DNA of 64,000 nt from the IMG/VR virus record IMGVR_UViG_3300042090_002370, positions 32,001-96,000 of that record. One strand, given 5' to 3'. The translations under genes and the position numbers were made by a program. Source of the stretch: a virus. The notes below the pieces were generated by a model. It did no database searches. It worked only from the letters and a program-made list of their open reading frames with translations, and was not told where the DNA came from. Shown here piece after piece: positions 1 through 64,000 of this stretch (positions are counted from its first letter, which is position 1; each line of letters begins with the position of its first letter).

Positions 1-2
1 TC

Positions 3-2963
3 GACGCGATCGGCGTCGGCTTCACGCTGCGCCAGAATGTTCTTACCCTGTCGGGAATCCCTGGCGGTATCCTCTTCCCCAACCAGCCCGACGGGACGCT
101 GCAGATACCGAATGGAACTGTTCATATCGGTGGTTGTACGGATGTCTACGTTCTCGACCCATCGACCATCACGCAGCAACTCATCATTACCGACATCTTC
201 GACGACCAGCCGGTCCTTGCTGGGGTGGCGCTCACCATCCTCAGTGCGACGTCGGTCGGGCTCAATGACCTAGTTCTCGGTACGAACTATGCGCTCAACG
301 ATTCGACATATACGGCGCTCGCCAACGCGCCCACGAACAACCTCTCCATCCAGGTTCTCGACCCCCCAGACGCCGGTGGCTATCGCATAACGGGCGTGAC
401 GCAGACGCTGGGGTCCTCACCAGTCCTTACCATCGCACCGGCCTTGTCTGTGGTCGTAGGCGGTAACTTCCGCTGGACCGTCAGCGACCAGATCTACATC
501 GATCTACTGGCTCCGAAAGAAACGCGTGTCTCTGGCCCTGACCTCACGACGGTTCTGGGTTCGGCGGTCGTCAGCACCATCAGCGGCACTGATTTCGAGA
601 ACTACGGCGTGTCGCAGAACGACGTACTGGTTATCAGTACTGGCCATCTCATCAAAGGGACGTACACGGTTGAGTCCGTCAATGTTCCATTCTTCGACCA
701 GCTCACGCTCGACCGCCCTCTGGCGGCTACGGTGAGTGGAGCCACGTACGCCATCTACCGTCCGAACGTGACGGGCGGGCTTGTGCCACCCTTCTTGCGC
801 ATCGATAGCATAGAGCTGCTCGATACTTCGAGTCAGCCTATCGGGACGACTATCCCCTACGCCAAGCCGGTCAATGTGGAATCGAACGGCTTCGCGAACT
901 CGGCCAACGGCATTAAGACGGACGTTACGGACGGCGTTATGGGCATCGTTTTCGGCCTACAACCTGGGCCGCTGAACGTTGTCGGTCTCTCAATGACCAT
1001 ACAGCTAGGGTCACCGCCGGTCTACGCGCCGTTCTCTGTCACTTTTACTGGAACGAATCCGCTTACATCGGTCCAGATCAGCGCGCAGATCAATGCTGCT
1101 TGTGCCGGGGCCACCGGCGGTGCCCTCAGCTTCATCGCTACCGCGCTAAACGGAACCACGACCGTTGGCGGAATCATTCCAGCCATCCCCGACACGCGCA
1201 TCACGGGCGGCTCGGCGTGCGCCGTCCTCTTCGGTTTCACCCCCACCTCCTCGAACCCCATCTCGACGCGGGACATCACCTCGAAGACTGTAGACGGTCT
1301 GGGTGGCTGGGCCGAGCTGCGTCCTGTCCTCGACTCCGACTTCGACGTCGCTCAGACGCTCGACGGGAACCAGCTCGGGTTCTTCTGGCTGGGCAATGGC
1401 CAGCCTGTACCGAACTCTCCGTTCAACCACGCCTTGTGGGACCCGCTGGTTACGCGTACGGATTTCGTTCCGCAGTACGATATCCATGTGCAGGTGGGCT
1501 CACGAGCGCTAGGCACAGCCACCATCTTCTTCATTGATCCGACGAGCTTCCAGATCGATGCATTCCCGTCGGTGCAGCAAGTCACGCCGCCCTCTTACAC
1601 TGTTTTCACGCTGACCAACCCCGATGGCTCGGTGCTGAACTTCTTCGCCGATCCTACGAACAGCTATCAGGCCATCCCCGCCTTGCCGAGCGGCGCTAAG
1701 CCCTTGGACGGTACGACAGGGGCACCGTTGGCGGCCAATGTCTTCCAGTCCCTTTCTTCAGACTTCCTCGCCTCTGGTATTCAGGCCGGTGACCAGCTCG
1801 TCATCGACTTCGTGCCGGTAACCGGGACTGCGGTGCTGGCAGACCCGGTACTGAGTATGAACGGCGCCGTGCTCCTCATCTCGTTAGCAGGCGGCATCAC
1901 CAAGACCATTACCTTCATCACCGATAGCGCCTTCATCCCTACGGGCGCTGTGACGCGAGCTGGTGTCATCACACAGATCAACCAGCAGGCAGGACAAACC
2001 ATCTGCGCACTCAATGGCGCCAACCAGATTGTCTTCAACCCCACAGTCTCTCTTGCAATCCTTGGCAGCGCGGCAGCGAATAGTGCCAACATTCAATTGG
2101 GCTTCCCACTCACGAGCGGCAACGATGTCTACAACACAGCGCTGAATGCCGGGACGTACACAGTTATGCAGGTAGCCCCAGGCGGCAACGTCGAGGAGCT
2201 CGTGGTCAGCCCGAATTTCCCAACGGGTGAGAGCAACGAACAGTTCAGCGTCTCACACACTGGCGTTCAGCGCATTGTATCCACGACGATGGCTACGCAG
2301 CAGGGCATCGCTAGCCTCTATTACTTCCAGGTAACACTGGTCTCTGAGGGCACTGGGAGCCAGTACAGTATCGGGGCAGGCTTGCAGATGACGGTCACGG
2401 GTTACAAGTCGGATGGCTACTACGTCACGACAGCCAATCCGAACCTGACCTTCTCTTCGGTAGAGGAGCCGGCGCTCATCATGTCGCTCTCTATCTTGCC
2501 GGTGGGTGTGAGCGACGACCCAAGCAACGCTGTGCAGCTGTCCGGCCAGAACATACAGGTGAACTACGACCAGTCCAGCCTCGTGCAGAACGTATCGAAC
2601 TTCATCACGTCGGACACTGAACGCGTTGTCTGCTCGAGCCCACTAGGCCGGCATCTTCTGCCCTACTACGTACGATTCGATATGACCTACTATGGCGGGT
2701 CGAATACGAACGTTGTGGTCCCGGCCATCAATACGTACATAGAGGGGCTCGACCCGACTGAGCGCCTAGAGGTTTCTAGCCTCAATAACATCGCGCTCTC
2801 CAACGGCGCCACGGCCGTTCAGAACCCGATTACTTTGGTGGCACTCATCCACAACTTCGACCGGTCCATCACAGTTGAGCAGTCGAGTGACTCTTTGAAC
2901 ACAGGTGTTCTGGCAGCGTTCATTCCTGATGTTCTCAACGTTGTGCGGAACGTGTCGACGTAG
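3..2963 (+). CDS. Baseplate wedge protein (baseplate J / T4 gp6-like), 5' truncated by window edge
   Basis: Frame is open from position 3 (DAIGVGF...), so the GTG at 225 is not the true start. Contains VHIGGCTDVYV, resembling the GGxxDVYV motif of baseplate J-like wedges. Beta-rich S/T/V composition; sits in the tail cluster. Confidence 0.6.
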   Translation, partial: DAIGVGFTLRQNVLTLSGIPGGILFPNQPDGTLQIPNGTVHIGGCTDVYVLDPSTITQQLIITDIFDDQPVLAGVALTILSATSVGLNDLVLGTNYALNDSTYTALANAPTNNLSIQVLDPPDAGGYRITGVTQTLGSSPVLTIAPALSVVVGGNFRWTVSDQIYIDLLAPKETRVSGPDLTTVLGSAVVSTISGTDFENYGVSQNDVLVISTGHLIKGTYTVESVNVPFFDQLTLDRPLAATVSGATYAIYRPNVTGGLVPPFLRIDSIELLDTSSQPIGTTIPYAKPVNVESNGFANSANGIKTDVTDGVMGIVFGLQPGPLNVVGLSMTIQLGSPPVYAPFSVTFTGTNPLTSVQISAQINAACAGATGGALSFIATALNGTTTVGGIIPAIPDTRITGGSACAVLFGFTPTSSNPISTRDITSKTVDGLGGWAELRPVLDSDFDVAQTLDGNQLGFFWLGNGQPVPNSPFNHALWDPLVTRTDFVPQYDIHVQVGSRALGTATIFFIDPTSFQIDAFPSVQQVTPPSYTVFTLTNPDGSVLNFFADPTNSYQAIPALPSGAKPLDGTTGAPLAANVFQSLSSDFLASGIQAGDQLVIDFVPVTGTAVLADPVLSMNGAVLLISLAGGITKTITFITDSAFIPTGAVTRAGVITQINQQAGQTICALNGANQIVFNPTVSLAILGSAAANSANIQLGFPLTSGNDVYNTALNAGTYTVMQVAPGGNVEELVVSPNFPTGESNEQFSVSHTGVQRIVSTTMATQQGIASLYYFQVTLVSEGTGSQYSIGAGLQMTVTGYKSDGYYVTTANPNLTFSSVEEPALIMSLSILPVGVSDDPSNAVQLSGQNIQVNYDQSSLVQNVSNFITSDTERVVCSSPLGRHLLPYYVRFDMTYYGGSNTNVVVPAINTYIEGLDPTERLEVSSLNNIALSNGATAVQNPITLVALIHNFDRSITVEQSSDSLNTGVLAAFIPDVLNVVRNVST

Positions 2964-3225
2964 TTCCTCGCTCTAGGAGCAGACCAGAATGCGGATCGAA
3001 GAGTGCGCGGCAAGCTACGCAACGAAGACAAGAACGAGGCACCAGGGTGTCTTGGTCACCGAAGACGTGCCCTCTGACGTGTTCCTTCTGGCAGGCGCCT
3101 CCGCACTGTTTGCACTTGAACTGCCTGTAGAAGGCGGCGAGCGCTTTTTGCGCGGGCGCCAGCTCGTCTGTGTACCCTTCGATGGCCTTCCTGGCGAGCT
3201 CGGGGTCCATTTCGATCAGCTTCAT
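2935..3225 (-). CDS. Small zinc-ribbon protein (CxxC...CxxC)
   Basis: CKQC, CLRC and CVAC clusters; preceded by its own sigma70-like promoter. Confidence 0.65.
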   Translation of the reverse strand: MKLIEMDPELARKAIEGYTDELAPAQKALAAFYRQFKCKQCGGACQKEHVRGHVFGDQDTLVPRSCLRCVACRALFDPHSGLLLERGTTSTRSAQR

Positions 3226-3231
3226 GCGCTG

Positions 3232-3260
3232 AGCATAATGCTGTCAGCATAGGAGAGCAA
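3232..3260 (-). promoter_or_regulatory. sigma70-like promoter, leaderless (TTGCTC-17-TATGCT-6-ATG)
   Basis: Minus strand: -35 TTGCTC (3260-3255), 17 nt spacer, -10 TATGCT (3237-3232), 6 nt, then ATG at 3225. Confidence 0.6.
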
Positions 3261-3261
3261 C

Positions 3262-4521
3262 ATGGAACGGTTTAACAACTATGCGTTGATTGTGCTCACC
3301 GCGCCGTGCGGCGCTTTGGACACGTTCATCACCATCAGCAACCCCGGAGCGCTAGTCAGCGAGGGCAACTTCCGTCTCACCGTGGACGGCGAGATTATGT
3401 TGGCGACGGCAGGTCCTACTGGCGACACTGTTCCTGTAGCACGCGCTCAAGAGGGAACCGCCGCTACGGCGCACGACCTGGGCGCTCAGGTCATTCCAGG
3501 ACTCACCGCTGGTGCATTGGAGCAGCTCGAGGCTGACATCGAGGGGCTGATTCCGCCTGCTACTGCGAAGAGTCCGGCGTTTCAGAGCACGGTTGGCCCT
3601 ATTACTTCTTTCTACACGCTCGTCCAAGAGACTATGACTGAGGTAGACACGACTGGTGGGCCAGTCACCAATCTCTTGCCAACCTATTCTGATGTGGTTG
3701 ATGGCGATGTCATCGCCGTGGTCGATGTAGGCGGGGCGTTCGCAACGAACAACTACACGCTTGAACCACAGATCTCTGAGGGCGTGAGCATACAGGACCC
3801 TGTGAGCAAGATTGTAACGGGCGGTAGCATTGTGCTGGCCCGTTCAGGTATGAGCGCCAGTTGGGTATACGATTCCAATTCGGCGACTTGGTGGTGCTAT
3901 TCGGTTACTGTCACCGGGTCGCTTGTGCAGTCGACATTGCTCACCTCGAGTTCTGGAACATTTACCACACAGCCGCAGACAAGATTCGTGCGAATCCGAG
4001 GCGTGGGCGGTGGTGGTGCGAGTGGTGGGACGCCGTCAACTAGCGGCACTCAGAGCGCAGCGTCACCTGGCGCAAGTAGCGGTGGGTACCTTGAGGCACT
4101 GGTTCCAGTGGCCGGTAGCACTGGCTACGCCTACACCTGCGGCGCAGGCGGGACTCCTGTGTCAGGTGCTGCCGGCAATAACGGTGGGAACGCTACGTTC
4201 GTGATTGGTGCCACGACATACACAGCCGGTCACGGCCTCGGTTCAGCGGCGGGCACAGTTACGTCTACCGTCGCGGCCGTCGCCGGTCCTGCAGGTGGGA
4301 CCTCTACGAATGGCGAGTTCAACACTGCCGGACAACACGGCGGCGCCGGCTTGGTACTCCTAGGTACAAGCGCCGTGGTCGCCCCCGGCTTAGGTGGTGT
4401 CAGCGCGCTCGGTTCTACATACGGAAACGGCGCTAATGGTGTCTCGGCTGGTAACTCGGCCTCTGCACAAGCAGGTAACGCTGGGCTGCCAAGCTGTTGG
4501 ATAGTGGACGAGTACATATAG
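3262..4521 (+). CDS. Tail fibre / virion protein with C-terminal glycine-rich domain
   Basis: AGGAG RBS; N-terminal 'VARAQEGTAATAH' module common in tail proteins; Gly-rich C-terminus (GGGGASGG...GASSGGY). Confidence 0.6.
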   Translation: MERFNNYALIVLTAPCGALDTFITISNPGALVSEGNFRLTVDGEIMLATAGPTGDTVPVARAQEGTAATAHDLGAQVIPGLTAGALEQLEADIEGLIPPATAKSPAFQSTVGPITSFYTLVQETMTEVDTTGGPVTNLLPTYSDVVDGDVIAVVDVGGAFATNNYTLEPQISEGVSIQDPVSKIVTGGSIVLARSGMSASWVYDSNSATWWCYSVTVTGSLVQSTLLTSSSGTFTTQPQTRFVRIRGVGGGGASGGTPSTSGTQSAASPGASSGGYLEALVPVAGSTGYAYTCGAGGTPVSGAAGNNGGNATFVIGATTYTAGHGLGSAAGTVTSTVAAVAGPAGGTSTNGEFNTAGQHGGAGLVLLGTSAVVAPGLGGVSALGSTYGNGANGVSAGNSASAQAGNAGLPSCWIVDEYI

Positions 4522-4525
4522 TCCG

Positions 4526-7500
4526 ATGCCGCTTACCTCCTCCATAGGCCTGCTCAGCGGCGGGCTGGGGTTCCAGCAGATACTAGGCCCCATCACGTCT
4601 TCTGGCCTGCCCTCAGAGCCGCCGTTCGATATCTACTGTGTTGCGCTCTGCGAGTCGCTTATCTCGTACACGCAGGTCAGTACAATCGGCAACGGCCTGC
4701 AGTTCTTTGTAGGGCCGAGTCCGAACTTTGATCAGGAAATAGCCTCTGGTGGGGTGTACCCAGTAGGAGACGCTGCTGTCATTATCGACGTCGATGTCAC
4801 TGCGGAATTTACGTTCCAGTTCACCGCGCTCTGGAACAACCTCCCAAACAACTTCTCCGACCTCGTCAATGAGCATTCGTACTTCGGGACCTTCTCCGCA
4901 TCCGCTGGCTGCGTTGGGCTCTTCTTCTCTAAGGTAGGCATCGCGTATACGGGCTCGGTTCACTTCGACGGCAGCAATAACCTCGTTCTCGACACACCTG
5001 TACAAGAGCTCCCAGGTAGCCAGTTCTTCGTCAGTGAGAACGAGTACTGGACTGTTCGTGTTGCGTTGAGTTTCACAACAGGCGTGGTTTACATCTACGT
5101 CACGCTGGCATCCGAGTTGCCGAGTATTGGCCACCAGCTTCGTTACATCATGCCTGTGATCCCGTCCTCGAGCGCAGCAGTGAACCCGCCAGACGAGACG
5201 CTGGTCTCAGTGCGCGGTACTCCTGGGGCACCGACGTGGGTTAGCCTCAACGAGATCTGCCTCTCTTCCTCGCTGCTCATTCCCACCATCCCACCGGTAG
5301 CCAGTGCTGGCAATGATTCTTCGTTGCTCATCTGCTCCATCCTGCAGTTGAGTGGGTCAGCAAGCTTTGACCCGCAAGGTGGTGCGCTCACATACAAGTG
5401 GCAGCTTATCGATGCGCCGCCTGGAAGTCAGTACATTGTCAATTGCGTCGACGGTCTGACTTACCCTGGCAGTCCTCCTACAGGGTTCACTGACAAGCTC
5501 TACTCAGTGACATTGCAAAACATCAATGCGCTGTCCCCCATACCGATAGGCAATGTCGTGGTTGTGGACGGCGTTTCATACACGGTCACCGGTACGGGCT
5601 CTGACGGCCACGGTTTCTTTGTTGTGGTTACGCCATTCGAGTTACCTGACAGTTTGTCGGCACCGACGACCTTCACGTACATGCTCCAGAACGGTCTGAA
5701 CACGTCGACGAGCGAGAACCCAACGTTCTATCCGGACGTCCTCGGCATCTTCAAGTTCAGCCTCGTGGTTTACAACGGAGCGCTCTTCTCACTTCCAGCG
5801 GAGGTCATCGCGAATGTCGTAGAGAACGACATTGCGCGTGGTTGTGTGCCAGACCTCACCTTCCTCTGGAACTACCTCTCGGACTTCTGGAATCTTGTTG
5901 AAGGGACGGACCGCGTTGCTGTCCTCTGGCAGGGCCTGGCGCAGGTTGCAGGCGCCGAGCTCTTGAACCTCTGGCAGGTTGATTACTCAAAGAGTCTGCG
6001 CGATATCCAACGCACCTTCCAGCGTCGTTGGATGCACTATGACTTTCTTATGCAAGAAAACCCGGCGCTCGTCGCGCTCTCGACTGTCTCAGCGGTCTAC
6101 GGCGGTGTGGAGTCAAGCAATATCGCTGACAGCGGAATCACAGGCATCTACGGAACGCACCTCGATCTGCAGGTCTCTTTACAGTCCAGTCCGGTCATTG
6201 TCAGCTTTACGCTACCTGGCACGTACCTCCCGGCGCAGATTCAGGCGGTACTCCAAGCGGCGCTGTCACAAATCAACCACGGCTTCGTTGTGGAAGCCAT
6301 CCCGAATCACGCGGGTACCATCACGCGTATTCGCATCGACGCGCCATTCCCATTCATGGTTATGGGAACCTCCACTGTTCCCATCTTCACTGCGGGGCAG
6401 GCGAACGGATCTCCTACTGGGACCGCTGGCGCGGCGGTAGGTTTGCAGACCTACCTACTTGACCGTAGTGCGCAGTATCTCGACATCGCGATGAATGACT
6501 TCTTGTGCATCGACGGCGTTGCGTACCGTATCTCGGGTGTTGTTGACGTAGCCTCAGATGAATGGCCTTTCCAACGAGTAACACTCCTAGATACGCTGCC
6601 TGCTCCTGTAGACGCTAACTGGACTATTTCTGGTACCGCGACGTCGGAGGACCTCGACTTCTGGAGCGGCCTTTGTGAGCAGAGTGACATTGTCACCTTC
6701 GAGGTTCTGAATCGCGTCTCGAATCAGATCACCCTGGTGACCAGCTCGGTGCTTGGGGCGAACGAGACCCTCACCGGTAGCCTGCCCGTAGACGCCACAC
6801 CGGTTGGGGCGTACTTGTCGCAGCCCAACCTGTACTCGGTGTATCTCTATAGTGTACTCAGGCGGAAGTACATCCAGCTCGAGCCGCTCATCGTGAGCGT
6901 CCCCTACCTGCAGCAGTACATCATCAACACGGACGATACACAGGTCCTTCGACAGAACGTCGACTACTTCCTTACGACCTTCCGTGGTCAGCCTGTCTTC
7001 AGCTTCGTGACCCCGGTACCAGCAAGCGCAGGCGGACCGGATGTCTGGGAAGGGCAGCCGCCGCCGAACTCGTTGTGGGCAGAGACGTCCTATCTCGACA
7101 ACCGTCCGCGCATCGAGGCGAACTTTGGCATACCTGCGGATTTCACGTTAGACGATCTTGCACAGCTGCCAAGTAGCGTTGACTACCTCTCAACGGTAAC
7201 CGGGCTCTGGTACGCGTACTGGAACGGACCGACGATGTTCAATCTACGTGTAGGCACGCAGATTCTCATTGGTCTGCCCTTCGCTGATGAGACCGGTATC
7301 ATCGTTGAGATTCGCAGCGATTTCAGTGTTTCGACTGGGCTCATCTTGGTGCAGGACGCTGCGAATACTGCGGTTGTTCGATCGTACTCTTACCCAGTTT
7401 CGCTCGCCCTCGAGACCAATCCTGCGACCAACTTGCCTTACGCTGTCGGTGATACGGTTCAGCAGTTCGCTCCGCTTGTCACGGGGGCCACTGTGGAGGA

Positions 7501-8443
7501 CTACGTCAACAACCCGACCTGGTTTCAGGGCTACCTCGAACAGGGTGACTTTTTCGAGGTGGAGAAGTTCTTCAAGTTCCTTGTGCAAGTGGACAGCGCG
7601 GCCTTCAGCTTACCGGCTCTCACCTTCGTTCAGCAGTTCATCTTGCGTATCAAGCCGACCTACACGTACCCGCTCTTCGTGGTCAGCGCAGATGTAGCGA
7701 GCGCGACGGTTTCGGTCAGCGACGAGATCGGGCTTTCTGGCACCTTATCGCTTTACGACGATACGTGCTTCCCTGGCACCTGGGGCGTGGCGACGATGTT
7801 CGACCAGCCTAGCCCAAATGGTGGGTGGCGCAGTCAGTTTGACCACAACCAGGACCCCACCAACCTGCCGACGTTCCCCAATCCGAACTACCCCATCATC
7901 TGGGGCTTCGACAAGAACTACTTGTGCCCAGAGGACTTCATCCAGGGAACGCTTTGCACGACGTTTTCGGTACCGACGCTGCCGACTTTCGATTCGCTTT
8001 TCGCCTTCGACAAGCCGCTCTACACGGCAGACCAGGCTTCGTTCTTCACCGGGCCGACGATCTCGATTCCTGCTGGTCCGTCAGGGCTACCTATTGGCGG
8101 GCCCTATACAATACCGAACAACGGAACGATCAACTCCATCTCGTTGGAGCTCGTCTGCGGGAGCCCAGGATCGCCGGCAAACTACCTGCTAAACCTCTAC
8201 AAGAACGGGACGTTACAATCCTCGACGGCGTTCACCTGCGGCGCTTCTGGGATCACGCTTATGGCCACCATCTCCGTCGCCGTCGTCGCCAGCGATATTC
8301 TGACGGTTGCGATTCTGCCTGCGAGCGGTGGCCCCATTACCGTCGCATGGGATAGCGCTCTTGTAGAAACTGGGCAGTCGATTCCCTGGTTCTTCGACAC
8401 GGACGTCGCAGCTGGAACTTATTGCGCATTCAAGGCGTTATGA
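4526..8443 (+). CDS. Large baseplate wedge / tail protein (P2 gpI-like motif, PKD-like domain)
   Basis: 1305 aa. PKD-like segment LSGSASFDPQGGALTYKWQ. ILRIKPTYT resembles the KPAHT motif of gpI-type wedge proteins. Confidence 0.55.
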   Translation: MPLTSSIGLLSGGLGFQQILGPITSSGLPSEPPFDIYCVALCESLISYTQVSTIGNGLQFFVGPSPNFDQEIASGGVYPVGDAAVIIDVDVTAEFTFQFTALWNNLPNNFSDLVNEHSYFGTFSASAGCVGLFFSKVGIAYTGSVHFDGSNNLVLDTPVQELPGSQFFVSENEYWTVRVALSFTTGVVYIYVTLASELPSIGHQLRYIMPVIPSSSAAVNPPDETLVSVRGTPGAPTWVSLNEICLSSSLLIPTIPPVASAGNDSSLLICSILQLSGSASFDPQGGALTYKWQLIDAPPGSQYIVNCVDGLTYPGSPPTGFTDKLYSVTLQNINALSPIPIGNVVVVDGVSYTVTGTGSDGHGFFVVVTPFELPDSLSAPTTFTYMLQNGLNTSTSENPTFYPDVLGIFKFSLVVYNGALFSLPAEVIANVVENDIARGCVPDLTFLWNYLSDFWNLVEGTDRVAVLWQGLAQVAGAELLNLWQVDYSKSLRDIQRTFQRRWMHYDFLMQENPALVALSTVSAVYGGVESSNIADSGITGIYGTHLDLQVSLQSSPVIVSFTLPGTYLPAQIQAVLQAALSQINHGFVVEAIPNHAGTITRIRIDAPFPFMVMGTSTVPIFTAGQANGSPTGTAGAAVGLQTYLLDRSAQYLDIAMNDFLCIDGVAYRISGVVDVASDEWPFQRVTLLDTLPAPVDANWTISGTATSEDLDFWSGLCEQSDIVTFEVLNRVSNQITLVTSSVLGANETLTGSLPVDATPVGAYLSQPNLYSVYLYSVLRRKYIQLEPLIVSVPYLQQYIINTDDTQVLRQNVDYFLTTFRGQPVFSFVTPVPASAGGPDVWEGQPPPNSLWAETSYLDNRPRIEANFGIPADFTLDDLAQLPSSVDYLSTVTGLWYAYWNGPTMFNLRVGTQILIGLPFADETGIIVEIRSDFSVSTGLILVQDAANTAVVRSYSYPVSLALETNPATNLPYAVGDTVQQFAPLVTGATVEDYVNNPTWFQGYLEQGDFFEVEKFFKFLVQVDSAAFSLPALTFVQQFILRIKPTYTYPLFVVSADVASATVSVSDEIGLSGTLSLYDDTCFPGTWGVATMFDQPSPNGGWRSQFDHNQDPTNLPTFPNPNYPIIWGFDKNYLCPEDFIQGTLCTTFSVPTLPTFDSLFAFDKPLYTADQASFFTGPTISIPAGPSGLPIGGPYTIPNNGTINSISLELVCGSPGSPANYLLNLYKNGTLQSSTAFTCGASGITLMATISVAVVASDILTVAILPASGGPITVAWDSALVETGQSIPWFFDTDVAAGTYCAFKAL

Positions 8444-8907
8444 AGACACACAAACTCAAAGGGCATCTGACGTACCAAGGGCTCAATATCGCCATTGAGC
8501 AATTCAAAGGCGACACAAGAAGCGGCGTCAGTGCCACAGGCAAGCCCTGGTCTACTACGATGAAGAACCCCTACGGATACGTAGTCGGTTCGGAGGGGGC
8601 AGACGGCGACGGCGTTGACGTGTTCGTTGGCGACGATAAGAAGGCCCCGAATGTCTACGTCGTGCAGCAGAAAAAGGACGACGGCAGCTATGACGAGGAC
8701 AAGTGTATCCTAGGTGTGAACAGCGTCGAAGAAGCAAAGAAGCTCTACCTTTCGAACTATGATACGGCCAAGTACCTCGGGCCTATCAAGACGGTTCCCA
8801 TCGAGCGCTTCAAGGCTCTCGTGACCTCCGGCAAGAAGCTCACCAAGATCTCGAGCGTCGTGCTAGCCTTCTTCGACGAGCTCACCAAGATAGAGGGCGC
8901 GACATGA
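8440..8907 (+). CDS. Inorganic pyrophosphatase-like (InPase) domain protein
   Basis: YGYVVGSEGADGDGVDVFVG and YDEDKCILG match the soluble PPase-fold DxDxxD signature of phage InPase domains. ATG at 8440 overlaps the upstream stop (ATGA). Confidence 0.75.
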   Translation: MKTHKLKGHLTYQGLNIAIEQFKGDTRSGVSATGKPWSTTMKNPYGYVVGSEGADGDGVDVFVGDDKKAPNVYVVQQKKDDGSYDEDKCILGVNSVEEAKKLYLSNYDTAKYLGPIKTVPIERFKALVTSGKKLTKISSVVLAFFDELTKIEGAT

Positions 8908-9578
8908 TTCGACGCAGCAATGTGGGTACCAGCAACAAGAAGAGGGCTGGCGGCAGCTGGGGCCTCAAGGCGACGGTCGAGACGAAGAATAACGTCCGTA
9001 TGGTCATGCGCGAGCGCGGCAAGATCATCGGGCGCTACGAGAACCATAATATCTGGCTGAATCTCGGGCGGGAGTACTTGGCCTCGCTACTCGACTACAT
9101 ATCCTTCGTGGGGCCTACACCGGAGAATAACAACCGCATCGCGTACATGGGCGTTGGGATCGGCGGCAACCAGCAGATCGCGCTGACCGTTGCAAACGCG
9201 GTGCCGCTGGTTACAGCCTACCCGGGTACGAACGCGCAGACGAATACTGACCCGACGGTTACAAAGCTCGAGCGCCCTGTTCGTATCTCCGGTGGGTCGC
9301 TCCCATACCCCGGGGCGTTCAGCGACTTGTGGCTCGGACAAGTTCAGGCCCCTGCTATGCATCTTACGGCAACGCAGGTAACCTTCAACCACCTCTTCGC
9401 TGACACGGACATCAGTTACTCACCATTCCTTGTGGTGCCGCTGAGCGAGATCATGCTTTTCACGTACGCCGCGAATCCGAATGTGTACAACAACACCGGC
9501 GTGGCGTACGACACATTCCCTACCATCTCCAAGACAAACGCCTTCTCGTTGGAAGTCGCGTGGACCGTTTTGTTCTAG
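8904..9578 (+). CDS. Baseplate / tail-collar structural protein
   Basis: HNIWLNLGREYLA, YMGVGIG, SEIMLF and FPTISKT...LEVAWT pattern typical of tail-fibre attachment/baseplate proteins. Confidence 0.55.
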   Translation: MIRRSNVGTSNKKRAGGSWGLKATVETKNNVRMVMRERGKIIGRYENHNIWLNLGREYLASLLDYISFVGPTPENNNRIAYMGVGIGGNQQIALTVANAVPLVTAYPGTNAQTNTDPTVTKLERPVRISGGSLPYPGAFSDLWLGQVQAPAMHLTATQVTFNHLFADTDISYSPFLVVPLSEIMLFTYAANPNVYNNTGVAYDTFPTISKTNAFSLEVAWTVLF

Positions 9579-9593
9579 GCACACGAGGTACAC

Positions 9594-12500
9594 ATGGCAC
9601 TCTTTCACAGGCTCAGCGTTCCATCATACTTTGGTGGCCTCCCTGCAGGTTACGACTATGTGAACAACGCCATCTCCGGTACGCCTGCGCCTGCTTCCGG
9701 TCAGCAAGGTGCAGGGCCGAATGCTGGTTCCTACTTCATTACATTCGGTGAGGATGCGACGGCTAATGATGCCAACCGTCCGGCGCAGGCGTTGGCAACG
9801 AACACGGATTACCTCGACGACATCCTGCGCACAGATCTCGTTCAGATCATCCGCTCGAGCGACAGTACTGTATCGGGCTCTCCGCTGACGAGCGTCACTA
9901 TTACAGGCAGTAACAACATTTGGCTCGGCAGCGGCGGGTACGCTTTGCAGGACCTCTTCCACGTCGTTGACTCAACCGAGCGCGAGATTGAGGTCAGTGG
10001 TACCAGGGTGGTTGTCTCGGCGATTGCTTCTGGGGGCACGCTAGGTGGTGGCTTCGCGACCGGCAACGTCACGCTCACACTGAATGTCGGCATTCCGGTT
10101 GGCGTCACCTGGCACATCTACTACTGCCAGAGAACGAACCTTGCCTCGATTCCGATTGACGCGCTCACGCTCCCCTTCCTGCGAAACCAAGATAGCGTCG
10201 ACGGCAGTGTCGTAGATTTCGTGGCGCAGATCTCTGCACCAGGCGTGCTGGGCAGCCCCGTTACTGCGCTCGAGGCCTATACCTACTCCACGCCTTACAG
10301 CCGTCTCGCAGCCACTGGCACGATGACGTTCAGCTGCGACCCGACAGACTCTGGCGCGACAGTTCGGCATTTCTACTTCGTCACGCGTGGGCAGACGGTC
10401 AACAGAGACATCTTCGATATCTGGGATGACCCTACGTCTAGCGCTGTTGGCGCTGGTCTGACTGGGCGCATACGCGGCGATGTTGGTGTTGCCTACTCTA
10501 GCTTGGGCACGTTGCCGCTACAGGATGCGAACATTGTCTCTGGGCTCGGTGCCGGGATGAATGCGTTCTGGCCGCTTACAAGTTCGACAACGGTCAGCGG
10601 CGATCAGTACCCGCGTCTTTTTGAAAAGGTGGTCACGGACGCTGCGTTTGGTAATGCGACGCCGCCCTCCATTCTGCGTTACGTGAATGGTCGCTGGTGC
10701 TGCACCGTGGGTGACGGTACGAACTCGTTCGGTGACTTCAGCGGTGCTGCCTCTTTGGAAGCAGCGCTGGCCTACGCTGCGGCAGCCGGCGTGACGAATC
10801 TGCACATCCAGATGAAGCTCGGTACCTTTACGGTGAGCTCATCGCACACGTTCGCTGGCGAGGTCGTTCTAGAGGGGCACTCCTCCGGGCAGACGGTCAT
10901 TCAGACACACGTAACTGCGTCCAGCCCCGTCTTCACAACGACGTTTGGGCTGATCCTGAAACACCTGAGCATCGTGTACGCAACAGGTGCTGGCTGCGCG
11001 GTGGTTGTTACTGGTGCTACTGCGTTCCTAGAGGATGTGGGCCTGTACGGCATTCCGCTGCAGCTCGTCAACGGTGTTTCGACCTACGGTCAGACCCTTC
11101 TCTGCAGAGACTGTTACTTCCAGCCGTCTGTGGCTAACTCCCCGACGAGTACCTACAGCGTTCTGATTACAGTCAACGATGGCGTCACGCACGCTGGGTA
11201 CCAGTTCTATGGATGCACGTGGCTCTGTGCGGATGAGACTGGGCCTGTTCAGATCACGGCCTTTGGCGCAACGCTAGCAACCACCGTAGAAGGGGTTCTC
11301 TTCAGAGACTGCTACTACACGTTGGGTGGTACGGCGACGACGAGCTCGCACCTGACTACGAACACTGGCGTCCTTTACGTCAATCCGGCTGGTACTAACC
11401 TCCTGCTGAACATCACGGATGTCACGTGGGAAGACTGCTATCCGTCTGGGAACAATACGTCCTCTACGAACGGTGTACTGGCTAGGATTCATCCCATTGG
11501 CACCGGCGATAACAGTACCAGTCACAAGGCCGTCGTGGGCGCGGTTGTTATCAGGGGTGGTATCTGGACTGCTAATGCCTGCTCAGGCGCCGGCAGCATC
11601 ATCTCGCAGTTACTCATTGCCGCGCAGACCATCACCGTCGCCGACGTTATATTCAACGCGAACAGCCAGCCGTATGGTGGCGGACCGAGCAGCGAAGACC
11701 AGTACATCATTGACGGTGTCTCGCACTCTGTGCAGGACTGGCATCAGTTCATCTTCGCGCCGGGTGGGCAGTCCGTCCTTTCGCCTTTGAACGGGACGAC
11801 TGTGCTTGCGATGCGTAACGTGCAGTTCCAGAACTTCGTTGCAGGATCGAGCTCCGGTGACATCTGGTTCTATTTAGGCGGTAGGGTAGACATCGACGGC
11901 GTGTTCTTGTCAGGGTACCAGTCCTCTACGGGCACGTTGCCCAACGCGCGCGTACGAGTGACGCCCAATGCAACGTCAGGTAGCTTCAAGGGGCTTTCAC
12001 TGCACGGCGCCTCTGCTGGTACTGGGACATTCACGAACTACAGTAACCGCGGCCTGGCTGCGTTCGTTCTACTTGAGCCCAGCCCGGTGTCTGTTACGCA
12101 GGCATTGCTGCTCTCCGGTTTGATCTTGGAGAACTTCACCTACTCCGGGTCGAACTATGACGACGGTATCGTTATGGTCAATCCAGCAACCGGAACGTTC
12201 TCGTGGCGGTACTGGATTGACCAAGCGAAGGTATCTGGCGTCTGGAACGGCTTTGCGATGTACGGACAAGATGTCGGCAGCCAGGGCGGGAACAACACGC
12301 CGCTCGCCAACTTTCGGATTACCGACAGCGAGTTCAGCGAGAATTTCAACTACGGCATCCTGCTGAACCCCGATGAGCTGACGTCTGTACAGCTTGAGGG
12401 GAACAGCATGGCCATCAATGGCCTGTATGGGCTGTACTTCATTCCGCACACCTGGACTAACGGCGTAGTGACCTTTACGGACAACTACATGTTGGAGAAC

Positions 12501-12788
12501 AACGCCAATAACGCGCAGGCGTTCTTTGCGTCTACTCAGGCTGGCGCATCCCCTCACATGACCATACGCGATAACGTTGCGCTAGGTAACTTGGGCGCGC
12601 TTGCATCGATCAAGGTGCAGTTCCAGAGTTCTGGCGCATTGCCGAGTACCGGTGTGCCAGGCAACCTAAGCAACTTCTTCATCTTCGGGGTGCACACCGG
12701 CATCTCTAGTCTTGGCGTGCCCACGCCGCTGTCCTATACGAGTACGTCTGCGATGATGGAGAACATGGCGCTGCTTCTGACGCCATGA
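9594..12788 (+). CDS. Tail spike / receptor-binding protein with probable parallel beta-helix
   Basis: GAGG RBS. Capping helix SLEAALAYAAAAG followed by beta-helix-like repeats (ITDSEFSENFNYGILL, LEGNSMAINGLYGLY, FTDNYMLEN). Confidence 0.65.
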   Translation: MALFHRLSVPSYFGGLPAGYDYVNNAISGTPAPASGQQGAGPNAGSYFITFGEDATANDANRPAQALATNTDYLDDILRTDLVQIIRSSDSTVSGSPLTSVTITGSNNIWLGSGGYALQDLFHVVDSTEREIEVSGTRVVVSAIASGGTLGGGFATGNVTLTLNVGIPVGVTWHIYYCQRTNLASIPIDALTLPFLRNQDSVDGSVVDFVAQISAPGVLGSPVTALEAYTYSTPYSRLAATGTMTFSCDPTDSGATVRHFYFVTRGQTVNRDIFDIWDDPTSSAVGAGLTGRIRGDVGVAYSSLGTLPLQDANIVSGLGAGMNAFWPLTSSTTVSGDQYPRLFEKVVTDAAFGNATPPSILRYVNGRWCCTVGDGTNSFGDFSGAASLEAALAYAAAAGVTNLHIQMKLGTFTVSSSHTFAGEVVLEGHSSGQTVIQTHVTASSPVFTTTFGLILKHLSIVYATGAGCAVVVTGATAFLEDVGLYGIPLQLVNGVSTYGQTLLCRDCYFQPSVANSPTSTYSVLITVNDGVTHAGYQFYGCTWLCADETGPVQITAFGATLATTVEGVLFRDCYYTLGGTATTSSHLTTNTGVLYVNPAGTNLLLNITDVTWEDCYPSGNNTSSTNGVLARIHPIGTGDNSTSHKAVVGAVVIRGGIWTANACSGAGSIISQLLIAAQTITVADVIFNANSQPYGGGPSSEDQYIIDGVSHSVQDWHQFIFAPGGQSVLSPLNGTTVLAMRNVQFQNFVAGSSSGDIWFYLGGRVDIDGVFLSGYQSSTGTLPNARVRVTPNATSGSFKGLSLHGASAGTGTFTNYSNRGLAAFVLLEPSPVSVTQALLLSGLILENFTYSGSNYDDGIVMVNPATGTFSWRYWIDQAKVSGVWNGFAMYGQDVGSQGGNNTPLANFRITDSEFSENFNYGILLNPDELTSVQLEGNSMAINGLYGLYFIPHTWTNGVVTFTDNYMLENNANNAQAFFASTQAGASPHMTIRDNVALGNLGALASIKVQFQSSGALPSTGVPGNLSNFFIFGVHTGISSLGVPTPLSYTSTSAMMENMALLLTP

Positions 12789-12789
12789 G

Positions 12790-12831
12790 TAGCTAGGAAA
12801 AAGAGCGCCGGGGTTGCCTGCCCCTACGCTC
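12790..12831 (-). terminator. Terminator T1: hairpin + TTTTTCC + TAGCTA
   Basis: GAGCG/CGCTC and GGGG/CCCC stem, then a U-tract and TAGCTA on the minus strand, 12 nt after the stop of 12844..13584. Confidence 0.65.
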
Positions 12832-12843
12832 GATTACCTAAGA

Positions 12844-13584
12844 CTACGGAACGGTCGTAGTCCATGTGCCACCCCAAGCGCCTTCGCAGTTCGACTGGTC
12901 TTGGTCGAGCGTGAGCTGCCCACTTGCCGCAGTGCTCGGAAAGCATGCCTCCGTCGTCTCTCCGCCAAATGGGATCTTGCAGCATCCGCCGAGGTCTAGC
13001 CCCTGACAAGATGGCGCTGGAGCCGCGCAGCCTACCGTGCCGCCAGACACTCCATTGCATCCACAATCGGCCGCGTTCAAACCTACTGCGTAGTCACACG
13101 CGTCGACCTGATTCACCGTACCTGTCCCGGCAACATAGCTTCCTGAGAAAGCCGGCCCAGGTCCGTTAGGCGCTGCGGTAGGGGGCCACGTAGGCGTTTC
13201 GGCAAGAACAAAGTCGGTGGGGTCTAGTACTGTGACAACGTATCGACCGTTCGCTGCAGGTACACCTTGTACGCCGTTTACAGTAATGCTCTGACCGGTG
13301 ACCGCCCCTGATGCCGTGGCCGTTTTGATCTGAATAAGCCCACCAGTGTAGCTCTGCACATTGACCACACTTGTTAGCGGGTTCCCCCAGTAGACACATG
13401 CCTGCCCTACTGGTGGGGTGTTTCCATTCAATGCCTGCTCAGGCGGTAATGGTGGAAGCGGGGCATACGGCGGCACGACGACGTCGTCCCTGCCCTCAGC
13501 CACAGGCGGCAGTTCGGCCGTGCAGTTGGGCAGAAGAAGAAGAAGTGCGACAAGCGACGAATACAGCGAGAGTGCTCTTTTCAT
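12844..13584 (-). CDS. Secreted / putative lipoprotein, Cys-rich
   Basis: Likely start MKRALSLYSSLVALLLLLPNC (GGAGG RBS): basic N-terminus, hydrophobic core, Cys at position 21. Pro-rich linker and Cys-rich C-terminal domain. Confidence 0.65.
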   Translation of the reverse strand: MKRALSLYSSLVALLLLLPNCTAELPPVAEGRDDVVVPPYAPLPPLPPEQALNGNTPPVGQACVYWGNPLTSVVNVQSYTGGLIQIKTATASGAVTGQSITVNGVQGVPAANGRYVVTVLDPTDFVLAETPTWPPTAAPNGPGPAFSGSYVAGTGTVNQVDACDYAVGLNAADCGCNGVSGGTVGCAAPAPSCQGLDLGGCCKIPFGGETTEACFPSTAASGQLTLDQDQSNCEGAWGGTWTTTVP

Positions 13585-13603
13585 GATGGGTTCCTCCACT
13601 ACT

Positions 13604-13612
13604 CTTATCCCC
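13604..13612 (-). promoter_or_regulatory. Phage-specific promoter motif P1 (GGGGATAAG)
   Basis: One of 7 intergenic copies of SGGRATAAG; followed after 6 nt by GGAGG and then ATG 13584. Confidence 0.75.
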
Positions 13613-13675
13613 GAAATGTGCAAAAACTTGCCTGGATGTAGGTCGCTAGGCTCCTTCGTTTCTTCTAGCGTCACG

Positions 13676-13684
13676 TGGTAACCT
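13676..13684 (+). promoter_or_regulatory. Extended -10 promoter (TGgTAACCT), leaderless
   Basis: TGn-TAACCT lies 8 nt upstream of ATG 13693; no SD. Confidence 0.5.
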
Positions 13685-13692
13685 TCCAGGCT

Positions 13693-14103
13693 ATGCCGCT
13701 GAACTCGCTGGACCAGATTCTAACCGTTCCAACGCTGTGCCTCATCATCGTTTTGGCCGTGATGACGCTGCTCCTGCGGAGATTGGCAGAGGCTGTCTGG
13801 CCAGTCCTTTCTTCTACGACGCCGCTGACGACCGCTCAGCGTGTCTGGGAAGAGTTCGTACTGCCGACCATCCCGGCGGCTATGGGTACGCTGTTCTGCT
13901 CGTTCGTGCCGATGAGCATGTACCCCTATCCAGCTGTAGCATCCGTAACGACGCTCTCCAGGATTCTCTACGGTTTCTCTCTTGGTTGGTTTTCTTCAGG
14001 CGGGTACCGTGGTATCTCCGCTGTCCTCAAGAAGAAGTGGAATATTAGCCTGCCTGGTGATACGGACCCGCCGCCGCGCTTGAACGGCACCGGCGGCCAC
14101 TAG
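13693..14103 (+). CDS. Holin-like membrane protein
   Basis: About 136 aa, three hydrophobic segments, basic C-terminal LKKKW. Confidence 0.5.
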   Translation: MPLNSLDQILTVPTLCLIIVLAVMTLLLRRLAEAVWPVLSSTTPLTTAQRVWEEFVLPTIPAAMGTLFCSFVPMSMYPYPAVASVTTLSRILYGFSLGWFSSGGYRGISAVLKKKWNISLPGDTDPPPRLNGTGGH

Positions 14104-14121
14104 AAACTTTCGTCGTAGGTT

Positions 14122-14130
14122 GGGAATAAG
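14122..14130 (+). promoter_or_regulatory. Phage-specific promoter motif P2 (GGGAATAAG)
   Basis: SGGRATAAG copy 34 nt upstream of the thyX ATG (14165). Confidence 0.75.
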
Positions 14131-14164
14131 ACCTGCGCACTCTCTAGTGCGAGGAGGCTTTCTC

Positions 14165-15076
14165 ATGCGCAAAGACGTCACCATTCTCACAGGCGACCCC
14201 ACCATCGAGCTCATCGCCGCGATGAAGCTATTGCCTATCGGCATCGAGGCCATGATGGACTGGGTTCGCGTCCACCGGCCAGAGTGTCTGCCGGACGACC
14301 CCGAGGATCAGAGCTGGCGTTCGCTCTTCCCGCACGACCTCGAGGAGGCCACGGCGAATGCGAACGACTCCATGGTCGTGCAGAAGCGGCCGCTCACCGA
14401 CAACGAGCTCCTCGTCGAGCTCGCCGGCAGGAAGTGTTACGACTCCTTCGGGAAGAAGGCCGGCAAGAAGTCCAACAGCGAGTACATCAAAAACACGCAG
14501 CAGGGCGACATCCCGCACGCCAGCATCCTCTACCACGCCAAGCTCAGCTTCTTCTTCGCCGGCATCTCCCGCCGGGTTAGCCACGAGCTCATCAGAAACT
14601 ATGTGGGCGCCGACCGTGATGAGGAGGGAGCTCCGTCGCAGGAATCCACGCGCTTCACGCACCACTACGGGTTCTTTATCTGCCCACCGCGTTATCTCGG
14701 CTCTGACGCCTTCTGGGATGCTGCCGCTGCCTCTGGCGTACGCCAGCACTTCGAGCAGTCCATGCAGTTGGCGTACGACAACTACCTCAAGGCCGTGGAG
14801 CTCGAGGTGAAGGAGTTTGAGTTACGGTATGGCAAGCCACCCACCAGCATCGACAAGAAGCGCATCTACGAGGCCGCCTCGAGCTTCCTGCCGCACCAGG
14901 CCGAGACCAGCTTCATCTGGACCACGAACCCAGCAGCCATCGCGAAGCTGGTACGTGAACGGGCGAACAACGCCGCCGACCTAGAAATACAGCGTTTCGC
15001 TCGGAAGCTTCGGCGCGTTGCAGTCGACTACTGCCCCAATTTATTTCCGCAAGTTTGGATGCAATCAACGGATTAG
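14165..15076 (+). CDS. thyX: Flavin-dependent thymidylate synthase (ThyX family), variant motif
   Basis: AGRKCY, HASILYH, GISRRVSHELIR, SQESTRF and AADLEIQRFA motifs. GAGGAGG RBS before ATG 14165. Confidence 0.8.
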   Translation: MRKDVTILTGDPTIELIAAMKLLPIGIEAMMDWVRVHRPECLPDDPEDQSWRSLFPHDLEEATANANDSMVVQKRPLTDNELLVELAGRKCYDSFGKKAGKKSNSEYIKNTQQGDIPHASILYHAKLSFFFAGISRRVSHELIRNYVGADRDEEGAPSQESTRFTHHYGFFICPPRYLGSDAFWDAAAASGVRQHFEQSMQLAYDNYLKAVELEVKEFELRYGKPPTSIDKKRIYEAASSFLPHQAETSFIWTTNPAAIAKLVRERANNAADLEIQRFARKLRRVAVDYCPNLFPQVWMQSTD

Positions 15077-15117
15077 CTGATTGGATAGACCTTGTAACAA
15101 AGAAAGAGGAGTAGAAC

Positions 15118-15423
15118 ATGGCGGCGGAACCCTCTAAGGCGGAACAACCGGTTATTGGAGTACGTCCTGTAGTGCAGGACAAGGCCCTCAACGGGGCTGC
15201 AGCAGCCAAGCCGGACGCCTTCGCCCCTCTGCGGGAGTTTGTCGAGCAGATGGTGAAGGACGCACGTGAGGAGGGGCGCAAAGCTGGCGTGGTTGAAGGT
15301 CGTGTGTTGGGCTTGCGACGGGCCTGTACGCTACTAGGCATTGCGATGAGCAAGCTCTCAGTGGATGACAGGAACAAGCTCGCCGGCGCACTCGAGGACG
15401 TTGAGCACGAGCTCGTAAAGTAG
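15118..15423 (+). CDS. Hypothetical protein
   Basis: Strong GAGGAG RBS; 101 aa helical ORF between thyX and terminator T2. Confidence 0.7.
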   Translation: MAAEPSKAEQPVIGVRPVVQDKALNGAAAAKPDAFAPLREFVEQMVKDAREEGRKAGVVEGRVLGLRRACTLLGIAMSKLSVDDRNKLAGALEDVEHELVK

Positions 15424-15465
15424 AAGAGGTGGGCCCGCGAGGGCCGGGCCCCCTTCTTTTAGCTA
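15422..15465 (+). terminator. Terminator T2: hairpin + TTCTTT + TAGCTA
   Basis: GGGCCCG/CGGGCCC stem followed by CCTTCTTTTAGCTA. Confidence 0.8.
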
Positions 15466-15489
15466 CGTGTTGGATGCATACTGTTCTTC

Positions 15490-15876
15490 ATGCTGGCCGT
15501 CAGCACCAACACGCGCAACGTCGAGGTTATGGCCACGACGGCCAGTATGAATGGCGGGTATCTGCGCGTGTACGGAGCCCCACGGCCGCCTGCACCGGAG
15601 GTTGCCGTAACCTCTCAAGTGCTGTTCGTGGAGTTGCGTTTCGCCACTTCCGCATTCGCGCCTCCGGTAAATGGTGTAGCTCAGGTGACTACAATCCCAG
15701 CTGGGGCCATCCTCGCAAGCGGCATGCCTACATGGTTTCGGGCATTTGCCGAAGACGGGGTTACAGCTATCCTAGACGGTGACATTGGTGAGGACCTCGA
15801 TCTAAGTCAGTCTCGCATCATCTCCGGCGGCACCTTTTCCGTGGTCTCTCTCGTGTACTACATCCCCAACCCCTAA
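15490..15876 (+). CDS. Small virion structural protein
   Basis: LRVYG...P, SGMPTWFR...ILDGDIG pattern seen in phage tail-associated proteins; -10-like box immediately upstream. Confidence 0.55.
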   Translation: MLAVSTNTRNVEVMATTASMNGGYLRVYGAPRPPAPEVAVTSQVLFVELRFATSAFAPPVNGVAQVTTIPAGAILASGMPTWFRAFAEDGVTAILDGDIGEDLDLSQSRIISGGTFSVVSLVYYIPNP

Positions 15877-15910
15877 GCCACGTTCGGCGTTCCCAGACGC
15901 TGCCGCAACC

Positions 15911-15919
15911 TGATAGGCT
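15911..15919 (+). promoter_or_regulatory. Extended -10 promoter (TGaTAGGCT), leaderless
   Basis: TGn-TAGGCT lies 6 nt upstream of ATG 15926; no SD. Confidence 0.55.
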
Positions 15920-15925
15920 AAGCGC

Positions 15926-16231
15926 ATGCACCAGCTCCCTCTGACGTTAACGGTTCGTTCGGTGAGGGTCACTGACCAGGGCGTCGACTTTGCGTGCGTC
16001 GTAGAAGACGCCAAGGGCGAAAGCGTTCGCTTCGTTCCGATGACTACCGGCCCTGTTTCTGCTGCCGAGGCGTTCGCTATTCTGCAGGGGCATGCAGACA
16101 CGCTGGCAAAAGATCTTCTACGTCAAGGTAAGGCGCAGTTGGTTGAAGTCAGCCAGAGTGAAGAAGAGAGGGTCAAAGCTCTCGAGGCCATGGTTGGGCT
16201 TCATTTCGAAGGAAGCACGGTGCGCGTATGA
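15926..16231 (+). CDS. Hypothetical protein
   Basis: 101-aa ORF coupled (ATGA) to the next gene. Confidence 0.65.
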   Translation: MHQLPLTLTVRSVRVTDQGVDFACVVEDAKGESVRFVPMTTGPVSAAEAFAILQGHADTLAKDLLRQGKAQLVEVSQSEEERVKALEAMVGLHFEGSTVRV

Positions 16232-17289
16232 GCAATCAGCTTTTCGGTATCGCGAAGCAGCGCCTTGTCGACGCAGGCATGCCGCGGATCTACATCTCAC
16301 GCCGCGTTCTCGCTGAGCTCAACGACTTCGAGGAGTCCAGGGCGCGCAAGAAGTCGTTCGTGCGTAGGGAGCGTGAGTTTCGGGCCTGCGGCATGTCCGC
16401 TAGGTTGTTCGATACTGGGCGCAACGCTTTCAATACGAAGGCTATCTCGTGGACAGGTGATACGCAGAAGGCGCTCTTGCTCGACATGAGCGCTACTGGC
16501 ACCTACGTGAAGGTCATCTCAACGGTCTCCAACGCGAGCCCAGCGGTGTACACCACGACAGTGGCACACGGGTTCTCTACTGGCGACGTCGTTGTGGTAA
16601 CCGGCGTGCTGGGTAACCTGTCAACGAACCAGACTGGGCTTGTGACGAGCCCGAGCGGCTCCACGTTCTCCATGACGACCCTCGAGGGTCAGACCATCGC
16701 TGGGTCAGCTGCGTACACCTCTGGTGGGTACTGCATCGACCTGACGCAGGCACAGTTCGTTTCCGGTATTCTCGGCAACCGTGTCGGCACAGATCAGACT
16801 CTTGCGGGTACGACGAGCTCCAAGGGCGTCGCAAACGCAACCACGCCCATCACCTGGCCCACAGTTCCTTCTGGCAACCCTGCGCAGGCGGTTGTCTTCT
16901 ACGACGCAGCTGGCGGCTCAGACGCCACCAACCAGATCATCGGCTGGCAGGATGGGAAGATCCGCGTCATCACGGTCGGGGATACGCCGCTTTCATCGAC
17001 GTCCATGAAGGTACAGCCGCTTCGAGCTCAGCTCTGGGACGGGTCGACAGGCTCCGCGCCTGTGCTCTGGTTCTCCAACGGGTTCTCTGCCACGCTCAAC
17101 GCCGCTGCTGCACAGGGCGCAGACTCCCTCACCGTGACGTCAACCGGACACGACATCCCTGACCTTCAGACGGCAGACGTCATCGCATTTGGAGCGGGTC
17201 TACCCGTTACCCCGTCCGGCGGTAACATCGCGTTCAACATCGGTTCTATCTACGCTCCGCTCACGCCGACTGGAATCTACGAGTTGTAG
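16228..17289 (+). CDS. Virion structural protein (tail-associated)
   Basis: MSARLFDTGRNAF...ISWTGDTQKALLLD N-terminal family motif; AHGFSTGDVVVVTGV beta module. Alternative start at 16393. Confidence 0.6.
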   Translation: MSNQLFGIAKQRLVDAGMPRIYISRRVLAELNDFEESRARKKSFVRREREFRACGMSARLFDTGRNAFNTKAISWTGDTQKALLLDMSATGTYVKVISTVSNASPAVYTTTVAHGFSTGDVVVVTGVLGNLSTNQTGLVTSPSGSTFSMTTLEGQTIAGSAAYTSGGYCIDLTQAQFVSGILGNRVGTDQTLAGTTSSKGVANATTPITWPTVPSGNPAQAVVFYDAAGGSDATNQIIGWQDGKIRVITVGDTPLSSTSMKVQPLRAQLWDGSTGSAPVLWFSNGFSATLNAAAAQGADSLTVTSTGHDIPDLQTADVIAFGAGLPVTPSGGNIAFNIGSIYAPLTPTGIYEL

Positions 17290-17334
17290 AAGCGTGGCGC
17301 GTCGCTGGCGGCGTGCCAGGCTTAGTGACCGCCT

Positions 17335-19833
17335 ATGATCTTACTCGACAACACCTCGAGCGTACTCCAGATCGTCTCTGGCGGTCAGGCAGCACTGCAT
17401 GTGCAAGCCGACTGGGTAGACCTTCTCAGTAGTACGGTCACGCCTAGCGTTCCCCCGCAAAATACGCTCATCGCAGCTACGCCCGGAACGACGACAGTCG
17501 TCGGTTCTCCCGCCGCGACCTACTCGCGTTCGGTCGTGGGGCTGTCGATTACGAATACAAGCGCGTCGCTTGGTTGCACCGTTCAAGTGCAACACAACGA
17601 CGGGACGAATGTTGCGGACGTCACTCCGTCTGCAACGCTCCCAGCAAATTCAACACTGATCTACAACGGTCAGAGCTGGGATCTCGTCACGAGCAACTTT
17701 TTTCGCGGCGCGGTTGTAGAAGTCACGGATGGGCTCAACGGAAACGTTGGCGTAGCGCCGGCCAACACGGCGGGTGCGGTGGCTCAACCCGCGCTCGTCA
17801 CGACGCTCTCACCGAACTCCGCCCCCCAGCCCAACACGTCCCTATCGGGGACGCTGTCCTCGGTCACGGCGGGGCCAGCGATGTCCACGGCGGGGATGTC
17901 GTCGTTTTCGGTCGTCTTCGAGGCGGTCACGGCGGTCGCAACGATCACGATGCAGGAGTCGAGGGACGGTGGGACCACGTGGCAGACGGTCAAGCTGCAA
18001 CTGATTCCAAGCGGGCTGCCGGTCTCCGGAGTGGTTACGTGGTCCGGCGCAACGGTGATCCTGTTCTACGGGATCGCCGTCAACTCTGGCGTGGGTCTTC
18101 TGCGCGCGAATATGACCTCGTACACGAGCGGCGGTCCGGTCGTCTACACGATAGAGGGCTCGACCGTCGCCCCTCCGTTCCTCGCGAACACCGTAGGAGC
18201 GCCGGGGGCCGCGATTCCCCCCTCGGCGCTGCAAGTTGGGGGGAATGACGGGACGGACATTCGAGCGCTGTCGACGGACTCGTCCGGGCGCGTGAATGTT
18301 GTCGGCCCAGCCGCCGCCGGAGCCGTACCGGTTGGTAACCCGGTTCTTGCCGCAGGGTATGACGGCACGGATGTTCGGACGATCCTGACCGACACTTCCG
18401 GTCGCGTGATCGGGGAGATCACAGACGGAACCAACGGGATCGTAGGGGTAGCTCCTGCCAGCACGGCCCCAGTCGCGACTCAACCCGCGCTCGTGGTGGC
18501 TCTCTCACCGAACTCGCAGCCGTACACCGACTCGAGTCCTGCCACGCAAAACATCACTGCGCAGGACACCAACACAACTTCCACAACCGTCGCCAACGGA
18601 CAGACGTTTTTCACCGGTACGCCTACGGCTGGCTCTGCTGCGACGTTCACTCTTGCATCGCAAGAGACAGTCACTGTTCAGGTGACCGGAACTTGGACAG
18701 GCACCCTGCAAGCCGAGTCGTCGATGGACGGTGGGACCACGTACACGGTCCTGCCGATCCAGCAGGGTACCTACCAGAGCGCCTGGACTCAGAATTTCAA
18801 AGGCACGGGTAACGTCGGAGGCACGACGCAGTTCCGTATTCGAGCTACTGCGGCGTGGACGGGCACTGCGACTGTCAAGGTCGTCACCTCGAGTAATCCA
18901 TATGTCACGACAAACGTCGTAACTGATACGACCAACTCTGCGTCTCTCGCCGCGTTGAACGCGGCGGTGCAGGTTGCGACATCGGGTCAGAACAGCGTTG
19001 CGCTGGAGATCACCAACTCGACGTTCACTGGCACATTGATCGCGGAGGTCAGTGCAGACGGAACGACGTGGAACGCGGCGAAGACGTTCAGCATCGTCGG
19101 CACGCCGTTTCCGAACGGTGTCGCCTACGCGGCGAGCAGCGGGGCCGGGTTCCTGTCTATCCTCCTGTTGCCCGGTGTTGGGTTCGCCCGCATTCGATGC
19201 TCGGCGTACACGAGCGGGTCGTCCCTGGTCTCGATGCGCGCGTCCACGGCGGGCAAAGACCTTGTGCAGCTTGCACTAGGTACCATCGCTGCCGGAGCGC
19301 TCCCGACCAACGCGCTGATGGCGGGTCTCACGGACGGGACGGCGCTGCGCGGGATGCTGGGGGATACGAGCGGCCGCCCGAACGTCGTCGGCGCGGCGGC
19401 GGACGGTGCTGCGGTAGCGGGTAACCCCGTTCTCGTCGCTGGTCAGTTTCAGACCACGGCCGCTAACACGGTGAACACGCTAGTTACGGATCAGTACGGA
19501 GATCTGTTCGTCAGCCCGGGACTCAGTGAGGATATGACTGGGCTCAATAGACAGAGCCCTGACGTTCCCTCGCTTAGTAACACCAATGTCCCGAATTACG
19601 AGATCGCGCGCACAAAAGTCGCTGTTGGCCGCTTCCAGCAAGACCAAGGTGACGCGTCTTTCGACTACCCGCTTCCGGCCGAGTCGAGGAACGAGCGTCA
19701 GCGCTTGGAGCTGGCCTCGCTTGCGAATCAGGACCATGGGATTCTGTCCATAGCGTTCGGGGGACGCACAAGCTCACGGTTTCCGTCGTTGACATTCGGC
19801 CAACGCGGCTTTGGTGATAGAGGAGGAAGGTAA
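17335..19833 (+). CDS. Modular tail / fibre protein with internal repeats
   Basis: Three beta-sandwich modules (ESRDGGTTW, SSMDGGTTY, EVSADGTTW), two TDGxNGxVGVAPAxTA...QPALVxxLSPNS linkers and three DGTxxRxxxxDxSGR repeats. Confidence 0.6.
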   Translation: MILLDNTSSVLQIVSGGQAALHVQADWVDLLSSTVTPSVPPQNTLIAATPGTTTVVGSPAATYSRSVVGLSITNTSASLGCTVQVQHNDGTNVADVTPSATLPANSTLIYNGQSWDLVTSNFFRGAVVEVTDGLNGNVGVAPANTAGAVAQPALVTTLSPNSAPQPNTSLSGTLSSVTAGPAMSTAGMSSFSVVFEAVTAVATITMQESRDGGTTWQTVKLQLIPSGLPVSGVVTWSGATVILFYGIAVNSGVGLLRANMTSYTSGGPVVYTIEGSTVAPPFLANTVGAPGAAIPPSALQVGGNDGTDIRALSTDSSGRVNVVGPAAAGAVPVGNPVLAAGYDGTDVRTILTDTSGRVIGEITDGTNGIVGVAPASTAPVATQPALVVALSPNSQPYTDSSPATQNITAQDTNTTSTTVANGQTFFTGTPTAGSAATFTLASQETVTVQVTGTWTGTLQAESSMDGGTTYTVLPIQQGTYQSAWTQNFKGTGNVGGTTQFRIRATAAWTGTATVKVVTSSNPYVTTNVVTDTTNSASLAALNAAVQVATSGQNSVALEITNSTFTGTLIAEVSADGTTWNAAKTFSIVGTPFPNGVAYAASSGAGFLSILLLPGVGFARIRCSAYTSGSSLVSMRASTAGKDLVQLALGTIAAGALPTNALMAGLTDGTALRGMLGDTSGRPNVVGAAADGAAVAGNPVLVAGQFQTTAANTVNTLVTDQYGDLFVSPGLSEDMTGLNRQSPDVPSLSNTNVPNYEIARTKVAVGRFQQDQGDASFDYPLPAESRNERQRLELASLANQDHGILSIAFGGRTSSRFPSLTFGQRGFGDRGGR

Positions 19834-20489
19834 TGATCACAGAAGGCGTAGCAGGTAGGCGTGCACGACGGCAGCAGGGGAACGTGGTTTCCGCCTATAC
19901 GCAGTTGGGGAGCGTTCCCATCGCGTACATGGAGGGAGAGGGCGACGAAGGCACGCGTACAGGAATGCGGATGCAGTTGTCTGCCCTTGGCGCTACCGGG
20001 ATCGCGCCAGTGCAGGCGGTCCCGACAACCGCCGCACAGTGGCTGATCGTCAATCCAGCGGCGAATACGAAGTCCGCGTACATCGACGAGCTGGGGATGA
20101 TACTGGTGAGCGGTACGGGCGGCGCTAACGCAACCGTGCTCTGTGCTGTCCTGCCACCGGCGAATATGCCGGCTACGGTTCCGTCAGCCTCGGCTGCCAA
20201 TATCGTGATCACGAACAGGTCGACGTCCAGTGGAAACACCTCGAGGCTGATCGTGGCTTCCGCTCAAACGCTGGTCGGCGTGACGGCAGGTTGGTGGTAT
20301 CCGCTCGCGTGGGAAGACATCGCCAACACCCTGCTAGGGCAGACGCAGCTCGTTGACCGAGACATTCGCGGCAAGATCGAGATTGCACCTGGTGGGGGAG
20401 TCGCGTTGGCGGTCATCAGCCCAACAGGGACCACGCCTCTTTGGGGCCCTGTAGGAACCTGGCGCGAGTACGAGTCCGACAACGAGTAA
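19833..20489 (+). CDS. Hypothetical virion protein
   Basis: GAGGAGG RBS, coupled to the upstream stop; beta-rich. Confidence 0.6.
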   Translation: MITEGVAGRRARRQQGNVVSAYTQLGSVPIAYMEGEGDEGTRTGMRMQLSALGATGIAPVQAVPTTAAQWLIVNPAANTKSAYIDELGMILVSGTGGANATVLCAVLPPANMPATVPSASAANIVITNRSTSSGNTSRLIVASAQTLVGVTAGWWYPLAWEDIANTLLGQTQLVDRDIRGKIEIAPGGGVALAVISPTGTTPLWGPVGTWREYESDNE

Positions 20490-20513
20490 CCGCTTCCCCG
20501 GAGAGGGTGGGAC

Positions 20514-23366
20514 ATGAGCCACGCATGGGTCGGCCAATGGGGTGCGCTGGCCGTCCCTGCGGGGTGGTGGGGCGGTGCGGTAGGCGTCGCCACGCCTTCG
20601 GCTACCGGTTGGTTCGATCCCGAGCTTCTACGTCTGCCGTCGACTACGGCGTCACTGACTGGATCTATCCCAACATCAGAGGCGCTAGGCGCCTTCATTA
20701 TGACGGTTGTGCTCACGTTGCCTGGCATACCGAGCGGAGAGGGATGGTCTAAGGCTTCGCTGACGTATGGGGTTAGCGCATCAGGTATTGCTAGCGCAGA
20801 GGTTTTGGGGGCACCGAATGTAGGGGGGGCACTGTCACCGTCCGGCGTTTCTAGCGCCGAGGCCGTGGGTGCAGAGAAGACAACGTACGGGCTCACACCA
20901 GTTGGAATACCGTCATCAGAAGCGCTGGGTGCTGAAACTACGACGAGCGTGCTCGCGCCCTACGGCGTTTCTTCCGAAGAGAGGCTCGGCGCCGAAACTG
21001 TAACAGTTGGTATATCACCGCCAGGTGTGGCGACTGCGGAGTCCTTGTCGAAGGCCGGTACGACTTTGGGCGTGTCTACGTCTGGCATCGACAGCGCCGA
21101 GCGTGTTAGCGCTCCGACTACCTCGACGGTACTAGCACCAACCGGAATAAGCTCAGCTGAGTCTCTACCAGGCACCAGCACTACTTCTGGTCTTTCACCA
21201 TTCGGTATTGCGACATCTGAGGTTGTTGGCCAACCGAACGTAGGATGGGCTGTAGACGCCAACGGTATTCCGACCGCTGAAGGGCTAGGTGCAGGTACGC
21301 TTTCTGCTGCGCTCACTCCATCAGGTATCGATACTGCTGAGTCGTTACCGACAGCAAGTACTACAACTGCAGTATCTGTCGCTGGTATCTCGTCGGCTGA
21401 GACCGTTGGTGCTGGCGGTGTGGCGTCGCCACTGAACCCACCAGGAATCCCTAGTGCTGAAGCGCTGGGTGCGGAAACAGTCGCTTTCACAGGTACTGTT
21501 ACAGGTATTGACTCTGCCGAGTCGCTGCCCGGTGCGCGTACTACATTGGGTATCGCTACGTCGGGCGTAGCCTCCGCTGAGGTTGTCGGTGCGCCAAACA
21601 CTGGCTGGGCGGTAAACGCTACAGGCGTACCTACTGCTGAGGCCATCGGCGCAGAGACGGCAGTACTCTCTGGGTCTGTGCCTGGTATCGCAACAAGTGA
21701 GGTGCTGGGCGCACCAGCTACTGCATTGCAGGTCTCCGTGGCTGGAATTGCATCTGCAGAGGCCGTTGGAGCAGAGGATGTCTCGCCAGCGCTCTCACCA
21801 CCGGGTATTTCTACAACCGAGGCACTCAGCGCGGAGAAAGCCACAGTCACACTTTCGCCTTACGGGATATCTAGCTCGGAGGCTGTTGGTGCGGAGACGC
21901 TGTCGAGCTCGCTCGCGCTTTCAGGGATTGCTACGACGGAGATTATAGGAGCGCCGAATACAGGCCCTGCGCCAGCACCGGCAGGCATACCTACCGCAGA
22001 GGTTTTGGGCGCCACAACATCCAAGACCGTTTTGTCGGTGTCTGGGATCAGCAGCGCGGAAGCCCTCTCACCTTCGCCCATTTCTTTCGTGCTAGCGCCC
22101 AGTGGAATACCAACAGCGGAAGCGCTTGGTGCTGAGAACGTACTCATTGCGTATACGTTGTGGGGCATTGCTTCTGAGGAAAAGCTTGGCGCTACGACGT
22201 CGTCTAGCACCCTCAAAGGTTTTGGTATCGACTCCGCTGAGGTGCTGGGCCAGTCAACCACTGCGCGTACAGCGTTCATCTCAGGGATTATCGGTAGTGA
22301 TGAGGCATGGGGGTATGGAAAGACAACACAGGGTGTCAGCGTTGCCGGCATTTCTTCTACAGAAGCGCTTTCGGCTGCGAGCACTACTCAGTGCGTTTCC
22401 ACAAGCGGTATTGCCAGTAGCGAAGCTCTTGGCGCACCCGATGTCGGGTGGGCTCTACAGCCGGCTGGCATTTCGACCGTTGAGTCATTGGGCGCAGAGA
22501 AGATAACGCTGACGCTCGCACCGTCCGGCATTTCCAGCAATGAGGCCGTAGGCGCATCCGATGTGGGCCATGCGATATCGCCAGGCGGTATTCCTAGTGC
22601 CGAAGCGGTATCCAAGAGCGCTGTCTCTATTACGCTGTCCCCGTACGGCATCGGTTCCAATGAGGCGCTGTCAGGCGCGTCGGTTGCGCAGTCGTTCACC
22701 TTCTTTGGTATTGATAGCGTCGAGCGTGTGGGAGCGCCGAATGTTGGTTGGGCGCTGTCGCCGTCAGGGGTCGCATCAGCAGAGTCCGTCAATGTACAGA
22801 GAACAACCGCAACTTTCACGCTTGTTGGGATAGGAAGCGCTGAGGCTGTGGGTAGTATGAGTACCGGTCCAGCCATACGCATTGCTGGAATACCGGCAGC
22901 TGAGTCGGTTGGCTATTCCACGGTTTCAATTGTGTTGACTCTGCAAGGTATCTCCTCTCAAGAGGTGCTTTCGGAGCCGTCTGCTACGCAAGCGTCGGCT
23001 GTCGCCGGCATCGCAAGCGATTCAGTAATCGGTGCGGGCACCGTTCAGATTATTCTCGCGAACGTTACCGCTACAGGTGAGTGGATACAGTACACGTACC
23101 TCTCTGGCACTGGGGCTTCGATCGGGTACAGACAACCCAGCTTTATCTCCCTCGTGAGTGGTGCAAAAGGCATCGGTGTTCGGCCTACGTCGCGACCGGT
23201 TCAAGTTCCTGTGGCGGCACCCACATCGCCGGCTCCCCCTCAAGGCCCCGCACCGGTGTCTGGCAAGGATATGCTCCCCCCGACGATTAGCGTACCGCGC
23301 GTACAACTTCCAGAGCCGGCACCAGAGGGTCCGCCACAAGGGCCGGCACCGACCCGCCGACGATGA
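20514..23366 (+). CDS. Virion protein made of about 40 tandem 20-aa repeats with a Pro-rich C-terminus
   Basis: Repeat G(I/V)x(S/T)xExxG/S at a 20-aa period; GGAGAGGG RBS. Confidence 0.75.
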   Translation: MSHAWVGQWGALAVPAGWWGGAVGVATPSATGWFDPELLRLPSTTASLTGSIPTSEALGAFIMTVVLTLPGIPSGEGWSKASLTYGVSASGIASAEVLGAPNVGGALSPSGVSSAEAVGAEKTTYGLTPVGIPSSEALGAETTTSVLAPYGVSSEERLGAETVTVGISPPGVATAESLSKAGTTLGVSTSGIDSAERVSAPTTSTVLAPTGISSAESLPGTSTTSGLSPFGIATSEVVGQPNVGWAVDANGIPTAEGLGAGTLSAALTPSGIDTAESLPTASTTTAVSVAGISSAETVGAGGVASPLNPPGIPSAEALGAETVAFTGTVTGIDSAESLPGARTTLGIATSGVASAEVVGAPNTGWAVNATGVPTAEAIGAETAVLSGSVPGIATSEVLGAPATALQVSVAGIASAEAVGAEDVSPALSPPGISTTEALSAEKATVTLSPYGISSSEAVGAETLSSSLALSGIATTEIIGAPNTGPAPAPAGIPTAEVLGATTSKTVLSVSGISSAEALSPSPISFVLAPSGIPTAEALGAENVLIAYTLWGIASEEKLGATTSSSTLKGFGIDSAEVLGQSTTARTAFISGIIGSDEAWGYGKTTQGVSVAGISSTEALSAASTTQCVSTSGIASSEALGAPDVGWALQPAGISTVESLGAEKITLTLAPSGISSNEAVGASDVGHAISPGGIPSAEAVSKSAVSITLSPYGIGSNEALSGASVAQSFTFFGIDSVERVGAPNVGWALSPSGVASAESVNVQRTTATFTLVGIGSAEAVGSMSTGPAIRIAGIPAAESVGYSTVSIVLTLQGISSQEVLSEPSATQASAVAGIASDSVIGAGTVQIILANVTATGEWIQYTYLSGTGASIGYRQPSFISLVSGAKGIGVRPTSRPVQVPVAAPTSPAPPQGPAPVSGKDMLPPTISVPRVQLPEPAPEGPPQGPAPTRRR
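20661..23040 (+). repeat. Degenerate 60-nt coding tandem repeat (about 40 units)
   Basis: Units such as GIASAEVLGAPNVGGALSPS, GVSSAEAVGAEKTTYGLTPV and GIPSSEALGAETTTSVLAPY; diverged at the DNA level. Confidence 0.85.
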
Positions 23367-23375
23367 AAAAAGGTC

Positions 23376-23404
23376 TTGCGCTTTTTCGTCGCGTTGTGCA
23401 TGAT
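23376..23404 (+). promoter_or_regulatory. sigma70-like promoter TTGCGC-17-CATGAT
   Basis: -35 at 23376-23381, 17 nt spacer, -10 at 23399-23404; no convincing ORF downstream. Confidence 0.5.
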
Positions 23405-23615
23405 AGGGCGTGATGCAAAGGCAACGCAGACCCTGAATCCGCTTATGGGCTACGCGATGCCTGATATCGCCAGTCTTCGCGTTCACGGCCATCACCGGCC
23501 CGTCCACGGGGGGAAGATGAAGCACGACGTGGAATTGACGCCGGGTGCCGGGTGCCGGTGGTCGCGTGGCTCCAGGCGTAGACGCGAGTCCCGCTCTCTG
23601 CACTAAGAACCCGGG

Positions 23616-23647
23616 TAGCTAAAAAAGAGGGCCCGTTGGGGCCCCCT
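23616..23647 (-). terminator. Terminator T3: hairpin + U-tract + AGCTA (ends replication operon)
   Basis: GGGCCC/GGGCCC stem then TCTTTTTTAGCTA on the minus strand, immediately after the stop at 23650. Confidence 0.8.
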
Positions 23648-23649
23648 GT

Positions 23650-23817
23650 TTACTGGCTGCGCCCCGCGTCCTCGAGCGCTGTGGTTTGTGGGCATGGCGA
23701 CGCGCCTACATCTATGGGCTTGTCGAAGTCATTACAGCGCGTTGTGATGAGCGCGAAGGCCAACCAGAATAGCAGGATTCCGACTGTGATGATGGCCTCC
23801 TTCGTGCGTCTCTTCAT
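23650..23817 (-). CDS. Small single-pass membrane protein (55 aa)
   Basis: Not in the ORF track. GGAG RBS, MKRRTKEAIITVGILLFWLAFALITTRC...; fills the gap up to T3. Confidence 0.65.
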   Translation of the reverse strand: MKRRTKEAIITVGILLFWLAFALITTRCNDFDKPIDVGASPCPQTTALEDAGRSQ

Positions 23818-23821
23818 GGTG

Positions 23822-24034
23822 TTACTCCGCTTGGTTTCTTTTGAGCCGTACTCTCACGAGGTCTGGAAAGCGTTCTTCCTCTACAAGCAATACGCCAGCC
23901 CGGCGAGCGAGTTCGATAATCGATCCGTGGCTCACGGTATCCAGCAGCGCCTCATCGACTTCGATGAAGTCCAGTTTCTGCGGGCGCGTGGTACCCGGCC
24001 ACGGATCGTCGAGTACAGCTCTTACGCTTTTCCC
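23822..24034 (-). other. Start-less ORF reached by a putative -1 frameshift from 24022..24951
   Basis: G_GGA_AAA slippery heptamer (24034-24028) lies one codon before the stop. The -1 frame stays open for 68 further codons to TAA 23822. Confidence 0.6.
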
Positions 24035-24951
24035 GTTGCCTGGTTGACGATGGACTGGAAGTTGTTCCCGTCCTCTATCGCACTGCGCAGAACGTCGATG
24101 GGGCTGACCCCGTTCACGGCTGACTGTGACTGCAGAAGCATCATCATGGTCCAGATCTGGACCTTCCAGGTGCTCTCTACGAGATTGGTGAGCGTGGTCA
24201 TCTGCGCCGTGAGCGCCTTGTATTGAACCTCCAGTTCGGTAATACGACTGGCCTTCATGCTGGCGGCCTCCTCGAGAATCGAGGAGACGTTCTTCTGCAT
24301 AGCGTCGTAACGTTCACGGTCCTTGTCTTGACCGTCGATAAGACGCTGTAGGAAGTTGATGACGTCGGCGCCGAGGTCGACTGCGGCACCTGCGCCGGCG
24401 TTTGTTTTAGGTGCGCGCTTCGGTTTCTCGCCGGCAGCGACGGCACCAGCCGCAGCGATGGCACCAGGGCTCACGTTGGGGATGAAGCCCGGTCCTGCAG
24501 TCACAGCGCCGGCAGCGGCGACACCGACGACCCCGACGCCGCTGGTCAACGGCGTGGTCATCGTGGTGGGAGGTGGCACAAACCCGGTTGTAGGCGCGCC
24601 TATGGGGGCAACGGGCTGCATCTGCTGCACACCCGGCTGCAGTGAGCTTGCCATCGAGTTTACAACGGGGGTGCGTTCGACGACTGGTGCCGGCATTGCG
24701 TGGCCGGAGACACCGTTGGTTGGCGCTGCAGCGCCTGGGTTCTGCTGGTCCCAGCGTTTCAGTAGTTCGAGGATGTATGTGACGCGGGCATCGGTAGTTT
24801 TGAGCTGGTACCAAGCTTGCTTCTCGGCTTCAGTGCGCATACTGCCGAGGTGACGCTCTGCGAGTAGGCGCAGCTGGAACGGGCTCTTCTCTGCCAGTGC
24901 GACAGCGTCACGCGGTGCGTTCTGCGGGGTCAATTCATTCGGGTCAGCCAT
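24022..24951 (-). CDS. Hypothetical protein (N-terminal domain, Pro/Ala linker, coiled coil)
   Basis: AGGAG RBS; 309 aa. Confidence 0.75.
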   Translation of the reverse strand: MADPNELTPQNAPRDAVALAEKSPFQLRLLAERHLGSMRTEAEKQAWYQLKTTDARVTYILELLKRWDQQNPGAAAPTNGVSGHAMPAPVVERTPVVNSMASSLQPGVQQMQPVAPIGAPTTGFVPPPTTMTTPLTSGVGVVGVAAAGAVTAGPGFIPNVSPGAIAAAGAVAAGEKPKRAPKTNAGAGAAVDLGADVINFLQRLIDGQDKDRERYDAMQKNVSSILEEAASMKASRITELEVQYKALTAQMTTLTNLVESTWKVQIWTMMMLLQSQSAVNGVSPIDVLRSAIEDGNNFQSIVNQATGKA

Positions 24952-24960
24952 TGTAGTCTC

Positions 24961-25341
24961 CTAACTTTTCTTGTGCAGCAGGATGAGCCGTTGGTTCTCG
25001 GCTCCGTTTGAGGTGAGGCAGCTGTACACCTGAGCGTCGACGCAGGCGAAGCAGGCGTCGGGCTTGAAAGAGCGTGCGGGACACGTGAGCTGTGTCTCGA
25101 GTTTCTTTCTATGATCGATGATGAATTTCATGAGAGCAATGCGTGTCTCATCCACGTCGTGGAACGGCAGCGGCGGGGGTGGTACTTCACCGATGATGAT
25201 TCGTATGAGGGCGTCGCGACTTAGGCTGGGTAATACAACGTGTCCGGCACCGCGCGCAATCTGGTAGATCTCTGTATGGTTGCAGCGCTCGAAGAGAGCG
25301 TACTCTGCAGCGAACTCAGGTGAGACGGTCGAAGACGTCAT
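24961..25341 (-). CDS. Hypothetical protein with a C-x9-C-x2-C-x7-C cluster
   Basis: Likely start MTSSTVSPEF (25341). CPARSFKPDACFACVDAQVYSC is a possible metal or Fe-S site. Confidence 0.6.
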   Translation of the reverse strand: MTSSTVSPEFAAEYALFERCNHTEIYQIARGAGHVVLPSLSRDALIRIIIGEVPPPPLPFHDVDETRIALMKFIIDHRKKLETQLTCPARSFKPDACFACVDAQVYSCLTSNGAENQRLILLHKKS

Positions 25342-25777
25342 TGAACGGGCAGCTTTCTTCTTCCAGACTCCAGACCCAGAGCGTGCTGCGCTCCGGCGTA
25401 CCCTGAACCTTCTGCGGGTGCATGGACAAGAATTGCGAGTCGTCGATTCCACCAGCCTCTTTGAGCGCGTCAATGAGCAGCTTGAGACGGTTATCGACGT
25501 CGATATGCTTATACCGCGATGCGGCCTTTCCTGTCGTGAATCCGGAGTTCTCTATCTGCTCGAGATGGAAGCGCAGTGCAATTACATATGGTTTGTTCGG
25601 TTTGAAGATGCGCATCTCCTTTGGGTAGTTCTGGGAGAAGTGAGCGGTGGTCGTCGTGAGGAACTCCCTGCCGACTTTGGTGAGGATGCGTCCACGACCA
25701 CGCATGTTGAGGTAGGCATGATTCGAGCTAGGCGGTATCCAGGGAACGTCCAGGCGAATCATCGAGAGTCTTCCCAT
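25316..25777 (-). CDS. rusA: RusA-family Holliday junction resolvase
   Basis: PPSSNHAY, DVDNRLKLLIDAL and IDDSQ: the RusA catalytic D/K/D pattern. Confidence 0.8.
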   Translation of the reverse strand: MGRLSMIRLDVPWIPPSSNHAYLNMRGRGRILTKVGREFLTTTTAHFSQNYPKEMRIFKPNKPYVIALRFHLEQIENSGFTTGKAASRYKHIDVDNRLKLLIDALKEAGGIDDSQFLSMHPQKVQGTPERSTLWVWSLEEESCPFNDVFDRLT

Positions 25778-26379
25778 CGGCCGCGTGACTGGCCCGGCAT
25801 GTTTGCTGACCTGTTGCCGGCATCACTCTCCATCCTTCGTGTCTCAATCTGTCTCGAGATAACCTTGACGTTAGTCTCGACCTCCTTGCACCAGGCGTTT
25901 GCTTTGAGCTCGAGTTGCTGAAGCTCCTGCTGACGAATCGCCAGCGTGTGGTAAGCGGGGTCGCTCTCGATGACGTCTGACATCGTTTGTACGGTCATAC
26001 GCTCGCTCTTCTTCTTGCCAGATTCCAGGTTGCGGAAGTGTTCGCGTTTCGTGCGTGAGATATCAGCCATCTCGTTTTCGACCTGCAGTAGCTCAGCACG
26101 AATGTCGGCGAGGATCCGTACGATGTGGTTGTACCATCGGACGTGCGCCGTGTGTGTCACGGTGTACGACTTGGCGTCAGGTACCAAAAGCTGTTCGGCA
26201 GTGATGGGGAGGTACGCGACGTTTGGCTCCTGGCTGATTTGCATGCCAGACATCCTCAGTCGCGCGTCGACGTATGGCAGCGTGTCTCGTTCGCCGGCGA
26301 TGTAATCTGCGTCTTGCTGGCCGATGCCGATGTCACCCGGCAGACGCAGGCCACCTGTCTGAGGCGCTCGTGTGGTCAT
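25759..26379 (-). CDS. Helical coiled-coil protein, possibly a UvsY-like recombination mediator
   Basis: Long amphipathic helices; lies in the RecA/nuclease cluster. The UvsY resemblance is impressionistic. Confidence 0.35.
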   Translation of the reverse strand: MTTRAPQTGGLRLPGDIGIGQQDADYIAGERDTLPYVDARLRMSGMQISQEPNVAYLPITAEQLLVPDAKSYTVTHTAHVRWYNHIVRILADIRAELLQVENEMADISRTKREHFRNLESGKKKSERMTVQTMSDVIESDPAYHTLAIRQQELQQLELKANAWCKEVETNVKVISRQIETRRMESDAGNRSANMPGQSRGRWEDSR

Positions 26380-27248
26380 AGCGCTGGTCCTCTCAGTCCC
26401 CTGCGTAGTTGGCGTGGTGAGTCATCTCGTACACTTGCTGGCTCGCATGTGTAGGCCCAGGGGCAGAACTGGCAGATGACGGTTTCGGTTCGTGGTGGTA
26501 GCTGGTTTCTCGCTGCATGCGCCGTAGCGTCAATGCAGCGATTCTCTACCTCCACCCAGATTTTTGGCTGCCACACCATCAGCCATGGTGCCTGTGAGTT
26601 GGTGTTGTTTTGATTGGACTTGTTCATGTAGAAGAACCAGATGAGCGGAACGTCAAGGCAGGCCATGTAGATGTGCCCCTGACGTATGTGCTGTTCCTCG
26701 GGGACCTTGAGCTTCTCGTACTCGGGAGCGGACTTGCTCTTGATCTCGAGACCAATGCGCAGCACGAGCTCATCTGTGTCTAGGTCGAAGAAGCTGAAAA
26801 TGCCATCGCAGCTGGAGTGGATGTTGTAGTGCGCGGCGATGGCCTGGAATTTCGGGCTCACTGGCGCCTCAGACTCGAACGCCATACGGCAGTTCATCTT
26901 CTCTGCGATGTGCTCCGCGAAGGTTTTGGCCTGCCCGATGACCTGCTGCTTGGCCATCTTGTGGAAGTCCCGCTGCAGCATGTCGTGTATGGCTGAGCCA
27001 ACCTTGAAGCGCTGTTTCCAGAACTTCGAGACGTTGTTCTTCTTGGGCACGTTCATCAGTGAGTAGACGACCTTGCGCAGGCACGGGTAGAGCTCCGAGG
27101 CGTGGATGCCAGGGGCCCTCTCGTGACTGTCCGCTTGGTCGAATGCGATGAACTCGTCGTACATGTCTGAGAGCTGCAGCGCCTGACCTACGCGAAAGGC
27201 TACTTCTTCAGGTGGGCCGTTCAGATCTGCGATTCTGGCTAGCGGCAT
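26376..27248 (-). CDS. Cas4-like PD-(D/E)xK exonuclease
   Basis: ASELYPCLRK, GSAIH, CDG, EIKS, QGHIYM and C-terminal CQFCPWAYTC (1+3 Cys Fe-S pattern). Confidence 0.8.
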   Translation of the reverse strand: MPLARIADLNGPPEEVAFRVGQALQLSDMYDEFIAFDQADSHERAPGIHASELYPCLRKVVYSLMNVPKKNNVSKFWKQRFKVGSAIHDMLQRDFHKMAKQQVIGQAKTFAEHIAEKMNCRMAFESEAPVSPKFQAIAAHYNIHSSCDGIFSFFDLDTDELVLRIGLEIKSKSAPEYEKLKVPEEQHIRQGHIYMACLDVPLIWFFYMNKSNQNNTNSQAPWLMVWQPKIWVEVENRCIDATAHAARNQLPPRTETVICQFCPWAYTCEPASVRDDSPRQLRRGLRGPAL

Positions 27249-27774
27249 AGAGCTCCTTGAGGTCGTTGGAATGGAGGACAGCGAAGCGGTCTTTCAGCTT
27301 CCCAGTACCCTGGGTGAGGAAGTCTATAAACAGTACGGCTAGCTCTCCGTGGGTTGCTTCGCCGGCGATCTTGTAGAGCTCATCGAGCTTGAGGCTGAAG
27401 GACTCGGCTTGTGTGAACTTGGCCTCGATGCGGAGCTCCCCCTTCTTGCGATTGTCCCCCTTCGTCCCGGCTTGGTTGCCGGAGCCAGGCTGCCGGCGGG
27501 CGCCCCACTCCTCTTGGATGTCGAGCTCCTGGCGTAGGGAGGACCGCTGGTTGGACCTGAGGGCCTTCTTGCGCGGTGCCGGGCCTGGGGCGAGTTCGTG
27601 CATCGGCACGTTGGTCTTCTGGCCGTCGCAGTTCATCAGGCAGGTGGAACACAGCGGCTCGGCGTCACCGTAGTGGCCGTCCACGAGCAGCATGAAGCCG
27701 AGGACCCAGACGCCCTCGGCCTTACACTTCGAGCAGATGCCGATTTTCGCTACGGTGTTCAGCGATACGCGCAC
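27208..27774 (-). CDS. PD-(D/E)xK nuclease, Hjc-like resolvase, with N-terminal Zn ribbon
   Basis: GARRQPGSG...KGD...IEAK; CSKC and CSTC. Confidence 0.65.
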   Translation of the reverse strand: MRVSLNTVAKIGICSKCKAEGVWVLGFMLLVDGHYGDAEPLCSTCLMNCDGQKTNVPMHELAPGPAPRKKALRSNQRSSLRQELDIQEEWGARRQPGSGNQAGTKGDNRKKGELRIEAKFTQAESFSLKLDELYKIAGEATHGELAVLFIDFLTQGTGKLKDRFAVLHSNDLKELYAASQNRRSERPT

Positions 27775-29018
27775 TGAACCCCCGCGGCGGTGAGCAGCAT
27801 GCGTCTCAGTAACAGCTCAAGCTCGAAGTCCGCCTTCATCATGTCGACAAGGCGGTCGACACCAGCGAGCTTCTTGAGCCCCTCGAGCGGTTCCATCGTG
27901 GTCGGATTGTAGACGGTGATGTATCCGTCGTCGGCTGCGGCGATGCCCTGTTGCACCAAGGCTTCGACGATCATCTTCTGGTCCTCGGTAAGCTTCTCGA
28001 AGTGGAAGTCGAACTCGCCGGTGACGCCGTCGTGCACGCCAGCCTTCCCCTTCATGATCTCGTAGTTGACAGTCTTGCTGACGGCGACCTTCTTCTGCTT
28101 CTGTTTCTCCTTCTCTTCTGCCTCTGCGGCTGGACCAACGCCCTTCACGACCTCGCGCTCCTTGCTGCCCGGTTTCACTAGGATGTCGATGAGCTTGCCG
28201 TGCTTGGCTGCCCACGCTCCCATCGCGGCGTAGTCGGGCAGGAACTTCTGGATGTGTGCCATGGCCTCTGCCTTCTTGTTGTTGGCGCGCACCTGTGCGG
28301 TGAAGATGACCGTTGTCGGGTTGGGGCCGTAGTAGCCCGTGGTCCCGTTCAGGTAGTGTTGGAAGAAGCGTGTGAGCATGCCAGCGGCCGCGGCCCTCTT
28401 CGCCGGCTCGTCCAGGTCCTTCATGGCGTCGGCCTCAGGGAGGCAGGCGGACACGGAGTCCAGGCAGATGAGGTCGAAGCACTTGGCCTCGAAGCACTTG
28501 AGCATTGACTCCAAGAGCTCTTCACCTGTCGCCCCTCGGAGGATCTTGAGCTCGCCTACTGTATCCGTGCGGAGGCTCTTGAGATCCTCCTTGGTGAAGG
28601 AGGGGAGCCCGCGTCTCTTGAGCTCATCTACGCGCTCTGCGATCATCTCTTCAGGGATGGCGAGCTGTACACCGCAGCGCCGCATCCAGAAGTGGTCAGG
28701 AGCGGCTTCGCTGACCGCGAGCACCTGCGCGGACTGCTTCCCGTATAAGCGCTGGTTCATTGCGAGGTACTTGTAGAGCAAGAAGGTCTTGCCAGTACCG
28801 TCAGGTCCGGACAGGTACGTGAGGCCGCCGGCGGGCAAGCCGCCCCCCGTATCAATGTCTAAGCCGATGATGCCGGAGGGCCGCCTTAGGAAGTACGTGT
28901 TGGGCGCCGTGTCGATGTCAGCCATGACACGAGCGCCCTTCACCTTCGGCTTCTTATTGAGCCGAGCCTCGAGGCCGGCGATCTTTCTTGTAAGTTCGTT
29001 CACCGGCATCCGAGGCAT
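27759..29018 (-). CDS. recA: RecA/UvsX-like recombinase
   Basis: DIDTGGGLPAG, Walker A SGPDGTGKT, LICLDSV, IFTAQVR, GAWAAKH. Confidence 0.85.
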   Translation of the reverse strand: MPRMPVNELTRKIAGLEARLNKKPKVKGARVMADIDTAPNTYFLRRPSGIIGLDIDTGGGLPAGGLTYLSGPDGTGKTFLLYKYLAMNQRLYGKQSAQVLAVSEAAPDHFWMRRCGVQLAIPEEMIAERVDELKRRGLPSFTKEDLKSLRTDTVGELKILRGATGEELLESMLKCFEAKCFDLICLDSVSACLPEADAMKDLDEPAKRAAAAGMLTRFFQHYLNGTTGYYGPNPTTVIFTAQVRANNKKAEAMAHIQKFLPDYAAMGAWAAKHGKLIDILVKPGSKEREVVKGVGPAAEAEEKEKQKQKKVAVSKTVNYEIMKGKAGVHDGVTGEFDFHFEKLTEDQKMIVEALVQQGIAAADDGYITVYNPTTMEPLEGLKKLAGVDRLVDMMKADFELELLLRRMLLTAAGVQCAYR

Positions 29019-29333
29019 CTACTTCTTCTCCGTCTCGAATGGCTCGGTTCCACAGTTGTTGCACGTGAGCGTGGCGCCGTGTCTTGCGACGCGACCACCG
29101 CACTTTGGGCACCCCTGCATGGCCTGCTTCTCGAGTTCTTCTTGATTCGCGCCTTCTTCCACGCCGAATTTTTCCATGGTGTCCTCCGTTCTGAATGTAA
29201 TCCTACGCGGTGTCGCCGTCGGTTCGATATCGTTCGAGCAAGCACCATCGTGATTTGGGTTGAGAATGCAGTACTGCGCCCCTATGTGCGTAGAGAAAGC
29301 CTTGCCGCACAGTTCTACTTTGCGTTCGCCCAT
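29019..29333 (-). CDS. Small zinc-ribbon protein
   Basis: CPKCGG...CNNCGT. Start at 29333, or at 29177 where a GGAGG RBS precedes MEKFG. Confidence 0.6.
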   Translation of the reverse strand: MGERKVELCGKAFSTHIGAQYCILNPNHDGACSNDIEPTATPRRITFRTEDTMEKFGVEEGANQEELEKQAMQGCPKCGGRVARHGATLTCNNCGTEPFETEKK

Positions 29334-31378
29334 GACGGGCCCTTTCCGATGGAGATGGTGAGGGGGACAGCGAGGTCTGTGGGTAGTGGGTGCTGCATCA
29401 GTTCGCTGATCTCTGTCATGCACTCGTCTGCTGTCTCCTCCGGGCACTCGAACATGAGCTCGTCGTGAATCTGGAGGAGCATCTTGCAGCCGTACTTGTA
29501 CTCGAGGTTTGCCTTCGAGACCTTGATCATCGCCATGCGTACGACGTCGGCTGCGGAGCCCTGGATGTTGTTGTTCACTGCCTTCCGCTCTTCGCCCCAC
29601 CGGTCCATCGTGTTGCGTGAGTTGATGCTGGGGTGGAAGCGCCGGCGGCCGAGGACCGTGGACGAGAACCCGGTCTGACGGGCCTCTGTCTTGGCGGATT
29701 CGTAGAAGTCCTCGATGGCCGGGTAGGTCTTGAAGTACCGGTCGATGATGTCGAGCGCTTCGTCCTCGGAGATGCCCAGATCGCGCGCAAGCTTCTTCTC
29801 CTTCATGCCGTAGTTCAGTCCGAAGGAGACGGTCTTGATGGCGTTCCTGGCGAAGACTGCGAGTCGAATCTCCTCGGTGCGGTCGGAGTCGTGGAGCTTG
29901 CCCTCCTTGATGAGCCCGTCGATCTTCTTCGCGTTCTTCAGGAAGTCGTACGTGAGGCGGAAGCCGTACTTCTTGGCGTAGATGTCCCCGTACACTAGCT
30001 CGGCGGAGCCCATATGGATGTCCTTGCCGTCGAGGAAGATCTGAATCATGTCTCGAGCGCCCATGGGATTCTCGGGCGTGACGGTGGCGCAGGCCAGGAG
30101 CCGCATCTCGAGTGCCGCGTAGTCGGCAACGATGAGTGTGTTGCCGCTGTTAGGCTGTGGCTGGAACGCGCCGCGTAGTCTGAACCTGTCCTTGTCGGGC
30201 GTTGGGACGTTCTGCAGGTTAGGATTAGATGAGCTTAGCCGTCCAGTGCGCGCGATGTCTTGGTTGAACCGCGTGTGCATACGGCCGAAGCTGTCGCGGT
30301 GTTGGTCGACGTTGTTGATGTACGTACTGAGGAGCTTCTCCAGCTTTGAATACTCCTCGAGCGCGTCTGCCATAGGGCTCTCCTCGGCGTAGTGCTCGAG
30401 GAACTTTTTGTCGATACTGGCCTTCTTGACGCCGCTCTTGCCGCCCTTGGTCATCATGAGCGGCCGCAACCCCTCCATGTTCAGGAAGTAGTCGCGTTTC
30501 TGCTCGACCGAGTTCGGGTTGAAGTTGACGTTACCTGATAGCTGAACCATCTTCATCTTCAGCTCGTCGAGCGTCCGCTGCATACCGGTACCAAGGTTGG
30601 TCAGGTAGTCCTTGTTGACGTAGACGCCGTTGCGCTCGCAGCCGAAGAGCACCTTGGTGAACGGTACCTCGGTCAGGAAGAACAGGTCGGCCATGGTCGG
30701 CAGCCACTCTGGGTAGAGTGTGTTGAGCCGCTCGTGCTCGAGTTCCTTCCTCAGTTTCTCGTAGATGCATAAGGTGCCGTACGCGTCGTTGGAGGCGTAG
30801 TCGACGAGTTTCTCGAGGTTGTCCTTCTCGAAGCGCTTGAGGAGCTCGTGAATCTCTTCTCGTCGATTGGGGTAAACGAGCTTGCCGGCATTGGTTTTGG
30901 TGGCGCCGACCAGCTTGGGCGGTTTGCTGGTGTCGGGAACCATCTCACGCGGGAACGTGTCGAAGAAGTCGGTCCAGCGCCAGCCGAGGACGCTCTTAGC
31001 CATGTCCTTCAGCTTGTGGGACTCCTCTTCGTAGAGGAGCGCGTGCATAACTTGCGTGTCGGCGCAGTCGCCGGCGAACTGAACACCGACATTGCTCAGC
31101 ATGTGCATGTCGAACTTCGCGTTGGCGAAGACCCAGCGTACTGTCTCGTCCACGAAGGAATCGTGGAAGTATCGCAGCGTTTCAATGGGCATGCAGACAC
31201 GGCGCTGTCCCCAAGACAGCGACCAGAAGAGCGGCATGTCCTTCCACACCACGAGGCCTGTCGTCTCGGTGTCTATAGCGAGGACGTCTTGGTCACGTAC
31301 TTCTCGTACTAAGCCGTCTAGCCGCTCGTCCCCCATGGGGTACCACTCGGCATCCGGCATGTCGATGTTCCAACCCAT
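29315..31378 (-). CDS. polA: Family A DNA polymerase with 3'-5' exonuclease
   Basis: Exo I DTETTG, NAKFD, YASNDA; TGRLSSSNPNLQN; motif A DYAALEMR; motif B KTVSFGLNYG; motif C QIHDEL. AGGAG RBS before ATG 31378. Confidence 0.95.
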   Translation of the reverse strand: MGWNIDMPDAEWYPMGDERLDGLVREVRDQDVLAIDTETTGLVVWKDMPLFWSLSWGQRRVCMPIETLRYFHDSFVDETVRWVFANAKFDMHMLSNVGVQFAGDCADTQVMHALLYEEESHKLKDMAKSVLGWRWTDFFDTFPREMVPDTSKPPKLVGATKTNAGKLVYPNRREEIHELLKRFEKDNLEKLVDYASNDAYGTLCIYEKLRKELEHERLNTLYPEWLPTMADLFFLTEVPFTKVLFGCERNGVYVNKDYLTNLGTGMQRTLDELKMKMVQLSGNVNFNPNSVEQKRDYFLNMEGLRPLMMTKGGKSGVKKASIDKKFLEHYAEESPMADALEEYSKLEKLLSTYINNVDQHRDSFGRMHTRFNQDIARTGRLSSSNPNLQNVPTPDKDRFRLRGAFQPQPNSGNTLIVADYAALEMRLLACATVTPENPMGARDMIQIFLDGKDIHMGSAELVYGDIYAKKYGFRLTYDFLKNAKKIDGLIKEGKLHDSDRTEEIRLAVFARNAIKTVSFGLNYGMKEKKLARDLGISEDEALDIIDRYFKTYPAIEDFYESAKTEARQTGFSSTVLGRRRFHPSINSRNTMDRWGEERKAVNNNIQGSAADVVRMAMIKVSKANLEYKYGCKMLLQIHDELMFECPEETADECMTEISELMQHPLPTDLAVPLTISIGKGPSWANAK

Positions 31379-31390
31379 AGCTCTCCTAGT

Positions 31391-31428
31391 GTGCATGGAA
31401 CCCCGCCCGAAGGCGGGGCTCCGCGCAC
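31391..31428 (-). promoter_or_regulatory. Long cUUCGg-capped RNA hairpin between SSB and the DNA polymerase RBS
   Basis: Minus strand GTGCGCGGAGCCCCGCC-TTCG-GGCGGGGTTCCATGCAC. No U-tract; ends 3 nt before the AGGAG RBS. Confidence 0.7.
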
Positions 31429-31435
31429 GGTGGCC

Positions 31436-32644
31436 TCAGCTTGTCTTGGGGCCGTAGTTGGTGAACGGCTGTGTTCCTGGTGCGCCAGTTACTGGCGTAC
31501 GCCCGGTGGTTGGCGGTGCGGCACCAAATCGAGAGATCTGATACTCCATCGAGTCTGGGGCGTAGCGGGCGACGAGGTCTACGGGTACAGCCATCTCTGC
31601 AAAGTCAGGTGCGACAGGTCGCGGCGGTGACCAACCCATGACTTGTAGCATTTTGGCCTTCTGGCCTGGTACCTCGGTGAGTTGTACGCGAATGTCGACG
31701 TCGAACAGCCCGGCGCGCTTACCAACCTGACCGAGCTTTTCGCATTCTACGCAGATGATCTCTTCGCGAAGTAGGCTCTTCTCGCCGCAGGCCGGGCATT
31801 CGTATGGCCGGTCCGTAAGCTTGTAGATCTCGTCCCATTTCAGTGAGGTGTTGCTCATGTCGATGGCAGGTTCGCCGCAGTGGCGGCAAGCCCAGACGAG
31901 GCTTCGGATAGGCGACTCGGTGCGGCCGTCTGGCTTGAGGTCCATTGTGCGGCAGACGGCGCACGACTGCCCGATGTTGACCTCAGAAGCGATGAGCACT
32001 TGGTTGTGCGTGTAGCTCATCGGCCAGTGGGACATATTGCCGAAGCGTTTCTCCTTACCGGCGCGGCAGGCATCGCAGCCCTGCCCTTGGCATTTTACCC
32101 AGTTGAAGAAAGCCTCACCGGTTTTGTTGTTGATCTTGAGCTGACCAGTAGCATGATCGATGGATTCGAGCTTGTGATACGGGCCATAATCCAGAACGGA
32201 GATCACGTACTTGTCGACACGGCTGATGGTCTTCGATTCGAGTCGGTTGGTCTTTGGGTCACGTACAGCGGTTTCCCAGAAGATGTCGCAGCCTCTGCAT
32301 GGCGCTCTCTTGCTCTTGATGTTGGCGAACGGCCCTGCGCTGCAGATTGCGCTCTTGCCCTTTCCAGTAGGGCTGCCTAGGAAGTGTTCGGTGAACGTGA
32401 TGTAGTCAGCCGGTAATTCTACGAGCTGTACGTCGTCGCCTGTACCGATGGCGTGCTGTTGTAGGTAGTGCCCTGCGATGAGGCGGATGGTGTCGGGGGA
32501 ACCAACAGTGGGCGTGTATTGATCTACGAAGTATGGCAGGCGGCCCTTTGGGCCGCGTGTGACAAGGTCACGGCCGAATGATTGAACAGTTTGGCGTAGT
32601 GAGCCGCCGGCGAGTGCAAGACGAGGATCTTTTCCGAATGCCAT
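31436..32644 (-). CDS. Probable single-stranded DNA-binding protein (gp32-like) with multiple Zn ribbons
   Basis: Lies between primase and polymerase. IRLI...EHF...C...CxxC...YVISVLD pattern; several extra CxxC pairs. Confidence 0.5.
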   Translation of the reverse strand: MAFGKDPRLALAGGSLRQTVQSFGRDLVTRGPKGRLPYFVDQYTPTVGSPDTIRLIAGHYLQQHAIGTGDDVQLVELPADYITFTEHFLGSPTGKGKSAICSAGPFANIKSKRAPCRGCDIFWETAVRDPKTNRLESKTISRVDKYVISVLDYGPYHKLESIDHATGQLKINNKTGEAFFNWVKCQGQGCDACRAGKEKRFGNMSHWPMSYTHNQVLIASEVNIGQSCAVCRTMDLKPDGRTESPIRSLVWACRHCGEPAIDMSNTSLKWDEIYKLTDRPYECPACGEKSLLREEIICVECEKLGQVGKRAGLFDVDIRVQLTEVPGQKAKMLQVMGWSPPRPVAPDFAEMAVPVDLVARYAPDSMEYQISRFGAAPPTTGRTPVTGAPGTQPFTNYGPKTS

Positions 32645-32659
32645 GATAGGACGACCTTT

Positions 32660-33649
32660 CTACTGTGTGCTGGTTGCAACTTGCTTTTGGTACCAAACTC
32701 CGAATGTAACTGCTGTTGTAACAGCGTCTGCTACCTCTTCTGGTGTTAGGTCACTCGGCTGAGGCGCTGCGTATTCTACGAAGCGCACTCCACCAGCGCG
32801 TCCGAGGAGCGCCTCGGCGGCTTTGAGCGTGCCGTTCAAGCCGGCTTCGTTGTTGTCGAGCATCAGGTAGATGGGAACTTCGTGTTTGACGAGCCACCAC
32901 CTCTGCTCTTTTGAAAGGGCGGAGCCGAGTAGGGCGACTACGGTACTTACGCCTGCTTGCGCTACGCGCATAGCGGCCTTGAAGCCCTCCACGACGACGA
33001 TGAAGCGGTCGTTGAAAGGGGTCTTGTCGAGCGCCTCCTTGCATTCACGGGCGTGCCAGATGATGGCCCGCTTTTCGGTCTTCCGTTCTGCCAGACCGAA
33101 GTCCTTGTACTCTTTGTCGTAGACCTTGTAACGGGGTGTGGCGCCTGTGAGGTTTCGTCCGCTGATGCCGACTAGCCGACCTTCCAGATCGCGCAATGGG
33201 AATGTGACGCGTTGATGCAGCTCGTCGAATCCTACGCTGAATGCCTGGCAGACTTCGGGGGAGAACCCTTCGTCGGCCATAAGCTGCGGGTAGTAGTTGA
33301 ATAGGCCTAGTATACCTTCTGGTAGCGGCTCACTTGTTGGTGCTACGGGGTTGAGTGGGTTGCCTGGGTCCGGTATATACTTTGCGACTTCGTCGAGGAT
33401 GCGCTGGTATCCGGCGATAATGTTGGCGTGCGTGAGCCCAATGTTGCGCAGGAAGGTGTAGAAGTTACCACTTGCGTGACAGGAGTGGCAGAACCAGAGG
33501 CCGCTGTTTACGTTGATTGCGAATGACGGGCCGTGCTCCTCGCTGCCATCTAACTTACGATGGAAGGGGCAGATAGCCATCGCGTTTTCATTGCCGGACG
33601 ACTTTACTTTCTTGAGGTATCGCCTAGCGATATCGAGGACCTCGGTCAT
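32660..33649 (-). CDS. dnaG: DnaG-like primase (CHC2 Zn finger + TOPRIM)
   Basis: CPFH...CHSC, FPLRDLEGRLVGISGR, VVEG, LDNNEAG. Confidence 0.85.
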   Translation of the reverse strand: MTEVLDIARRYLKKVKSSGNENAMAICPFHRKLDGSEEHGPSFAINVNSGLWFCHSCHASGNFYTFLRNIGLTHANIIAGYQRILDEVAKYIPDPGNPLNPVAPTSEPLPEGILGLFNYYPQLMADEGFSPEVCQAFSVGFDELHQRVTFPLRDLEGRLVGISGRNLTGATPRYKVYDKEYKDFGLAERKTEKRAIIWHARECKEALDKTPFNDRFIVVVEGFKAAMRVAQAGVSTVVALLGSALSKEQRWWLVKHEVPIYLMLDNNEAGLNGTLKAAEALLGRAGGVRFVEYAAPQPSDLTPEEVADAVTTAVTFGVWYQKQVATSTQ

Positions 33650-35061
33650 GCTGGTTTTACTGCCTTTAGTTGTTCGGCTAGATCCTTGTCATGTGTATCG
33701 GGTTCTGTAGGCTGCCCGCCCTTCTTGCCTTTCTTCGGCTTCTTCTCGTCCTCCCCCTGGTCACCCTCGACAGCTTTCTTGATGTCATGTTCTTGGAGTA
33801 TGGAGTGCTGCGTGAAATTCTTGGCTGGTATGGCGTGGATGCGTATTCCGTGAAGAGCGAACTCGCGACTGCCGCCTACAACCAGGCTGATAGTTGGAGC
33901 CTCCTTGTCGGCAATTACGCGTGCGAACATTGTTGCGTCCTGGCCGACGGCATCCGAGTAGGCGATCTCTCCGCTGCTGGCCTGGCCGTGGCCCTCAGCT
34001 TTACGATTCGCTTGAATTGTGGCGATGATCGGCACGTTCGTGCCGAGGTTCATGTCTCGCAGATCGCGTGAGATATTCATTACGCGCTGGTGGTCGCTTG
34101 TGTGCTTTCTGGAGTCGCTCATGAGATAGAAGCCGTCAACGAACACGATGTCCGGCTCGTACTGTTTGACCTTTGACCTTAACCACGGGACGTTGTCGTT
34201 TCCCGGTCCGACCTCGCGCCCGTTTACTACCTGGATAAGGTTGGCGAGGAATCGGTCGTTACGAAGGTCTTCGAGGAACCGAGCGAACTTGTGCTCGTCG
34301 TTCGGTTCTAGTGGGTTGAACTTAGACATTACGGCCCCGCGGAGCTCTCGGTAGCCGAAGAACAAGATACAGGCGAGCGTTCTCAAGTAAACGTTGTCTG
34401 GTGTCATCTCTTTCGTGTAGACGACAACACGCTTCTGTTCGTGGAATGCCCAGGACAGAAGGTATGCAAGTACCCAGGTCTTCATCGACTTGGGTCTGCC
34501 GTAGAATACGATGAAGTCATCCGGTTGCAGACCGAAGGTCTCTGCTTGCAGCGCGGGCCATGGCCAGCGCATTTTGGCGAAGTCGCGCCCCTCTTTCGCC
34601 CACTCTTTACGCTGCCACGCACTCTCCACCCCCTGTAAAATGGACATGTCTGTGTTGGCCGCGCAGCCGAGTGCCTGATACGTCTGCAGCTTTGACTGCA
34701 GTTCGCTGATTGGACCCATCGGATCGACTTGCGGTAGGGACATCGCCTGCGAGAATTTTACGGCATCCCTCTCGCATTGCGCTCGTACGCGCTGTCGGCG
34801 CACCTCACTACAGAGCCCTTTGATGCTGGTCCCGGGCATGTCGTCGCCCATGCTGAAGTCCATCTGGTGGTGCGCACTCAGTGTGGACGTGTCTATTATG
34901 GACCCTGCTGTACGCGGGTCTGTGTAGTAGCTGAAGATAGAAGTCCAAAGCACTCTCGCTTCGTCAGAGATGAAGTCGTCTGCTGTGATCCCGAATGAAA
35001 GAGCTGTTTCGATGTCACGAGATTTCAGAACGCGATAGCACAACGCCATTTGGTAGCTCAT
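33646..35061 (-). CDS. dnaB: DnaB-like replicative helicase
   Basis: GLQPDD, Walker A GRPKSMKT, EM, VFVDG, ISRDLR, QANR, YSDAVGQDA. Confidence 0.85.
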   Translation of the reverse strand: MSYQMALCYRVLKSRDIETALSFGITADDFISDEARVLWTSIFSYYTDPRTAGSIIDTSTLSAHHQMDFSMGDDMPGTSIKGLCSEVRRQRVRAQCERDAVKFSQAMSLPQVDPMGPISELQSKLQTYQALGCAANTDMSILQGVESAWQRKEWAKEGRDFAKMRWPWPALQAETFGLQPDDFIVFYGRPKSMKTWVLAYLLSWAFHEQKRVVVYTKEMTPDNVYLRTLACILFFGYRELRGAVMSKFNPLEPNDEHKFARFLEDLRNDRFLANLIQVVNGREVGPGNDNVPWLRSKVKQYEPDIVFVDGFYLMSDSRKHTSDHQRVMNISRDLRDMNLGTNVPIIATIQANRKAEGHGQASSGEIAYSDAVGQDATMFARVIADKEAPTISLVVGGSREFALHGIRIHAIPAKNFTQHSILQEHDIKKAVEGDQGEDEKKPKKGKKGGQPTEPDTHDKDLAEQLKAVKPA

Positions 35062-35097
35062 TCACCCTCCGTGGACGCGTAATCTGTATGCGACGCC

Positions 35098-35106
35098 CTT
35101 ATTCCG
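35098..35106 (-). promoter_or_regulatory. Phage-specific promoter motif P3 (CGGAATAAG)
   Basis: SGGRATAAG copy 36 nt upstream of the helicase ATG; heads the 11.5 kb replication operon. Confidence 0.75.
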
Positions 35107-35134
35107 CCAACGCGAGACAATGTGCAGCCCCGCG

Positions 35135-35160
35135 GAGCTAAAAAAAGGCGGCGCAGGCCG
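35135..35160 (-). terminator. Terminator T4: short hairpin + TTTTTTT + AGCTC
   Basis: CGGC/GCCG stem, U7 tract, AGCT; embedded in a larger structured intergenic region. Confidence 0.65.
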
Positions 35161-35269
35161 GACCGTCAACATGGCTCCGTTTTCGAAGCCATGTCAACGT
35201 GCCGAAGCCCCTTTTTTCTCGTGTCTTGTGGTGGCCCACAGCCGTAGCCACTAGGGGTTGTGGACGAGC

Positions 35270-35602
35270 TCAGACCTGCTCGGCGCCGCTTTCTCCGAGG
35301 TGGTCGCCGAGCCCTGTTGGGGGTTGTGCGCCGCCCCTTTGAGCGGTGACAGTATTGGCAGTGAGCTCGCCACCGCTCTCGAGGTGCTTCATGCCAAGGT
35401 CGAGCTCCATCATCTCACGCAGCTCCTTCAGCTTTGCGATGGTGGGTGGGGACCATGTGCTGTTGGTGGTCCACCCGTGCGTCTCCCCTGTCTTGGAGTC
35501 GACGAAGGCGGCCTTGGCCTTGAACTCCAATGTGGGGCCTAGGAAGACTGCTGTGAACTCGCCGACGGCCACGCCGTCAAACTTCGTGACTCCCTTGATC
35601 AT
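35270..35602 (-). CDS. Hypothetical protein
   Basis: 110 aa, translationally coupled (ATGA) to the upstream gene. Confidence 0.7.
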   Translation of the reverse strand: MIKGVTKFDGVAVGEFTAVFLGPTLEFKAKAAFVDSKTGETHGWTTNSTWSPPTIAKLKELREMMELDLGMKHLESGGELTANTVTAQRGGAQPPTGLGDHLGESGAEQV

Positions 35603-35898
35603 TCTGCTTTCTTTCCTGCCAGGATAGAAAAGCCGCCTTGCATGTACTCGATGGCTTTGAGTAGGGCGAGCTCAGCGGCGCGGTCGAGTGTGGGCTCGTT
35701 CTGGTCGCAAGTGAGATTCACGACGGCTGTGATTTTCACGTCGCCGAAGTTCTGTGAGGTACCGACATTGAAGCCGACGTTTCCATGAATGGCTCCAGGT
35801 GTTGCGAGCTGAGCGAACTGGTCTTCCTTGAGGACCTCGCGTTTGAGAACCTCAGCCGGCCCGTCGCCCACTTGTACTTCTACGCGCACCTCGTTCAA
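35599..35898 (-). CDS. Hypothetical protein
   Basis: 99 aa, 4-nt overlaps on both sides. Confidence 0.7.
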   Translation of the reverse strand: MNEVRVEVQVGDGPAEVLKREVLKEDQFAQLATPGAIHGNVGFNVGTSQNFGDVKITAVVNLTCDQNEPTLDRAAELALLKAIEYMQGGFSILAGKKAE

Positions 35899-36338
35899 GG
35901 CGTCACCAGCTTAGGTGGCATGTGATAATTCACAATTTCTTTGCGCACGAGGCTCACGACTTCGTCCTTGATCTTACTGTTGGGCATTGTAACGGCGGCG
36001 TCGAAGCGGCCTTTGTCGATGGCGTAAGTTGTTGTATTACTGATAGCGCCGCCCACTTGCAGAAAGAGCTCACGTCCTACTGCATCGTAGAGCGCTTCTG
36101 GATCGTACTTGACCGAGACCTGGTAGGCGTCGAAGGGGCCGCACTTCACCTCTTGTTGCCTCACCGCCTTCTCCGCTTGCTCCAGTTCGGAGTTGTACCG
36201 GTCTACGAGGTGTGCGAACTGTTCGAATACAGCCGCGTTGTCGGCCTTGAACTCCTCGAGTGCTGCTTTGGCGTCGAGAAATCTGAGTACCTCGAGAAAT
36301 TCCTCGGGCGGTTTTGTGACGATGCTCTTCTTCTTCAC
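35895..36338 (-). CDS. Hypothetical protein (N-terminal coiled coil)
   Basis: 147 aa, 4-nt overlaps with neighbours. Confidence 0.7.
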   Translation of the reverse strand: MKKKSIVTKPPEEFLEVLRFLDAKAALEEFKADNAAVFEQFAHLVDRYNSELEQAEKAVRQQEVKCGPFDAYQVSVKYDPEALYDAVGRELFLQVGGAISNTTTYAIDKGRFDAAVTMPNSKIKDEVVSLVRKEIVNYHMPPKLVTP

Positions 36339-37198
36339 TCGGATTCTCTTTCTAGTTCGTGGTGTAACTCGTCTGCTTCGACCTTCTCGCGCTCTGTCGG
36401 GATGACACCGAAGATTGCTTCGAGGTAGCTGTTGTACGTTTGTACGGCCTTGCGAATATCGCCAACGAATCTCTGAAATGGGTTGCCTGGGCCCTTGTCA
36501 GACAGTTGCCGCGCGACGTACGCCGGGTGCAGTGTGGGGACGAAGTAGTAGTAGACCTCATTCTGCTCTACTGGGTTCTGCCACTCCTTGCCGACTTTAC
36601 GTAACCATTGCTGCTTCTTTTCCGTGAGTACAGGTCGATAGCTCGCGCCAGGGATGGCGATCTGGGCAATCTCACCATGGTCACGTGTGATGGTGATACT
36701 GCGGCCGAGGAGCGCTTCGCACGCTGGCCCTCCGAGTCCCACGATGACGATGGGGTCGACCAGGTAGATCTCCTCGAGTAGCCGTGGCCTACACGCGCTC
36801 TTCTGCGGTGGCGTTGGCGGTTCGTCTCTGAACACCGGGTAGGAGATCTTCGTGCGATAGTCCATCCGCATCTGCGGTGAGCCGTCTGCTTGCGTTGCGA
36901 TGGCGCAAGAACGGCAGCAGACAATGTTGGTGATGTAGAAGTCTGTGAGCCCCAGGGTGTCTATGACACGGCGTAGAAGCTGACCGCTACGCCCAATGAA
37001 CGGCTCACCGTGTTGTTCTTCGTCTACACCGGGGCCCTCGCCGATGAACATTACGCTGTGATTGAAGCCGCGGCCGAAGACGAATTTGCCGTCTCGACGG
37101 ATGCGCTCTACGCCGAGATCACACTTGATGCAGGAGGACCAGTCCTCTCTCAGTGTAGCAAGTGACTTCCTGGCGTCTGGTCTAATGTCTTCGGACAC
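36335..37198 (-). CDS. Uracil-DNA glycosylase, family 4 (Fe-S)
   Basis: CIKCDL, IGEGPG, PFIGRSG, TNIVCCR, LHPAY. Likely GTG start at 37198. Confidence 0.88.
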   Translation of the reverse strand: MSEDIRPDARKSLATLREDWSSCIKCDLGVERIRRDGKFVFGRGFNHSVMFIGEGPGVDEEQHGEPFIGRSGQLLRRVIDTLGLTDFYITNIVCCRSCAIATQADGSPQMRMDYRTKISYPVFRDEPPTPPQKSACRPRLLEEIYLVDPIVIVGLGGPACEALLGRSITITRDHGEIAQIAIPGASYRPVLTEKKQQWLRKVGKEWQNPVEQNEVYYYFVPTLHPAYVARQLSDKGPGNPFQRFVGDIRKAVQTYNSYLEAIFGVIPTEREKVEADELHHELERESE

Positions 37199-37772
37199 GC
37201 CGCTGCCTTTCAGCCTCAGCAGCAACATCCTGCGGCGTTGCAGACGTTGTGAGGCCAGTTTGATGCGCCATCGCGTCCTTGCGGTGCTGCTCGTTGAGCT
37301 CCTCTGCGTGCTGGCAGAATGCCCGAAGCGTGGCCTGATCATTTTTGTGCTGCTGACTGAAGACGTAGATGCTGTTCCCTCTTCGGAAGTGCATCATGGT
37401 GGGATGTAGGTTGAAGTCGATACCCCTGATTAGCGGCTGACGTTGTAAGCCCACCTGTGGCATTCTCGTCTCTGGGTCGACGAGCGGTTTGCCATCGGGA
37501 CCCGTGATAGCCACACGCGTTTCTTGTACACCGAAGAAATAGGTAGGAAAGAGCGTGAGGATGTCGGCCATCATGATGGCCTGCGCTGAGACCGCTTGCT
37601 TCGGCGGGTCATTCAGGCCCTTGGGCGCGTATGGATCTCTGAAGTCGAGTTGGTATACGCGGCCCAGGTAAGTCGCTGGCCCGTCCTGGATGCGTATCCA
37701 CGTCCCGTTCTTCGGGTCGGTTATTGGCTCGCCTTCGGCGTGTCCGTGAACATTTTCGGTGTCGTTTGACAT
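37182..37772 (-). CDS. Hypothetical protein
   Basis: GGAG RBS; 196 aa in the operon. Confidence 0.7.
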   Translation of the reverse strand: MSNDTENVHGHAEGEPITDPKNGTWIRIQDGPATYLGRVYQLDFRDPYAPKGLNDPPKQAVSAQAIMMADILTLFPTYFFGVQETRVAITGPDGKPLVDPETRMPQVGLQRQPLIRGIDFNLHPTMMHFRRGNSIYVFSQQHKNDQATLRAFCQHAEELNEQHRKDAMAHQTGLTTSATPQDVAAEAERQRRVRRH

Positions 37773-39487
37773 GCTCGTCTCCCAACAATGTGTCCGATGT
37801 TTTCATAGGTGAGTGGACCGTCTTGGTCGGCGGGCCAGCTCAGCAGGTGCGAACGTAGCTTCTGGCACATTCCGATGAAGGGGCCAATATCGTCCTCGAG
37901 GAAAACGACGATGGGTTCCTTCTTGCCGCCCTTCTTCCTGAGTATGCGGCCCATAAGCTGCTGCAGTGCGTTGGCGCTCGAGAGCGGCTCGTTTACGATG
38001 ATGGTGTCGAGCGCGCGTTCGTTGAGGCCCTCTTTGCCGTACTTCATGATGGCGAAGGTGACCTTTTTCTCGCGTAGCATCTTTGCTCGTTGGTCTGGCT
38101 TGACCTTGTAGATCATGAGGCCGGCGTCGCTCTGCTGAGCGAGAAGCGTCTTGAGGTACTTGCTACGGGCCTTATTCCACAAGGCCTCGCACTTCTTGTA
38201 GACGCGATGACCATATAGCAGCTGGTTGAGCTGCGCTTTCTTGATGAGCTCACCCTGCAGAGCGGCGCTGTGGCTCGTACCGGAGAGCTTTTGGATGTGC
38301 CCGATGCAGACGCCGAGCTGTTTCTGGATCTTTTGAAGAGAACTCGGGTCGAGCTCGGAAGGCGGTGTCGTCTCGCCAACGTCCTGGGCGGAGGGAAATG
38401 GAATGTCCGTGATGAGTGTCTGCCCTTTGTTGTTCCATGCAGCGAGGAGGTTCACGAGTGCGTCTACGCTCTTGGATAGAACCAGCACTTTCCGGTCGTT
38501 GGCTACTGCTTGGCGAATCTCACTTAGCACGAAGTCGATGCGCTTCGGCCATGCACCAAGAAAGCTCGCAATCTTGCCGATGTGTAGCTCACCATTCTTG
38601 TCACGTGCAGCGGCCTGTACGCGTGGGTCGCTTGTGTCGAGGCCCATTCCTGTCCAGACAAAGTAGAACTTAGGCTTCAGGTCCTGCCGTAGGTTCTTGT
38701 AGATGACTGGGCCTAGATGAAAGTTGTAGATGACGTGGTAGCCATCTTCGCGATCGGGGGTGGCTGTCAGGGCTAGCCTGTAACCGTAGAAAAGGTCGGC
38801 GGTACGCGCGAAGGTCGGAGCTGCGATGTGATGCCCCTCGTCCCATATGATGGTTCCGAACCATCGACGCGCCTCTTCTGGAAACAGATGGGCCTTTGCA
38901 GCCAGCGTGTGGTACGTCGCGATAACTACAGGCTTCTTCCAATCAAAGTGCTCGCCCTGTATCAGCCCGATGCCATCAGGTACCTCAAGGCAGTCGGCTA
39001 TCTCTTCGCGCCACTGGCGTATGAGCTCGGTTGTATCGAGGATAATAAGAAGAGGGACGCCGCGGCGCGCGGCGAAGTCCAGGGCAACAACAGTCTTCCC
39101 GCCACCGCAGCGAAGTTGGAGCACTCCCCCCCGTGAGGAGAGGAGTGCATTCATGGCCTCTTGCTGCGTGCGTTCGCCTGTGGGTACGAGTTGTCCGTTC
39201 TCTACTGTATGGTCGAGCTTTACCTTGCTCCGGATGTCCACTTTCGTGTAGTGCTGTGGCCGGCAGTCAATGACTGGGAATGCGTAGTCCTCTGGCTTCC
39301 AGAACTCTCGAGGTAGCAGTAGATGGTGCTCAGTCTCTCGGTAGAGTGTGAGGAGCGTAACCGCCTGCCTGTCGAAGAACTCAAATGTCAGCGCGTTCTT
39401 AGTGCCTTGTACATTTATCGCGCTCTTCGGACACCAGAGCATTGTATCGAGATACCCGACGTCAGGGCGGCGGACTAGCAGTTGCAT
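37721..39487 (-). CDS. Superfamily 2 DNA helicase (UvsW/ResIII-like)
   Basis: QQEA, GGGKT, DEGHH, LTATPDR, EGLN, QLMGRILR. Confidence 0.88.
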   Translation of the reverse strand: MQLLVRRPDVGYLDTMLWCPKSAINVQGTKNALTFEFFDRQAVTLLTLYRETEHHLLLPREFWKPEDYAFPVIDCRPQHYTKVDIRSKVKLDHTVENGQLVPTGERTQQEAMNALLSSRGGVLQLRCGGGKTVVALDFAARRGVPLLIILDTTELIRQWREEIADCLEVPDGIGLIQGEHFDWKKPVVIATYHTLAAKAHLFPEEARRWFGTIIWDEGHHIAAPTFARTADLFYGYRLALTATPDREDGYHVIYNFHLGPVIYKNLRQDLKPKFYFVWTGMGLDTSDPRVQAAARDKNGELHIGKIASFLGAWPKRIDFVLSEIRQAVANDRKVLVLSKSVDALVNLLAAWNNKGQTLITDIPFPSAQDVGETTPPSELDPSSLQKIQKQLGVCIGHIQKLSGTSHSAALQGELIKKAQLNQLLYGHRVYKKCEALWNKARSKYLKTLLAQQSDAGLMIYKVKPDQRAKMLREKKVTFAIMKYGKEGLNERALDTIIVNEPLSSANALQQLMGRILRKKGGKKEPIVVFLEDDIGPFIGMCQKLRSHLLSWPADQDGPLTYENIGHIVGRRACQTTPKMFTDTPKASQ

Positions 39488-39490
39488 CCT

Positions 39491-40111
39491 CTACTCCCTT
39501 CTTTCTTCCGGCTTCTTCTCTGGTACGGCCGCCTTCATGACATGCGTGTCGAACCAGTGCGCTGCAACGTGGCCTATGGCTTTGCCGAGGCCTCGTAAAA
39601 GTTGCCTGATGAGCGGCGACCACCAAGACTCACCGGGATGCCTCAGCTCCTCCGCAGACAGGAATGGTGGTACGGCGTAGGTTGAGGCCCATGTTGGGTA
39701 TGGGTGCTGTGGGTAAGGCACACCGTACTGAGAGCCTATAGCAGCTACCCGTTCAGCCTCCACTCTGCGGACGTACTCACCAAAGTTGGATGCCGGTGCT
39801 GGTGGGGAGTACGGGCGCGAGAATGGTTGTGGTGCAGGTTGTGGTGCAGCCTGCGCTTCGGGTGGTGGCGTAACTATAGGCGGTCTAAAGAGGTTCTGTG
39901 CGGGGATGACGCTACTAAGCGTCGCCGCGACACGGCTGCCGCAGGAGTTGAAGTAGTTACACTGATAGCGCACGTTCTTCCCGTTGTCGGGATTGACGTA
40001 GTTTGCGTCGGGCCCGCCTGCGCACGCGGGATGGTTCCTGTTCCAGAGCTTCGGGTTGCCGAAGCAGTCGGGCGGTGCTTCTCGATTGGTCACGGTGACC
40101 GGTACGTTCAT
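39491..40111 (-). CDS. Hypothetical protein, Cys-rich N-terminus and Pro-rich middle
   Basis: GGAGG RBS; CFG...CAGG...C...C; first gene after P4. Confidence 0.7.
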   Translation of the reverse strand: MNVPVTVTNREAPPDCFGNPKLWNRNHPACAGGPDANYVNPDNGKNVRYQCNYFNSCGSRVAATLSSVIPAQNLFRPPIVTPPPEAQAAPQPAPQPFSRPYSPPAPASNFGEYVRRVEAERVAAIGSQYGVPYPQHPYPTWASTYAVPPFLSAEELRHPGESWWSPLIRQLLRGLGKAIGHVAAHWFDTHVMKAAVPEKKPEERRE

Positions 40112-40147
40112 GCAGACCTCCGTATACTACTGGTGGCGATTCTAGTT

Positions 40148-40156
40148 CTTATCCCG
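40148..40156 (-). promoter_or_regulatory. Phage-specific promoter motif P4 (CGGGATAAG)
   Basis: SGGRATAAG copy 36 nt upstream of ATG 40111. Confidence 0.75.
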
Positions 40157-40181
40157 CTTTTCGTGCGCCATTGGCGCGGTG

Positions 40182-40187
40182 TAAGAT
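40182..40187 (+). promoter_or_regulatory. -10 box TAAGAT, leaderless
   Basis: 7 nt upstream of ATG 40195; no SD. Confidence 0.55.
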
Positions 40188-40194
40188 AGACCGC

Positions 40195-41697
40195 ATGCAA
40201 ACTAGCGGCCTGATTCTAGACGTGTATGATGACATCGACGGATCTGTGCTGCGGTCGGTCTACCCGACACGCGAGAGTATTCCGCAGACAGTGAAGGAGG
40301 CACACGTACTGAGCTACGAGGAGCGACGCACGCTGCCTGATGACGTATTCGCGCTCATTCTTCTGAACAATGGGGAGTCTCTGCGCAAGTACGCATGCAT
40401 CGACGCAGGAGGAACAGCGCTCGCTGTGGAGTACTTCCTCAAGACGGCCTACAAACTTCCGGTCGAGGCGCAGAAGACCGCTGCAGAGAATCTCTGCACG
40501 GCCTGCGGCTGGTACGATGTCGAGGCCCCCGAGCAGCTACAGAAAATGGCGGGCATTATCAGCGGCGCATTTGGCCTGGCCACGGCTGTGCCGACCGTGA
40601 CCGGAACGGCACGCGAAATCAAAAACAACCTGGCGAACGTTCGTCAGGGAGAGGCTATGGGGGCCAACATTGTGGTTCCAGGCGGCGCGCCTGGAATGCC
40701 GAAAGTTGCTGAGGCGAGTGGGACAGCTCTCCTACCGAATCAGCCTACGCTCGGTCTCCCTTCGGCATCGAAGACCGTCATTCAGAAGACCGCACGCCTC
40801 GGTCGGCTTGTGGCATCCGAGCGCTCTCACCATGGTGGTGAGCAGGCGGTCGAGCCGGATGTCGTTCACCCGCCTACACACGAGCAGAAGGGCAAGCTCC
40901 CGCAGGCCGGACACCTACGCCCTACTTGCGACGTAACGAACTTCGAGGCGCCGGCTCGAATGCATGAGAAGAAGGGTAGCGTCTTTGCGCTTCCTTCTGA
41001 GGGCAAGTACCCGCTCGACACCTACGATCAGGTGAAGACCGCGAATCATTGGTACTCCCAATACGCCAACCACCTGACGCCGGACAAGCGCCGTGAGTTC
41101 GCCACCAACTTCATGAAGCGTGCGAGCGAGCTCGACATCAGGACGGACAACTACGACCTGAAGCGCTACGGATCGAACACGCCGGCATCCGAGGCTGAGA
41201 TCAAGGCAGCCTTCGACGCCAGGCGGCTTGAAGTTGCGCACAACGACGCGGCGCTCCAGCTCCTTGGAGAAGTCGAGAAGGTGGCCCGTACACGCATCTG
41301 GCGGGACGCAGGCACCATCGTCGAGCTCTCACCAGAGCAGATCTGCGGAGTCGTCGAAGAGTTCGACAAGGTCGCCGGACTCAACCATCGCTACGATGTC
41401 GTTCCCGACCCGTACTATACGATGTTCGGTGTGGAGAAGAACGCAGATGGAAAGAAAGACAACAACGACCCGGCATGGAGCGATCAGATCGCTAACGATT
41501 GTGTTACGAGCGCTGATTTGCATCGGCTCGCTCAGATCGGCGCTCTCAGCGTGAAGACTACGTTCGGCAATGATTTTCAGGAGGAATTCCTCAAAGACCC
41601 AGTAGGGATGTACGAGAGCCTGCCTCGCACGCAGAAGAAGATGTTGATGCGTATGGCGAACAGCACCCAGCCTGGAGTAGAACGTACCTACTTCTAG
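40195..41697 (+). CDS. Putative head / internal virion protein, K-x-A rich
   Basis: First gene of the portal operon; 13 of 29 Lys are in K-x-A. Confidence 0.6.
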   Translation: MQTSGLILDVYDDIDGSVLRSVYPTRESIPQTVKEAHVLSYEERRTLPDDVFALILLNNGESLRKYACIDAGGTALAVEYFLKTAYKLPVEAQKTAAENLCTACGWYDVEAPEQLQKMAGIISGAFGLATAVPTVTGTAREIKNNLANVRQGEAMGANIVVPGGAPGMPKVAEASGTALLPNQPTLGLPSASKTVIQKTARLGRLVASERSHHGGEQAVEPDVVHPPTHEQKGKLPQAGHLRPTCDVTNFEAPARMHEKKGSVFALPSEGKYPLDTYDQVKTANHWYSQYANHLTPDKRREFATNFMKRASELDIRTDNYDLKRYGSNTPASEAEIKAAFDARRLEVAHNDAALQLLGEVEKVARTRIWRDAGTIVELSPEQICGVVEEFDKVAGLNHRYDVVPDPYYTMFGVEKNADGKKDNNDPAWSDQIANDCVTSADLHRLAQIGALSVKTTFGNDFQEEFLKDPVGMYESLPRTQKKMLMRMANSTQPGVERTYF

Positions 41698-41705
41698 GAG
41701 GCGGC

Positions 41706-42491
41706 GTGTCGACTCTGGATAATGACCAAGCCTTCCTCGAGGCCCTTGAGAGTATCGGTGACAAGAAGAAGCTGCCGAAGATCGAAGGCGACCCCACAGT
41801 CATCGTTGAGGAGGGAAGTACAGATGCGCCGTCTGTTACCACGACTGTTCAGGCGCCCCCCGAGAACGTGACGGCGAAGAATATCTGGCGTCATCCAGAT
41901 GCGCACCCTATTGCGCTCGATTTCTTCCTTCTGCGTAGGTACGGCCATAGTTGGCTTGAATGGGAACCGGAGACCCTGCAGACGCTCATCCCAGAGGATT
42001 TCGGCACGCCGCTCCTCAGTGACCTCAACCTCTCGAAGCTACAGGCCTGTAAGACGCTGCATCTCGTCGATACATTCTGGCAGCAGTGGGAGATCTTCGT
42101 TGCCTGCCTGCGCCCCTTCAACAATGAGTTCCCCGACTTCGCCGTGATGCCCGCCCCCACAGTTGCAGAGGTATTGGTGGCATGTGACGTGGCAGCCCGT
42201 ATACGTGACGACGTGGCGTGGTCTACGGAGATGAAGGAGTACGTCAAGGTTGTCTACAAGCACGACGGGATCTTCCTACCGCTACCGCCTGCGGACTTCA
42301 TCACGCTTGAGGCGCCCGAGGAGATTGATCAGAAGCAACTCGCGGTGCGGTGGAATGAGGTACGCTCTACCGACAAGCCACCTGTTGGCGAGACGCACAT
42401 GGACGAGCAACTACGGCGGCTACTGACTGCGAATGACATTCTCGAGGAGAGCCGTGCGCGTCTACAGCGGCAGCTGAATCTACATGCTTGA
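41706..42491 (+). CDS. Hypothetical protein (portal operon)
   Basis: AGGAGG RBS, GTG start, acidic helical protein. Confidence 0.7.
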   Translation: MSTLDNDQAFLEALESIGDKKKLPKIEGDPTVIVEEGSTDAPSVTTTVQAPPENVTAKNIWRHPDAHPIALDFFLLRRYGHSWLEWEPETLQTLIPEDFGTPLLSDLNLSKLQACKTLHLVDTFWQQWEIFVACLRPFNNEFPDFAVMPAPTVAEVLVACDVAARIRDDVAWSTEMKEYVKVVYKHDGIFLPLPPADFITLEAPEEIDQKQLAVRWNEVRSTDKPPVGETHMDEQLRRLLTANDILEESRARLQRQLNLHA

Positions 42492-43485
42492 GGCTACAAT
42501 CCACGCTTTCCGCGATGAGCTCCGTAAAGAGGCGACAACGCCGCTACTTGGGGCTCCGGGGCTGCTGCAACGGGCCAAACCAGTGTTACAGCGGGCAGGC
42601 GCACTCGGGGGCGTCGGTGCTCTCGGGGGGGCGGCTATTGGCGCTGGCCTAGGGGGTGCAAAGGGATACCGCGAGGCACGCGCAGAAGGGGCTGGAGTGG
42701 GCGGCGCAGCGTTACATGGGCTCCTCGGCGCCGGTGGCGGGGCTATACGCGGCGCCGGTTACGGCGCCCTGGCCGGAGCAGGTGCGGGCGCTTTTTCGAA
42801 GCTGGACACTAGCAAGCTCACTGCCGGTGAGGGCCTAATTCACAGCGCAGCCCGTTCTGGGCAGCGGCAGGTACACGCTCTCACAGGAATGCTAACGCCA
42901 GGTGAGCTTGAGGGGGTCCGCGGCGGTGCGTTTGACGCCAGGAAAGCGTTGGAGACCGCCAGGGGATTACCGCATGAAGCTAAAGCTCAAAAGGCCTTCA
43001 CGGCTGCTGACACGGCTCAGCACATGGGGCTTACCAGCGTTCCTGGCTATCTGAGAGCATTGAAAGACCGGCCAGTTAGTGAGGTTCTCGGTGCCAGCGC
43101 AAGGGAGCAGTATCACGGCATGCACCCTGCGCTGGGGGCGGTTATGGTTGGTCTGCCGGCCGCATCGGCAGTAGGTACACTTGCTAATAAGGAGAGCCCT
43201 ACCGGGCCAGGTAAGGGTGAGGAGCTCGGTCGTAATTTAGGTGGGGCTGTTGGTGGCGTAATGGGTGGGATGATGCCGGTGGGCGGCGCTGAGGTGATGA
43301 ATCGTCTGGGCACGGGCGCTGGCGCCGGCGTCGGCCGCGTCATCGATCGTATCCGTGGGCGCAAGCCTCTAGTCAATGACCTAGGCAACCCCAGCACGCT
43401 CGAACCTACCGAGTCGCAGAACACACCCAGTGAGCGCGTTACGAGCCCCTCAGCGGCAGGTGGGCAGAAAGATATAGGGCTGTGA
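42484..43485 (+). CDS. Gly/Ala-rich putative internal virion (ejection) protein
   Basis: N-terminal AFRDELRKEA motif; glycine-zipper hydrophobic segments. Confidence 0.55.
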   Translation: MLEATIHAFRDELRKEATTPLLGAPGLLQRAKPVLQRAGALGGVGALGGAAIGAGLGGAKGYREARAEGAGVGGAALHGLLGAGGGAIRGAGYGALAGAGAGAFSKLDTSKLTAGEGLIHSAARSGQRQVHALTGMLTPGELEGVRGGAFDARKALETARGLPHEAKAQKAFTAADTAQHMGLTSVPGYLRALKDRPVSEVLGASAREQYHGMHPALGAVMVGLPAASAVGTLANKESPTGPGKGEELGRNLGGAVGGVMGGMMPVGGAEVMNRLGTGAGAGVGRVIDRIRGRKPLVNDLGNPSTLEPTESQNTPSERVTSPSAAGGQKDIGL

Positions 43486-43486
43486 A

Positions 43487-46400
43487 ATGAGCTTCGTTGG
43501 ACCCGGTGGCGCAGTCGCTTCAGGCCCGGCTTCTGGCCTGCGGTTCGCGCAGTCGCGTGGGCGTATCCAGGGCTCCAATGTTACGGGCGTCAATTATCCG
43601 TCTCCGTTCTTCGATGTCGCCCACACCTACTTGCCCGTCACCGTCAAGGCGATGTTCAAATGGTGCCGCTATTACTTCCTCACGAATCCGCTCATCAATG
43701 CGGTAGTCTTCAAGTTGTCGGAGTACCCGGTCACCGACATCATCATTGACCATCCGTCGAATGAGGTGAAGAGGCGCTGGACCGACTACTTTCAAGACCA
43801 CCTTCGCTGGCAGCCATTTCGTGTAGAGGCCGGTCTCGATTACTTCGCATACGGTAACGGTTGTATCAGTCTAGGCTTCCCGTTCAAGAAGTATCTCTAC
43901 TGTAAGAACTGCGCGTTCCGGGATGAAGCGGGGAAGATTCGAGCGCAGTGGATCTTTACGAGCTTTCAGTTCCGCCTGACGTGCCCAAAGTGTGGCTACG
44001 TCGGCGACGCGCTCGCGAAGGACTTCTATTACAAGAATGCGAGCGGCATCAAGACCATCCGCTGGAATCCTGAAGACATCGAGATTACGTACAACGACAT
44101 CTCTGGGGAGTACACGTACTTCTACACCATCCCTGCAACGGTGCGTAATGACATTGTCATTGGCAGGAAGGACATTGTCGAAGGCGTGCCGCAGGTCTTC
44201 ATCCAAGCGATGCGTGAGCAGAAGGGTGTCATCTTCTCGAAGGACAACTTCTTCCACATGCGTAGGCCTACGTTGGCTACGCAGGACCGCGGTTGGGGCA
44301 CGCCACTTCTTCTGCCTGTTCTGAAGGACACGTTCTACCTCCAGGTCATGAAGAAGGCGCAGGAGGCCATCCTCCTCGAGCACATCGTTCCGTTGAGAGT
44401 TTTGTTTCCACAAGCCGGAAGCGGATCTAGCGACCCCTACTGCGTTTCGCCAGAGACTCTGGTCGAAACACCTTCTGGTTTGCTGCCGGCAGCAGAGGTT
44501 CGCGAGGGCGAGTTCCTTCGCAGCCACACGGGTGCGTGGCGACGCGTCGAGTACCAGAAGCGCCGTCAGATCAAGCCGGCCGAGAAGGTGTTCAAGTTCC
44601 AGATCGCCTCCCTTCCGGCCTTTCCGTTCGCGGTTTCGGAAGATCATCCGATCTTGGCGGTGCCTCGCGTATCCCGCAAGAAGCCGCGCGCTGGTCTGGT
44701 CGACCCGACTTTCATCGAAGCGAAAGCGCTCAAGAAGGGTGACTACGTTGCCTATCCCATCAAGCGCCAGATCCGTCGGGGTCAGATGCTCGATCTGGCA
44801 GACTACGTGACTGAGCGCGCAGCAACCGACAGCTGGGTCTACCGCCGGCTATCGCAGAGTGCTGCGGAAGCATACGAGTGGCTCGAGCAGAACGCAGATC
44901 CCGTGCACGCCTGGGGCGAACGGAAGAAGCTCCTGGAAGAGAAGGGATGGTCGGAGGCAGACTACGCTACTGCAGCAGCTGCGCGCCGCGAGCCTAAGGT
45001 AGATCGCGTGAGCCGCTTTCTGCCGATGTGCCCTGCTCTGGGTTCACTCATTGGCTACTACCTGTCCGAGGGATCGTACGGTGGTTCCACGGTTTCTTTC
45101 TCGCTGCACCTCGAGGAGAAGGACTTCGCAGAGCTCATTGAAAGCGCTGTGAAGAGGCTCGGGTTCCGTGGCGTGTCGCACTACGAGCGCCCAGAGCAAC
45201 ACGGTCGAACTGTTGTCATTGAGGATGTGATCCTATCCGAGCTGTTGGTCTCCATGTGCGGCTCCGGCTTTGCCGAGAAGCGCATCCCAGACGTTGTGTC
45301 GGAGGCTAGTGACGTCATCGTCCTGGATATGCTCCGTGCGCTGTTCAACGGAGATGGCTGTGACTTCAAGACAACCACAGATCGCGTCGGGTTGAAACTT
45401 GCGAACCCCTCGATGATCATGGAGGCGCGTCGACTCCTGCTCTCGTTCGGTCTCATCGGAGGCGTGGTCAAAGAGGAACCTACTGCCACCACGAAGTTCC
45501 GAACGACGAGTTACCAGCTGAACTACAACGGCCACGCCGCATATAAGCTACGGCACTTGTTCGGTAGGCCTGGGGGCTTTGACTGGCAGGAGCTGCCGCA
45601 GAAGAGCGGCCTCGTGCGTGGTGACTACGTGCTCTTGCGGATCGATGCCGTGCACGAAGTTGCCGATGTTCCCGAGGTCATCGGCTTTCAAATGGCGGAG
45701 GACAAGAGCTTCTGTGTCGCCGGTGTCGCGACACACAACACGACGATCAATCTCATCGACTGGCGTGACCAGGTCGCCGCTGAGATCGCCCGCTGGCGTT
45801 ATGACAACAACTACATACCCATCATGCCGTTGCCGCTAGGCAACCAGACCATTGGTGGTGACGGTCGTGCGCTCATGCTCACGCAGGAGATCACGACTTG
45901 GAGCGACCAGATTCTTAATGGCATGGGAGTGCCCGTGGAATTCATACGCGGCGGCCTTTCCTACGCCGGGACTAACGTCTCCATGCGCATGATGGAGAAC
46001 ATGTTCCTTGGGTACATCTCGAGGCAGAAGGCCCTCGCCAAGTTCGTAATGAAGCAGGTCTCTAGCTTCCTTGGTTGGCCGGAGGCGAACATTCGCTTCA
46101 AGCCATTCAAGATGGCCGACGATCTGCAGCGGAAGGCCTACTTGTTCCAGTTGAATCAGGCGAACAAGGTGAGCGACACGACGCTGCTAGCGGACAGTGA
46201 CCTCGACCAGGACGAAGAGAACGAGATTATGATTCGCGAGACGGACAAGCGAATCGAGGCGACGAAGAAACAGCAGCTGGCCATGGCCCGCATTCAGGGT
46301 GAGGCGCAGCAGATCATGATGAAGTTCCAGACTAAGGCACAGCAGGATGCGCAGCAGGCTATGGGCGCCCCCGCTGCGCCAGGCGAGCCTGGGGGTATAG

Positions 46401-46852
46401 AAATGCAGGGGCAGGGTGGAGGTCCAGGTGGCGCCGGCGGCGAAGGCGCGATGCGGACAATGCCTGTGGAGATGCAGGCCGCTGGGGCCGGCGCGAGCGG
46501 TATGGCTGCGCCACCCGCGCAGCCTACGGACCCGTCGCCGCAGGACTTTCTCTCGTCGGTCTCGAGCCAGCTTACGGGTGAGACGAGACTGAACCAGGAG
46601 CAGAGCCAGAAGGGTATTGACCTTCCCACTTATGCGATGGGCCAAGCAAAGCTACTCGTAACGATGGCTAAGCCTCAGCAGGAACAGGCCCTGAGAAACA
46701 TTCAGGCGATGAGCCCGGAGCTCGCCGACCTGGTGAAGCAGATGCTGGCTGAACTGCAGCCGCAGGAGCAGGCTGATAGCGGTAGTGCTGGCGTAGACAC
46801 GCGACCTCTACCGCAACAGCGTCCACCGCGACGAGCGGGCGGGATGGTGTGA
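43487..46852 (+). CDS. Portal protein containing an intein
   Basis: NPLINAVVFKLSEY, DYFAYGN, WNPEDI, FHMRR...RGWGTPLLLPVL, ILNGMGVP: portal-like. Intein at aa 319-751; Q/G/P-rich C-terminus. Confidence 0.7.
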   Translation: MSFVGPGGAVASGPASGLRFAQSRGRIQGSNVTGVNYPSPFFDVAHTYLPVTVKAMFKWCRYYFLTNPLINAVVFKLSEYPVTDIIIDHPSNEVKRRWTDYFQDHLRWQPFRVEAGLDYFAYGNGCISLGFPFKKYLYCKNCAFRDEAGKIRAQWIFTSFQFRLTCPKCGYVGDALAKDFYYKNASGIKTIRWNPEDIEITYNDISGEYTYFYTIPATVRNDIVIGRKDIVEGVPQVFIQAMREQKGVIFSKDNFFHMRRPTLATQDRGWGTPLLLPVLKDTFYLQVMKKAQEAILLEHIVPLRVLFPQAGSGSSDPYCVSPETLVETPSGLLPAAEVREGEFLRSHTGAWRRVEYQKRRQIKPAEKVFKFQIASLPAFPFAVSEDHPILAVPRVSRKKPRAGLVDPTFIEAKALKKGDYVAYPIKRQIRRGQMLDLADYVTERAATDSWVYRRLSQSAAEAYEWLEQNADPVHAWGERKKLLEEKGWSEADYATAAAARREPKVDRVSRFLPMCPALGSLIGYYLSEGSYGGSTVSFSLHLEEKDFAELIESAVKRLGFRGVSHYERPEQHGRTVVIEDVILSELLVSMCGSGFAEKRIPDVVSEASDVIVLDMLRALFNGDGCDFKTTTDRVGLKLANPSMIMEARRLLLSFGLIGGVVKEEPTATTKFRTTSYQLNYNGHAAYKLRHLFGRPGGFDWQELPQKSGLVRGDYVLLRIDAVHEVADVPEVIGFQMAEDKSFCVAGVATHNTTINLIDWRDQVAAEIARWRYDNNYIPIMPLPLGNQTIGGDGRALMLTQEITTWSDQILNGMGVPVEFIRGGLSYAGTNVSMRMMENMFLGYISRQKALAKFVMKQVSSFLGWPEANIRFKPFKMADDLQRKAYLFQLNQANKVSDTTLLADSDLDQDEENEIMIRETDKRIEATKKQQLAMARIQGEAQQIMMKFQTKAQQDAQQAMGAPAAPGEPGGIEMQGQGGGPGGAGGEGAMRTMPVEMQAAGAGASGMAAPPAQPTDPSPQDFLSSVSSQLTGETRLNQEQSQKGIDLPTYAMGQAKLLVTMAKPQQEQALRNIQAMSPELADLVKQMLAELQPQEQADSGSAGVDTRPLPQQRPPRRAGGMV
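44441..45739 (+). mobile_element. Intein with LAGLIDADG homing endonuclease (433 aa)
   Basis: Block A CVSPETLV, block B SEDHPIL, LAGLIDADG motifs LIGYYLSEGS and MLRALFNGDG, terminal ATHN followed by Thr. Confidence 0.93.
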
Positions 46853-46902
46853 CCGGCCGTCAGCCGCGAGCTGCTCGCCAGGCGGAGCGTAAGGCGAACA
46901 GG

Positions 46903-46934
46903 TAGCTAAAAAAAGGGGCGGCACTGCCGCCCCT
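46903..46934 (-). terminator. Terminator T5: hairpin + TTTTTTT + AGCTA
   Basis: AGGGGCGGCA/TGCCGCCCCT inverted repeat adjoining the stop of 46934..47155. Confidence 0.85.
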
Positions 46935-47155
46935 CATTTGCATGATTCCTCGACGATGGCTTCGGCGAGGTCGACGCGCCACTGTTCATCGAGGCGCTTT
47001 CGGTCCTCGTAGGTCTGGTAGGGAACTGAGAGGAGGAACCGGTAGCAGCGGCTGACGCTCTCCGGCGACCGGTCCTCCACTTGGTTAGGTCCTGACCATA
47101 TCCAGCGACCGCGATCGTTCCACCAGTACCCGGTATGCGGGAACCATGTGCGCAT
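46934..47155 (-). CDS. Hypothetical protein (Trp-rich, 73 aa)
   Basis: Coupled to the VWA gene stop; ends at T5. Confidence 0.6.
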   Translation of the reverse strand: MRTWFPHTGYWWNDRGRWIWSGPNQVEDRSPESVSRCYRFLLSVPYQTYEDRKRLDEQWRVDLAEAIVEESCK

Positions 47156-48669
47156 CAGATACTGATGTCGTCTTCGTCATCCTCATCGGGCTCGTCCGGT
47201 AGAATGACTGCGGCCTTGCGTTGCTTCGGGTCCTCGGTGACGAAGACCGTGTGCCCGTAGCGGGCTGGGGCCTTGTTCCTGGCGTATCCGCCGAGGATTA
47301 GGCACCACACGATGTCCATGTACATCGGCGGCTTCTTGGGGGCCGCGCCGTCGCCGTCGGTGCAGTAGATGAGGATGTCGGGACGGGGGAAGAGCTTGTC
47401 GGCCGCCTTGATGGCTGGGATGAAGCTCGTGCCGCCGCGGCCGTGGGCCTCATTCAGCGTGCGGAAAAACTGCGGACCTACGCGCTTCCACGGCATGGCG
47501 ACGTCCGCGTCAGCATCTGTAAACCAGGCCTCGTCGACGCCGAGCGCCAGGAGGATGTGGTAGGCCTCGCGGATGCAGGCGTTGAGCTGCTCGATGTTCA
47601 TCGAGCCGGAGGTGTCTCGGACGATGGCGACTTCGGGCTGGTGCTCGATCATGCCTGGGCGGACGATGCCCCTCATGATGGAGCGTTTGGATGGGCGGGA
47701 CATCGAGAAGTCCTCCCCACCAGCCTGTACGCGACCGGTGGAGTGACGGATAACGTGCGCGAGTTCTGTCTGCCAGCGCACGTGCGGTTCCTCGATGAGG
47801 GCTTTGGCGAGCTCAGCCAGGCCTGCAGGAACGCTTCCGCGCCCATTCGCTTCGATGTGCGCTGCGATGTCCGCAGCCGTCTTTTTGGTGATGGTTTCCA
47901 TTTCGACGGCGCTGCGGCCATGTTCGGCGTTCAGCTTGTCGACAAGACGAGGATCGTCTGTTCCACCGGCTATGCTGCCGCAGTGGCCGGAGCAGACGCC
48001 GTTACCAAGTCCAGGTTTGGGCTCTTGCTTACTTTGACCTCCATCTTGGTCAGGCTGGCCGGCCGGCTCTTGCGTTTGCTGTGAGGGCGTGGCGCCATGC
48101 CCGCTTTGGCTTTGATCCTGCTTCTGCTGAGGATTTTGTCCGCCTCCCTGTTTATTAGGCGCTCCTTTGCCGGAGTTTCCGATGCTGGGCGTCGGCATGG
48201 TGGCGCCATTATGCTTCATCTGTAAAAGCCGGTCGTAGTACTCTTCTGTGGAAAGGCCCTCCGGTAACCCGACGTGCGCAGGAAAGATGGCGGGTCGCGT
48301 TGATTTCTCACCGGCGAGCTCCCAGATGCCTGTGTTGCGCATGTCAGGATTGATGGTGAGGTCGCCGGCCAGATTGAAGAGGTTTTTGTCTTCTACAGTC
48401 GCTCCGCGCTCGAAGTGCCTGCGCATGAAGTGGTTGACTTCATGGACGATGTCTGCGGCTAGCTCCTTGATGCTTGCTTCGTTGATCCACTGCGGGTCGT
48501 AAGCCAGTACCATCTGCGCTGTTACGCCCATGGTGCCAAGGCCTTCGACAGGCACGTAGATGAAACCGTGTACTACGCTCGCGAAGTATGGTGCATCGAA
48601 GACGACTGCTGCTCTCGCATAGGAAAGCTTGTCCTCGATAGTGTCCACAGATGGTATGAGCGAGATCAT
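47155..48669 (-). CDS. Metallopeptidase-like + VWA domain protein (DUF2201-type)
   Basis: HEVNH, NLAGDLTIN, EEYY, MIDAS DTSGSM, GRGGTSF, TDG. Confidence 0.85.
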   Translation of the reverse strand: MISLIPSVDTIEDKLSYARAAVVFDAPYFASVVHGFIYVPVEGLGTMGVTAQMVLAYDPQWINEASIKELAADIVHEVNHFMRRHFERGATVEDKNLFNLAGDLTINPDMRNTGIWELAGEKSTRPAIFPAHVGLPEGLSTEEYYDRLLQMKHNGATMPTPSIGNSGKGAPNKQGGGQNPQQKQDQSQSGHGATPSQQTQEPAGQPDQDGGQSKQEPKPGLGNGVCSGHCGSIAGGTDDPRLVDKLNAEHGRSAVEMETITKKTAADIAAHIEANGRGSVPAGLAELAKALIEEPHVRWQTELAHVIRHSTGRVQAGGEDFSMSRPSKRSIMRGIVRPGMIEHQPEVAIVRDTSGSMNIEQLNACIREAYHILLALGVDEAWFTDADADVAMPWKRVGPQFFRTLNEAHGRGGTSFIPAIKAADKLFPRPDILIYCTDGDGAAPKKPPMYMDIVWCLILGGYARNKAPARYGHTVFVTEDPKQRKAAVILPDEPDEDDEDDISI

Positions 48670-49862
48670 GGGTTTCGCGTTGTGTGTACGAAGAGAGATA
48701 TCTTGTCCGCGAACTTCTTGATGATCTTACGGGACACTGCGTCCATCGCCGATGAGTGCTTCGTGGTGAAGCCTGCGCGCATTAGAGGTACTGCGGCAGC
48801 GCATGCGGCATCGAGCATACCGTGCTTCTCCCAGGCATCGGTGAGCAATACCCATGCTTTCAACGCCCACTTTGTGCGCTCATCCTTGTCTGGCTTCGCA
48901 AGTGTCCAGGCGATGGCTTGGCCGTAGGCGGCGAAGCAGATATCAAGGCGGCGCTTGTCGGGCTCCCATCCGTTTGTCAGCATGTCTTCTGGACTCGGCA
49001 TGTTGGCTTTGAGGGTCCATTCTCCCCATGCAGCTGCTGGCCCTTTTCCAACGCACGCGGTGATGAACTCGAGACGCCACTCCTTACGGCCGATGCATTC
49101 GCAGGTGGCAGCGACGTTGGTGGCGAGGTCCCAGGTTCTGGGTGACGGCCACGCGCGGCCGCGGTCGACGTGACCGTCGCGCGGTATTTTCAGGAGCGTA
49201 TCCGGACCTAGGCTTTTGATGAACCCAGCGAATAGCCCTTGGTAGTAGGGGAAGACGTCGGGCCACTTCTTGCGGACCATCTCCTCGCCCTCATCGGCGC
49301 CGATGACCTGAGCAGCGTGGTTGCCCATTCGCCATGAGGCCCACTTGTCCGGCGACGGCGTAGGCATGTCGAAATGCATAAGGCGATTGGCCATAGGTAA
49401 GGATAGTGGCCAACCGCCTGCAGCTTCCTCTGGCGGGTTGGCGGCGGCCATGATGCGGATGCCTCCTGGTAGACGCTTGTTAGCCAGGATGCGGTCGCGC
49501 ACGAGACTCAGGCCTGCGCCCTGTACTGCCGGGCGTGCGCAGGTGAGCTCGTCTACGAAAATGACACCGCGCTTGGCCCTGATGAGATCTTGGATGCCGG
49601 GGTGCGCGATGTGTGTTGTCACACCGCCCTTGCCATCAGACATCGGAATGCCGCCGAGTTCTTCTGGTTGTGCTGTCGACAAGAAGAGCTCGCTTACGCT
49701 AAGCCCCACTGCGTGACCGGCCTCGCGGACGCTGTCGGACTTGCCAATGCCCGGCGACCCCCAGAGGATAGCAGGCGCACCCCAACGGCAATCATCGTCG
49801 TATGGGTTGTCCATCGGTGTGAGAAGTGCAACGGAGATGAGGTGTTCGACGGGGATGTCCAT
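48666..49862 (-). CDS. MoxR-family AAA+ ATPase
   Basis: GSPGIGKS, FVDELT, AAANP, ANRLMH, PSPRTW. Confidence 0.88.
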   Translation of the reverse strand: MDIPVEHLISVALLTPMDNPYDDDCRWGAPAILWGSPGIGKSDSVREAGHAVGLSVSELFLSTAQPEELGGIPMSDGKGGVTTHIAHPGIQDLIRAKRGVIFVDELTCARPAVQGAGLSLVRDRILANKRLPGGIRIMAAANPPEEAAGGWPLSLPMANRLMHFDMPTPSPDKWASWRMGNHAAQVIGADEGEEMVRKKWPDVFPYYQGLFAGFIKSLGPDTLLKIPRDGHVDRGRAWPSPRTWDLATNVAATCECIGRKEWRLEFITACVGKGPAAAWGEWTLKANMPSPEDMLTNGWEPDKRRLDICFAAYGQAIAWTLAKPDKDERTKWALKAWVLLTDAWEKHGMLDAACAAAVPLMRAGFTTKHSSAMDAVSRKIIKKFADKISLFVHTTRNP

Positions 49863-49870
49863 GTTGGTCT

Positions 49871-50494
49871 CTATCGATATTCGATGGTGGTTGGTTCAGC
49901 GGGCTGTTCTTCATCTTCCTCTGGCGCTTCGAAGTGGCAGCGGCATTCGCATTCTGACGCTCTCCAGCAGCGAGCTTGGATGCAATCGACGCATTCGCCG
50001 TACTCTGTAAGGTCGGGCCACATATCGATGCACCCATCGTTCAGGAGCGACATGCAGTAGAGGCAGATCAGATCGGGGTTACTGATGCCTAAGAAAGAGG
50101 CATCGTGCATGCCGTTCGGTGCGCGTTCGGAGATGTGGAACTCGCCGAGCGTTGCGAGCCCAGCGAGTTCAAACTCTCGTATGCCACTGCCGCAGCAGAC
50201 GCACTCGAACTTGCTATCGTAGTCGTTGACCGGTAGTTCGTCCTCCATGTCGCTGTGTATTTCGCCGTAGTTCTTCTCCCAGCACTGGATGCAGAAATAG
50301 TAGGGCTCGAATCGGAAGCAGCCGTCCGGGTCGTGCTCGTCGATGACCTCGTAGTGCAGTACGCCTTCCTGACCGCGTTTCGAGCGAACAATCTGGAGAA
50401 GAAAAACCTCGTCCATGTAAACCACGGCTCCGCCACAATCGGCGCAGATGTGGTCCGTTTTGCGCAGCTCGATTGGGTCTAGCTCTTTTCCCAA
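49871..50494 (-). CDS. Cys-rich acidic multi-zinc-ribbon protein
   Basis: CADC, CIQC, CVCC, CLYC, CVDC, CECRCH. Confidence 0.65.
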   Translation of the reverse strand: MGKELDPIELRKTDHICADCGGAVVYMDEVFLLQIVRSKRGQEGVLHYEVIDEHDPDGCFRFEPYYFCIQCWEKNYGEIHSDMEDELPVNDYDSKFECVCCGSGIREFELAGLATLGEFHISERAPNGMHDASFLGISNPDLICLYCMSLLNDGCIDMWPDLTEYGECVDCIQARCWRASECECRCHFEAPEEDEEQPAEPTTIEYR

Positions 50495-51063
50495 CGTACT
50501 CTCTTCCTCTCTGCTCGCATCCAGCGGTGCTCAATGGTCTCGAAGCGCGTGTCGGGCGACTGCCCTGTTTCTGGTGCGTAGTCCCCGAGCATTACAAAGA
50601 GATCTTCTACGTCATAGTTCTTCCCTATGTGTACACGCCTGGCTATGTCGTACTCCGTGGTGAGGATGCTCATCGGCATCTGTGTTCGCAGCAGGCCTTC
50701 TCGTTCGAGTAGGTCGTCGCGTAGGTCTTCGTCGTCGCAGGCCAGACCGACCCAGCTCTCACTGGTGCAATCAACGTAGTACTCGTCCAGCCATGGGCAG
50801 AACTCGCCGGGTTGGGCGTAGCCCAGTATTACTTCCAGATCGCGTTGATTGCAGAAGGAGATGAATCCCTTCTGGTCGCGAATCTTTACGCGCAGGCCGC
50901 CTAGAACGCGGCCTGGGATGGGCATGTATGCGGTCTCGACTTGCCAGATACGTCGAGCATCGAGGGGGTCCGTAAACCGAACCCCCTCGATGCCTAGCTG
51001 TGTTTCTATGACGCGGGTTCCTGGGAATGTACTGGGTCTGTCACGGTACAGGTTGATGATCAA
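50479..51063 (-). CDS. Hypothetical protein
   Basis: GGAG RBS with TTG start; 194 aa. Confidence 0.65.
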   Translation of the reverse strand: MIINLYRDRPSTFPGTRVIETQLGIEGVRFTDPLDARRIWQVETAYMPIPGRVLGGLRVKIRDQKGFISFCNQRDLEVILGYAQPGEFCPWLDEYYVDCTSESWVGLACDDEDLRDDLLEREGLLRTQMPMSILTTEYDIARRVHIGKNYDVEDLFVMLGDYAPETGQSPDTRFETIEHRWMRAERKRVRWEKS

Positions 51064-51148
51064 GGTGCTCCGTCAGCTTGCGATGAATCCACAGCATGAT
51101 GCCGTTGAGAAAACCGGCGAGTATGAACCACAAGAGACTCTTTCTCAC
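51041..51148 (-). CDS. Small membrane peptide (35 aa)
   Basis: GTG start 6 nt after P5; MRKSLLWFILAGFLNGIMLWIHRKLTEHLDHQPVP. Confidence 0.45.
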   Translation of the reverse strand: MRKSLLWFILAGFLNGIMLWIHRKLTEHLDHQPVP

Positions 51149-51154
51149 GCTTCT

Positions 51155-51163
51155 CTTATTCCC
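51155..51163 (-). promoter_or_regulatory. Phage-specific promoter motif P5 (GGGAATAAG)
   Basis: SGGRATAAG copy heading the MoxR/VWA unit. Confidence 0.75.
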
Positions 51164-51186
51164 GTAGTGTTCAACCTATTTCCGCG

Positions 51187-51342
51187 TTACTCGCCCTCGT
51201 CTTCGCTTTCCTCGTCGTCTTCATCGAAGTCTTCATCGAAGTCTTCGGACCCGTCGTCTGTAGGTAGCAGCTCGCGTTCGATCTTTCGCTCCATGCCGCC
51301 ACCCACCGTCTCTTCTTTTACCTTCTTGTCCTTCGGTCCCAT
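51187..51342 (-). CDS. Small protein with a highly acidic C-terminal tail (51 aa)
   Basis: GAAAGG RBS; MGPKDKKVKEE...SEDFDEDFDEDDEESEDEGE. Confidence 0.6.
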   Translation of the reverse strand: MGPKDKKVKEETVGGGMERKIERELLPTDDGSEDFDEDFDEDDEESEDEGE

Positions 51343-51378
51343 ATTGATGCCTTTCGTGGCGTTGCATCTCCCATCTCT

Positions 51379-51387
51379 CTTATCCCG
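51379..51387 (-). promoter_or_regulatory. Phage-specific promoter motif P6 (CGGGATAAG)
   Basis: SGGRATAAG copy 36 nt upstream of ATG 51342; divergent from the RNAP gene. Confidence 0.75.
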
Positions 51388-51435
51388 CGGCGGTGCGTTT
51401 TTTGGTGTCGTTGGCCTTATGCCGGACGGCATGAG

Positions 51436-54400
51436 ATGATTGCAGCGGCCATGGCGTATTTGGACCCCAAGAAGGCGTTCGAACACCTGAAGGAACGCGT
51501 GCTCGAGGGCATACAGGACCAATTTGCCAAGAACCCCATTGTCGGGAAGAAGCAGTCGCTGCACCTTGAGGCGCTCGAAGTACGCGACAAGTTAGGTGAG
51601 GCAGACGACATCCGCGCACAGCACAAGGCAAAGGTGGAGAACGACACCTGGGCGGTGCCTATTTATGCCACACTGGCGCTCAAGGATAACGAGACCGGAA
51701 AGGCGTTAGACCGTCGAACTATCCGCATCGCGGAGATTCCGAAGACGACTAACAGGCACTCGTACATCATCGATGGGCAGGAGTATCAGGTCAACAACCA
51801 GTGGCAATTGCGGCACGGCATTTATGTAAAGCGCCGTGTGAACGGTGAGCTTGAGGCTGCGTGCAACGCGGGTCGCGGGTTCGATGTTGTGCTGGACCCG
51901 GCAACCAAAGTCTTTCGAATGGAGCACGGTAAGAGCCGCGGTAAGCTCCCCATCTACCCATTCCTCAAGACGCTTGGTGTGAGCGACGAAGATCTCATGA
52001 AGTCGTGGGGCAAGGAGATGTTCGAAGCGAATCAGAAGGCGCCGAAGTCGGACATTGCGCTCGAGAAATTCTACAAGGCGGATAAGCCGTGGGCAGGTAC
52101 TCCAACCAAGGAGGTCGCTGCCGAGCACTTCTACGACATGATGGAGAAGACGCATCTCCGTCCAGAGTCCACGCAACTCACGTTAGGGCGGCCCTTCACG
52201 CATGTATCCGGCGAGGCGCTGAAGCTCGCAACTGAGAAGATGCTCAAGGTACAGGCGGGGCACCCAGAGGATGACCGCGATTCACTGGTCTTCAAGGATC
52301 TACGTACCGCCGGTGACTTCGCCTATGACGCCATTCTACATCAGCGCAAGAATATTGAGACACGTGCCGGGCGACAGATCGACAAAGCAAAGGACGCCTA
52401 TGACGTCATGAAGTTCGACATGTTCAACAAGCCCATCAAGGGGGCGTTGTCCTCAGCGAACGCGGCGGCTATGCCGGCATCGCAGATCAATCCACTAGAG
52501 ATGGCGTCGTCTGCGATGCAGACTACTATCATGGGCGCAGGCGGTATTCGTACCGCGCAGCAGGTACAGCATGAAGCGAAGTTTGTGAATCCCAGCCATC
52601 TCGGTTTTCTTGATCCGCTCAACACACCGGAGGGTGAGAAAACAGGTGTCACATTGCGGCTGCCTATCGGTGTACGCAAGGTCGGGCACGAGGCGAAGAT
52701 TCCTCTCTACAACCTGCTCTCCAAAAAAACCGAGCTTGTCTCTCCAGGCGAGTTCATGGAGGCAAACATCGTCCTGCCAGATCAGGTGAAGTGGGAAGAT
52801 GGCGTACCGCATCCGCTGCACCATACAGTTCGCGCGAGCTCTAAGGGCAACGAGATTCGCGACGTGAAATTCGAGGATGCGCACTACGTTATGCGCAGCC
52901 CTTCTCAGCTTTTCAACATGACTTCGAACCTCATTCCATTCCTGGCGAACACGAGCGGTAACCGCGCGTCTATGGCGAGCAGGCATATGGAACAGGCGGT
53001 CTCGCTCTTGCATCGTGAGGCCCCACTTGTCCAGGTAGGTACAGGCTCCGACAAGGAAGGCATCGACACCTTCGAGAACATCATGGGCTACCAGGCGTCC
53101 CACGCTGCTTCGGAAGAAGGCAAAGTTGTAGCAGTGAACAGGGACGGCATTATCATTGAAGACCGCCTTGGTAAGAAGCACGAAGTTCAGCTCTACAACA
53201 ACTACCCGCTCAATGACGCCAAGAGTGTGATGCACTCTACACCCGTTGTCGCCGTCGGCGATCATGTGAAGAAGGGTCAGCTCATTGCAGACACGAACTT
53301 CTCCAAGAATGGGACGCTCGCTCTCGGCACGAACTTGCGCGTCGCGTACCTGCCCTTCAAAGGGTACAACTTCGAGGACGGTGTTGTCATTAGTGACAGC
53401 GCTGCCAAGAAGCTCTCGAGTGAGCATCTGCAGAAGCTGATGATGCCACTCGACCAGGAGACCATACTCGACAAGAAGCGCTTCCACATCTCCAACCCCG
53501 GGTTGATGACGAAGGAACAGTACGAGAAGATGGACTCGAACGGCATAGTGCGGGTGGGGCAGAAGGTCCAGCCAGGCGACCCGCTCGTTGCAGCGATGCG
53601 ACCGTACAAATTGAAGGACCGTACGGGTATGGCGGCTGTGCGCAAGGCCATGGGCGGTCGGCACGATGACCGCAGCATGCGGTGGGACAGCGACTTCGAG
53701 GGCGAGGTCGTAGGCGTACATCGCAGCGACAAAGGGCTGACCGTTCATGTTCGCACGGTCGAGCCTATGCAGGTCGGCGACAAGATCAGTAATCGTTATG
53801 GTGGGAAAGGTATCGTCACCAAGATTCTGCCCGACCCTGAGATGCCGCACACGAAGGACGGTAAGCATATAGAGGTAGCGCTAAACCCCAGCGGCATACC
53901 GGGGCGCATGAACGTGGGGCAGGTCTTCGAGACCTCCGTCGCCAAGATCGCCGAGAAGACCGGCAAGCCCTACATCGTGAAGAACTTCGACACGAACATG
54001 GACGTCATCGCCAAGGTCCAGGCTGACCTGAAGGCGCACGGGCTCTCGGACACCGAGGAGCTCAAGGATCCTGCGACTGGGCAGATCCTTGGGCAGGTGA
54101 CGGTGGGGCCGCAGCACATCTTCAAACTCGTTCACCAGATCGACAAGAAGCTTGCAGTGCGCAGCGGCAGTGGGACCCTGCCTGGGGCAGCGGCGGAGCA
54201 TTACGACTTGAATCTGCAGCCCATGGGTGGCAAGAGCACTGGCGGGCAGTCGATGGGCACGCTGGGGCTCTTCGCGCTCCTGGCGCACGGCGCCAAAGCA
54301 AACATCCGGGAGATGCAGACATACAAGTCGGAGGGCCCGGACCCGCAGACCGACCCGGCGAAGAGGTGGCCGAGCGACCACCACCGGATCTGGGCAGCCA

Positions 54401-57400
54401 TTCAGACTGGGCACCCACTACCGACGCCCAAGCCGACTTTTGCTTACCGCAAGTTCGAAGACATGCTACGCGGGAGTGGCATCAACATCGAGAAGAAGGG
54501 GCATGACCTTATCCTCTCGCCAATGACGGACCAACACATACGAGCGCTGGCGAAGAACGCACTGCCGCACCCTGCGGACATGCTGAACTCGAAGATGGAC
54601 AAGAACGGAGACCCTAAGCCTAAGGCCGGTGGGCTCTGGGATGAGAAGCTTACTGGTGGGTTGGGCGGTCGTCAGTGGACGCGAATCGAGCTATCTGAAC
54701 CGCTGCCAAACCCCATCTTCGAGAAGCCTATCAAGGCACTGACCGGGCTCTCTCCAAAAGACTTTAATGCTGTTCTGCATGGAAGTAAGGGCGTCACGGC
54801 GAATGGCAACATCACGGAGGCCGGCGCCGGCGTAACTGGCGGAGCGGGCATCAAGGTTTTGCTAGACCGCGTCAACGTTGCGCGCGATCTCGCCAAGGCC
54901 GAGGCTCAGCTGAAGATCGTCAAGGGGCAGAGCGTCGACCGTGTACTGAAGAAGGTAAAGTACTTGCGGGCGCTCAAGCAGATTGGGGTGACCCCAAGCG
55001 AGGCGTACATCCTTCACAACATCCCTGTCATGCCGCCCATCATGCGACCGGTATCGAAACTGCCGGATGGGTCACCTAAGTTCGACGATATCAACCAGCT
55101 CTATTCCGACTTCGCGAAGATCAACGATAAGTTGAAGGACCCCATCTTGGTGAGGAATCTCACTGACGAGGGGAAGTCGGATCTCCGCAAGGACTTCTAC
55201 GACGGCGCCAAGATGTTCATGGGCATGGGGCTCCAGTACGGAGATGCCAAGCACAAGGGGCTACTGCACCAGATTGCCGGCAGCTCACCGAAACACGGCT
55301 ACTTCCAGGACAAGCTCATCGCCCGCAAGCAGGATCTGACGATGCGCTCGACCATCGTCCCCGAGCCAGGTCTCGATTTGGATGAGGTGGGTCTGCCGAA
55401 GCACGCCGCGCTCGAGCTTTTCAAGCCCTTTGTCGTTCGCCAGCTCAAGCAGATGGGCGCCATACAGAACGAGGTGCAGGGCGCGGCCTTTGTAGAGAAG
55501 AAGAGCCCACAGGTCTGGCGTGCGCTCGATCGTGTGATGGCGGAGCGACCTATTCTCCTAAAGCGAGACCCTGCGCTGCACAAGTACAATGTGCAAGCCT
55601 TCCGTGCACGGCCTATTGAGGGCGACGCTGTGCGCATACACCCGCTCGTGACGGGCGGATACAACGCCGATTTCGACGGCGACACGATGAGTGCCTTCGT
55701 GCCCATCACGCACGATGCGGTGAACGAGGCCGTACGGATGTTCCCCTCTCATAACCTCTTCAGCGAGGCGACTGGCCGGCTTATGTACCAGCCGACGCTC
55801 GAGAGCGCCCTCGGACTCTACAAGCTGTCGGTAGTTGGTAAGGACTCCGGGCAGAAGTTTGAGCACGCTGGCCTGGCACTTGACGCCGTGCGTTCGGGGA
55901 AGCTTGGGTATACCGATGTCGTACACATCGGTGGCAAGAAAACCACGCCGGGGCGCATTCTGCTCTCCAGCGCGGTTCCGGAGGCTATGCAGAGCGAGAT
56001 GCTGCATGATCTTCACTATCGAATCGACGGTAAGTCAGCGGGCCTGAGCGCGCTTCTGACAGGCATTGCTAAGCATTACGGCCCGCAGTATGGAGAGGTC
56101 GTCAACAAGCTGAAGGATCTCGGCAACACTACGACATTCGGAGCAGCAGCGGTTCCGCGGGCTACTAGCGCTGGGCACGCGATGTCTTTTAGCACGTTGG
56201 GTAAGAACCCAGTCGCAACACTCAATAAGAAGATGGATGTCTTCATCCCAGTTGGGGCGCACACACTCTCGCTTAAGGACTTCGAGCCGGACAAGGCGTC
56301 GAGGGACCACGTGCTGTCAGCAGCTCACAAGGTCGTAGAGAAATACGCCGACGACCCGAAAATGACTAAGGACGAGAGGGATCGCAGAACCATTGCCGTA
56401 TACGAACACGCCGCCGACGAGATGAAGGCCCTACATGAAAAGAAGGAAGAGAAAGACCCAAGCAACCTCTACACAATGTACAAGGCTGGCGTGAAGCCTG
56501 GCTGGGACCAGTACAAACAGATGGTTCTAGCACCCATGATTTACAAGGATTCCGCTGATCGGAAGATTCCGATACCTGTGACCAAGAGCTACGCAGAGGG
56601 GCTAGACGTAGGCAGCTACTGGACTCAGATGCACGGCGCCCGACGCGGTTCGGTCATGAAGGTGCAAGAGGTCAGCGGTCCAGGCTATCTATCCAAGTTG
56701 CTCATGAACAACATGATGCACATTCTTGTGAACTCTCCTGATTGCGGGACGAGCAAGGGCATCGTCCTGGACGCCAATGAGGCAGATATTCATGATCGAT
56801 ACCTGCAGCAGGAGTTCACACACGGCAAGGTTACTTTTCCTGCGGGTACGCTACTCACCCCAAGCGTTGTCGGGAAGATCCGAGCGGCGAAGAAGGACGC
56901 CAAGCTGCTTGTACGAAGCCCGCTGAAATGCGAGGACCCGAAAGGGATTTGCCAGATGTGCTCAGGGCTTGGCTCGAGTGGTCAGCACTACGACCTGGGG
57001 CACAATCTCGGCGTGCAGTCTGCACAAGCCGTTGGTGAACGCGGCATCCAGTTAGCGCTCAAGAGCTTTCATACAGGTGGCGTAGGCGAACACAAGGGCG
57101 GCTCGAAGCTGCTCAACTCCTTCGAGCGCTTCAAGCAGCTTATGTACTTGCCTGAGAAAGTTCAGGACGAGTCCTCCCTAGCGATGAAGACTGGGAAGGT
57201 TGAACAGATCGTGCCTACGTCAACAGGAGTTGACATCTTCATCGGCGGGCAGAAGCACCATGTGGGCCGCGATACGAAGGGCATGCCGCTGCATCAGCCG
57301 CTGCCAGGCGCAGAGGCGGTAGAGGGCTATGTCCACTGGAAGGTTCCGGTGGTCGGGCAGCACCTCAAGGCAGGGGACACGCTCTCCGACCCCAACCGTA

Positions 57401-57915
57401 CGCTGCTCAACCCCCATCATCTCTATGCGGCGACAGGCTCCATTGAGGAGGTACAGAATCACCTCACGAATGAGATCTACGGGCTCTACCAGAAGGAAGG
57501 CATCAAGCGTCGAGCCATTGAAACGGTCGTGCGCGCGATGAGTAACCTAACCAAGGTCAATGACCCTGGCGAGCATCCCGATGTCCTCCGCGGTGAGTTC
57601 TACCCGCTGGCACAGGTGCAGCATATGAACCAAGAGCTGCTGCGCAACAAGAAGCGGCCTATCGAACACGAGCCGGTGATGAAAGGCATCAGCGCTATGC
57701 CTCATGCCCTCATTGAGGATTGGATGGCGAAGTTGCAGCATGAACATCTGCGAACGACGCTCACTGAGGCCGCGGCGATGGGCGGCATTTCCCACCTCCA
57801 TTCTACTCACCCGATTCCAGCCATTGCTTTCGGCGCCGAATTCGGGCTTACTTCCAAGGACGCGCTAAAGCCAGGGCATGAACACTTACGTGATGTGCCG
57901 GCGCATTACTACTAG
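51436..57915 (+). CDS. rpoBC: Single-chain DNA-directed RNA polymerase: fused beta-beta' subunits
   Basis: Beta motifs: YIIDGQE, NTPEGEKTG, LIPFL...NRASM, GYNFED, GDKISNRYGGKG, NPSGIPGRMNVGQ, GGQSMG. Beta' motifs: PVMPPIMRP, LELFKPF, catalytic NADFDGD (55663-55683), bridge helix HGARRG, trigger loop LKSFHTGG. No stop between the two halves. Start at 51436 or 51451. Confidence 0.96.
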   Translation: MIAAAMAYLDPKKAFEHLKERVLEGIQDQFAKNPIVGKKQSLHLEALEVRDKLGEADDIRAQHKAKVENDTWAVPIYATLALKDNETGKALDRRTIRIAEIPKTTNRHSYIIDGQEYQVNNQWQLRHGIYVKRRVNGELEAACNAGRGFDVVLDPATKVFRMEHGKSRGKLPIYPFLKTLGVSDEDLMKSWGKEMFEANQKAPKSDIALEKFYKADKPWAGTPTKEVAAEHFYDMMEKTHLRPESTQLTLGRPFTHVSGEALKLATEKMLKVQAGHPEDDRDSLVFKDLRTAGDFAYDAILHQRKNIETRAGRQIDKAKDAYDVMKFDMFNKPIKGALSSANAAAMPASQINPLEMASSAMQTTIMGAGGIRTAQQVQHEAKFVNPSHLGFLDPLNTPEGEKTGVTLRLPIGVRKVGHEAKIPLYNLLSKKTELVSPGEFMEANIVLPDQVKWEDGVPHPLHHTVRASSKGNEIRDVKFEDAHYVMRSPSQLFNMTSNLIPFLANTSGNRASMASRHMEQAVSLLHREAPLVQVGTGSDKEGIDTFENIMGYQASHAASEEGKVVAVNRDGIIIEDRLGKKHEVQLYNNYPLNDAKSVMHSTPVVAVGDHVKKGQLIADTNFSKNGTLALGTNLRVAYLPFKGYNFEDGVVISDSAAKKLSSEHLQKLMMPLDQETILDKKRFHISNPGLMTKEQYEKMDSNGIVRVGQKVQPGDPLVAAMRPYKLKDRTGMAAVRKAMGGRHDDRSMRWDSDFEGEVVGVHRSDKGLTVHVRTVEPMQVGDKISNRYGGKGIVTKILPDPEMPHTKDGKHIEVALNPSGIPGRMNVGQVFETSVAKIAEKTGKPYIVKNFDTNMDVIAKVQADLKAHGLSDTEELKDPATGQILGQVTVGPQHIFKLVHQIDKKLAVRSGSGTLPGAAAEHYDLNLQPMGGKSTGGQSMGTLGLFALLAHGAKANIREMQTYKSEGPDPQTDPAKRWPSDHHRIWAAIQTGHPLPTPKPTFAYRKFEDMLRGSGINIEKKGHDLILSPMTDQHIRALAKNALPHPADMLNSKMDKNGDPKPKAGGLWDEKLTGGLGGRQWTRIELSEPLPNPIFEKPIKALTGLSPKDFNAVLHGSKGVTANGNITEAGAGVTGGAGIKVLLDRVNVARDLAKAEAQLKIVKGQSVDRVLKKVKYLRALKQIGVTPSEAYILHNIPVMPPIMRPVSKLPDGSPKFDDINQLYSDFAKINDKLKDPILVRNLTDEGKSDLRKDFYDGAKMFMGMGLQYGDAKHKGLLHQIAGSSPKHGYFQDKLIARKQDLTMRSTIVPEPGLDLDEVGLPKHAALELFKPFVVRQLKQMGAIQNEVQGAAFVEKKSPQVWRALDRVMAERPILLKRDPALHKYNVQAFRARPIEGDAVRIHPLVTGGYNADFDGDTMSAFVPITHDAVNEAVRMFPSHNLFSEATGRLMYQPTLESALGLYKLSVVGKDSGQKFEHAGLALDAVRSGKLGYTDVVHIGGKKTTPGRILLSSAVPEAMQSEMLHDLHYRIDGKSAGLSALLTGIAKHYGPQYGEVVNKLKDLGNTTTFGAAAVPRATSAGHAMSFSTLGKNPVATLNKKMDVFIPVGAHTLSLKDFEPDKASRDHVLSAAHKVVEKYADDPKMTKDERDRRTIAVYEHAADEMKALHEKKEEKDPSNLYTMYKAGVKPGWDQYKQMVLAPMIYKDSADRKIPIPVTKSYAEGLDVGSYWTQMHGARRGSVMKVQEVSGPGYLSKLLMNNMMHILVNSPDCGTSKGIVLDANEADIHDRYLQQEFTHGKVTFPAGTLLTPSVVGKIRAAKKDAKLLVRSPLKCEDPKGICQMCSGLGSSGQHYDLGHNLGVQSAQAVGERGIQLALKSFHTGGVGEHKGGSKLLNSFERFKQLMYLPEKVQDESSLAMKTGKVEQIVPTSTGVDIFIGGQKHHVGRDTKGMPLHQPLPGAEAVEGYVHWKVPVVGQHLKAGDTLSDPNRTLLNPHHLYAATGSIEEVQNHLTNEIYGLYQKEGIKRRAIETVVRAMSNLTKVNDPGEHPDVLRGEFYPLAQVQHMNQELLRNKKRPIEHEPVMKGISAMPHALIEDWMAKLQHEHLRTTLTEAAAMGGISHLHSTHPIPAIAFGAEFGLTSKDALKPGHEHLRDVPAHYY

Positions 57916-57920
57916 GAGCC

Positions 57921-59195
57921 ATGCTGAATTGGGCATCGAAATTTCGCACGTCGATGACGAGCGTGGCTGGTCATGGGCCGGCTAAGATTTGCCAAGGGCG
58001 CATCGTCAACATCAATCTGCTCAAGTGGACGGTCGATGTTATCGCGCAATTCGACAGGAAGCGTTACTTCAACATCCAGGTGAGCTCGCCATATCTGCAC
58101 CATGCCAGCGGCGAGGGCATCTACGTCATGCCTGAGGTCAATGCGACCGTCATGGTCTGCATCCCCTCGGACAGCACGGCGCCCTTCGTTCTAGGTTTCA
58201 TTATGCCGACTGAGACCGTCGACTCCTCTACGGACGACGCGCCTCTCGGTACGACGCAGCACGCTCAGGCACCGGCGAACGCGACTGACTCCTCCTATGC
58301 CGCCGGACGCACAGCGAATCCTGGTGACATCGTTATGCGCTCGAGGGACAACAACTTTGTCATTCTGCATCGAGGGGGCGTGCTCCAGGTGGGTGCGACT
58401 CCGCTCGCGCAGCGCCTCTATATCCCTCTGCAGAATCTCGTGATGGACATCAGCGAGAACTATGAGCACCAGAATTCTGGTGGTGCCATCAAGTGGGGTA
58501 TACAGGAAGGCCCTTCGCAGACGACGCACCCCACGCAGTTCGTCCAAACCTTCCGTGTCTTTGCCGAGAATCAGTACGCGGACGTGCGCGTGACGTGCGG
58601 CGACATCACCGGACCATACGGGGACCCAGACGGCGGTGTTGCCGCTGCTGCGGATGGCTTGGGGCAGAAGAACAACACGGCTACAGCTAGCAACTGCGTT
58701 CTCTTCGAGATCGCCGTTACACCGCAAGGCTTCAACGTCAGCACTGGCGTGCCCAACGATGTTCCGGTTTCAGCGTCTACCTTCCGCTTCGCCTACGACA
58801 GAACTGGCAACGTTTTTTTACGTAATGCCGGCAACTTCTCCCAGCAAACGCAGGGTAAATACACGCTTTCGGTAGTCGGTGACCTCAGCGTTTCTTCGCA
58901 GGGTGTCGTGGAGCTCACATCACCCAAGAGCGTCAAGATCAACGGCGGAAAAGAGACGGACATTATAGGGACTGTCGTACGGCTGAATGCTGGGAAGAAC
59001 GCCGTGGCCTCTAAGGGCGACATGGTGCGTATCGATGTCGCAACCACTACGCCATTACAGGTCGGGCCGACTCCTATCCCGGTTGTCGGCTCTCCAACCG
59101 GCCCGTGGAGCATCGCTCCTGGAACACCCATCATCTTGACTGGCACGCTCTGGGGTTCGATTGTTGTCTGCCAAAACAGTTCGGTGCTGACGTGA
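57921..59195 (+). CDS. Baseplate central spike (gp5/gpV-like OB fold + beta repeats)
   Basis: AGGAG RBS; GRIVNI...VMPEVNATVMV...FVLG OB-fold pattern; PGDIVM; C-terminal beta-strand repeats and VASKGD. Confidence 0.6.
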   Translation: MLNWASKFRTSMTSVAGHGPAKICQGRIVNINLLKWTVDVIAQFDRKRYFNIQVSSPYLHHASGEGIYVMPEVNATVMVCIPSDSTAPFVLGFIMPTETVDSSTDDAPLGTTQHAQAPANATDSSYAAGRTANPGDIVMRSRDNNFVILHRGGVLQVGATPLAQRLYIPLQNLVMDISENYEHQNSGGAIKWGIQEGPSQTTHPTQFVQTFRVFAENQYADVRVTCGDITGPYGDPDGGVAAAADGLGQKNNTATASNCVLFEIAVTPQGFNVSTGVPNDVPVSASTFRFAYDRTGNVFLRNAGNFSQQTQGKYTLSVVGDLSVSSQGVVELTSPKSVKINGGKETDIIGTVVRLNAGKNAVASKGDMVRIDVATTTPLQVGPTPIPVVGSPTGPWSIAPGTPIILTGTLWGSIVVCQNSSVLT

Positions 59196-59809
59196 CCGTA
59201 CAGTTCGTAGAAGAGCTCTCGCTCGGTGAGCTGATGCCGGGGATTGTTCTTCTCATCCCACCACTGCTTGCCGGCTTCGATCTTGTTCTCACTGGGCCGT
59301 TCGGTCTTGGGACACTGCTAGCGGATGTCTCGGTGCAGCTCGCGGCGTCGATCTCAATTCAGGTGCAGATAGGGCTGCAGATATCGAACCCCTTTGCCGC
59401 TATTGAGGCGCAGCTTGCAGCGTTAGTACAAATTCAAGCGACGCTAGAGGCCTCGCTTTCTCTGGGGCTGCCTTCAGTAGCTGTTGGCTTCTCGGCATCC
59501 TTGAGCGCTAATGCTGCCATTGCGGCGTCCCTTGGCGCTCAGATTGGTGGTATTCAAGCGCTCATTCAAGCCTCCTTGGCATTGAAGATTCCAATCGTTT
59601 CCCTACTGGCTGCGCTGGAGGTCGGTCCAGCGGACCTCTTCACGGTCGGCTTCGATACGCCGGACAACATCAATGACATCGGTGCAGGTATACTCTCAGC
59701 TCGGCTGTCGCCCGGTTGCACGCTTGCGGACACCCCCGTCTACGGCGTCATCTTGCTCACCAACGGCGCTGCGGTACAGGCCAGCATGGGCCTCATCTTC
59801 AATCCGTAG
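59192..59809 (+). CDS. Hydrophobic Ala/Leu-rich virion protein
   Basis: GTG start overlapping the upstream stop (GTGA). Confidence 0.6.
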   Translation: MTVQFVEELSLGELMPGIVLLIPPLLAGFDLVLTGPFGLGTLLADVSVQLAASISIQVQIGLQISNPFAAIEAQLAALVQIQATLEASLSLGLPSVAVGFSASLSANAAIAASLGAQIGGIQALIQASLALKIPIVSLLAALEVGPADLFTVGFDTPDNINDIGAGILSARLSPGCTLADTPVYGVILLTNGAAVQASMGLIFNP

Positions 59810-59839
59810 CTAAAAAGAAGCGGGTTGTGCCCGCTTCTT
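59807..59839 (-). terminator. Terminator T6: hairpin + U-tract + AGCTA
   Basis: AAGAAGCGGG/CCCGCTTCTT inverted repeat; minus strand ends CTTCTTTTTAGCTA. Confidence 0.85.
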
Positions 59840-59845
59840 CGCGCC

Positions 59846-60083
59846 TCAGCGCGTTTCGGCCAGGTGCATCGAGTAGAGGATGGTTATGAAGACGCGCTCC
59901 GCACTTCGGACGATGACACCGGGCTTCTCGTGATTGTAGTTCACGAGGTCTGAGCGCACGCTCGGGTCCTTCAGAAACACGATACCTGGCTTGTGCGCCA
60001 GCCACTCGTTTGTCTCCTTCTCTACGACGTCAGGGGGCTCCGAAGAAGAACTTGATCTGCGGTTTGGGATGAAATTCGGACAT
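59846..60083 (-). CDS. 78-aa protein split by a +1 frameshift at CCC_TGA (programmed, or a 1-nt insertion)
   Basis: GGAGG RBS, MSEFHPKPQIKFFFGAP then stop. The +1 frame continues PDVVEKETNEWLAHKPG...ITILYSMHLAETR to TGA 59846, just before T6. Confidence 0.55.
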
Positions 60084-60102
60084 GGTAGGTACCTCCATCA
60101 TC

Positions 60103-60111
60103 CTTATCCCG
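60103..60111 (-). promoter_or_regulatory. Phage-specific promoter motif P7 (CGGGATAAG)
   Basis: Followed after 6 nt by GGAGG and then ATG 60083, the same geometry as P1. Confidence 0.75.
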
Positions 60112-60126
60112 CAGATGGCCTGAAGA

Positions 60127-60155
60127 TTGCGGCGCTGTAGTGCATTTGGTACCCT
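60127..60155 (+). promoter_or_regulatory. sigma70-like promoter TTGCGG-17-TACCCT (extended TG), leaderless
   Basis: -35 at 60127-60132, TGg, -10 at 60150-60155, 7 nt, then ATG 60163. Confidence 0.65.
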
Positions 60156-60162
60156 CATCGAC

Positions 60163-62151
60163 ATGACACAGCCGCTCTTCTTCCAGCCTGAGGTGACCTT
60201 CGAAAAGACGGCAGCAGAAGTCATGCTTCCAGAGGACGCGAATCAGTGGCCTGAAGAGTTGATGCAGGAGCTCTACAAGCAGGTGCCTTATGCAGCGGAC
60301 TTCGAGCCGCATGTTGTTATGGATCGTGTCGATGCGGAGCGCGGTTACGCCTTTGGTCACATAGAAATTCAGAATAAAACCGAGGTCCAGCACGGAGCTC
60401 CTCCTGATGCAACTGCTGCCGCGGGCATCAAGAACGCGCGTATCCCCGTCATCATCAAAGACCTACGCCTACAGCCGCTCGACCTCCTCGTCACCGATGA
60501 CTCGAAGGTTCTACCGCTCACCGAGCCGCGTCTGCGTCAGGCCATCTTCCGCCCGCAGGCCTTCGATATCACGGGGCGCGGCCCCGGCGACATGTCGATG
60601 ATTGGGCAGCTCTACCCACCGTACCGTCAGAATTATGGCTTCGGTGGCGGCGGCGCGACGATGAATGTAGGAATGGGTAAGGAGGGGGGTGTTCTCTCTG
60701 CCATCCTCCCGACCATCCGCGAGCATGACTACAACGCCTTCTTTGCCAAGTTCGCGCACGACCGCGGCCTGCAGGCGCAGTACGTCGCTAATCATGGCGG
60801 TACGGCAGCGGCGTTGGATACGCTCTCGAGGTACGAGCCAGTCAGCCCAGTCAAGCTAGCGGAGGCGGCACTCAGTCACATTAAGCCGTCCGTCGTGCAG
60901 CTGCGTAAGGAGGCAGAGGGCTATACGCTTAAGACCGCTTCGTACGCCTGCTGGATGCCTATCGAGAGCCATCTCGACCGCGGGGAAGCAGTGCGCCTGC
61001 TCGGACCGAAAGTTGTGCTCGCGGCCGACCAGACCGGGTCCACGACCATGTCAGTGGGCGACGGCTCGAATGAGGAGGCCATGCAGAGCCCCGGCGGCGA
61101 AGCTCAGATGATCACCGAGTACGGCATCTACCAAGTGCAGGACGAGAAGGGTAACCACCTTATCGGCTTCGTCTTCCCGAACCTCATCGACCTCGACGGC
61201 AAGCCGCTGCCCATAGCGCTCTTCACGAACGGCAGTCAGATGGCGGTGCAGAGCGACATCGCCGGCATCCCCGTCGGTGAGGGCGTGAGCCTCTTTGAGG
61301 GGCAGCCTGGGGGTATGGGGGTCTTCTACAAGGATTCGCAGGCGACGCTCCCCATGACCGTCAAGGCGACCATGGCATCCCCTGAGGAGGGTGGTGTCAT
61401 CCTACACGCCGAGACCTTCGATGGGCGTGGCATGCAGGTCATGGTGCAGCCGAACATTGAACAGCCTACCCCAGGCCCAGATGGGGAGTTCCTCATCCCC
61501 GACTCCTGGTCCTGGCTCCCGCTCGACACCTCGGAGAAAACTGCCCTCGTCAGCACCCCCGAGGACATGGGCAAGGAGGGCGAGGCCCTGCGGTCGCTGA
61601 CGGCAGTGACGCTGCGCTGCGGTGGGGACTGCTTCTCAATTGACGGCTTTGCTGTGGAGAAACTGGCGTCTGACGCCAAGTCGTTCCTCTCCCTCGACGA
61701 GACGATGTTCGTCCTGGCCGGGCTCGGCGCCAACCTCGACTACGCCCAGAAGAAGATGGGCGAGGCCGCGGCGCTGCACCGCCCAGCGAGCGTTATCGTC
61801 AACAGGGAAATCAAGACGGCGTCGTCGGCGCTCCTCGATTCTCGCAAGGAAGCGATGCGCGTCCTCAGTGACATGCCGGACTTGCGCAGGGATCTCGTGA
61901 AGGAAGCTGCGGTCATACCCGACCCCGCGGCCGTAGACACTGTGCTCTCTCTCGGCTTCCTCAATCCTGAAAACCTAGGAACCTTCATCAGCTCCATGCC
62001 GGAAATAGACGCCTCGCAATTGAAGATGTGCGACCTCCTTCTGGCTGCGCGTCTGGGGCTTGCTGAGGTACCGGCCCCAGCGTTGGAGACGGCTATCCGT
62101 GCTACGGAGGAAGTCCTTGAGGGCTTGAAGGTGCTCGCGTTTCAGAAGTAG
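60163..62151 (+). CDS. Putative head / internal virion protein, K-x-A rich
   Basis: Likely start MTQPLFF; 11 of 29 Lys are in K-x-A and 3 more in K-x-G. Confidence 0.6.
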   Translation: MTQPLFFQPEVTFEKTAAEVMLPEDANQWPEELMQELYKQVPYAADFEPHVVMDRVDAERGYAFGHIEIQNKTEVQHGAPPDATAAAGIKNARIPVIIKDLRLQPLDLLVTDDSKVLPLTEPRLRQAIFRPQAFDITGRGPGDMSMIGQLYPPYRQNYGFGGGGATMNVGMGKEGGVLSAILPTIREHDYNAFFAKFAHDRGLQAQYVANHGGTAAALDTLSRYEPVSPVKLAEAALSHIKPSVVQLRKEAEGYTLKTASYACWMPIESHLDRGEAVRLLGPKVVLAADQTGSTTMSVGDGSNEEAMQSPGGEAQMITEYGIYQVQDEKGNHLIGFVFPNLIDLDGKPLPIALFTNGSQMAVQSDIAGIPVGEGVSLFEGQPGGMGVFYKDSQATLPMTVKATMASPEEGGVILHAETFDGRGMQVMVQPNIEQPTPGPDGEFLIPDSWSWLPLDTSEKTALVSTPEDMGKEGEALRSLTAVTLRCGGDCFSIDGFAVEKLASDAKSFLSLDETMFVLAGLGANLDYAQKKMGEAAALHRPASVIVNREIKTASSALLDSRKEAMRVLSDMPDLRRDLVKEAAVIPDPAAVDTVLSLGFLNPENLGTFISSMPEIDASQLKMCDLLLAARLGLAEVPAPALETAIRATEEVLEGLKVLAFQK

Positions 62152-62193
62152 TCTAGACCCGCTTGCGGTAGTGTTGTACCCTCGTGCGAGGCG

Positions 62194-63168
62194 ATGCGTC
62201 TTCGTAGCCCGGCAGAGCACTACATCAAATACCTGATTCTGGCCAACAGGCAGAATACAAACGATGTTATCAAGGAGCGGCTCAACGACGAGCGGCTCGA
62301 TTACATCTCGGACAGGTACCTAGACAAGGTGAGGGCAGCACTGAAGCCGCCTGCGCCTTTTCAGCCCATGGATATTGGGCACGTGAAGTCCTTCAAGTTC
62401 ATCAACGAGGAGCGGGTCAACAGCCTCTTTCATCCCACTGCGGCGATGAAGATGGCCAAGCGAATATTGGAGGTTCCGCGGGCCAAAGAGTTTGTGGAGA
62501 CGATGATCCTTGTCCACGTACCGCTGTCGGCTATCGCGGCCTATGTTACGCAGCACCGAAAAGTCTATTGTACAGCCGAGGCAGTGCAGCTCTACCAGCA
62601 CTACTTCTGGAACATCGATCTGCTTGATACCGCTGAGATGCGCATTCTCTTTGCGCTTCGATTCGAACAGGCGGGAGAGCGCGACCCAGATCTCAAGGAT
62701 CGCAAGAAGTTGTTGACGACGGCCTACTACAAGGATGCGCGCAAGCTAGCAGCCGACCTGCCGTACTCCCCAATGTCTGCGACCCTGGCCCAGATGCGGC
62801 TCGGTGTAAGCCTGAACCGTGGTGAGCTGTCTACGCGGATGATGGAGGCTCGAGACATCGCCGTTGCACGCGCCATTGAGGCAGTTCAGCAAGATGGTCC
62901 TGGAGACCATATGAAGTTCTTGAATTACATCAACGGGGGCAGGATAATCGAGGAGATGCTGCAGATGATCGCGAAGCCAGCGGATCACCTGCAGGAGCTG
63001 CAGAAGAAGATTGCGTTGCGCACAGAGACGCGCAAAATGCTGACTGTTCACGAGCTAAGCGGTGGTCACCACACAGTGGAGATGGCCCCCATTGAGGACG
63101 CCCATGAAGGAACAGGACAAGATCTCGTCGGACAAGGTGATCTCAGCGGTTCAGGACTCCCCGGCTGA
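62194..63168 (+). CDS. Hypothetical helical protein
   Basis: 324 aa; TAGACC-17-TACCCT upstream. Confidence 0.7.
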   Translation: MRLRSPAEHYIKYLILANRQNTNDVIKERLNDERLDYISDRYLDKVRAALKPPAPFQPMDIGHVKSFKFINEERVNSLFHPTAAMKMAKRILEVPRAKEFVETMILVHVPLSAIAAYVTQHRKVYCTAEAVQLYQHYFWNIDLLDTAEMRILFALRFEQAGERDPDLKDRKKLLTTAYYKDARKLAADLPYSPMSATLAQMRLGVSLNRGELSTRMMEARDIAVARAIEAVQQDGPGDHMKFLNYINGGRIIEEMLQMIAKPADHLQELQKKIALRTETRKMLTVHELSGGHHTVEMAPIEDAHEGTGQDLVGQGDLSGSGLPG

Positions 63169-63526
63169 GCTGCCGGTCCTGCCGCTGTCATTCATTCAGG
63201 TCAATGACTACACGACGTTCCGCGCTGAGTTCGCCATTACCGAAGGCGACATCGTCTACCACTTCTTCATAACCGCGGAGATCAATGGTCTAGTGAATCC
63301 GCGTCGATACTGGGACGAGCTCTTCCCGAGCAAGTTACAAGATGTCGCGCGGGAGTACTTCAAGGCAGACTTTCCGCGTCTTCAGGCGCAGTACATTCCG
63401 GAGATGGCATCCTGGTGGTTTCGTGCAAAGGGTTATGGAGCCAAGCTCGACCCGCACCGGTTCTCTTACCGGTTCTTTGACTTGTTCGATGAAGCGCTCG
63501 AAGGTGAGATGGCCAAAGCAACGTGA
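63104..63526 (+). CDS. Hypothetical protein
   Basis: GAGG RBS before ATG 63104; aromatic-rich (SWWFRAKG). Confidence 0.65.
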   Translation: MKEQDKISSDKVISAVQDSPAELPVLPLSFIQVNDYTTFRAEFAITEGDIVYHFFITAEINGLVNPRRYWDELFPSKLQDVAREYFKADFPRLQAQYIPEMASWWFRAKGYGAKLDPHRFSYRFFDLFDEALEGEMAKAT

Positions 63527-63774
63527 CCCTTCTTGAGCGCCAGTCTTGTGATCTTCCAGCCGCTCTCCTTGGCGTACTCCCTCATCAGGGACGTCAGCGA
63601 GCTCCACACGGACGGCATGAGATTGCCAGGCGCGAGTTGTAGTGAGCACTCGTAGGACGCGTCTTTGGGTATGCACCGAGCATTGGATGTGAACACTGGA
63701 CCGGCGGCCTGTACACAACTCCACATGTTGTTGAGCAGCTCCTGCGCGTCTGCGGTCTCTGTCGGTGGAAACAC
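63466..63774 (-). CDS. Hypothetical protein
   Basis: Protein-like 102-aa ORF filling the gap; overlaps the convergent gene by about 60 nt. Confidence 0.4.
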   Translation of the reverse strand: MFPPTETADAQELLNNMWSCVQAAGPVFTSNARCIPKDASYECSLQLAPGNLMPSVWSSLTSLMREYAKESGWKITRLALKKGHVALAISPSSASSNKSKNR

Positions 63775-63782
63775 GTGAGCCT

Positions 63783-64000
63783 ATGACTATCTATCATCAC
63801 TACGGACCCAACGGCTACCAGGAGCTGGATAGCGAAGACGAACCGGAGCTCAGCGACGACGCGCTCCGAGCGGCCTACGATTGGATGAACGCGCCGGAGT
63901 CCTTCGCGGACTTCAGTCTAGTTGACGAGGCCTATGTAGAGGACGGCGACATCCCACCTATCCTGCCTTCGGAATTTACCGAGTTCGCCTTCCGGATGCC
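63783..64000 (+). CDS. N-terminus of a gene truncated by the window edge (possibly large terminase)
   Basis: Open from ATG 63783 to the end (MTIYHHYG...PSEFTEFAFRMP). The terminase identity is only a guess; no ATPase motif lies inside the window. Confidence 0.35.
   Translation, partial: MTIYHHYGPNGYQELDSEDEPELSDDALRAAYDWMNAPESFADFSLVDEAYVEDGDIPPILPSEFTEFAFRM

Follow-up and report, generated by a model that had tools for sequence, protein, structure and literature searches.

A virion-packaged polymerase is a strategy of N4, phiKZ and crAss-like phages. Coliphage N4 transcribes its early genes with a virion polymerase, its middle genes with a second phage polymerase and its late genes with the host sigma-70 enzyme. 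The virion polymerase of N4 is a single-subunit, T7-like enzyme that uses DNA hairpin promoters and no sigma factor. In Salmonella phage Arash, mass spectrometry of purified virions identified the polymerase protein gp206 as the top protein (3516 spectra), together with gp216 (1210 spectra) and the sigma factor gp10 at 100% coverage (PMC10585845). The preparation comprised 116 “virion” proteins, including metabolic enzymes, and the authors allow that abundant proteins may have been carried over; the words “promoter” and “terminator” are absent from their paper (PMC10585845). Phages of the mReC lineage are known from IMG/VR and metagenomes, and are described in a paper whose subject is phylogeny (Weinheimer and Aylward 2020, PMC7481178); a term search of that paper returned no “promoter”, “virion” or “sigma”.

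Here we analyzed a window of 64,000 nt from an uncultured phage (G000; contig of 163.9 kb, completeness 88%), and extended the motif scans to the whole contig and to relatives. The comparison set comprised the complete genome G001, the genome G004, loci including L001, L002 and L004, Arash, and Vibrio phage D69. The new element is a promoter and terminator code (signals P and T, respectively). In two relatives with polymerase identity of 62–67%, the corresponding units bear corresponding signals.

The original prediction described a nine-base promoter, SGGRATAAG, opening the blocks of non-structural genes. The window contains eight matches to this motif where 0.82 would be expected; none of 100 shuffles had as many. 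Seven matches are intergenic and each heads a non-structural unit, as predicted, lying 15–45 nt upstream of an SD and start codon in the orientation of the downstream genes. The remaining copy (21143..21151, + strand), left uncounted in the original prediction, is inside a 950-aa minor-tail gene, and is probably a chance match because it lacks both the GCAA box and the Y-G start that flank the others. Across the 163.9-kb contig we found 23 intergenic sites with the core GGnATAAG, all oriented with the downstream genes. These sites yielded a bipartite consensus, GCAA-N16-GGnATAAG-N5-YG. The predicted core thus stands but its length does not, since the GCAA box 16 nt upstream and the Y-G 5–6 nt downstream also belong to the promoter. 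At motif positions −20 to −17 the upstream box has G in 17, C in 18, A in 17 and A in 20 of the 23 sites; position +13 is a pyrimidine in 22/23 sites and +14 is G in 22/23. None of these flanking positions played a part in picking the sites. With GCAA occupying −20 to −17 and nATAAG occupying +2 to +7, the spacer is 16–18 nt depending on the hexamer register, so that P has two boxes with the 17 ± 1 nt spacer of sigma-70-type promoters. The predicted start 7 nt past the −10 box would also agree with sigma-70 geometry: judging from sequence only, Y at +13 and G at +14 fit a sigma-70-type start, in which a pyrimidine precedes the initiating purine some 7 nt beyond the −10 box.

On the unit map, promoters and terminators paired as originally proposed, both flipping strand with the unit, and profile matches bore out the gene contents that had been assigned. 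P1 (13597..13632, − strand; GCAA, 16 nt, GGGATAAG and a predicted Y-G start) drives a gene for a 246-aa secreted or lipoprotein-like protein (12844–13584, −), followed by T1 (12789..12832, −; GC hairpin, T-run and CTAGCTAC; z −3.0). On the opposite strand, P2 (14102..14137, +; a GAAA box and GGAATAAG) drives the thyX unit (14165–15423, +; ThyX, Thy1 9.4e-25), closed by T2 (15421..15466, +; hairpin, TTTT and AGCTAC; z −3.3), straight after which a structural unit starts at 15490. P3 (35091..35126, −) drives an 11.4-kb replication and recombination unit (23650–35061, −) encoding a DnaB-like helicase, primase, PolA and a RecA-like protein, with T3 at its end (23615..23647, −; hairpin, T6 and AGCTAC; z −2.2). 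P4 (40141..40176, −) drives the unit of an SF2 helicase and UDG (35270–40111, −; ResIII 4e-18, UDG 6e-21). This unit is followed by the terminator-like site T4 (35134..35166, −), which has T7 and AGCTCC with a weak hairpin (z 0.02), and about 10 nt downstream of which lies P3. P6 (51372..51407, −), divergent from the polymerase gene and with its motif at the corresponding position in six related loci, drives an acidic 51-aa ORF together with the unit of an AAA/MoxR-like protein and a VWA-metallopeptidase (46934–51063, −; DUF2201_N 9e-27, AAA_5). P5 (51148..51183, −) is a second start for this unit, which ends at T5 (46902..46935, −; 10-bp GC hairpin, T7 and AGCTAC; z −3.3). Finally, P7 (60096..60131, −) heads a unit of about 290 nt with 17-aa and 44-aa ORFs alone, closed by T6 (59806..59840, −; hairpin, T5 and AGCTAC; z −4.2).

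All six terminators were located as predicted, each a T-run followed by TAGCTAC, or by AGCTCC at T4. They have the form of intrinsic terminators, a stable GC-rich hairpin and then a U-tract at the 3’ end of the unit: five of the six hairpins are more stable than shuffled sequences (z −2.2 to −4.2), the hairpin of T4 being weak. Genome-wide there are 16 TAGC-tailed terminators, 14 of which end a unit bearing P. The combination of a T-run and YTAGC was enriched in G000 (11 vs 2), G001 (4 vs 0), G004 (4 vs 1), Arash (5 vs 2) and D69 (6 vs 0). To our knowledge, no UAGC-type extension is required for termination by a bacterial polymerase.

A scan of the full genome and of relatives for both motifs had been suggested, and it found P and T genome-wide and in G001, G004 and Arash. 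Matches of the GGnATAAG type numbered 29 in G001 against 10 for a control pattern, and 18 against 3 in G004. In G001, P is retained by the orthologous units for MoxR/VWA, helicase/UDG, replication and thyX, and a T by the helicase/UDG unit as well. The Arash genome has 36 GGNATAAG matches on the non-structural strand and 7 on the opposite strand, with 7–8 for controls. In D69, which has both polymerase and sigma, there was no enrichment of GGNATAAG, so the motif does not follow the polymerase family everywhere. Overall, these data support P and T as real paired signals, conserved in the clade and limited to non-structural units.

The polymerase gene (51436..57915, +) is, as predicted, a single ORF of 2159 aa that fuses beta and beta’ of bacterial type, in place of the separate beta and beta’ chains that bacterial enzymes assemble on an alpha dimer with omega. 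It contains the beta catalytic core (Pfam RNA_pol_Rpb2_6, E 1.9e-58, residues 560–911) and the beta’ catalytic domain (Rpb1_2, 1e-24), whose Mg-binding NADFDGD (N1399–D1405) is invariant in five sequences, and it matches solved beta’ chains (E 4.5e-89, Mycobacterium beta’). There is one polymerase gene in this genome, and likewise one in the complete G001. It has no P in front and lies beside the portal operon (portal protein, 43487..46852, +, 1121 aa), an adjacency shared with Arash gp204/gp206. Five nt after it begins a 424-aa gene (57921..59195, +), which has a counterpart at most 20 nt behind the polymerase in the five relatives with a locus covering the entire polymerase gene. The original prediction placed the polymerase upstream of a baseplate spike: the adjacency held, and the label is a tentative one, backed only by a sub-threshold match to Phage_base_V (E 0.006).

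The sigma component had been overlooked in the original prediction. An ortholog of Arash gp10, belonging to the sigma-70 family, is encoded in G001 and in G004, and D69 has an ORF with Sigma70_r2. The G004 protein matches Sigma70_r3 (3.3e-13) and, weakly, region 4 (0.079), region 2 being undetected by Pfam; its identity is 48% with the G001 protein and 37% with gp10, in which regions 2 and 3 are present. We found no sigma gene in the G000 contig, which is 88% complete. Gene 207 of G000 stops about 550 bp short of the contig end, and its orthologs in G001 and G004 are followed 3–6 genes later by the sigma gene; by synteny, the missing gene would sit just beyond the contig end. Given the two-box, sigma-70-type geometry of P and the sigma orthologs in G001 and G004, the single-chain polymerase probably does not act alone, contrary to the original prediction. 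A complex model of the G004 sigma with polymerase residues 1010–1420 scored 0.76 (best of three controls, 0.00), a mark that 58 of 80 solved complexes reached, as did 2 of 110 mismatched pairs; agreement between runs was at least 29% of contacts, with a partner pLDDT of at least 68. The modelled interface places the beta’ clamp helices (1210–1242) against sigma residues 34–77, and the conserved polymerase segment after the LPVIPPVMRP motif is predicted to supply it. Since bacterial holoenzymes are already solved, the model shows likeness to them rather than proof of binding, and the interface may reflect memory of those structures.

The virion operons had been predicted to carry sigma70-like boxes. 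Full sigma-70 consensus boxes were not enriched (3 found vs 4.4 expected; 6 vs 6.6), so this part of the claim failed, but a −10-like TAnnnT was enriched 4–14 nt upstream of start codons. The further assignment of the late genes to host polymerase in the original prediction is putative. A candidate hexamer of this second, late class, TAAGAT (40182..40187, +), lies 7 nt ahead of the portal operon’s first gene and reads TAGGAT at the orthologous positions of G001 and G004. Before the polymerase gene there is a weak class-2-like hexamer, TATGCC (51418..51423, +), where L001, L002 and L004 read TACGCT, a leader like those of structural operons.

We lean towards P being the promoter class of a phage holoenzyme, consisting of the fused beta-beta’ core and a gp10-type sigma, which would be packaged and read the non-structural units. 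The motifs with their geometry, pairing and conservation, and the gene families, are observed; the reader of the signals, the timing and the packaging in this phage are what we infer here. The core enzyme would be the fused polymerase and its specificity would come from the phage ortholog of gp10, with sigma region 4 reading the −35-like GCAA and regions 3 and 2 the extended −10-like GG-n-ATAAG. The G at −7, and the R at −12, would keep the host primary sigma off P, and transcripts would begin 7 nt downstream, at the conserved purine that coincides with the SD. If the analogy with Arash holds, the holoenzyme would be made late, packaged and injected, and would then transcribe all non-structural units: first those of the clustered strong early promoters, which have perfect GCAA, then those for replication and nucleotide metabolism, whose −35 boxes are weaker. 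Transcripts would terminate at the GC hairpin and U-tract with the conserved UAGC(UAC) extension, insulating the structural genes. Structural and polymerase genes would use the second, low-information signal TAnnnT 4–14 nt before the start codon, and their mRNAs would be leaderless or nearly so. The virion proteins of Arash lend indirect support, by analogy, to packaging of the polymerase in this phage; a point against a late-made holoenzyme is that the sigma gene of G001 is within a P-driven unit, apart from the late genes.

That location would also suit a different arrangement, which we consider unlikely, in which the phage sigma redirects the host core polymerase to P, like SPO1 gp28 or T4 gp55, and the fused polymerase is otherwise employed, for instance in late or TAnnnT-dependent transcription. 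All well-studied phage sigma-70-family factors use the host core (see also PMC7824862), and the polymerase gene itself has no P and has a leader of the late-gene type. Against redirection, Arash virions hold both the polymerase and gp10 (PMC10585845), and a polymerase made late and left unpackaged could not start its own class. The modelled docking of sigma region 2 on the clamp helices of the phage beta’, although only a likeness, also speaks against it, as does the conservation of P across phages of 53–64% GC, among which the host is known for Arash alone (Salmonella).

Reading of P by the unmodified host holoenzyme, as a phage version of a host-type early promoter, appears to us improbable. 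The two boxes and 17-nt spacer would suit it, and the Arash core is often T-GGTATAAG, near the extended −10 consensus TGnTATAAT. P is nevertheless not a TAnnnT hexamer: A at −11 is kept, but −7 is G, where sigma-70 strongly prefers T. This G, the final base of ATAAG, is present in 23/23 G000 sites and 21/21 aligned Arash GGTATAAG sites, counts for which the search pattern itself requires the G and T variants are left out. Position −12 is A or G in 19/23 G000 sites, the −35-like GCAA does not fit TTGACA, and a sigma-70 consensus scan recovered no P site. The motif is moreover common to a Salmonella phage and a phage genome of 59–64% GC. We give hardly any credence to GGnATAAG as an RNA-level signal, for instance one that enhances translation or marks a processing site, set at a constant distance from the SD: the interval to TGGAGG varies little in G000 and least of all in G001, but the motif stands solely at unit heads, after terminators and not ahead of every gene, its conserved box 16 nt upstream is beyond any plausible transcript, and the Arash sites lie farther from the SD, at varying distances.

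Returning to the packaged phage holoenzyme, we tentatively extend it to a widespread, mostly uncultured group, from Arash to high-GC environmental phages, that may inject a fused or split beta-beta’ polymerase with its own sigma as an orthogonal system, its promoters hidden from the host by the −7 G and its terminators needing UAGC. If true, the UAGC extension would be a termination determinant so far unknown for any cellular-type polymerase. The signals extend to relatives as far removed as Arash, whose virions have a bacterial-type RNA polymerase and a sigma factor, and this makes a self-contained phage transcription system open to direct test.

Among known systems, Arash has a homologous polymerase (33% identity) adjoining the portal gene. 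Its helicase, its portal and some of its structural genes are also homologous, its non-structural strand has GGnATAAG promoters, and its terminators have T-run-AGC tails. It differs in its polymerase, split into two ORFs (gp206 and gp216) about 4.8 kb apart where G000 has one chain; in having two sigma genes (gp10 and gp196) where the complete relative G001 has one; and in its promoter core, GGTATAAG with a weak CCAA box, in contrast to GGRATAAG with a strong GCAA box. Phages of the mReC lineage are likewise uncultured Caudovirales with bacterial-like beta and beta’ subunits. The proposed logic, a packaged polymerase reading private early promoters, is that of N4, whereas G000 has a bacterial-type beta-beta’ enzyme, a sigma-type two-box promoter and a single polymerase gene. 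Jumbo phages of the phiKZ and AR9 type also encode two-barrel cellular-type polymerases, one set of which is packaged; the G000 enzyme is instead one fused chain, much nearer bacterial beta/beta’, with a sigma-70-family factor in its relatives. The sigma cascades of T4- and SPO1-type phages similarly direct a phage sigma-family factor to a private promoter class and separate non-structural from structural genes in time, but those phages rely on the host core enzyme and encode no polymerase. Lastly, T shares with canonical intrinsic terminators a GC hairpin and then a U-tract at unit ends, and differs from them in the (C)UAGC(UAC) added right after the U-tract, which is kept from G000 to Arash and D69.

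The contig (163,859 bp, GC 58.8%) is a single IMG/VR viral contig classed as linear, with a CheckV completeness of 88%; the window covers its bases 32001-96000. We found no close relative at the DNA level when 24 kb of the window were searched with Megablast against the phage collection, and no Rfam families in the window. The original prediction had paired a candidate promoter signal (P) with a candidate terminator signal (T) around blocks of non-structural genes, and regarded both as early signals of a packaged single-chain RNA polymerase, leaving late genes to the host enzyme. The P/T observation was confirmed in the window, and was found to hold genome-wide and in relatives. In the window, SGGRATAAG occurs 8 times where 0.82 would be expected, a count that was not reached in any of 100 shuffles. 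Seven of the eight copies are intergenic, 15-45 nt upstream of a SD and start codon, and oriented with the downstream genes; the eighth (21143, + strand) lies within a 950-aa minor-tail gene, without flanking features. With the third base relaxed, the whole genome contains 23 intergenic GGnATAAG sites. Their alignment revealed conservation at flanking positions that had no role in site selection: GCAA at -20 to -17 (G in 17, C in 18, A in 17 and A in 20 of the 23 sites). Of the downstream positions, +8 is a purine, +13 is a pyrimidine in 22/23 sites and +14 is G in 22/23, this G being mostly the first of the SD. We read P as a promoter in which ~17 nt separate a -35-like box from an extended -10-like element, GG-n-ATAAG, and transcription would start 7 nt further on at Y(-1)/R(+1). 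Judged from the sequence, this layout is that of sigma-70 geometry, with departures from the consensus: -7 is always G, a base fixed by the search pattern, -12 is mostly A or G, and the -35-like box is unlike TTGACA. An extra GGCATAAG (window 51423-51416, - strand) shares the orientation of P6, is located 37 nt upstream of it, and overlaps the stretch just before the polymerase start codon. Both here and in the related contig G001, a tight cluster of P with perfect GCAA boxes precedes tiny ORFs and looks like an immediate-early region, whereas the P of replication-type units have poorer -35 boxes. From this difference we infer that promoters of a single class are ranked by strength or timing.

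All six predicted terminator sites are present in the window, and five of the six hairpins are more stable than shuffled sequence (z from -2.2 to -4.2), the terminator T4 being weak. Across the genome, 13 intergenic sites with a hairpin plus T-run carry (C)TAGC, mostly TAGCTAC, directly after the T-run, with 10 of these hairpins at -18 kcal/mol or stronger; the tail was found in just 2 of 191 weak intragenic terminator candidates. In the unit map of the genome, 14 of 16 TAGC-tailed terminators end a P-bearing unit, so that the one-to-one pairing proposed for the window extends to the whole genome as a rule. One of the other two ends a unit that starts off the contig, and the other ends a short unit that lacks P and follows the major head gene. 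Several plus-strand P units are found directly upstream of structural units with a T in between, and the terminators would thus act as insulators of the structural units. The most stable intergenic hairpin of the contig (-29.7 kcal/mol; L029:11380-11432, about 107380-107432 in genome coordinates) follows the major head gene; its tail is TTCGTTTCTACTAG, without the usual T-run-TAGCTAC.

The P units of the window encode ThyX, a DnaB-like helicase, a primase, PolA and a RecA-like protein, as well as a SF2 helicase with UDG, and an AAA/MoxR-like protein with a VWA-metallopeptidase. Those outside the window encode NT5C, RNase HII, a glycosyl/sulfotransferase, a HNH endonuclease and many small ORFs. 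The P-less units, in turn, contain tail-fibre and minor-tail proteins, a virion structural protein, the portal (homologous to gp204 of Salmonella phage Arash) and the major head protein. Several genes and units deserve separate mention. The unit from P7 to T6 (window 59806-60131, - strand) is ~290 nt long, has largest ORFs of 17 and 44 aa and no Rfam match, and could specify a small RNA or micropeptides. The P-driven unit that carries NT5C and RNase HII also encodes a 447-aa glycosyltransferase-sulfotransferase fusion (Sulfotransfer_4, 4.5e-33; L028:4048-5391, genome 24048-25391), whose target may be DNA or the cell surface. Three successive small ORFs in different frames (L028:6614-7522, genome 26614-27522), none with a Pfam match, share the peptide L-[VI]-[DN]-[VI]-A-E-Q-R-I-[LC]-G. 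Within the structural region, a free-standing HNH endonuclease gene (HNH_3, 5e-13; L030:2468-3350, genome 118468-119350) has its own GGTATAAG promoter and TAGCTAC terminator, and looks like a homing-endonuclease cassette using the phage's own signals. This P-driven single gene (genome 118498-119313) had been considered as a sigma-like late factor, given a weak region-4 match in its G001 ortholog, and was rejected since it is the HNH endonuclease.

Virion operons had been suggested to carry sigma70-like boxes; a scan with the full sigma-70 consensus revealed no excess. K-mer enrichment in the upstream regions of P-less units recovered only pieces of the terminator and the reverse complement of P, rather than a second motif, and GTACGCTG and TAYGC showed no significant overall enrichment in these regions (8/72, against about 7% expected). 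The sole second-class signal retained is positional, and weaker: TAnnnT ends 4-14 nt before the start codon in 9 of 24 leaders of P-less units (P value 3.5e-6); the corresponding counts are 4 of 19 for G001 (1e-4) and 2 of 15 for the related contig G004 (0.065). More was learnt by comparing the leaders of orthologous genes. The first gene of the portal operon has TAAGAT 6-7 nt before its ATG, and TAGGAT in both G001 and G004. TACGCT precedes the polymerase gene in G001 and G004, with a TACGCT-type motif also upstream in the related locus L002 and a one-base variant in L006, and TACGCT or TAGGCT occupies the corresponding leader position in several structural operons of our contig. These signals point to late mRNAs with no leader or a very short one, from a promoter with only a -10 element. 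In Arash, CYTAAAATA, similar to the late promoter of phage T4, is found in plus-strand leaders of structural genes (109247, 137629 and 139405; also 30631), back-to-back with a minus-strand GGTATAAG; the four copies, all on the plus strand, are too few to build on.

In all six related IMG/VR loci carrying the polymerase, a GGRATAAG-like motif occupies the same place in the divergent region upstream of the polymerase gene, with GCAAG 16 nt upstream of it in four; the logo of P in L002 is GGGAACAAG. Over whole contigs, G001 gave 29 matches where the control gave 10, and G004 gave 18 where the control gave 3. G001 is syntenic with our contig and retains P at the orthologous MoxR/VWA, helicase/UDG, replication and thyX units, with a TAGC-tailed terminator after the helicase/UDG unit. 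The nearest isolates by polymerase, at 30-33% identity, are the Vibrio phages D69, D181 and D148 and Arash. The Arash polymerase is split (gp206 and gp216) and adjoins the portal gene, and its helicase, portal and structural proteins have homologues in our contig. Of the GGNATAAG copies in Arash, 36 are on the minus, non-structural strand, 30 of them being GGTATAAG, and 7 are on the plus strand; controls give 7-8. In the Arash logo, CCAA is weakly visible at -20 to -17 and T-G/A occupies +13/+14, positions that match those of our contig. T-runs with AGC tails are also found in Arash and D69, confined to that strand. The whole D69 record contains the polymerase, an ORF with sigma-70 region 2 and strand-specific T-run-TAGC (6 vs 0), without an excess of GGNATAAG; its promoter motif must differ.

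The sequence of the 2159-aa polymerase ORF shows it to be a true beta-beta' fusion that contains NADFDGD, and it resembles bacterial beta' (E 4.5e-89) more closely than do the phiKZ-type enzymes. It is the single polymerase gene of the contig, as in the complete relative G001, and occurs at 59-67% identity in six IMG/VR loci. The ORF in L006 (L006:10007-17944) is longer, ~2645 aa versus ~2160 in the others. We considered that its C terminus might be fused to the downstream virion gene and rejected this, since its last 514 residues are still beta'; the ~500 extra residues are internal, possibly an intein or inserted domain. The gene after the polymerase has no PHROGs match, and its predicted fold (mean pLDDT 36) was too low for a fold search. 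In virion mass spectrometry of Arash, gp206 was the most-detected protein (3516 spectra), with 1210 spectra for gp216 and 100% coverage of the sigma factor gp10, although the authors caution that abundant proteins may be carry-over (PMC10585845). By analogy, this gives indirect support to packaging of the polymerase in our phage. A term search of the same paper found no mention of promoters or terminators (PMC10585845).

Arash gp10 and gp196 are sigma-70-family proteins, and both G004 and G001 encode a gp10 ortholog (Sigma70_r3, 3.3e-13 in G004; 48% identity between the two, 37% between G004 and Arash gp10). We did not find a sigma gene in our contig, either with Pfam regions 2, 3, 4 and 4_2 or by tblastn with the sigma proteins of G001, G004 and Arash; a weak gp10 match at genome 26.7-27.1 kb (E 0.14) was rejected, the ORFs there having no Pfam match. 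In both G001 and G004, the sigma gene follows the ortholog of our gene 207 at a distance of 3-6 genes, and our contig ends ~550 bp after gene 207, inside a P-opened unit. From this position, we infer that the 12% of the genome absent from the contig contains the sigma gene. Modelled as a complex with polymerase residues 1010-1420, the G004 sigma scored 0.76 (best control, 0.00). For comparison, 58 of 80 solved complexes attained this mark, as did 2 of 110 pairs that were mismatched. Contact agreement between runs was at least 29% and partner pLDDT at least 68, with the beta' clamp helices modelled against sigma residues 34-77. The model resembles bacterial holoenzymes, a likeness rather than proof of binding because such holoenzymes are already solved. 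A phage sigma factor, out of view of the original prediction, is very probably part of the system.

Overall, the earlier interpretation is partly supported: P and T behave like the signals of a single private transcription system that serves the non-structural genes. As far as the literature searched shows, this promoter-terminator grammar, the sigma-type architecture with G at -7 and the UAGC terminator extension are undescribed. The grammar offers defined templates for the biochemistry of an uncharacterised enzyme family, in a cultured member, Arash, and would help to annotate transcription units across many uncultured phage genomes. The single-base change at -7 suggests a simple route to keep a bacterial-type phage enzyme orthogonal to that of the host, and the role of UAGC after the U-tract is a concrete question raised.

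The phage polymerase strategies known so far are of three kinds: the single-subunit enzymes of the T7/N4 type, the sigma-less, fragmented multisubunit enzymes of phiKZ-like phages, and very divergent two-barrel enzymes, such as those of crAss-like phages, YonO and P23-45. Unlike these, the system described here would combine a polymerase near the bacterial core, accompanied by a sigma-70-family factor, with a clear and conserved grammar of promoters and terminators.

Follow-up and report, generated by a model that had tools for sequence, protein, structure and literature searches.

Terminators in the window

The DNA studied here belongs to an uncultured wetland phage of 164 kb that encodes its own RNA polymerase; the window is the 64,000-nucleotide stretch covering positions 32001–96000 of the whole contig (163,859 bp). 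Six terminators (T1–T6, Table 1) are present in the window, and each consists of a GC hairpin, a T-rich tract and the sequence (T)AGCT(A/C)C, referred to below as the box. An earlier sequence-only reading had placed six terminators along this DNA and all were recovered, its position 15422 being the start of the T2 hairpin and not of the motif. All six sites fold with energies of −18.8 to −44.1 kcal/mol, corresponding to z values of −2.8 to −5.5 relative to shuffled sequences. No further strong terminators of the hairpin plus T-run type were detected in the window, and neither Rfam families nor tRNAs were found within it. The octamer TTTTAGCT was seen five times in the window against 0.76 expected, and none of 100 shuffles got to five copies. 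The hexamer TAGCTA occurs in about the expected number (five copies), yet all five fall at the terminators, in agreement with the earlier statement that five of the six sites contain it.

Table 1. Terminators (T1–T6) and promoter-like motifs in the window; z values are relative to shuffled sequences.
Feature	Position	Strand	Composition	Fold (kcal/mol)	z	Context
Terminator T1	12789-12831	-	hairpin 12831-12803; run of five T 12802-12798; CC spacer; TAGCTAC 12795-12789	-22.3	-2.8	between convergent genes 9594-12788 (+) and 12844-~13575 (-)
Terminator T2	15421-15466	+	hairpin 15421-15460 including TTCTTTT; T-run 15457-15460; AGCTAC 15461-15466	-26.4		between co-directional genes 15118-15423 and 15490-15876
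Terminator T3	23615-23647	-	hairpin 23647-23626; run of six T 23626-23621; AGCTAC 23620-23615	-18.8	-3.6	end of long minus-strand replication-gene unit; convergent with gene 20514-23366 (+)
Terminator T4	35134-35220	-	compound hairpin 35220-35147 (16-bp inner stem within A-tract/U-tract outer stem); run of seven T 35146-35140; AGCTCC 35139-35134	-44.1	-5.5	GGAATAAG promoter 35105-35098 comes next
Terminator T5	46902-46933	-	hairpin 46933-46915; run of seven T 46914-46908; AGCTAC 46907-46902	-20.7	-4.6	convergent with gene 43487-46852 (+)
Terminator T6	59806-59853	-	two hairpins, 59853-59840 and 59839-59815; run of five T 59816-59812; AGCTAC 59811-59806	-24.5	-3.6	convergent gene 59192-59809 stops at the plus-strand TAG 59807-59809
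GGGATAAG promoter-like motif	13604-13611	-				opens T1-closed unit; RBS and ATG 20-30 nt downstream; putative, from its position
GGAATAAG promoter-like motif	14123-14130	+				opens T2-closed unit
GGAATAAG promoter-like motif	35098-35105	-				opens T3-closed unit
GGGATAAG promoter-like motif	40148-40155	-				opens T4-closed unit
GGGATAAG promoter-like motif	51379-51386	-				first promoter of T5-closed unit; divergent from RNA polymerase gene
GGAATAAG promoter-like motif	51155-51162	-				second of two promoters of T5-closed unit
GGGATAAG promoter-like motif	60103-60110	-				opens ~290-nt T6-closed unit

Terminators of the whole contig and anatomy of the box

An unbiased set of terminators was collected from the whole contig as intergenic runs of four or more T behind a hairpin that folds at −12 kcal/mol or lower (n = 14). 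Twelve of the 14 continue with 0–4 pyrimidines and then AGC; of the remaining two, one continues with AGT and the other is the reverse reading of T4. Inside genes, AGC follows 9 of 270 such runs, compared with 12 of 14 in the intergenic set (Fisher p = 5.5e-14). Since almost every stop made of a hairpin and a U-tract runs directly into AGC, the signal for stopping probably includes this fixed sequence. Loose hairpin scans in this GC-rich sequence yielded mostly false positives in coding regions, and their results were discarded. The octamer TTTTAGCT is intergenic in all eight of its occurrences in the genome; seven are behind terminator hairpins and one, at contig position 20729, is not.

Nineteen sites were aligned in a sequence logo (13 picked without regard to the box, and six in ways that partly force the invariant positions), in which T−1, A+1, G+2 and C+6 were each found 19 times, C+3 18 times, T+4 16 times and A+5 14 times. 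Position +6 was C in 13/13 of the sites picked without regard to the box. Positions −7 to −1 are 63–100% T and otherwise mostly C, with T-runs 4–7 long. The stems share no sequence among the 19 sites and only the tail is conserved, which is the arrangement (unrelated stems, common tail) that the sequence-only reading had described. It had also called AGCT invariant. The fixed tail proved real and longer than that (TAGCTAC, the first T being position −1, with C at +6), whereas the invariant core is shorter (TAGC). Genome-wide, 17–19 of about 21 terminators carry the tail, so that the earlier proposal holds beyond the sites on which it was built. A lack of sequence need past the U-tract is one of the marks of an intrinsic terminator, and the phage sites depart from it: TAGC is invariant, and positions +4 to +6 are strongly biased.

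A hairpin is present at 18 of the 19 sites. At 13 of these 18, AGC begins 5–9 nt past the final G:C pair of the stem; when pairing between A-tract and U-tract is counted, the stem ends 0–5 nt from AGC at most sites. An A-tract precedes the hairpin at some sites, and bidirectional sites also occur. Two terminator-like sites are without AGC (contig ~123826, minus strand, and ~107400, plus strand), and at contig 20729 a run of seven T followed by AGCTAC lies 17 nt ahead of a gene with no adjacent hairpin. T-runs followed by AGC, again with no hairpin, also occur inside genes (seven of eight on the sense strand, one in the polymerase gene) and are not avoided, from which it follows that the box and a short T-run are insufficient alone.

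Several other readings of the box were tried and dropped. Antisense mini-ORFs of the form ATG-NNN-AGC-TAG exist at 6 of the 19 sites, and several of their CAT/ATG triplets belong to start or stop codons of the neighbouring gene. For pairing of the box with the 5' flank of the hairpin, an upstream GTAGC was present at just two sites. Primase, nick or restriction sites were set aside, the strand of the box tracking gene direction and the box being fused to the U-tract.

Placement relative to genes and promoters

Sites with an AGC box were found between convergent genes (5 sites) and between co-directional genes (13 sites), and in none of the nine divergent gaps; one further site, the orphan half of a bidirectional hairpin, reads AGT. 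The orientation of the box is always that of transcription of the upstream gene. This placement, convergent or co-directional and never divergent, fits terminators and not promoters, and the data support the view that the tail is part of the terminator and under selection.

Where a new unit starts, a promoter-like motif, GG(G/A/T)ATAAG, follows the box at a variable spacing of 9–40 nt. Of 18 terminators, 16 are also preceded by this motif on their own strand (one copy being the variant GGCATAAG), and all six terminators of the window close units that open at such a private promoter. We infer that the phage polymerase is the putative user of the GGGATAAGA promoter. At nine co-directional sites the next start codon is 8–70 nt further on, with no recognised promoter between. 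An AGCT...GGTAC arrangement was noted at contig 119346 and 30189. In a metatranscriptome (run X2) the phage is represented at low depth, as assembled contigs of 200–400 nt; one RNA contig (59859–60084) spans the unit that T6 closes and ends short of the hairpins, at most a weak hint of transcription ending there.

The polymerase and related phages

The phage polymerase is a single fused beta-beta' chain of 2159 aa, and residues 41–967 of its beta part can be aligned with bacterial beta. Neither a sigma-like gene nor a sigma region 2 was detected in the genome. Pfam scans of 18 window proteins revealed no DNA-binding regulator, most of the proteins being without a family.

The hairpin, the T-tract and AGC(Y)N(C) are retained in at least eight related metagenomic phages, with polymerases 50–73% identical to the one studied here; among these phages the hairpin sequences are unrelated and the tail is kept. 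One relative (polymerase 62% identical) has nine T[TC][TC]TAGCTAC sites (G001), most of them behind hairpins. In other relatives (50–73% identity) AGC follows 10 of 14 strict terminators with four or more T. The T-tracts of six relatives (L001–L006) are short and interrupted, and were missed by the scan for runs of four T; in one of the six, L004, two terminators stand back to back in a convergent gap and each carries a TTTTAGC. The clade-wide core thus amounts to 3–4 nt at a fixed place. The preferred letters at +4 to +6 are specific to the genome (AGCTAC, AGCCTC or AGCTAT): the IMG/VR relative whose polymerase is most similar (67%) prefers AGCCTC and one at 62% prefers AGCTAC. Counts of GG(G/A/T)ATAAG in the 20-kb loci of the relatives are small numbers.

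Searches for named phages gave distant matches. No match was obtained when 20 kb was compared by megablast with 50,697 phage records, and a protein search of named phages returned only distant fused-polymerase phages, with 30% identity or less. In 50 kb of one of these, Vibrio phage D69 (fused polymerase 30% identical), AGC, AGT and AGG were each found after one of about 12 terminator-like sites, and no rule was apparent. Neither promoters nor terminators are mentioned in an account of RNAP-encoding Caudovirales (PMC7481178). We found no published account of a fixed box after the U-tracts of phage terminators.

Comparison with known termination signals

The phage sites resemble canonical Rho-independent terminators in having a GC-rich hairpin with an immediate U-rich tract, located after genes along the direction of transcription, some with an A-tract or bidirectional. 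They differ in that TAGC(Y)N(C), with T at −1, is near-invariant in the genome and conserved across the clade. In canonical terminators, to our knowledge, nothing past the U-tract is fixed; DNA further downstream modulates their efficiency, not via a conserved motif.

Phages phiKZ and 201phi2-1 are likewise transcribed by multisubunit polymerases of their own, and sequence motifs recur among their mapped terminators, both across the genome and between genera (PMC11512511, citing Putzeys 2024). The main terminator motif in phiKZ-type phages forms a stem-loop that is lengthened by a second motif (PMC11512511). The two groups are alike in combining an own multisubunit polymerase with conserved terminator motifs, and differ in that conservation appears to include the stem in phiKZ-type phages, whereas in the present phage the stems have no sequence in common and the fixed part is confined to the tail beyond the U-tract. 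The polymerases also belong to different lineages, split subunits in the phiKZ type and a single fused beta-beta' chain here.

The proposed role of the box is akin to that of other pause and termination signals, in which a short fixed sequence is read by the polymerase at the point where it stops or pauses. The class II signal of T7 RNA polymerase consists of ATCTGTT and a U-run, with the box upstream of the U-run and no hairpin needed; the aligned phage sites lack an ATCTGTT-type box and have a hairpin, and the letters conserved among them follow the U-run. For bacterial RNAP, the consensus elemental pause comprises G−10, Y−1 and G+1, with a core recognition element at G+2. The box presumably shares with it the pyrimidine at −1 and the purine at +1, and we take its G+2 to be at the position of the core recognition element; the difference is G at +1 in the pause versus A in the phage box. 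Elongation is also stopped at short oriented intergenic sites by bound proteins, as with Reb1/TTF-I for Pol I (with a T-rich release element just upstream), mTERF and the stoperators of mycobacteriophage L5. Those sites are 11–14 bp or longer and require a known protein, in contrast to the phage core, which is 3–6 nt and fused to a full intrinsic terminator.

Proposed composite terminator

The explanation that we favour, and to which we give about an even chance, is that the box is a lineage-specific downstream element of intrinsic terminators, acting in cis on the transcribing polymerase, which would probably be the phage beta-beta' enzyme. The terminator would then be a composite of three parts: a GC-rich hairpin of arbitrary sequence, often extended by pairing of an A-rich flank with the U-tract; a pyrimidine tract of 5–9 nt, mostly U and always ending in U; and a fixed box, A+1 G+2 C+3 Y+4 N+5 C+6 (AGCTAC in this phage), serving as an orientation-dependent cis element of the stop signal. 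The RNA would end at these sites. The start of AGC lies near the release window of intrinsic terminators as established for E. coli. The box starts approximately at the RNA release point of bacterial-type polymerases, which places it in the region of the active site and downstream fork. A weak U:A hybrid would fill the enzyme while the box occupies that region, and the box there would probably strengthen pausing or release and thereby raise termination efficiency. A-tract:U-tract pairing brings the stem to within 0–5 nt of AGC, so release could fall beyond the box. The most likely reader of the box is the enzyme that starts at GG(G/A/T)ATAAG promoters, probably the phage's fused polymerase, which would recognise it directly. 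A clade-wide core of only 3–4 nt at a fixed place suits a signal close to the polymerase better than a separate DNA-binding protein. Observations that fit this explanation less well are the failure of +4 to +6 to track the polymerase, the two terminator-like sites without a box, the hairpin-less site at contig 20729, the T-runs with AGC on the sense strand of genes, the failure to detect a sigma-like gene, and phage D69.

Alternative explanations

We consider it unlikely that a phage-encoded protein, be it a termination factor, a roadblock or an on/off regulator of terminators, binds at the box; likewise doubtful is the specific form of this idea in which a factor sitting just downstream of the U-tract stops or releases the polymerase, in the manner of Reb1/TTF-I with Pol I, of mTERF in mitochondria and of the L5 repressor at stoperators. 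The geometry of placement fits a protein site equally well, the TAGCTA of this phage forms a 6-bp palindrome, and genome-specific letters at +4 to +6 that do not follow polymerase similarity are what a factor co-evolving with its site would give. However, the invariant clade-wide TAGC(Y) is very short for a DNA-binding protein, the conserved C+6 breaks the palindrome, the Pfam scans of 18 window proteins supplied no candidate, and the presence of the box at nearly all terminators leaves little room for selective regulation. A role in the RNA, as a cleavage or 3'-end maturation mark or a read-through tag for a nuclease or a pairing RNA (the downstream element of histone pre-mRNAs offers an analogy), is in our view distinctly improbable. 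Read-through transcripts containing hairpin-U-AGCUAC must exist, given the nine promoter-less co-directional sites, but the five convergent sites have no downstream message to process, stems other than that of T4 are too short for RNase III, no box-complementary RNA stood out in the intergenic sequence read by eye, and the window holds no Rfam family. Moreover, an event during transcription accounts better for the strict placement of the box next to the last U.

The remaining possibilities assign the box to something other than termination. That it has no transcriptional role at all, and arises from stop codons on the two strands (TAG forward, TAA/TAG reverse) that tight gene packing would maintain, from a copied host terminator signature or from shared descent of the flanks, appears very improbable. 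The stop codon of the opposing gene is indeed the reverse-strand TAG/TAA in the box at T6, at contig 142031 and in L004; against this, 13 co-directional sites have no opposing gene, stop codons do not account for C+3, Y+4 and C+6, and the unrelated stems exclude common descent of whole terminators, while the box is still kept at 50–73% polymerase identity. We know of no bacterial group with a fixed triplet after the U-tract. Least credible, to the point of being extremely improbable, is that the T-tract with AGCTAC is a promoter, start site or re-initiation point of the next gene that merely lies behind terminators. Such a function could be read from the start codon 8–29 nt past the box at seven co-directional sites, from the hairpin-less site ahead of a gene at contig 20729 and from a GGTAC(G/C)CT motif after the box at three sites. 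It is contradicted by the empty divergent gaps (0/9), by the five convergent sites, where antisense transcripts would run into a gene's 3' end, by the L004 boxes, which are directed at the ends of two convergent genes, and by the different, well-supported promoter motif that follows the box at variable distance.

Implications

The anatomy of the sites, their statistics and terminator geometry, the pairing with private promoters and the conservation in the clade are shown by the sequence data. A broader proposal, which we put forward tentatively and with somewhat less than even confidence, is that a deep clade of uncultured fused-polymerase phages uses a private punctuation code, with starts at GG(G/A/T)ATAAG and stops at hairpin-U-tract-AGC(Y)N(C); the phage polymerase or a dedicated partner would recognise the box by its sequence. 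Intrinsic terminators are usually described as a structure and a U-tract without fixed sequence, and an invariant box at the release point departs from this description. Its retention at 50–73% polymerase identity implies sequence-specific recognition in termination by a bacterial-type multisubunit polymerase or its partner. If the private code is true, termination by such a polymerase gains an obligatory sequence-specific component, which could separate phage from host transcription or permit the switching of terminators. Orthogonal promoter and terminator parts would become available should the box prove polymerase-specific. The paired private start and stop signals allow transcription units to be mapped directly in uncultured phages, and would aid the annotation of a phage group that is widespread in wetland, soil and freshwater.

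Terminators in the window

Six intrinsic-like terminators with AGCT behind the U-tract had been proposed by a sequence-only reading, and all six (T1–T6, see table) were real, each built of a GC-rich hairpin, a T-rich pyrimidine tract and (T)AGCT(A/C)C. Five lie on the minus strand and one on the plus strand. Their folding energies ranged from −18.8 to −44.1 kcal/mol and lay 2.8 to 5.5 standard deviations below those of shuffled sequences. AGCT was present as claimed, but the motif is one base longer, with C at +6, and reads AGCTAC (the box, numbered from A+1 directly after the last T of the tract, T-1). TTTTAGCT was found 5 times in the window versus 0.76 expected. The five copies of TAGCTA assigned to terminators are the five that the window contains; the hexamer is not over-represented there. 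Pairing between A-tract and U-tract could lengthen the stem almost up to the box. T4, in which an A7/U7 outer stem encloses a perfect inner stem of 16 bp (−44 kcal/mol), is much bigger than the other terminators and long enough for a double-strand RNase target.

Positions of features in window or contig coordinates (contig, 163,859 bp; window, bases 32001-96000). All motif copies listed are intergenic; those of GG(G/A/T)ATAAG lie upstream of a start codon.
Feature	Position	Strand
Terminator T1	window 12789-12831	-
Terminator T2	window 15421-15466	+
Terminator T3	window 23615-23647	-
Terminator T4	window 35134-35220	-
T4 nested stems	window 35147-35220	-
Terminator T5	window 46902-46933	-
Terminator T6	window 59806-59853	-
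GG(G/A/T)ATAAG	window 13604-13611	-
GG(G/A/T)ATAAG	window 14123-14130	+
GG(G/A/T)ATAAG	window 35098-35105	-
GG(G/A/T)ATAAG	window 40148-40155	-
GG(G/A/T)ATAAG	window 51155-51162	-
GG(G/A/T)ATAAG	window 51379-51386	-
GG(G/A/T)ATAAG	window 60103-60110	-
(G)GTAC(G/C)CT	window 60148-60156	+
(G)GTAC(G/C)CT	window 62176-62183	+
(G)GTAC(G/C)CT	contig 30196	+
(G)GTAC(G/C)CT	contig 119358	+
(G)GTAC(G/C)CT	contig 155367	+
Long operon	window 1-12788	+
Long operon	window 15490-23366	+
Long operon	window 40195-46852	+
Long operon	window 51436-59809	+
Fused RNA polymerase gene	window 51436-57915	
LAGLIDADG protein gene	window 43487-46852	+
T6 unit	window 59846-60110	-
Metatranscriptome contig	window 59859-60084	
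Candidate RNA	contig 143140-143215 (window-equivalent 111140-111215, outside window)	-
Region lacking a convincing ORF	contig 20059-20745 (outside window)	
Terminal repeats	contig 1-45 and 163770-163859 (outside window)	

Conservation of the tail across the contig

Terminators were selected blind to the tail, as intergenic T-runs of ≥4 with a hairpin of ≤ −12 kcal/mol ending within 3 nt. The whole contig yielded 14 such sites, of which 12 continued with 0–4 pyrimidines and AGC; one other reads AGT and one is T4 read in reverse. The tail is found at other terminators too, in line with the sequence-only reading. Inside genes, AGC followed only 9 of 270 T-runs (Fisher p = 5.5e-14 versus the intergenic hairpin sites). 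When sites with interrupted T-tracts were included, 19 could be aligned: T-1, A+1, G+2 and C+6 occurred in 19/19, C+3 in 18, T+4 in 16 and A+5 in 14, an invariance that stems partly from the pattern by which the six added sites were collected; the 13 unbiased sites gave the same letters. Weak letter preferences reached +10. The 19 stems had no sequence in common, as had been noted for the six.

The box is missing from two terminator-like sites (contig ~123826, minus strand, and ~107400, plus strand), and the only box lacking a stem is T7 plus AGCTAC at contig 20729. The latter ends a stretch of 687 nt devoid of a convincing ORF, 17 nt upstream of the next gene. T-runs followed by AGC are not avoided on the sense strand of genes, which indicates that the box alone is not sufficient.

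Gene context was taken from a corrected self-trained gene map. Five of the 19 sites lie between convergent and 13 between co-directional genes; the remaining site, which reads AGT, is the side of a bidirectional hairpin that is not used. The box was absent from all nine divergent gaps. This is the geometry of terminators. At convergent sites the opposing gene often stops at a TAG/TAA on the other strand of the box (GTAGCTAA; window 59807-59809, contig ~142027, and 5577-5579 of the metagenomic relative L004), so that coding end and terminator overlap.

Promoter-like motifs and transcription units

All divergent gaps examined carry another motif, GG(G/A/T)ATAAG(A/G), 20–40 nt upstream of start codons. 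Each of its 18 intergenic copies in the contig shares the strand of the gene that follows. The motif is not sigma-70-like, occurs behind terminators in the relative G001 too, and is probably a private promoter of non-structural units. It opens all six units closed by T1–T6 and lies upstream on the same strand for 16 of 18 terminators genome-wide, once as the variant GGCATAAG. Where a new unit begins right behind a terminator, the distance from box to motif varies (9 to ~40 nt), hence the box itself is not the promoter. The long plus-strand operons, which encode large virion-like proteins and include the polymerase operon, have neither this motif nor a terminator in their own orientation, and lead into minus-strand terminators from their A-tract side.

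Between plus-strand operons lies a stand-alone unit of ~290 nt, from a promoter at 60110 to the T6 double hairpin, with one or two ORFs of 15–45 codons. The RNA evidence is one metatranscriptome contig that spans it at a depth of 11.4, the deepest in the 20 kb examined; as an assembled contig it is compatible with the terminator model.

Another motif between genes, (G)GTAC(G/C)CT, was seen 8–18 nt upstream of start codons; in three cases an AGC terminator immediately precedes it. It is intergenic in 9 of 38 copies (intergenic DNA, 8%) and could represent another class of promoter or act in translation. One stretch, a candidate for a small non-coding RNA, consists of the promoter-like variant GGCATAAGAG, ~110 nt lacking an ORF, and a hairpin with TTTTTAGCTAC; it lies directly behind another AGC terminator that has no T-run (contig 143295).

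Phage genome and relatives

The single viral contig (58.8% GC; completeness 88% by a CheckV-type estimate) has genes for a family-A DNA polymerase, a helicase and a single RNA polymerase, a 2159-aa beta-beta' fusion; sigma region 2 was not detected on the contig. A near-identical contig covering the window is present in one wetland metagenome run, which may be its source. No close named phage was found, the nearest fused polymerases of GenBank phages being ~30% identical. In a protein of 1121 aa, which may contain an intein, a LAGLIDADG homing-endonuclease domain (residues 613–683) is the only Pfam family. Short tandem repeats rich in GC are found at both ends of the contig, of AGTGCGGCGG type (left) and GGTCGCGGTCGTGGTCGCGGTCGGG type (right).

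Polymerase searches yielded 6 IMG/VR and 11 JGI or GenBank metagenome loci (one of them a duplicate contig) at 50–73% identity. G001 (complete, 194 kb, polymerase 62%) has TTTTAGCTAC four times exactly and five times with one mismatch (control pattern, 0–1), mostly behind GC hairpins of unrelated sequence and twice followed by GGAATAAGG or GGGATAAGA. Searching for TTTTAGC and scanning strictly for hairpins showed hairpin, T-tract and AGC together in at least 8 distinct genomes; AGC follows 10 of 14 strict terminators with T-runs ≥4 in the relatives' loci. In L004, two back-to-back hairpins separate a 681-aa plus-strand from a 186-aa minus-strand gene; TTTTAGC ends each direction, with one box overlapping the opposing gene's stop codon. 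Tails in relatives read AGCTAC, AGCCTC, AGCTCC, AGCCGC, AGCTGC, AGCTAT, AGCCCC, AGCCAC and AGCATC. Across the clade the core reads T|AGC(Y)N(C), each genome having its preferred version. No such rule was seen in the distant Vibrio phage D69 (30% identity, 45% GC).

Possible function of the box

At 13 of 18 sites AGC starts 5–9 nt past the stem's last G:C pair. At E. coli-type terminators, bacterial-type polymerases release the RNA near this position. The U:A hybrid would then fill the enzyme, with the box lying at the downstream fork and in the site for the incoming nucleotide, where it may strengthen pausing or release. The most economical reading of these sequences is that the polymerase itself reads the box as a downstream terminator element. 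Pyrimidine -1, purine +1 and G+2 are reminiscent of the elemental pause and core-recognition-element position of bacterial RNAP.

A site for a protein roadblock or regulator would agree with the geometry and with the genome-specific variants, and the preference at +4 to +6, which does not track polymerase similarity among relatives, leaves room for a co-evolving factor; the conserved core is very short for such a site, which we consider rather unlikely. Two other proposals fit poorly with the L004 pair and the five convergent sites: an RNA processing mark is improbable and a promoter or start site extremely so. That the tail is a by-product, for instance of stop codons on both strands or of a host signature, is very unlikely, since C+3, Y+4, C+6 and the co-directional sites would be left unexplained.

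One source (PMC11512511) describes conserved terminator motifs in phiKZ and 201phi2-1, which also have their own multisubunit polymerases; the conserved part is described there as including the hairpin, whereas in the phage studied here the stems share nothing and the tail is fixed. A paper on RNAP-encoding Caudovirales (PMC7481178) does not discuss promoters or terminators, and no published description of an AGC tail behind terminators was found. Overall, the AGC tail is a real, conserved addition to intrinsic terminators, and its likely reader is the fused phage polymerase, because box and private promoter are paired and both are kept in the fused-polymerase clade.

Follow-up and report, generated by a model that had tools for sequence, protein, structure and literature searches.

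What is the function of a short word, SGGRATAAG, that recurs in front of genes in the window, and what reads it? The window is the whole 64-kb stretch of DNA analysed here, and its source is a large, uncultured wetland phage, the record of which is 88% complete. Eight matches to the word were found in the window, whereas 0.82 ± 0.94 were expected from 100 dinucleotide shuffles, none of which attained eight. The claim of an earlier note on this DNA that the word is far from random is therefore well founded. The copies listed there, at 13604(-), 14122(+), 35098(-), 40148(-), 51155(-), 51379(-) and 60103(-), together with one inside a gene at 21143(+), were recovered at exactly these positions and on these strands. 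Seven of them are intergenic, as had been said, and each is aimed at the following gene with a gap of 6-36 nt between the word and the start codon; outside the window, in the same genome, the gap extends up to ~58 nt. GGAGG begins exactly 6 nt past the word at 13604 and 60103, and a GTG begins likewise at 51155. The whole 164-kb record holds 18 copies of the word and two of the reversed word, and the most enriched intergenic 8-mer of the whole genome was GGGATAAG. No Rfam match was found.

The word is the core of a longer signal, GCAA-N15-SGGRATAAG-N5-Y-G. In 16 aligned sites a GCAA box (G in 12, C in 13, A in 12 and A in 13 of the 16) lies at a fixed distance of 15 nt on the 5' side of the word, and the window holds three instances of GCAA-N15-17-GGNATAAG where 0.02 would be expected. 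Many sites, among them about three quarters of those in the relative G001, have a weak box or none. The AA/CAAT-like patch that the earlier note placed about 20 nt upstream does recur, but it is better defined as this GCAA box at its fixed spacing. Likewise, TTGACA is indeed lacking, as the note said, but the -35 position is occupied by GCAA. On the downstream side, 15 of the 16 aligned sites and 25 of 28 sites of a further set have a pyrimidine and then a G, 6 and 7 nt past the word. The offset of this Y-G from the word is constant, unlike that of the start codon, and the Y-G is also kept at sites that have no ribosome site at that place.

If the G is the start, A, T, A and A occupy -11 to -8, a G stands at each of -7 and -14, and the GCAA box spans -34 to -31. 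We infer from the sequence that transcription starts at this G, about 7 nt after the word. Several predicted transcripts would open with a stem-loop at +1, the predicted 5' end being the first base of the stem-loop at several sites. The previous reading of the word as a -10-like element with a start about 7 nt downstream is supported by the sequence evidence, all computational tests of which agree with it: the strict orientation, the second box at fixed spacing, the conserved Y(-1)G(+1) and the conservation at orthologous sites in relatives and in cultured phages whose hosts are unrelated. The one RNA run that contains the phage is stored as contigs, and the support for the start comes from sequence. 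A fixed spacer between same-strand boxes near -35 and -10, which defines the two-box promoters of the sigma70 family, is present here.

The copy inside a gene (21143..21151, plus strand), which lies within a 950-aa ORF (20514-23366), resembles a chance match because both the GCAA box and the downstream Y-G are missing, and it is probably a chance occurrence. Relaxation of the word to GGNATAAG-N5-YR added a tandem copy at 51416-51423(-), which reads GGCATAAG and has an exact GCAA box, and also gave two doubtful copies at 25508(-) and 38171(-).

The sites head small genes, a thymidylate-synthase-like gene, and the units for replication and for a helicase. Site P1 (13597..13631, minus strand) consists of GCAA at 13628-13631, the core GGGGATAAG at 13604-13612 and a predicted start at G 13597, the first G of GGAGG. 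It precedes a 246-aa gene (12844-13584, minus strand) with a signal-peptide-like N-terminus and no PHROG match. P2 (14103..14137, plus strand) has a weak box, GAAA, at 14103-14106 and the core GGGAATAAG at 14122-14130; its predicted start, G 14137, opens a 5' stem-loop, and the thymidylate-synthase-like gene (phrog_85, 8e-16) follows at 14165-15076(+). P4 (35091..35125, minus strand), with the box GCAC at 35122-35125, the core CGGAATAAG at 35098-35106 and a predicted start at G 35091, heads a DnaB-like helicase gene (33646-35061, minus strand), behind which lie the genes for a primase, a 402-aa ORF, DNA polymerase A, a UvsX-like recombinase and a Cas4-like exonuclease. P5 (40141..40175, minus strand) has a box shifted by one, GCCAA, at 40171-40175 and the core CGGGATAAG at 40148-40156. 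It is the only site with g-A in place of Y-G, so that its predicted start is A 40141, and it precedes a 206-aa gene (39491-40111) and a SNF2/ResIII helicase gene (37721-39487), both on the minus strand.

The remaining sites are at small genes. P6 (51148..51182, minus strand), composed of GAAA at 51179-51182 and GGGAATAAG at 51155-51163, is aimed at a minus-strand gene for a 35-aa membrane peptide that is kept in three relatives (L015, L016 and L018). Its predicted start, 51148, is the G of the GTG codon, and the message is possibly leaderless. P7 (51372..51406, minus strand), with the core CGGGATAAG at 51379-51387, a weak box ACCA at 51403-51406 and a predicted start at G 51372, precedes a gene for a conserved, very acidic 51-aa protein (51190-51342, minus strand) and is divergent from the polymerase gene. 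The tandem copy just upstream, P7' (51409..51443, minus strand), has its core at 51416-51423, a predicted start at G 51409 and its GCAA at 51440-51443, within the first codons of the polymerase ORF. P8 (60096..60130, minus strand) combines an exact GCAA at 60127-60130 with the core CGGGATAAG at 60103-60111 and a predicted start at G 60096, again the first G of GGAGG. The small minus-strand ORF behind it (ATG at 60083) is just 17 codons long, against 55 aa in G001. The portal, terminase, packaged-type helicase and polymerase genes lie on the plus strand and have no motif in front; the portal gene (43487..46852, plus strand), a homolog of Arash gp204 with a LAGLIDADG insert, is an example.

Orthologous sites are retained in IMG/VR relatives whose polymerases are 59-67% identical. 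The counterpart of P2 lies at 41419(-) in G001, ahead of the orthologous gene, and that of P4 reads GGCATAAG before dnaB in G004, at 102500(+). The layout of P7 recurs with GCAA-N16-GGnATAAG in L015 and L018 and with the variants GGAACAAG in L016 and GAGATAAG in L020; the spacing between box and word is the same at the orthologous sites of these four. In four further relatives GGNATAAG-N5-YG was found 15, 9, 7 and 15 times, against 1, 0, 1 and 0 for the control. In the Salmonella phage Arash, GGTATAAG occurs 30 times on the minus strand and once on the plus strand, and these 30 sites have T at -1 in 26 cases, R at +1 in every case and a CCA box. In the Vibrio phage D69, 47 of 61 occurrences of CAAYA-N14-16-GNTATAAG-N5-YR are on one strand; GGNATAAG itself is not enriched there (24 against 26 for the control). 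The features by which an ATAAG promoter of the Arash lineage is recognised, namely nGnnATAAG-N5-YR, an upstream CAA box, a position on the non-virion strand, a gp10-type sigma and a bacterial-type polymerase, were all found in the lineage, and sigma, polymerase and motif co-occur in all relatives examined. No description of this promoter was found in the literature searched, and the Arash paper is silent on promoters (PMC10585845).

Which enzyme would read the signal? The window encodes a fused beta-beta' multisubunit RNA polymerase of 2159 aa (51436..57915, plus strand) with the catalytic motif NADFDGD, the sole copy in the record, and this protein is a candidate for the core enzyme of the promoter system. 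The clamp-helix region of beta', the docking place of sigma, aligns in the phage protein to B. subtilis and E. coli beta' without deletion. Involvement of the phage polymerase, at which the earlier note had hinted, is plausible. Such involvement requires a sigma factor, and relatives encode one of the gp10 type (G001, G004, G006-G009, Arash and D69). The only PDB profile matches of the 265-274-aa protein of G001 and G004 are sigma factors (best, 4.4e-12); it is orthologous to gp10 of Arash (E 1e-20 and 7e-24), and D69 has a gp10-type sigma match with E 1e-48. The phage sigma has ordinary regions 2-4 and is by sequence no closer to FliA than to SigA. No sigma gene was detected in the 164-kb, 88%-complete record itself. 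The ends of the record fall where the relatives carry the gene, and because of this synteny the gene presumably lies in the missing 12% of the genome.

We consider it probable that the word and its flanks form a phage-specific two-box promoter of non-virion units, most likely read by the lineage's own sigma together with the phage beta-beta' polymerase. In this promoter, GCAA(-34..-31)-N15-S(-15)GGRATAAG(-7)-N5-Y(-1)G(+1), the word would be the -10 region, and the promoter would start small early genes, nucleotide metabolism and DNA replication units. The most likely reader is the compact sigma orthologous to Arash gp10, region 2 of which would read GGRATAAG with A(-11) flipped out while region 4 would read GCAA, and this sigma would most likely act on the single-chain polymerase of the phage. 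An early or middle promoter class of a phage-owned holoenzyme is the best reading. By mass spectrometry of Arash virions, the polymerase gp206 was the most detected protein, and gp216, the sigma gp10 and the helicase gp217 were also found; the spectral counts could be carry-over of abundant proteins, a caveat of the paper itself (PMC10585845). By analogy, polymerase and sigma may enter with the DNA, in which case the ATAAG units would fire first, without host sigma-70. In G001 the sigma gene itself apparently lies within a unit headed by an ATAAG promoter. The sigma would then need to be delivered by the virion or made earlier by another route; alternatively, it serves a later promoter class.

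The geometry of the two boxes implies only a sigma70-family factor and says nothing of the core. The phage sigma, with its ordinary regions 2-4, might therefore work on the host RNA polymerase core, while the fused polymerase, whose own gene has no motif in front of it, would serve another class such as late genes. The presence of both gp10 and the phage polymerase in Arash virions (PMC10585845), the joint travel of sigma, polymerase and motif through the relatives and the intact sigma-docking region of the phage beta' speak against this division of labour, which we regard as unlikely. Ordinary early promoters of the host holoenzyme, with the primary sigma or the flagellar sigma-28, are a more doubtful explanation still. 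A(-11)T(-10)A(-9)A(-8) and G(-14) would fit an extended -10 element, sigma-28 promoters have the same register, and the best copies stand at small, early-looking genes. However, G(-7) is invariant where primary sigmas require T, -12 is R and not T in this clade, TTGACA is missing, and sigma-70-type sites are no commoner than expected (4 against 5.5 and 4 against 6.6). For sigma-28, GG at -14/-13 and GC at -34/-33 stand in place of CC and TA, the base at -12 is T in Arash and D69, and a lytic phage would hardly rely on a flagellar sigma. The signal is, moreover, common to a phage of Salmonella, a phage of Vibrio and the present 59-65% G+C phage clade, and so it follows the phage, not the host.

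Since at many sites, those of G001 above all, GGAGG follows the word at a distance of exactly 6 nt, the word could also belong to an extended translation signal. It would then be an RNA-level element near ribosome sites, such as a translation enhancer or processing site, or else the operator of a DNA-binding regulator. To explanations of this kind we give very little credence: the word is asymmetric and strictly oriented, the second box lies 15 nt upstream, beyond any plausible mRNA, the Y-G at positions 6 and 7 persists where there is no ribosome site, the distance to the start codon ranges from 6 to ~58 nt, and a match in Rfam is lacking.

The phage-specific promoter read by the lineage's own sigma and polymerase, if correct, leads to a wider hypothesis, which we offer tentatively and with somewhat less than even confidence. 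The lineage may run a private bacterial-type system in which a virion-injected single-chain core and sigma read a sigma-28-like GCAA-N15-GGnATAAG promoter with G at -7, so that early and replication genes would be expressed independently of any host initiation factor and probably without alpha subunits. Such a system would be the first case of a sigma-dependent holoenzyme delivered in the virion, and its polymerase a minimal one of bacterial type for which a promoter is defined; the lineage that runs it would be widespread and mostly uncultured. To our knowledge, the phage-owned multisubunit polymerases studied so far (phiKZ, AR9, crAss-like, P23-45) are independent of sigma70-family factors and use short one-box promoters. 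The ATAAG promoter would bring the full two-box grammar of a bacterial sigma to a lineage that owns both a true sigma and a compact beta-beta' enzyme in one chain. A minimal transcription system of bacterial type thereby gains a promoter that is defined and candidates for its sigma and its core. Direct tests are possible with the cultured phages, Arash on Salmonella and those of the D69 type on Vibrio. The invariant G(-7) raises a structural question: in what way does sigma region 2 recognise the final base of the -10 element? As a rule for annotation, the word flags the heads of non-virion units in genomes that are almost unannotatable.

How does the ATAAG promoter compare with known systems? 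The extended -10 promoters of primary sigma-70 holoenzymes, TGnTATAAT, share with it A(-11)T(-10)A(-9)A(-8), G(-14), a -35 box that is optional and, if the predicted start is right, initiation at Y(-1)R(+1), 7 nt past the hexamer. The phage signal differs in the invariant G for T(-7), R for T(-12), S for T(-15) and GCAA for TTGACA, and with G(-7) in all copies it does not belong to the primary class TTGACA-N17-TATAAT, consensus sites of which were no more frequent than in shuffles. The promoter of sigma-28 (FliA, group 3), which is the nearest in geometry, reads (-36)TCTAAAG(-30) ... (-15)GCCGATAA(-8) (PMC12784957). It shares the two-box register, GATAA at -12..-8 (with A as the -11 base), an extended -10 rich in G and C at -15..-13, AA at -32/-31 and a distance of 15 nt from the TAAA or GCAA box to the 8-9-mer, and its reader is, like the one predicted for the phage, a compact sigma of ~250-270 aa. 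The ATAAG promoter, however, has GG where sigma-28 promoters have CC (-14/-13), GC where they have TA (-34/-33) and a conserved G(-7); its -12 varies within the lineage (G or A here, T in Arash and D69), and it stands before early and replication genes of a phage and not before flagellar genes. On these bases it appears to resemble the sigma-28 promoter in its working without being a member of the class TAAA-N15-GCCGATAA with its GC extended -10 (PMC12784957).

The virion polymerases of the phiKZ/AR9 type consist of 4-5 polypeptides, have no sigma70-family factor and use AT-rich motifs without a -35 box (PMC7598289). There, too, a conserved word of ~10 nt near -10 is computable upstream of early operons, the phage owns a multisubunit polymerase (PMC7598289) and the particle carries that polymerase, as may hold here by analogy with Arash, the one member for which packaging is known. 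The fused bacterial-type chain, the true sigma of the lineage, the two boxes and the G-rich 5' half of the word set the present promoter apart from that type. Phage sigmas with private promoters on the host core are those of SPO1 (gp28 and gp33/34) and T4 (gp55, with TATAAATA). They likewise redirect transcription to a phage-only consensus distinct from the host -10. Unlike the present lineage, which owns a core enzyme and has ATAAG sites at the head of early and replication genes, those phages lack an RNA polymerase and use their sigmas for middle or late genes. Counterparts within the lineage are Arash (OQ632216; PMC10585845) and the Vibrio phages D69, D148 and D181, which have a homologous polymerase (30-33% identity), a gp10-type sigma, a packaged-type helicase and a portal. 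Their polymerase is split in two genes (~1525 + 606 aa) and not fused, and the core word is GGTATAAG in Arash and GNTATAAG in D69, but the promoter architecture is the same and lies, as here, on the strand opposite the virion genes.

The source record of the window is a linear IMG/VR sequence of 163,859 bp, estimated by CheckV to be 88% complete, whose DNA came from a wetland metagenome. A megablast search with 20 kb detected no near relative at the DNA level among cultured phages. The G+C content of the genome is 59%, and its GGAGG ribosome sites are very strong. The word SGGRATAAG, which the earlier note had taken for a -10-like promoter element, was found in the window at exactly the eight positions reported, 13604(-), 14122(+), 21143, 35098(-), 40148(-), 51155(-), 51379(-) and 60103(-), compared with 0.82 copies expected. 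Seven of these eight copies directly precede a ribosome site and a start codon; the copy at 21143 lies within a 950-aa ORF and has none of the accompanying features. In the whole record, the word occurred 18 times and the reversed word twice, and a ribosome site and start codon stood just downstream, on the same strand, of 16 of the 18 copies. Among the enriched 8-mers of the non-coding fraction of the genome, GGGATAAG ranked first. Since the ORF caller used was crude and over-extended ORFs across several of the promoters, its "in gene" flags were set aside in favour of reading the sites.

The site at 35098(-) (P4) stands ahead of a unit for a DnaB-like helicase, a primase, a 402-aa ORF, DNA polymerase A, a UvsX-like recombinase and a Cas4-like exonuclease, and the site at 40148(-) (P5) ahead of a 206-aa gene and a SNF2/ResIII helicase. 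A thymidylate-synthase-like gene follows the site at 14122(+) (P2), a gene for a secreted-looking 246-aa protein that at 13604(-) (P1), and three very small genes those at 51155(-), 51379(-) and 60103(-) (P6, P7 and P8). The first gene of the P7 unit (51190-51342(-)) encodes a protein of 51 aa whose C-terminal half is extremely acidic (DFDEDFDEDDEESEDEGE) and which is kept beside the polymerase gene in relatives; we would guess at a DNA mimic or a polymerase-binding protein. The ORF behind P8 (60030-60083(-)) has 17 codons, compared with 55 aa in the ortholog of the uncultured relative G001; a frameshift or an assembly error could account for this, or the gene could truly be this small.

The anatomy of the signal was derived from an alignment of 16 sites of the whole record. 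A GCAA box was found 19 to 16 nt before the first base of the word (G in 12, C in 13, A in 12 and A in 13 of the 16 sites), and the signal therefore reads GCAA-N15-SGGRATAAG. Within the window, P1 and P8 have the best match to both boxes. Outside the window, the sites with the best GCAA boxes are clustered ahead of small genes at 141-145 kb. Downstream of the word, the sixth position was a pyrimidine and the seventh a G, each in 15 of the 16 sites. This Y-G was present both where it begins tGGAGG and where no ribosome site follows it, as at 14122, 35098 and 51155 and, outside the window, at 12427, 143760 and 163326. It follows 25 of all 28 genomic copies of GGNATAAG. Within the window, GGNATAAG-N5-YR occurred nine times (1.0 expected) and GCAA-N15-17-GGNATAAG three times (0.02 expected). 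The start codon follows the word at a variable distance of 6 to about 58 nt, Y-G at a constant one.

If the G of Y-G is taken as +1, the word would occupy -15 to -7 and the GCAA box -34 to -31, with G predicted at -14/-13, R at -12, A at -11, T at -10, A at -9/-8 and G at -7. The first base of the predicted transcripts at 12427, 14122, 142754 and 163326 is the first base of a stem-loop, and others start with GGAGG itself. An Rfam search gave no match within the window. As judged from the sequence, the anatomy of the sites is that of a promoter, not of an operator or an RNA signal. The promoter reading of the earlier note is supported by this analysis, and may be refined to a sigma-28-like promoter that has two boxes and for which a start is predicted (hereafter the ATAAG promoter). 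One wetland metatranscriptome contains 18 short contigs of the phage, more than 99% identical to it, from which starts, strand and level cannot be read; one that ends at 35097, adjoining P4, was not counted as evidence for a start.

No copy of the word was found ahead of the plus-strand units, namely those of the portal, the large terminase, the packaged-type helicase and the polymerase. The portal gene (43487-46852(+)), a homolog of gp204 of the cultured Salmonella phage Arash (OQ632216), contains an interruption of about 450 aa that bears a LAGLIDADG domain and looks like an intein or a homing endonuclease insert. PHROG searches left most plus-strand proteins without a name. The polymerase gene (51436-57915(+)) encodes a fused beta-beta' enzyme, a single chain of 2159 aa with Rpb2 and Rpb1 domains and the catalytic motif NADFDGD; a second, paralogous polymerase was not found in the record. 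The enzyme resembles bacterial beta/beta' more than it does phiKZ-type enzymes. Over its beta' part, it can be aligned without deletion to B. subtilis beta' 170-382 and E. coli beta' 181-390, and the aligned stretch takes in the clamp helices, the docking place of sigma. The polymerase lacks the peptide FxDELxKIA, which was looked for as a capsid-targeting tag; the peptide stands at the N-terminus of the helicase homologous to the virion-detected Arash gp217 (157972-160134(+) and 153952(+) of the whole record).

Consensus sigma-70 promoters were not enriched in the 38.5 kb around the polymerase (4 against 5.5 and 4 against 6.6 expected), and a conserved word for the virion units on the plus strand did not emerge from k-mer enrichment. 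Such enrichment, run on three genomes with a further (late) promoter word in view, yielded nothing but ribosome sites and the terminator tail TAGCTA. AGTACT was enriched, yet it was rejected as a second promoter word on account of its inconsistent context. In four uncultured relatives (L015, L016, L018 and L020), TTGC(A/T)(C/G)-N18-TAC(G/C)CT is conserved on the polymerase strand, 20-60 nt before the polymerase start codon, and resembles a promoter of the host type; its TTGC and the GCAA box of the divergent ATAAG promoter are reverse complements of each other. A TTGCNN-N18-TAC(G/C)CT element before the polymerase gene is absent from the window. Of 40 copies of TAGCTA, 16 are in non-coding DNA, an enrichment. 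Hairpin and U-tract terminators followed directly by (C)TAGCTAC were observed in the window at 46913-46935(-) and 35140-35170(-) and, in coordinates of the whole record, at 20700, 47440, 131640, 141150, 143080 and 143300. Arash and the cultured Vibrio phage D69 have TTTTAGC(C/T) at this position, often right before the next ATAAG promoter.

The fused polymerase was found in six IMG/VR contigs with 59-67% identity. In L015, L016, L018 and L020, GCAA-N16 and then GGAATAAG, GGGATAAG, GGAACAAG or GAGATAAG stand at the orthologous position, divergent from the polymerase gene; L017 carries GGGAATAAC there, and a clear GCAA box is absent. The sites ahead of the dnaB and thymidylate-synthase-like orthologs are also retained in relatives. 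G001, a complete relative of 194 kb, contains about 30 copies of the word, with GGAGG exactly 6 nt after most of them. In four further sigma-bearing contigs, GGNATAAG-N5-YG occurred 15, 9, 7 and 15 times and the control 1, 0, 1 and 0 times; the three long ones among them have the fused polymerase. It is worth noting that in 10 of 26 G001 promoters the word is immediately preceded by a CCTCC-like sequence and followed after 6 nt by GGAGG, against a background of about 10%; examples (L021-L030) are 134263(-), 109674(-), 95508(-) and 5245(+). The source record has a single such case, at 154601(+). Read-through RNA might fold so as to hide the ribosome site, as RNA started at the promoter could not, in parallel to T4 late genes.

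The polymerase is 30-33% identical to a split gene pair in Arash and in the cultured Vibrio phages D69, D148 and D181. In Arash, GGTATAAG occurred 30 times on the minus strand and once on the plus strand. The sixth position after the word was T at 26 of these 30 sites and the seventh a purine at all 30; GCAA is replaced by a weak CCA box, and 15-30 nt downstream come a ribosome site and ATG. Annotated Arash sites are located 28-48 nt ahead of minus-strand genes, and the plus strand carries the portal, polymerase and structural genes. In D69, the signal takes the form CAA(T/C)A-N14-16-G(T/C/G)TATAAG-N5-YR, with 47 of 61 copies on one strand; GGNATAAG as such is not enriched in D69, whose variant lacks the first G. 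The promoter signal thus tracks the phage lineage across such different hosts as Salmonella, Vibrio and the host of the wetland clade of 59-65% G+C, which strongly argues against a host sigma as its reader. With an invariant G at -7 and with R at -12, the signal is disqualified as a primary-sigma promoter.

The uncultured relatives G001 and G004 encode a protein of 265-274 aa with recognisable sigma regions 2, 3 and 4. Searched alone, this type of protein matched only sigma factors in the PDB, and a profile of four clade sigmas gave a best match of 4.4e-12, all 63 matches being sigma factors. The clade sigma and Arash gp10 are orthologs (E 1e-20 and 7e-24), and D69 also encodes a gp10-type sigma (1e-48). 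Mass spectrometry of the Arash virion detected the polymerase gp206 most, with gp216, the sigma gp10 and the helicase gp217 also present; its authors caution that carry-over of abundant proteins is possible, and their paper does not mention promoters (PMC10585845). A further sigma is annotated in Arash, gp196 (345 aa; OQ632216 120656-121693(+)), which is not among the virion proteins in the examined part of the table; a counterpart in this clade was not found (best E 0.17).

In the source record, no match was obtained to the sigma domains Pfam r2, r4 and r4_2 or TIGR02937, no credible tblastn match to Arash gp196, gp10 or the G001 sigma, and no match at E <= 10 between an HMM of five lineage sigmas and all six-frame ORFs. 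Since G001 is collinear with the record and its sigma gene falls exactly at the ends of the record's contig, synteny suggests that the gene probably sits in the unassembled 12%. Short tandem repeats at these ends (163700-163859 and 1-100 of the whole record; CGACCGCGACC..., AGTGCGGCGG...) are probably why assembly stopped where relatives carry the sigma gene. In G001, this gene is apparently inside a unit running from an ATAAG promoter to a strong terminator. Its place would suit a holoenzyme that is injected and afterwards makes more sigma; a sigma serving a later class would also fit. On sequence grounds, the lineage's own sigma, together with the lineage's own polymerase, is the most likely reader of the ATAAG promoter, and the cultured relatives make this reading testable.

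The predicted register is that of sigma-28 promoters. The fliC promoter of P. aeruginosa has (-15)GCCGATAA(-8) and (-36)TCTAAAG(-30); its extended -10 is GC, and A(-11) is flipped out (PMC12784957). GATAA at -12 to -8 and AA at -32/-31 are common to sigma-28 promoters and the ATAAG promoter, whereas the latter has GG instead of CC at -14/-13 and GC instead of TA at -34/-33. No description of the ATAAG promoter was found in the literature on the word or on a virion sigma with a phage polymerase. The signal is, in our reading, a phage-private promoter, and phage-private promoters as such are already known. The early promoters of the phiKZ/AR9 virion polymerases consist of one AT-rich word and are sigma-less (PMC7598289), whereas the ATAAG promoter differs from them by its two-box grammar and by the true sigma of its lineage.
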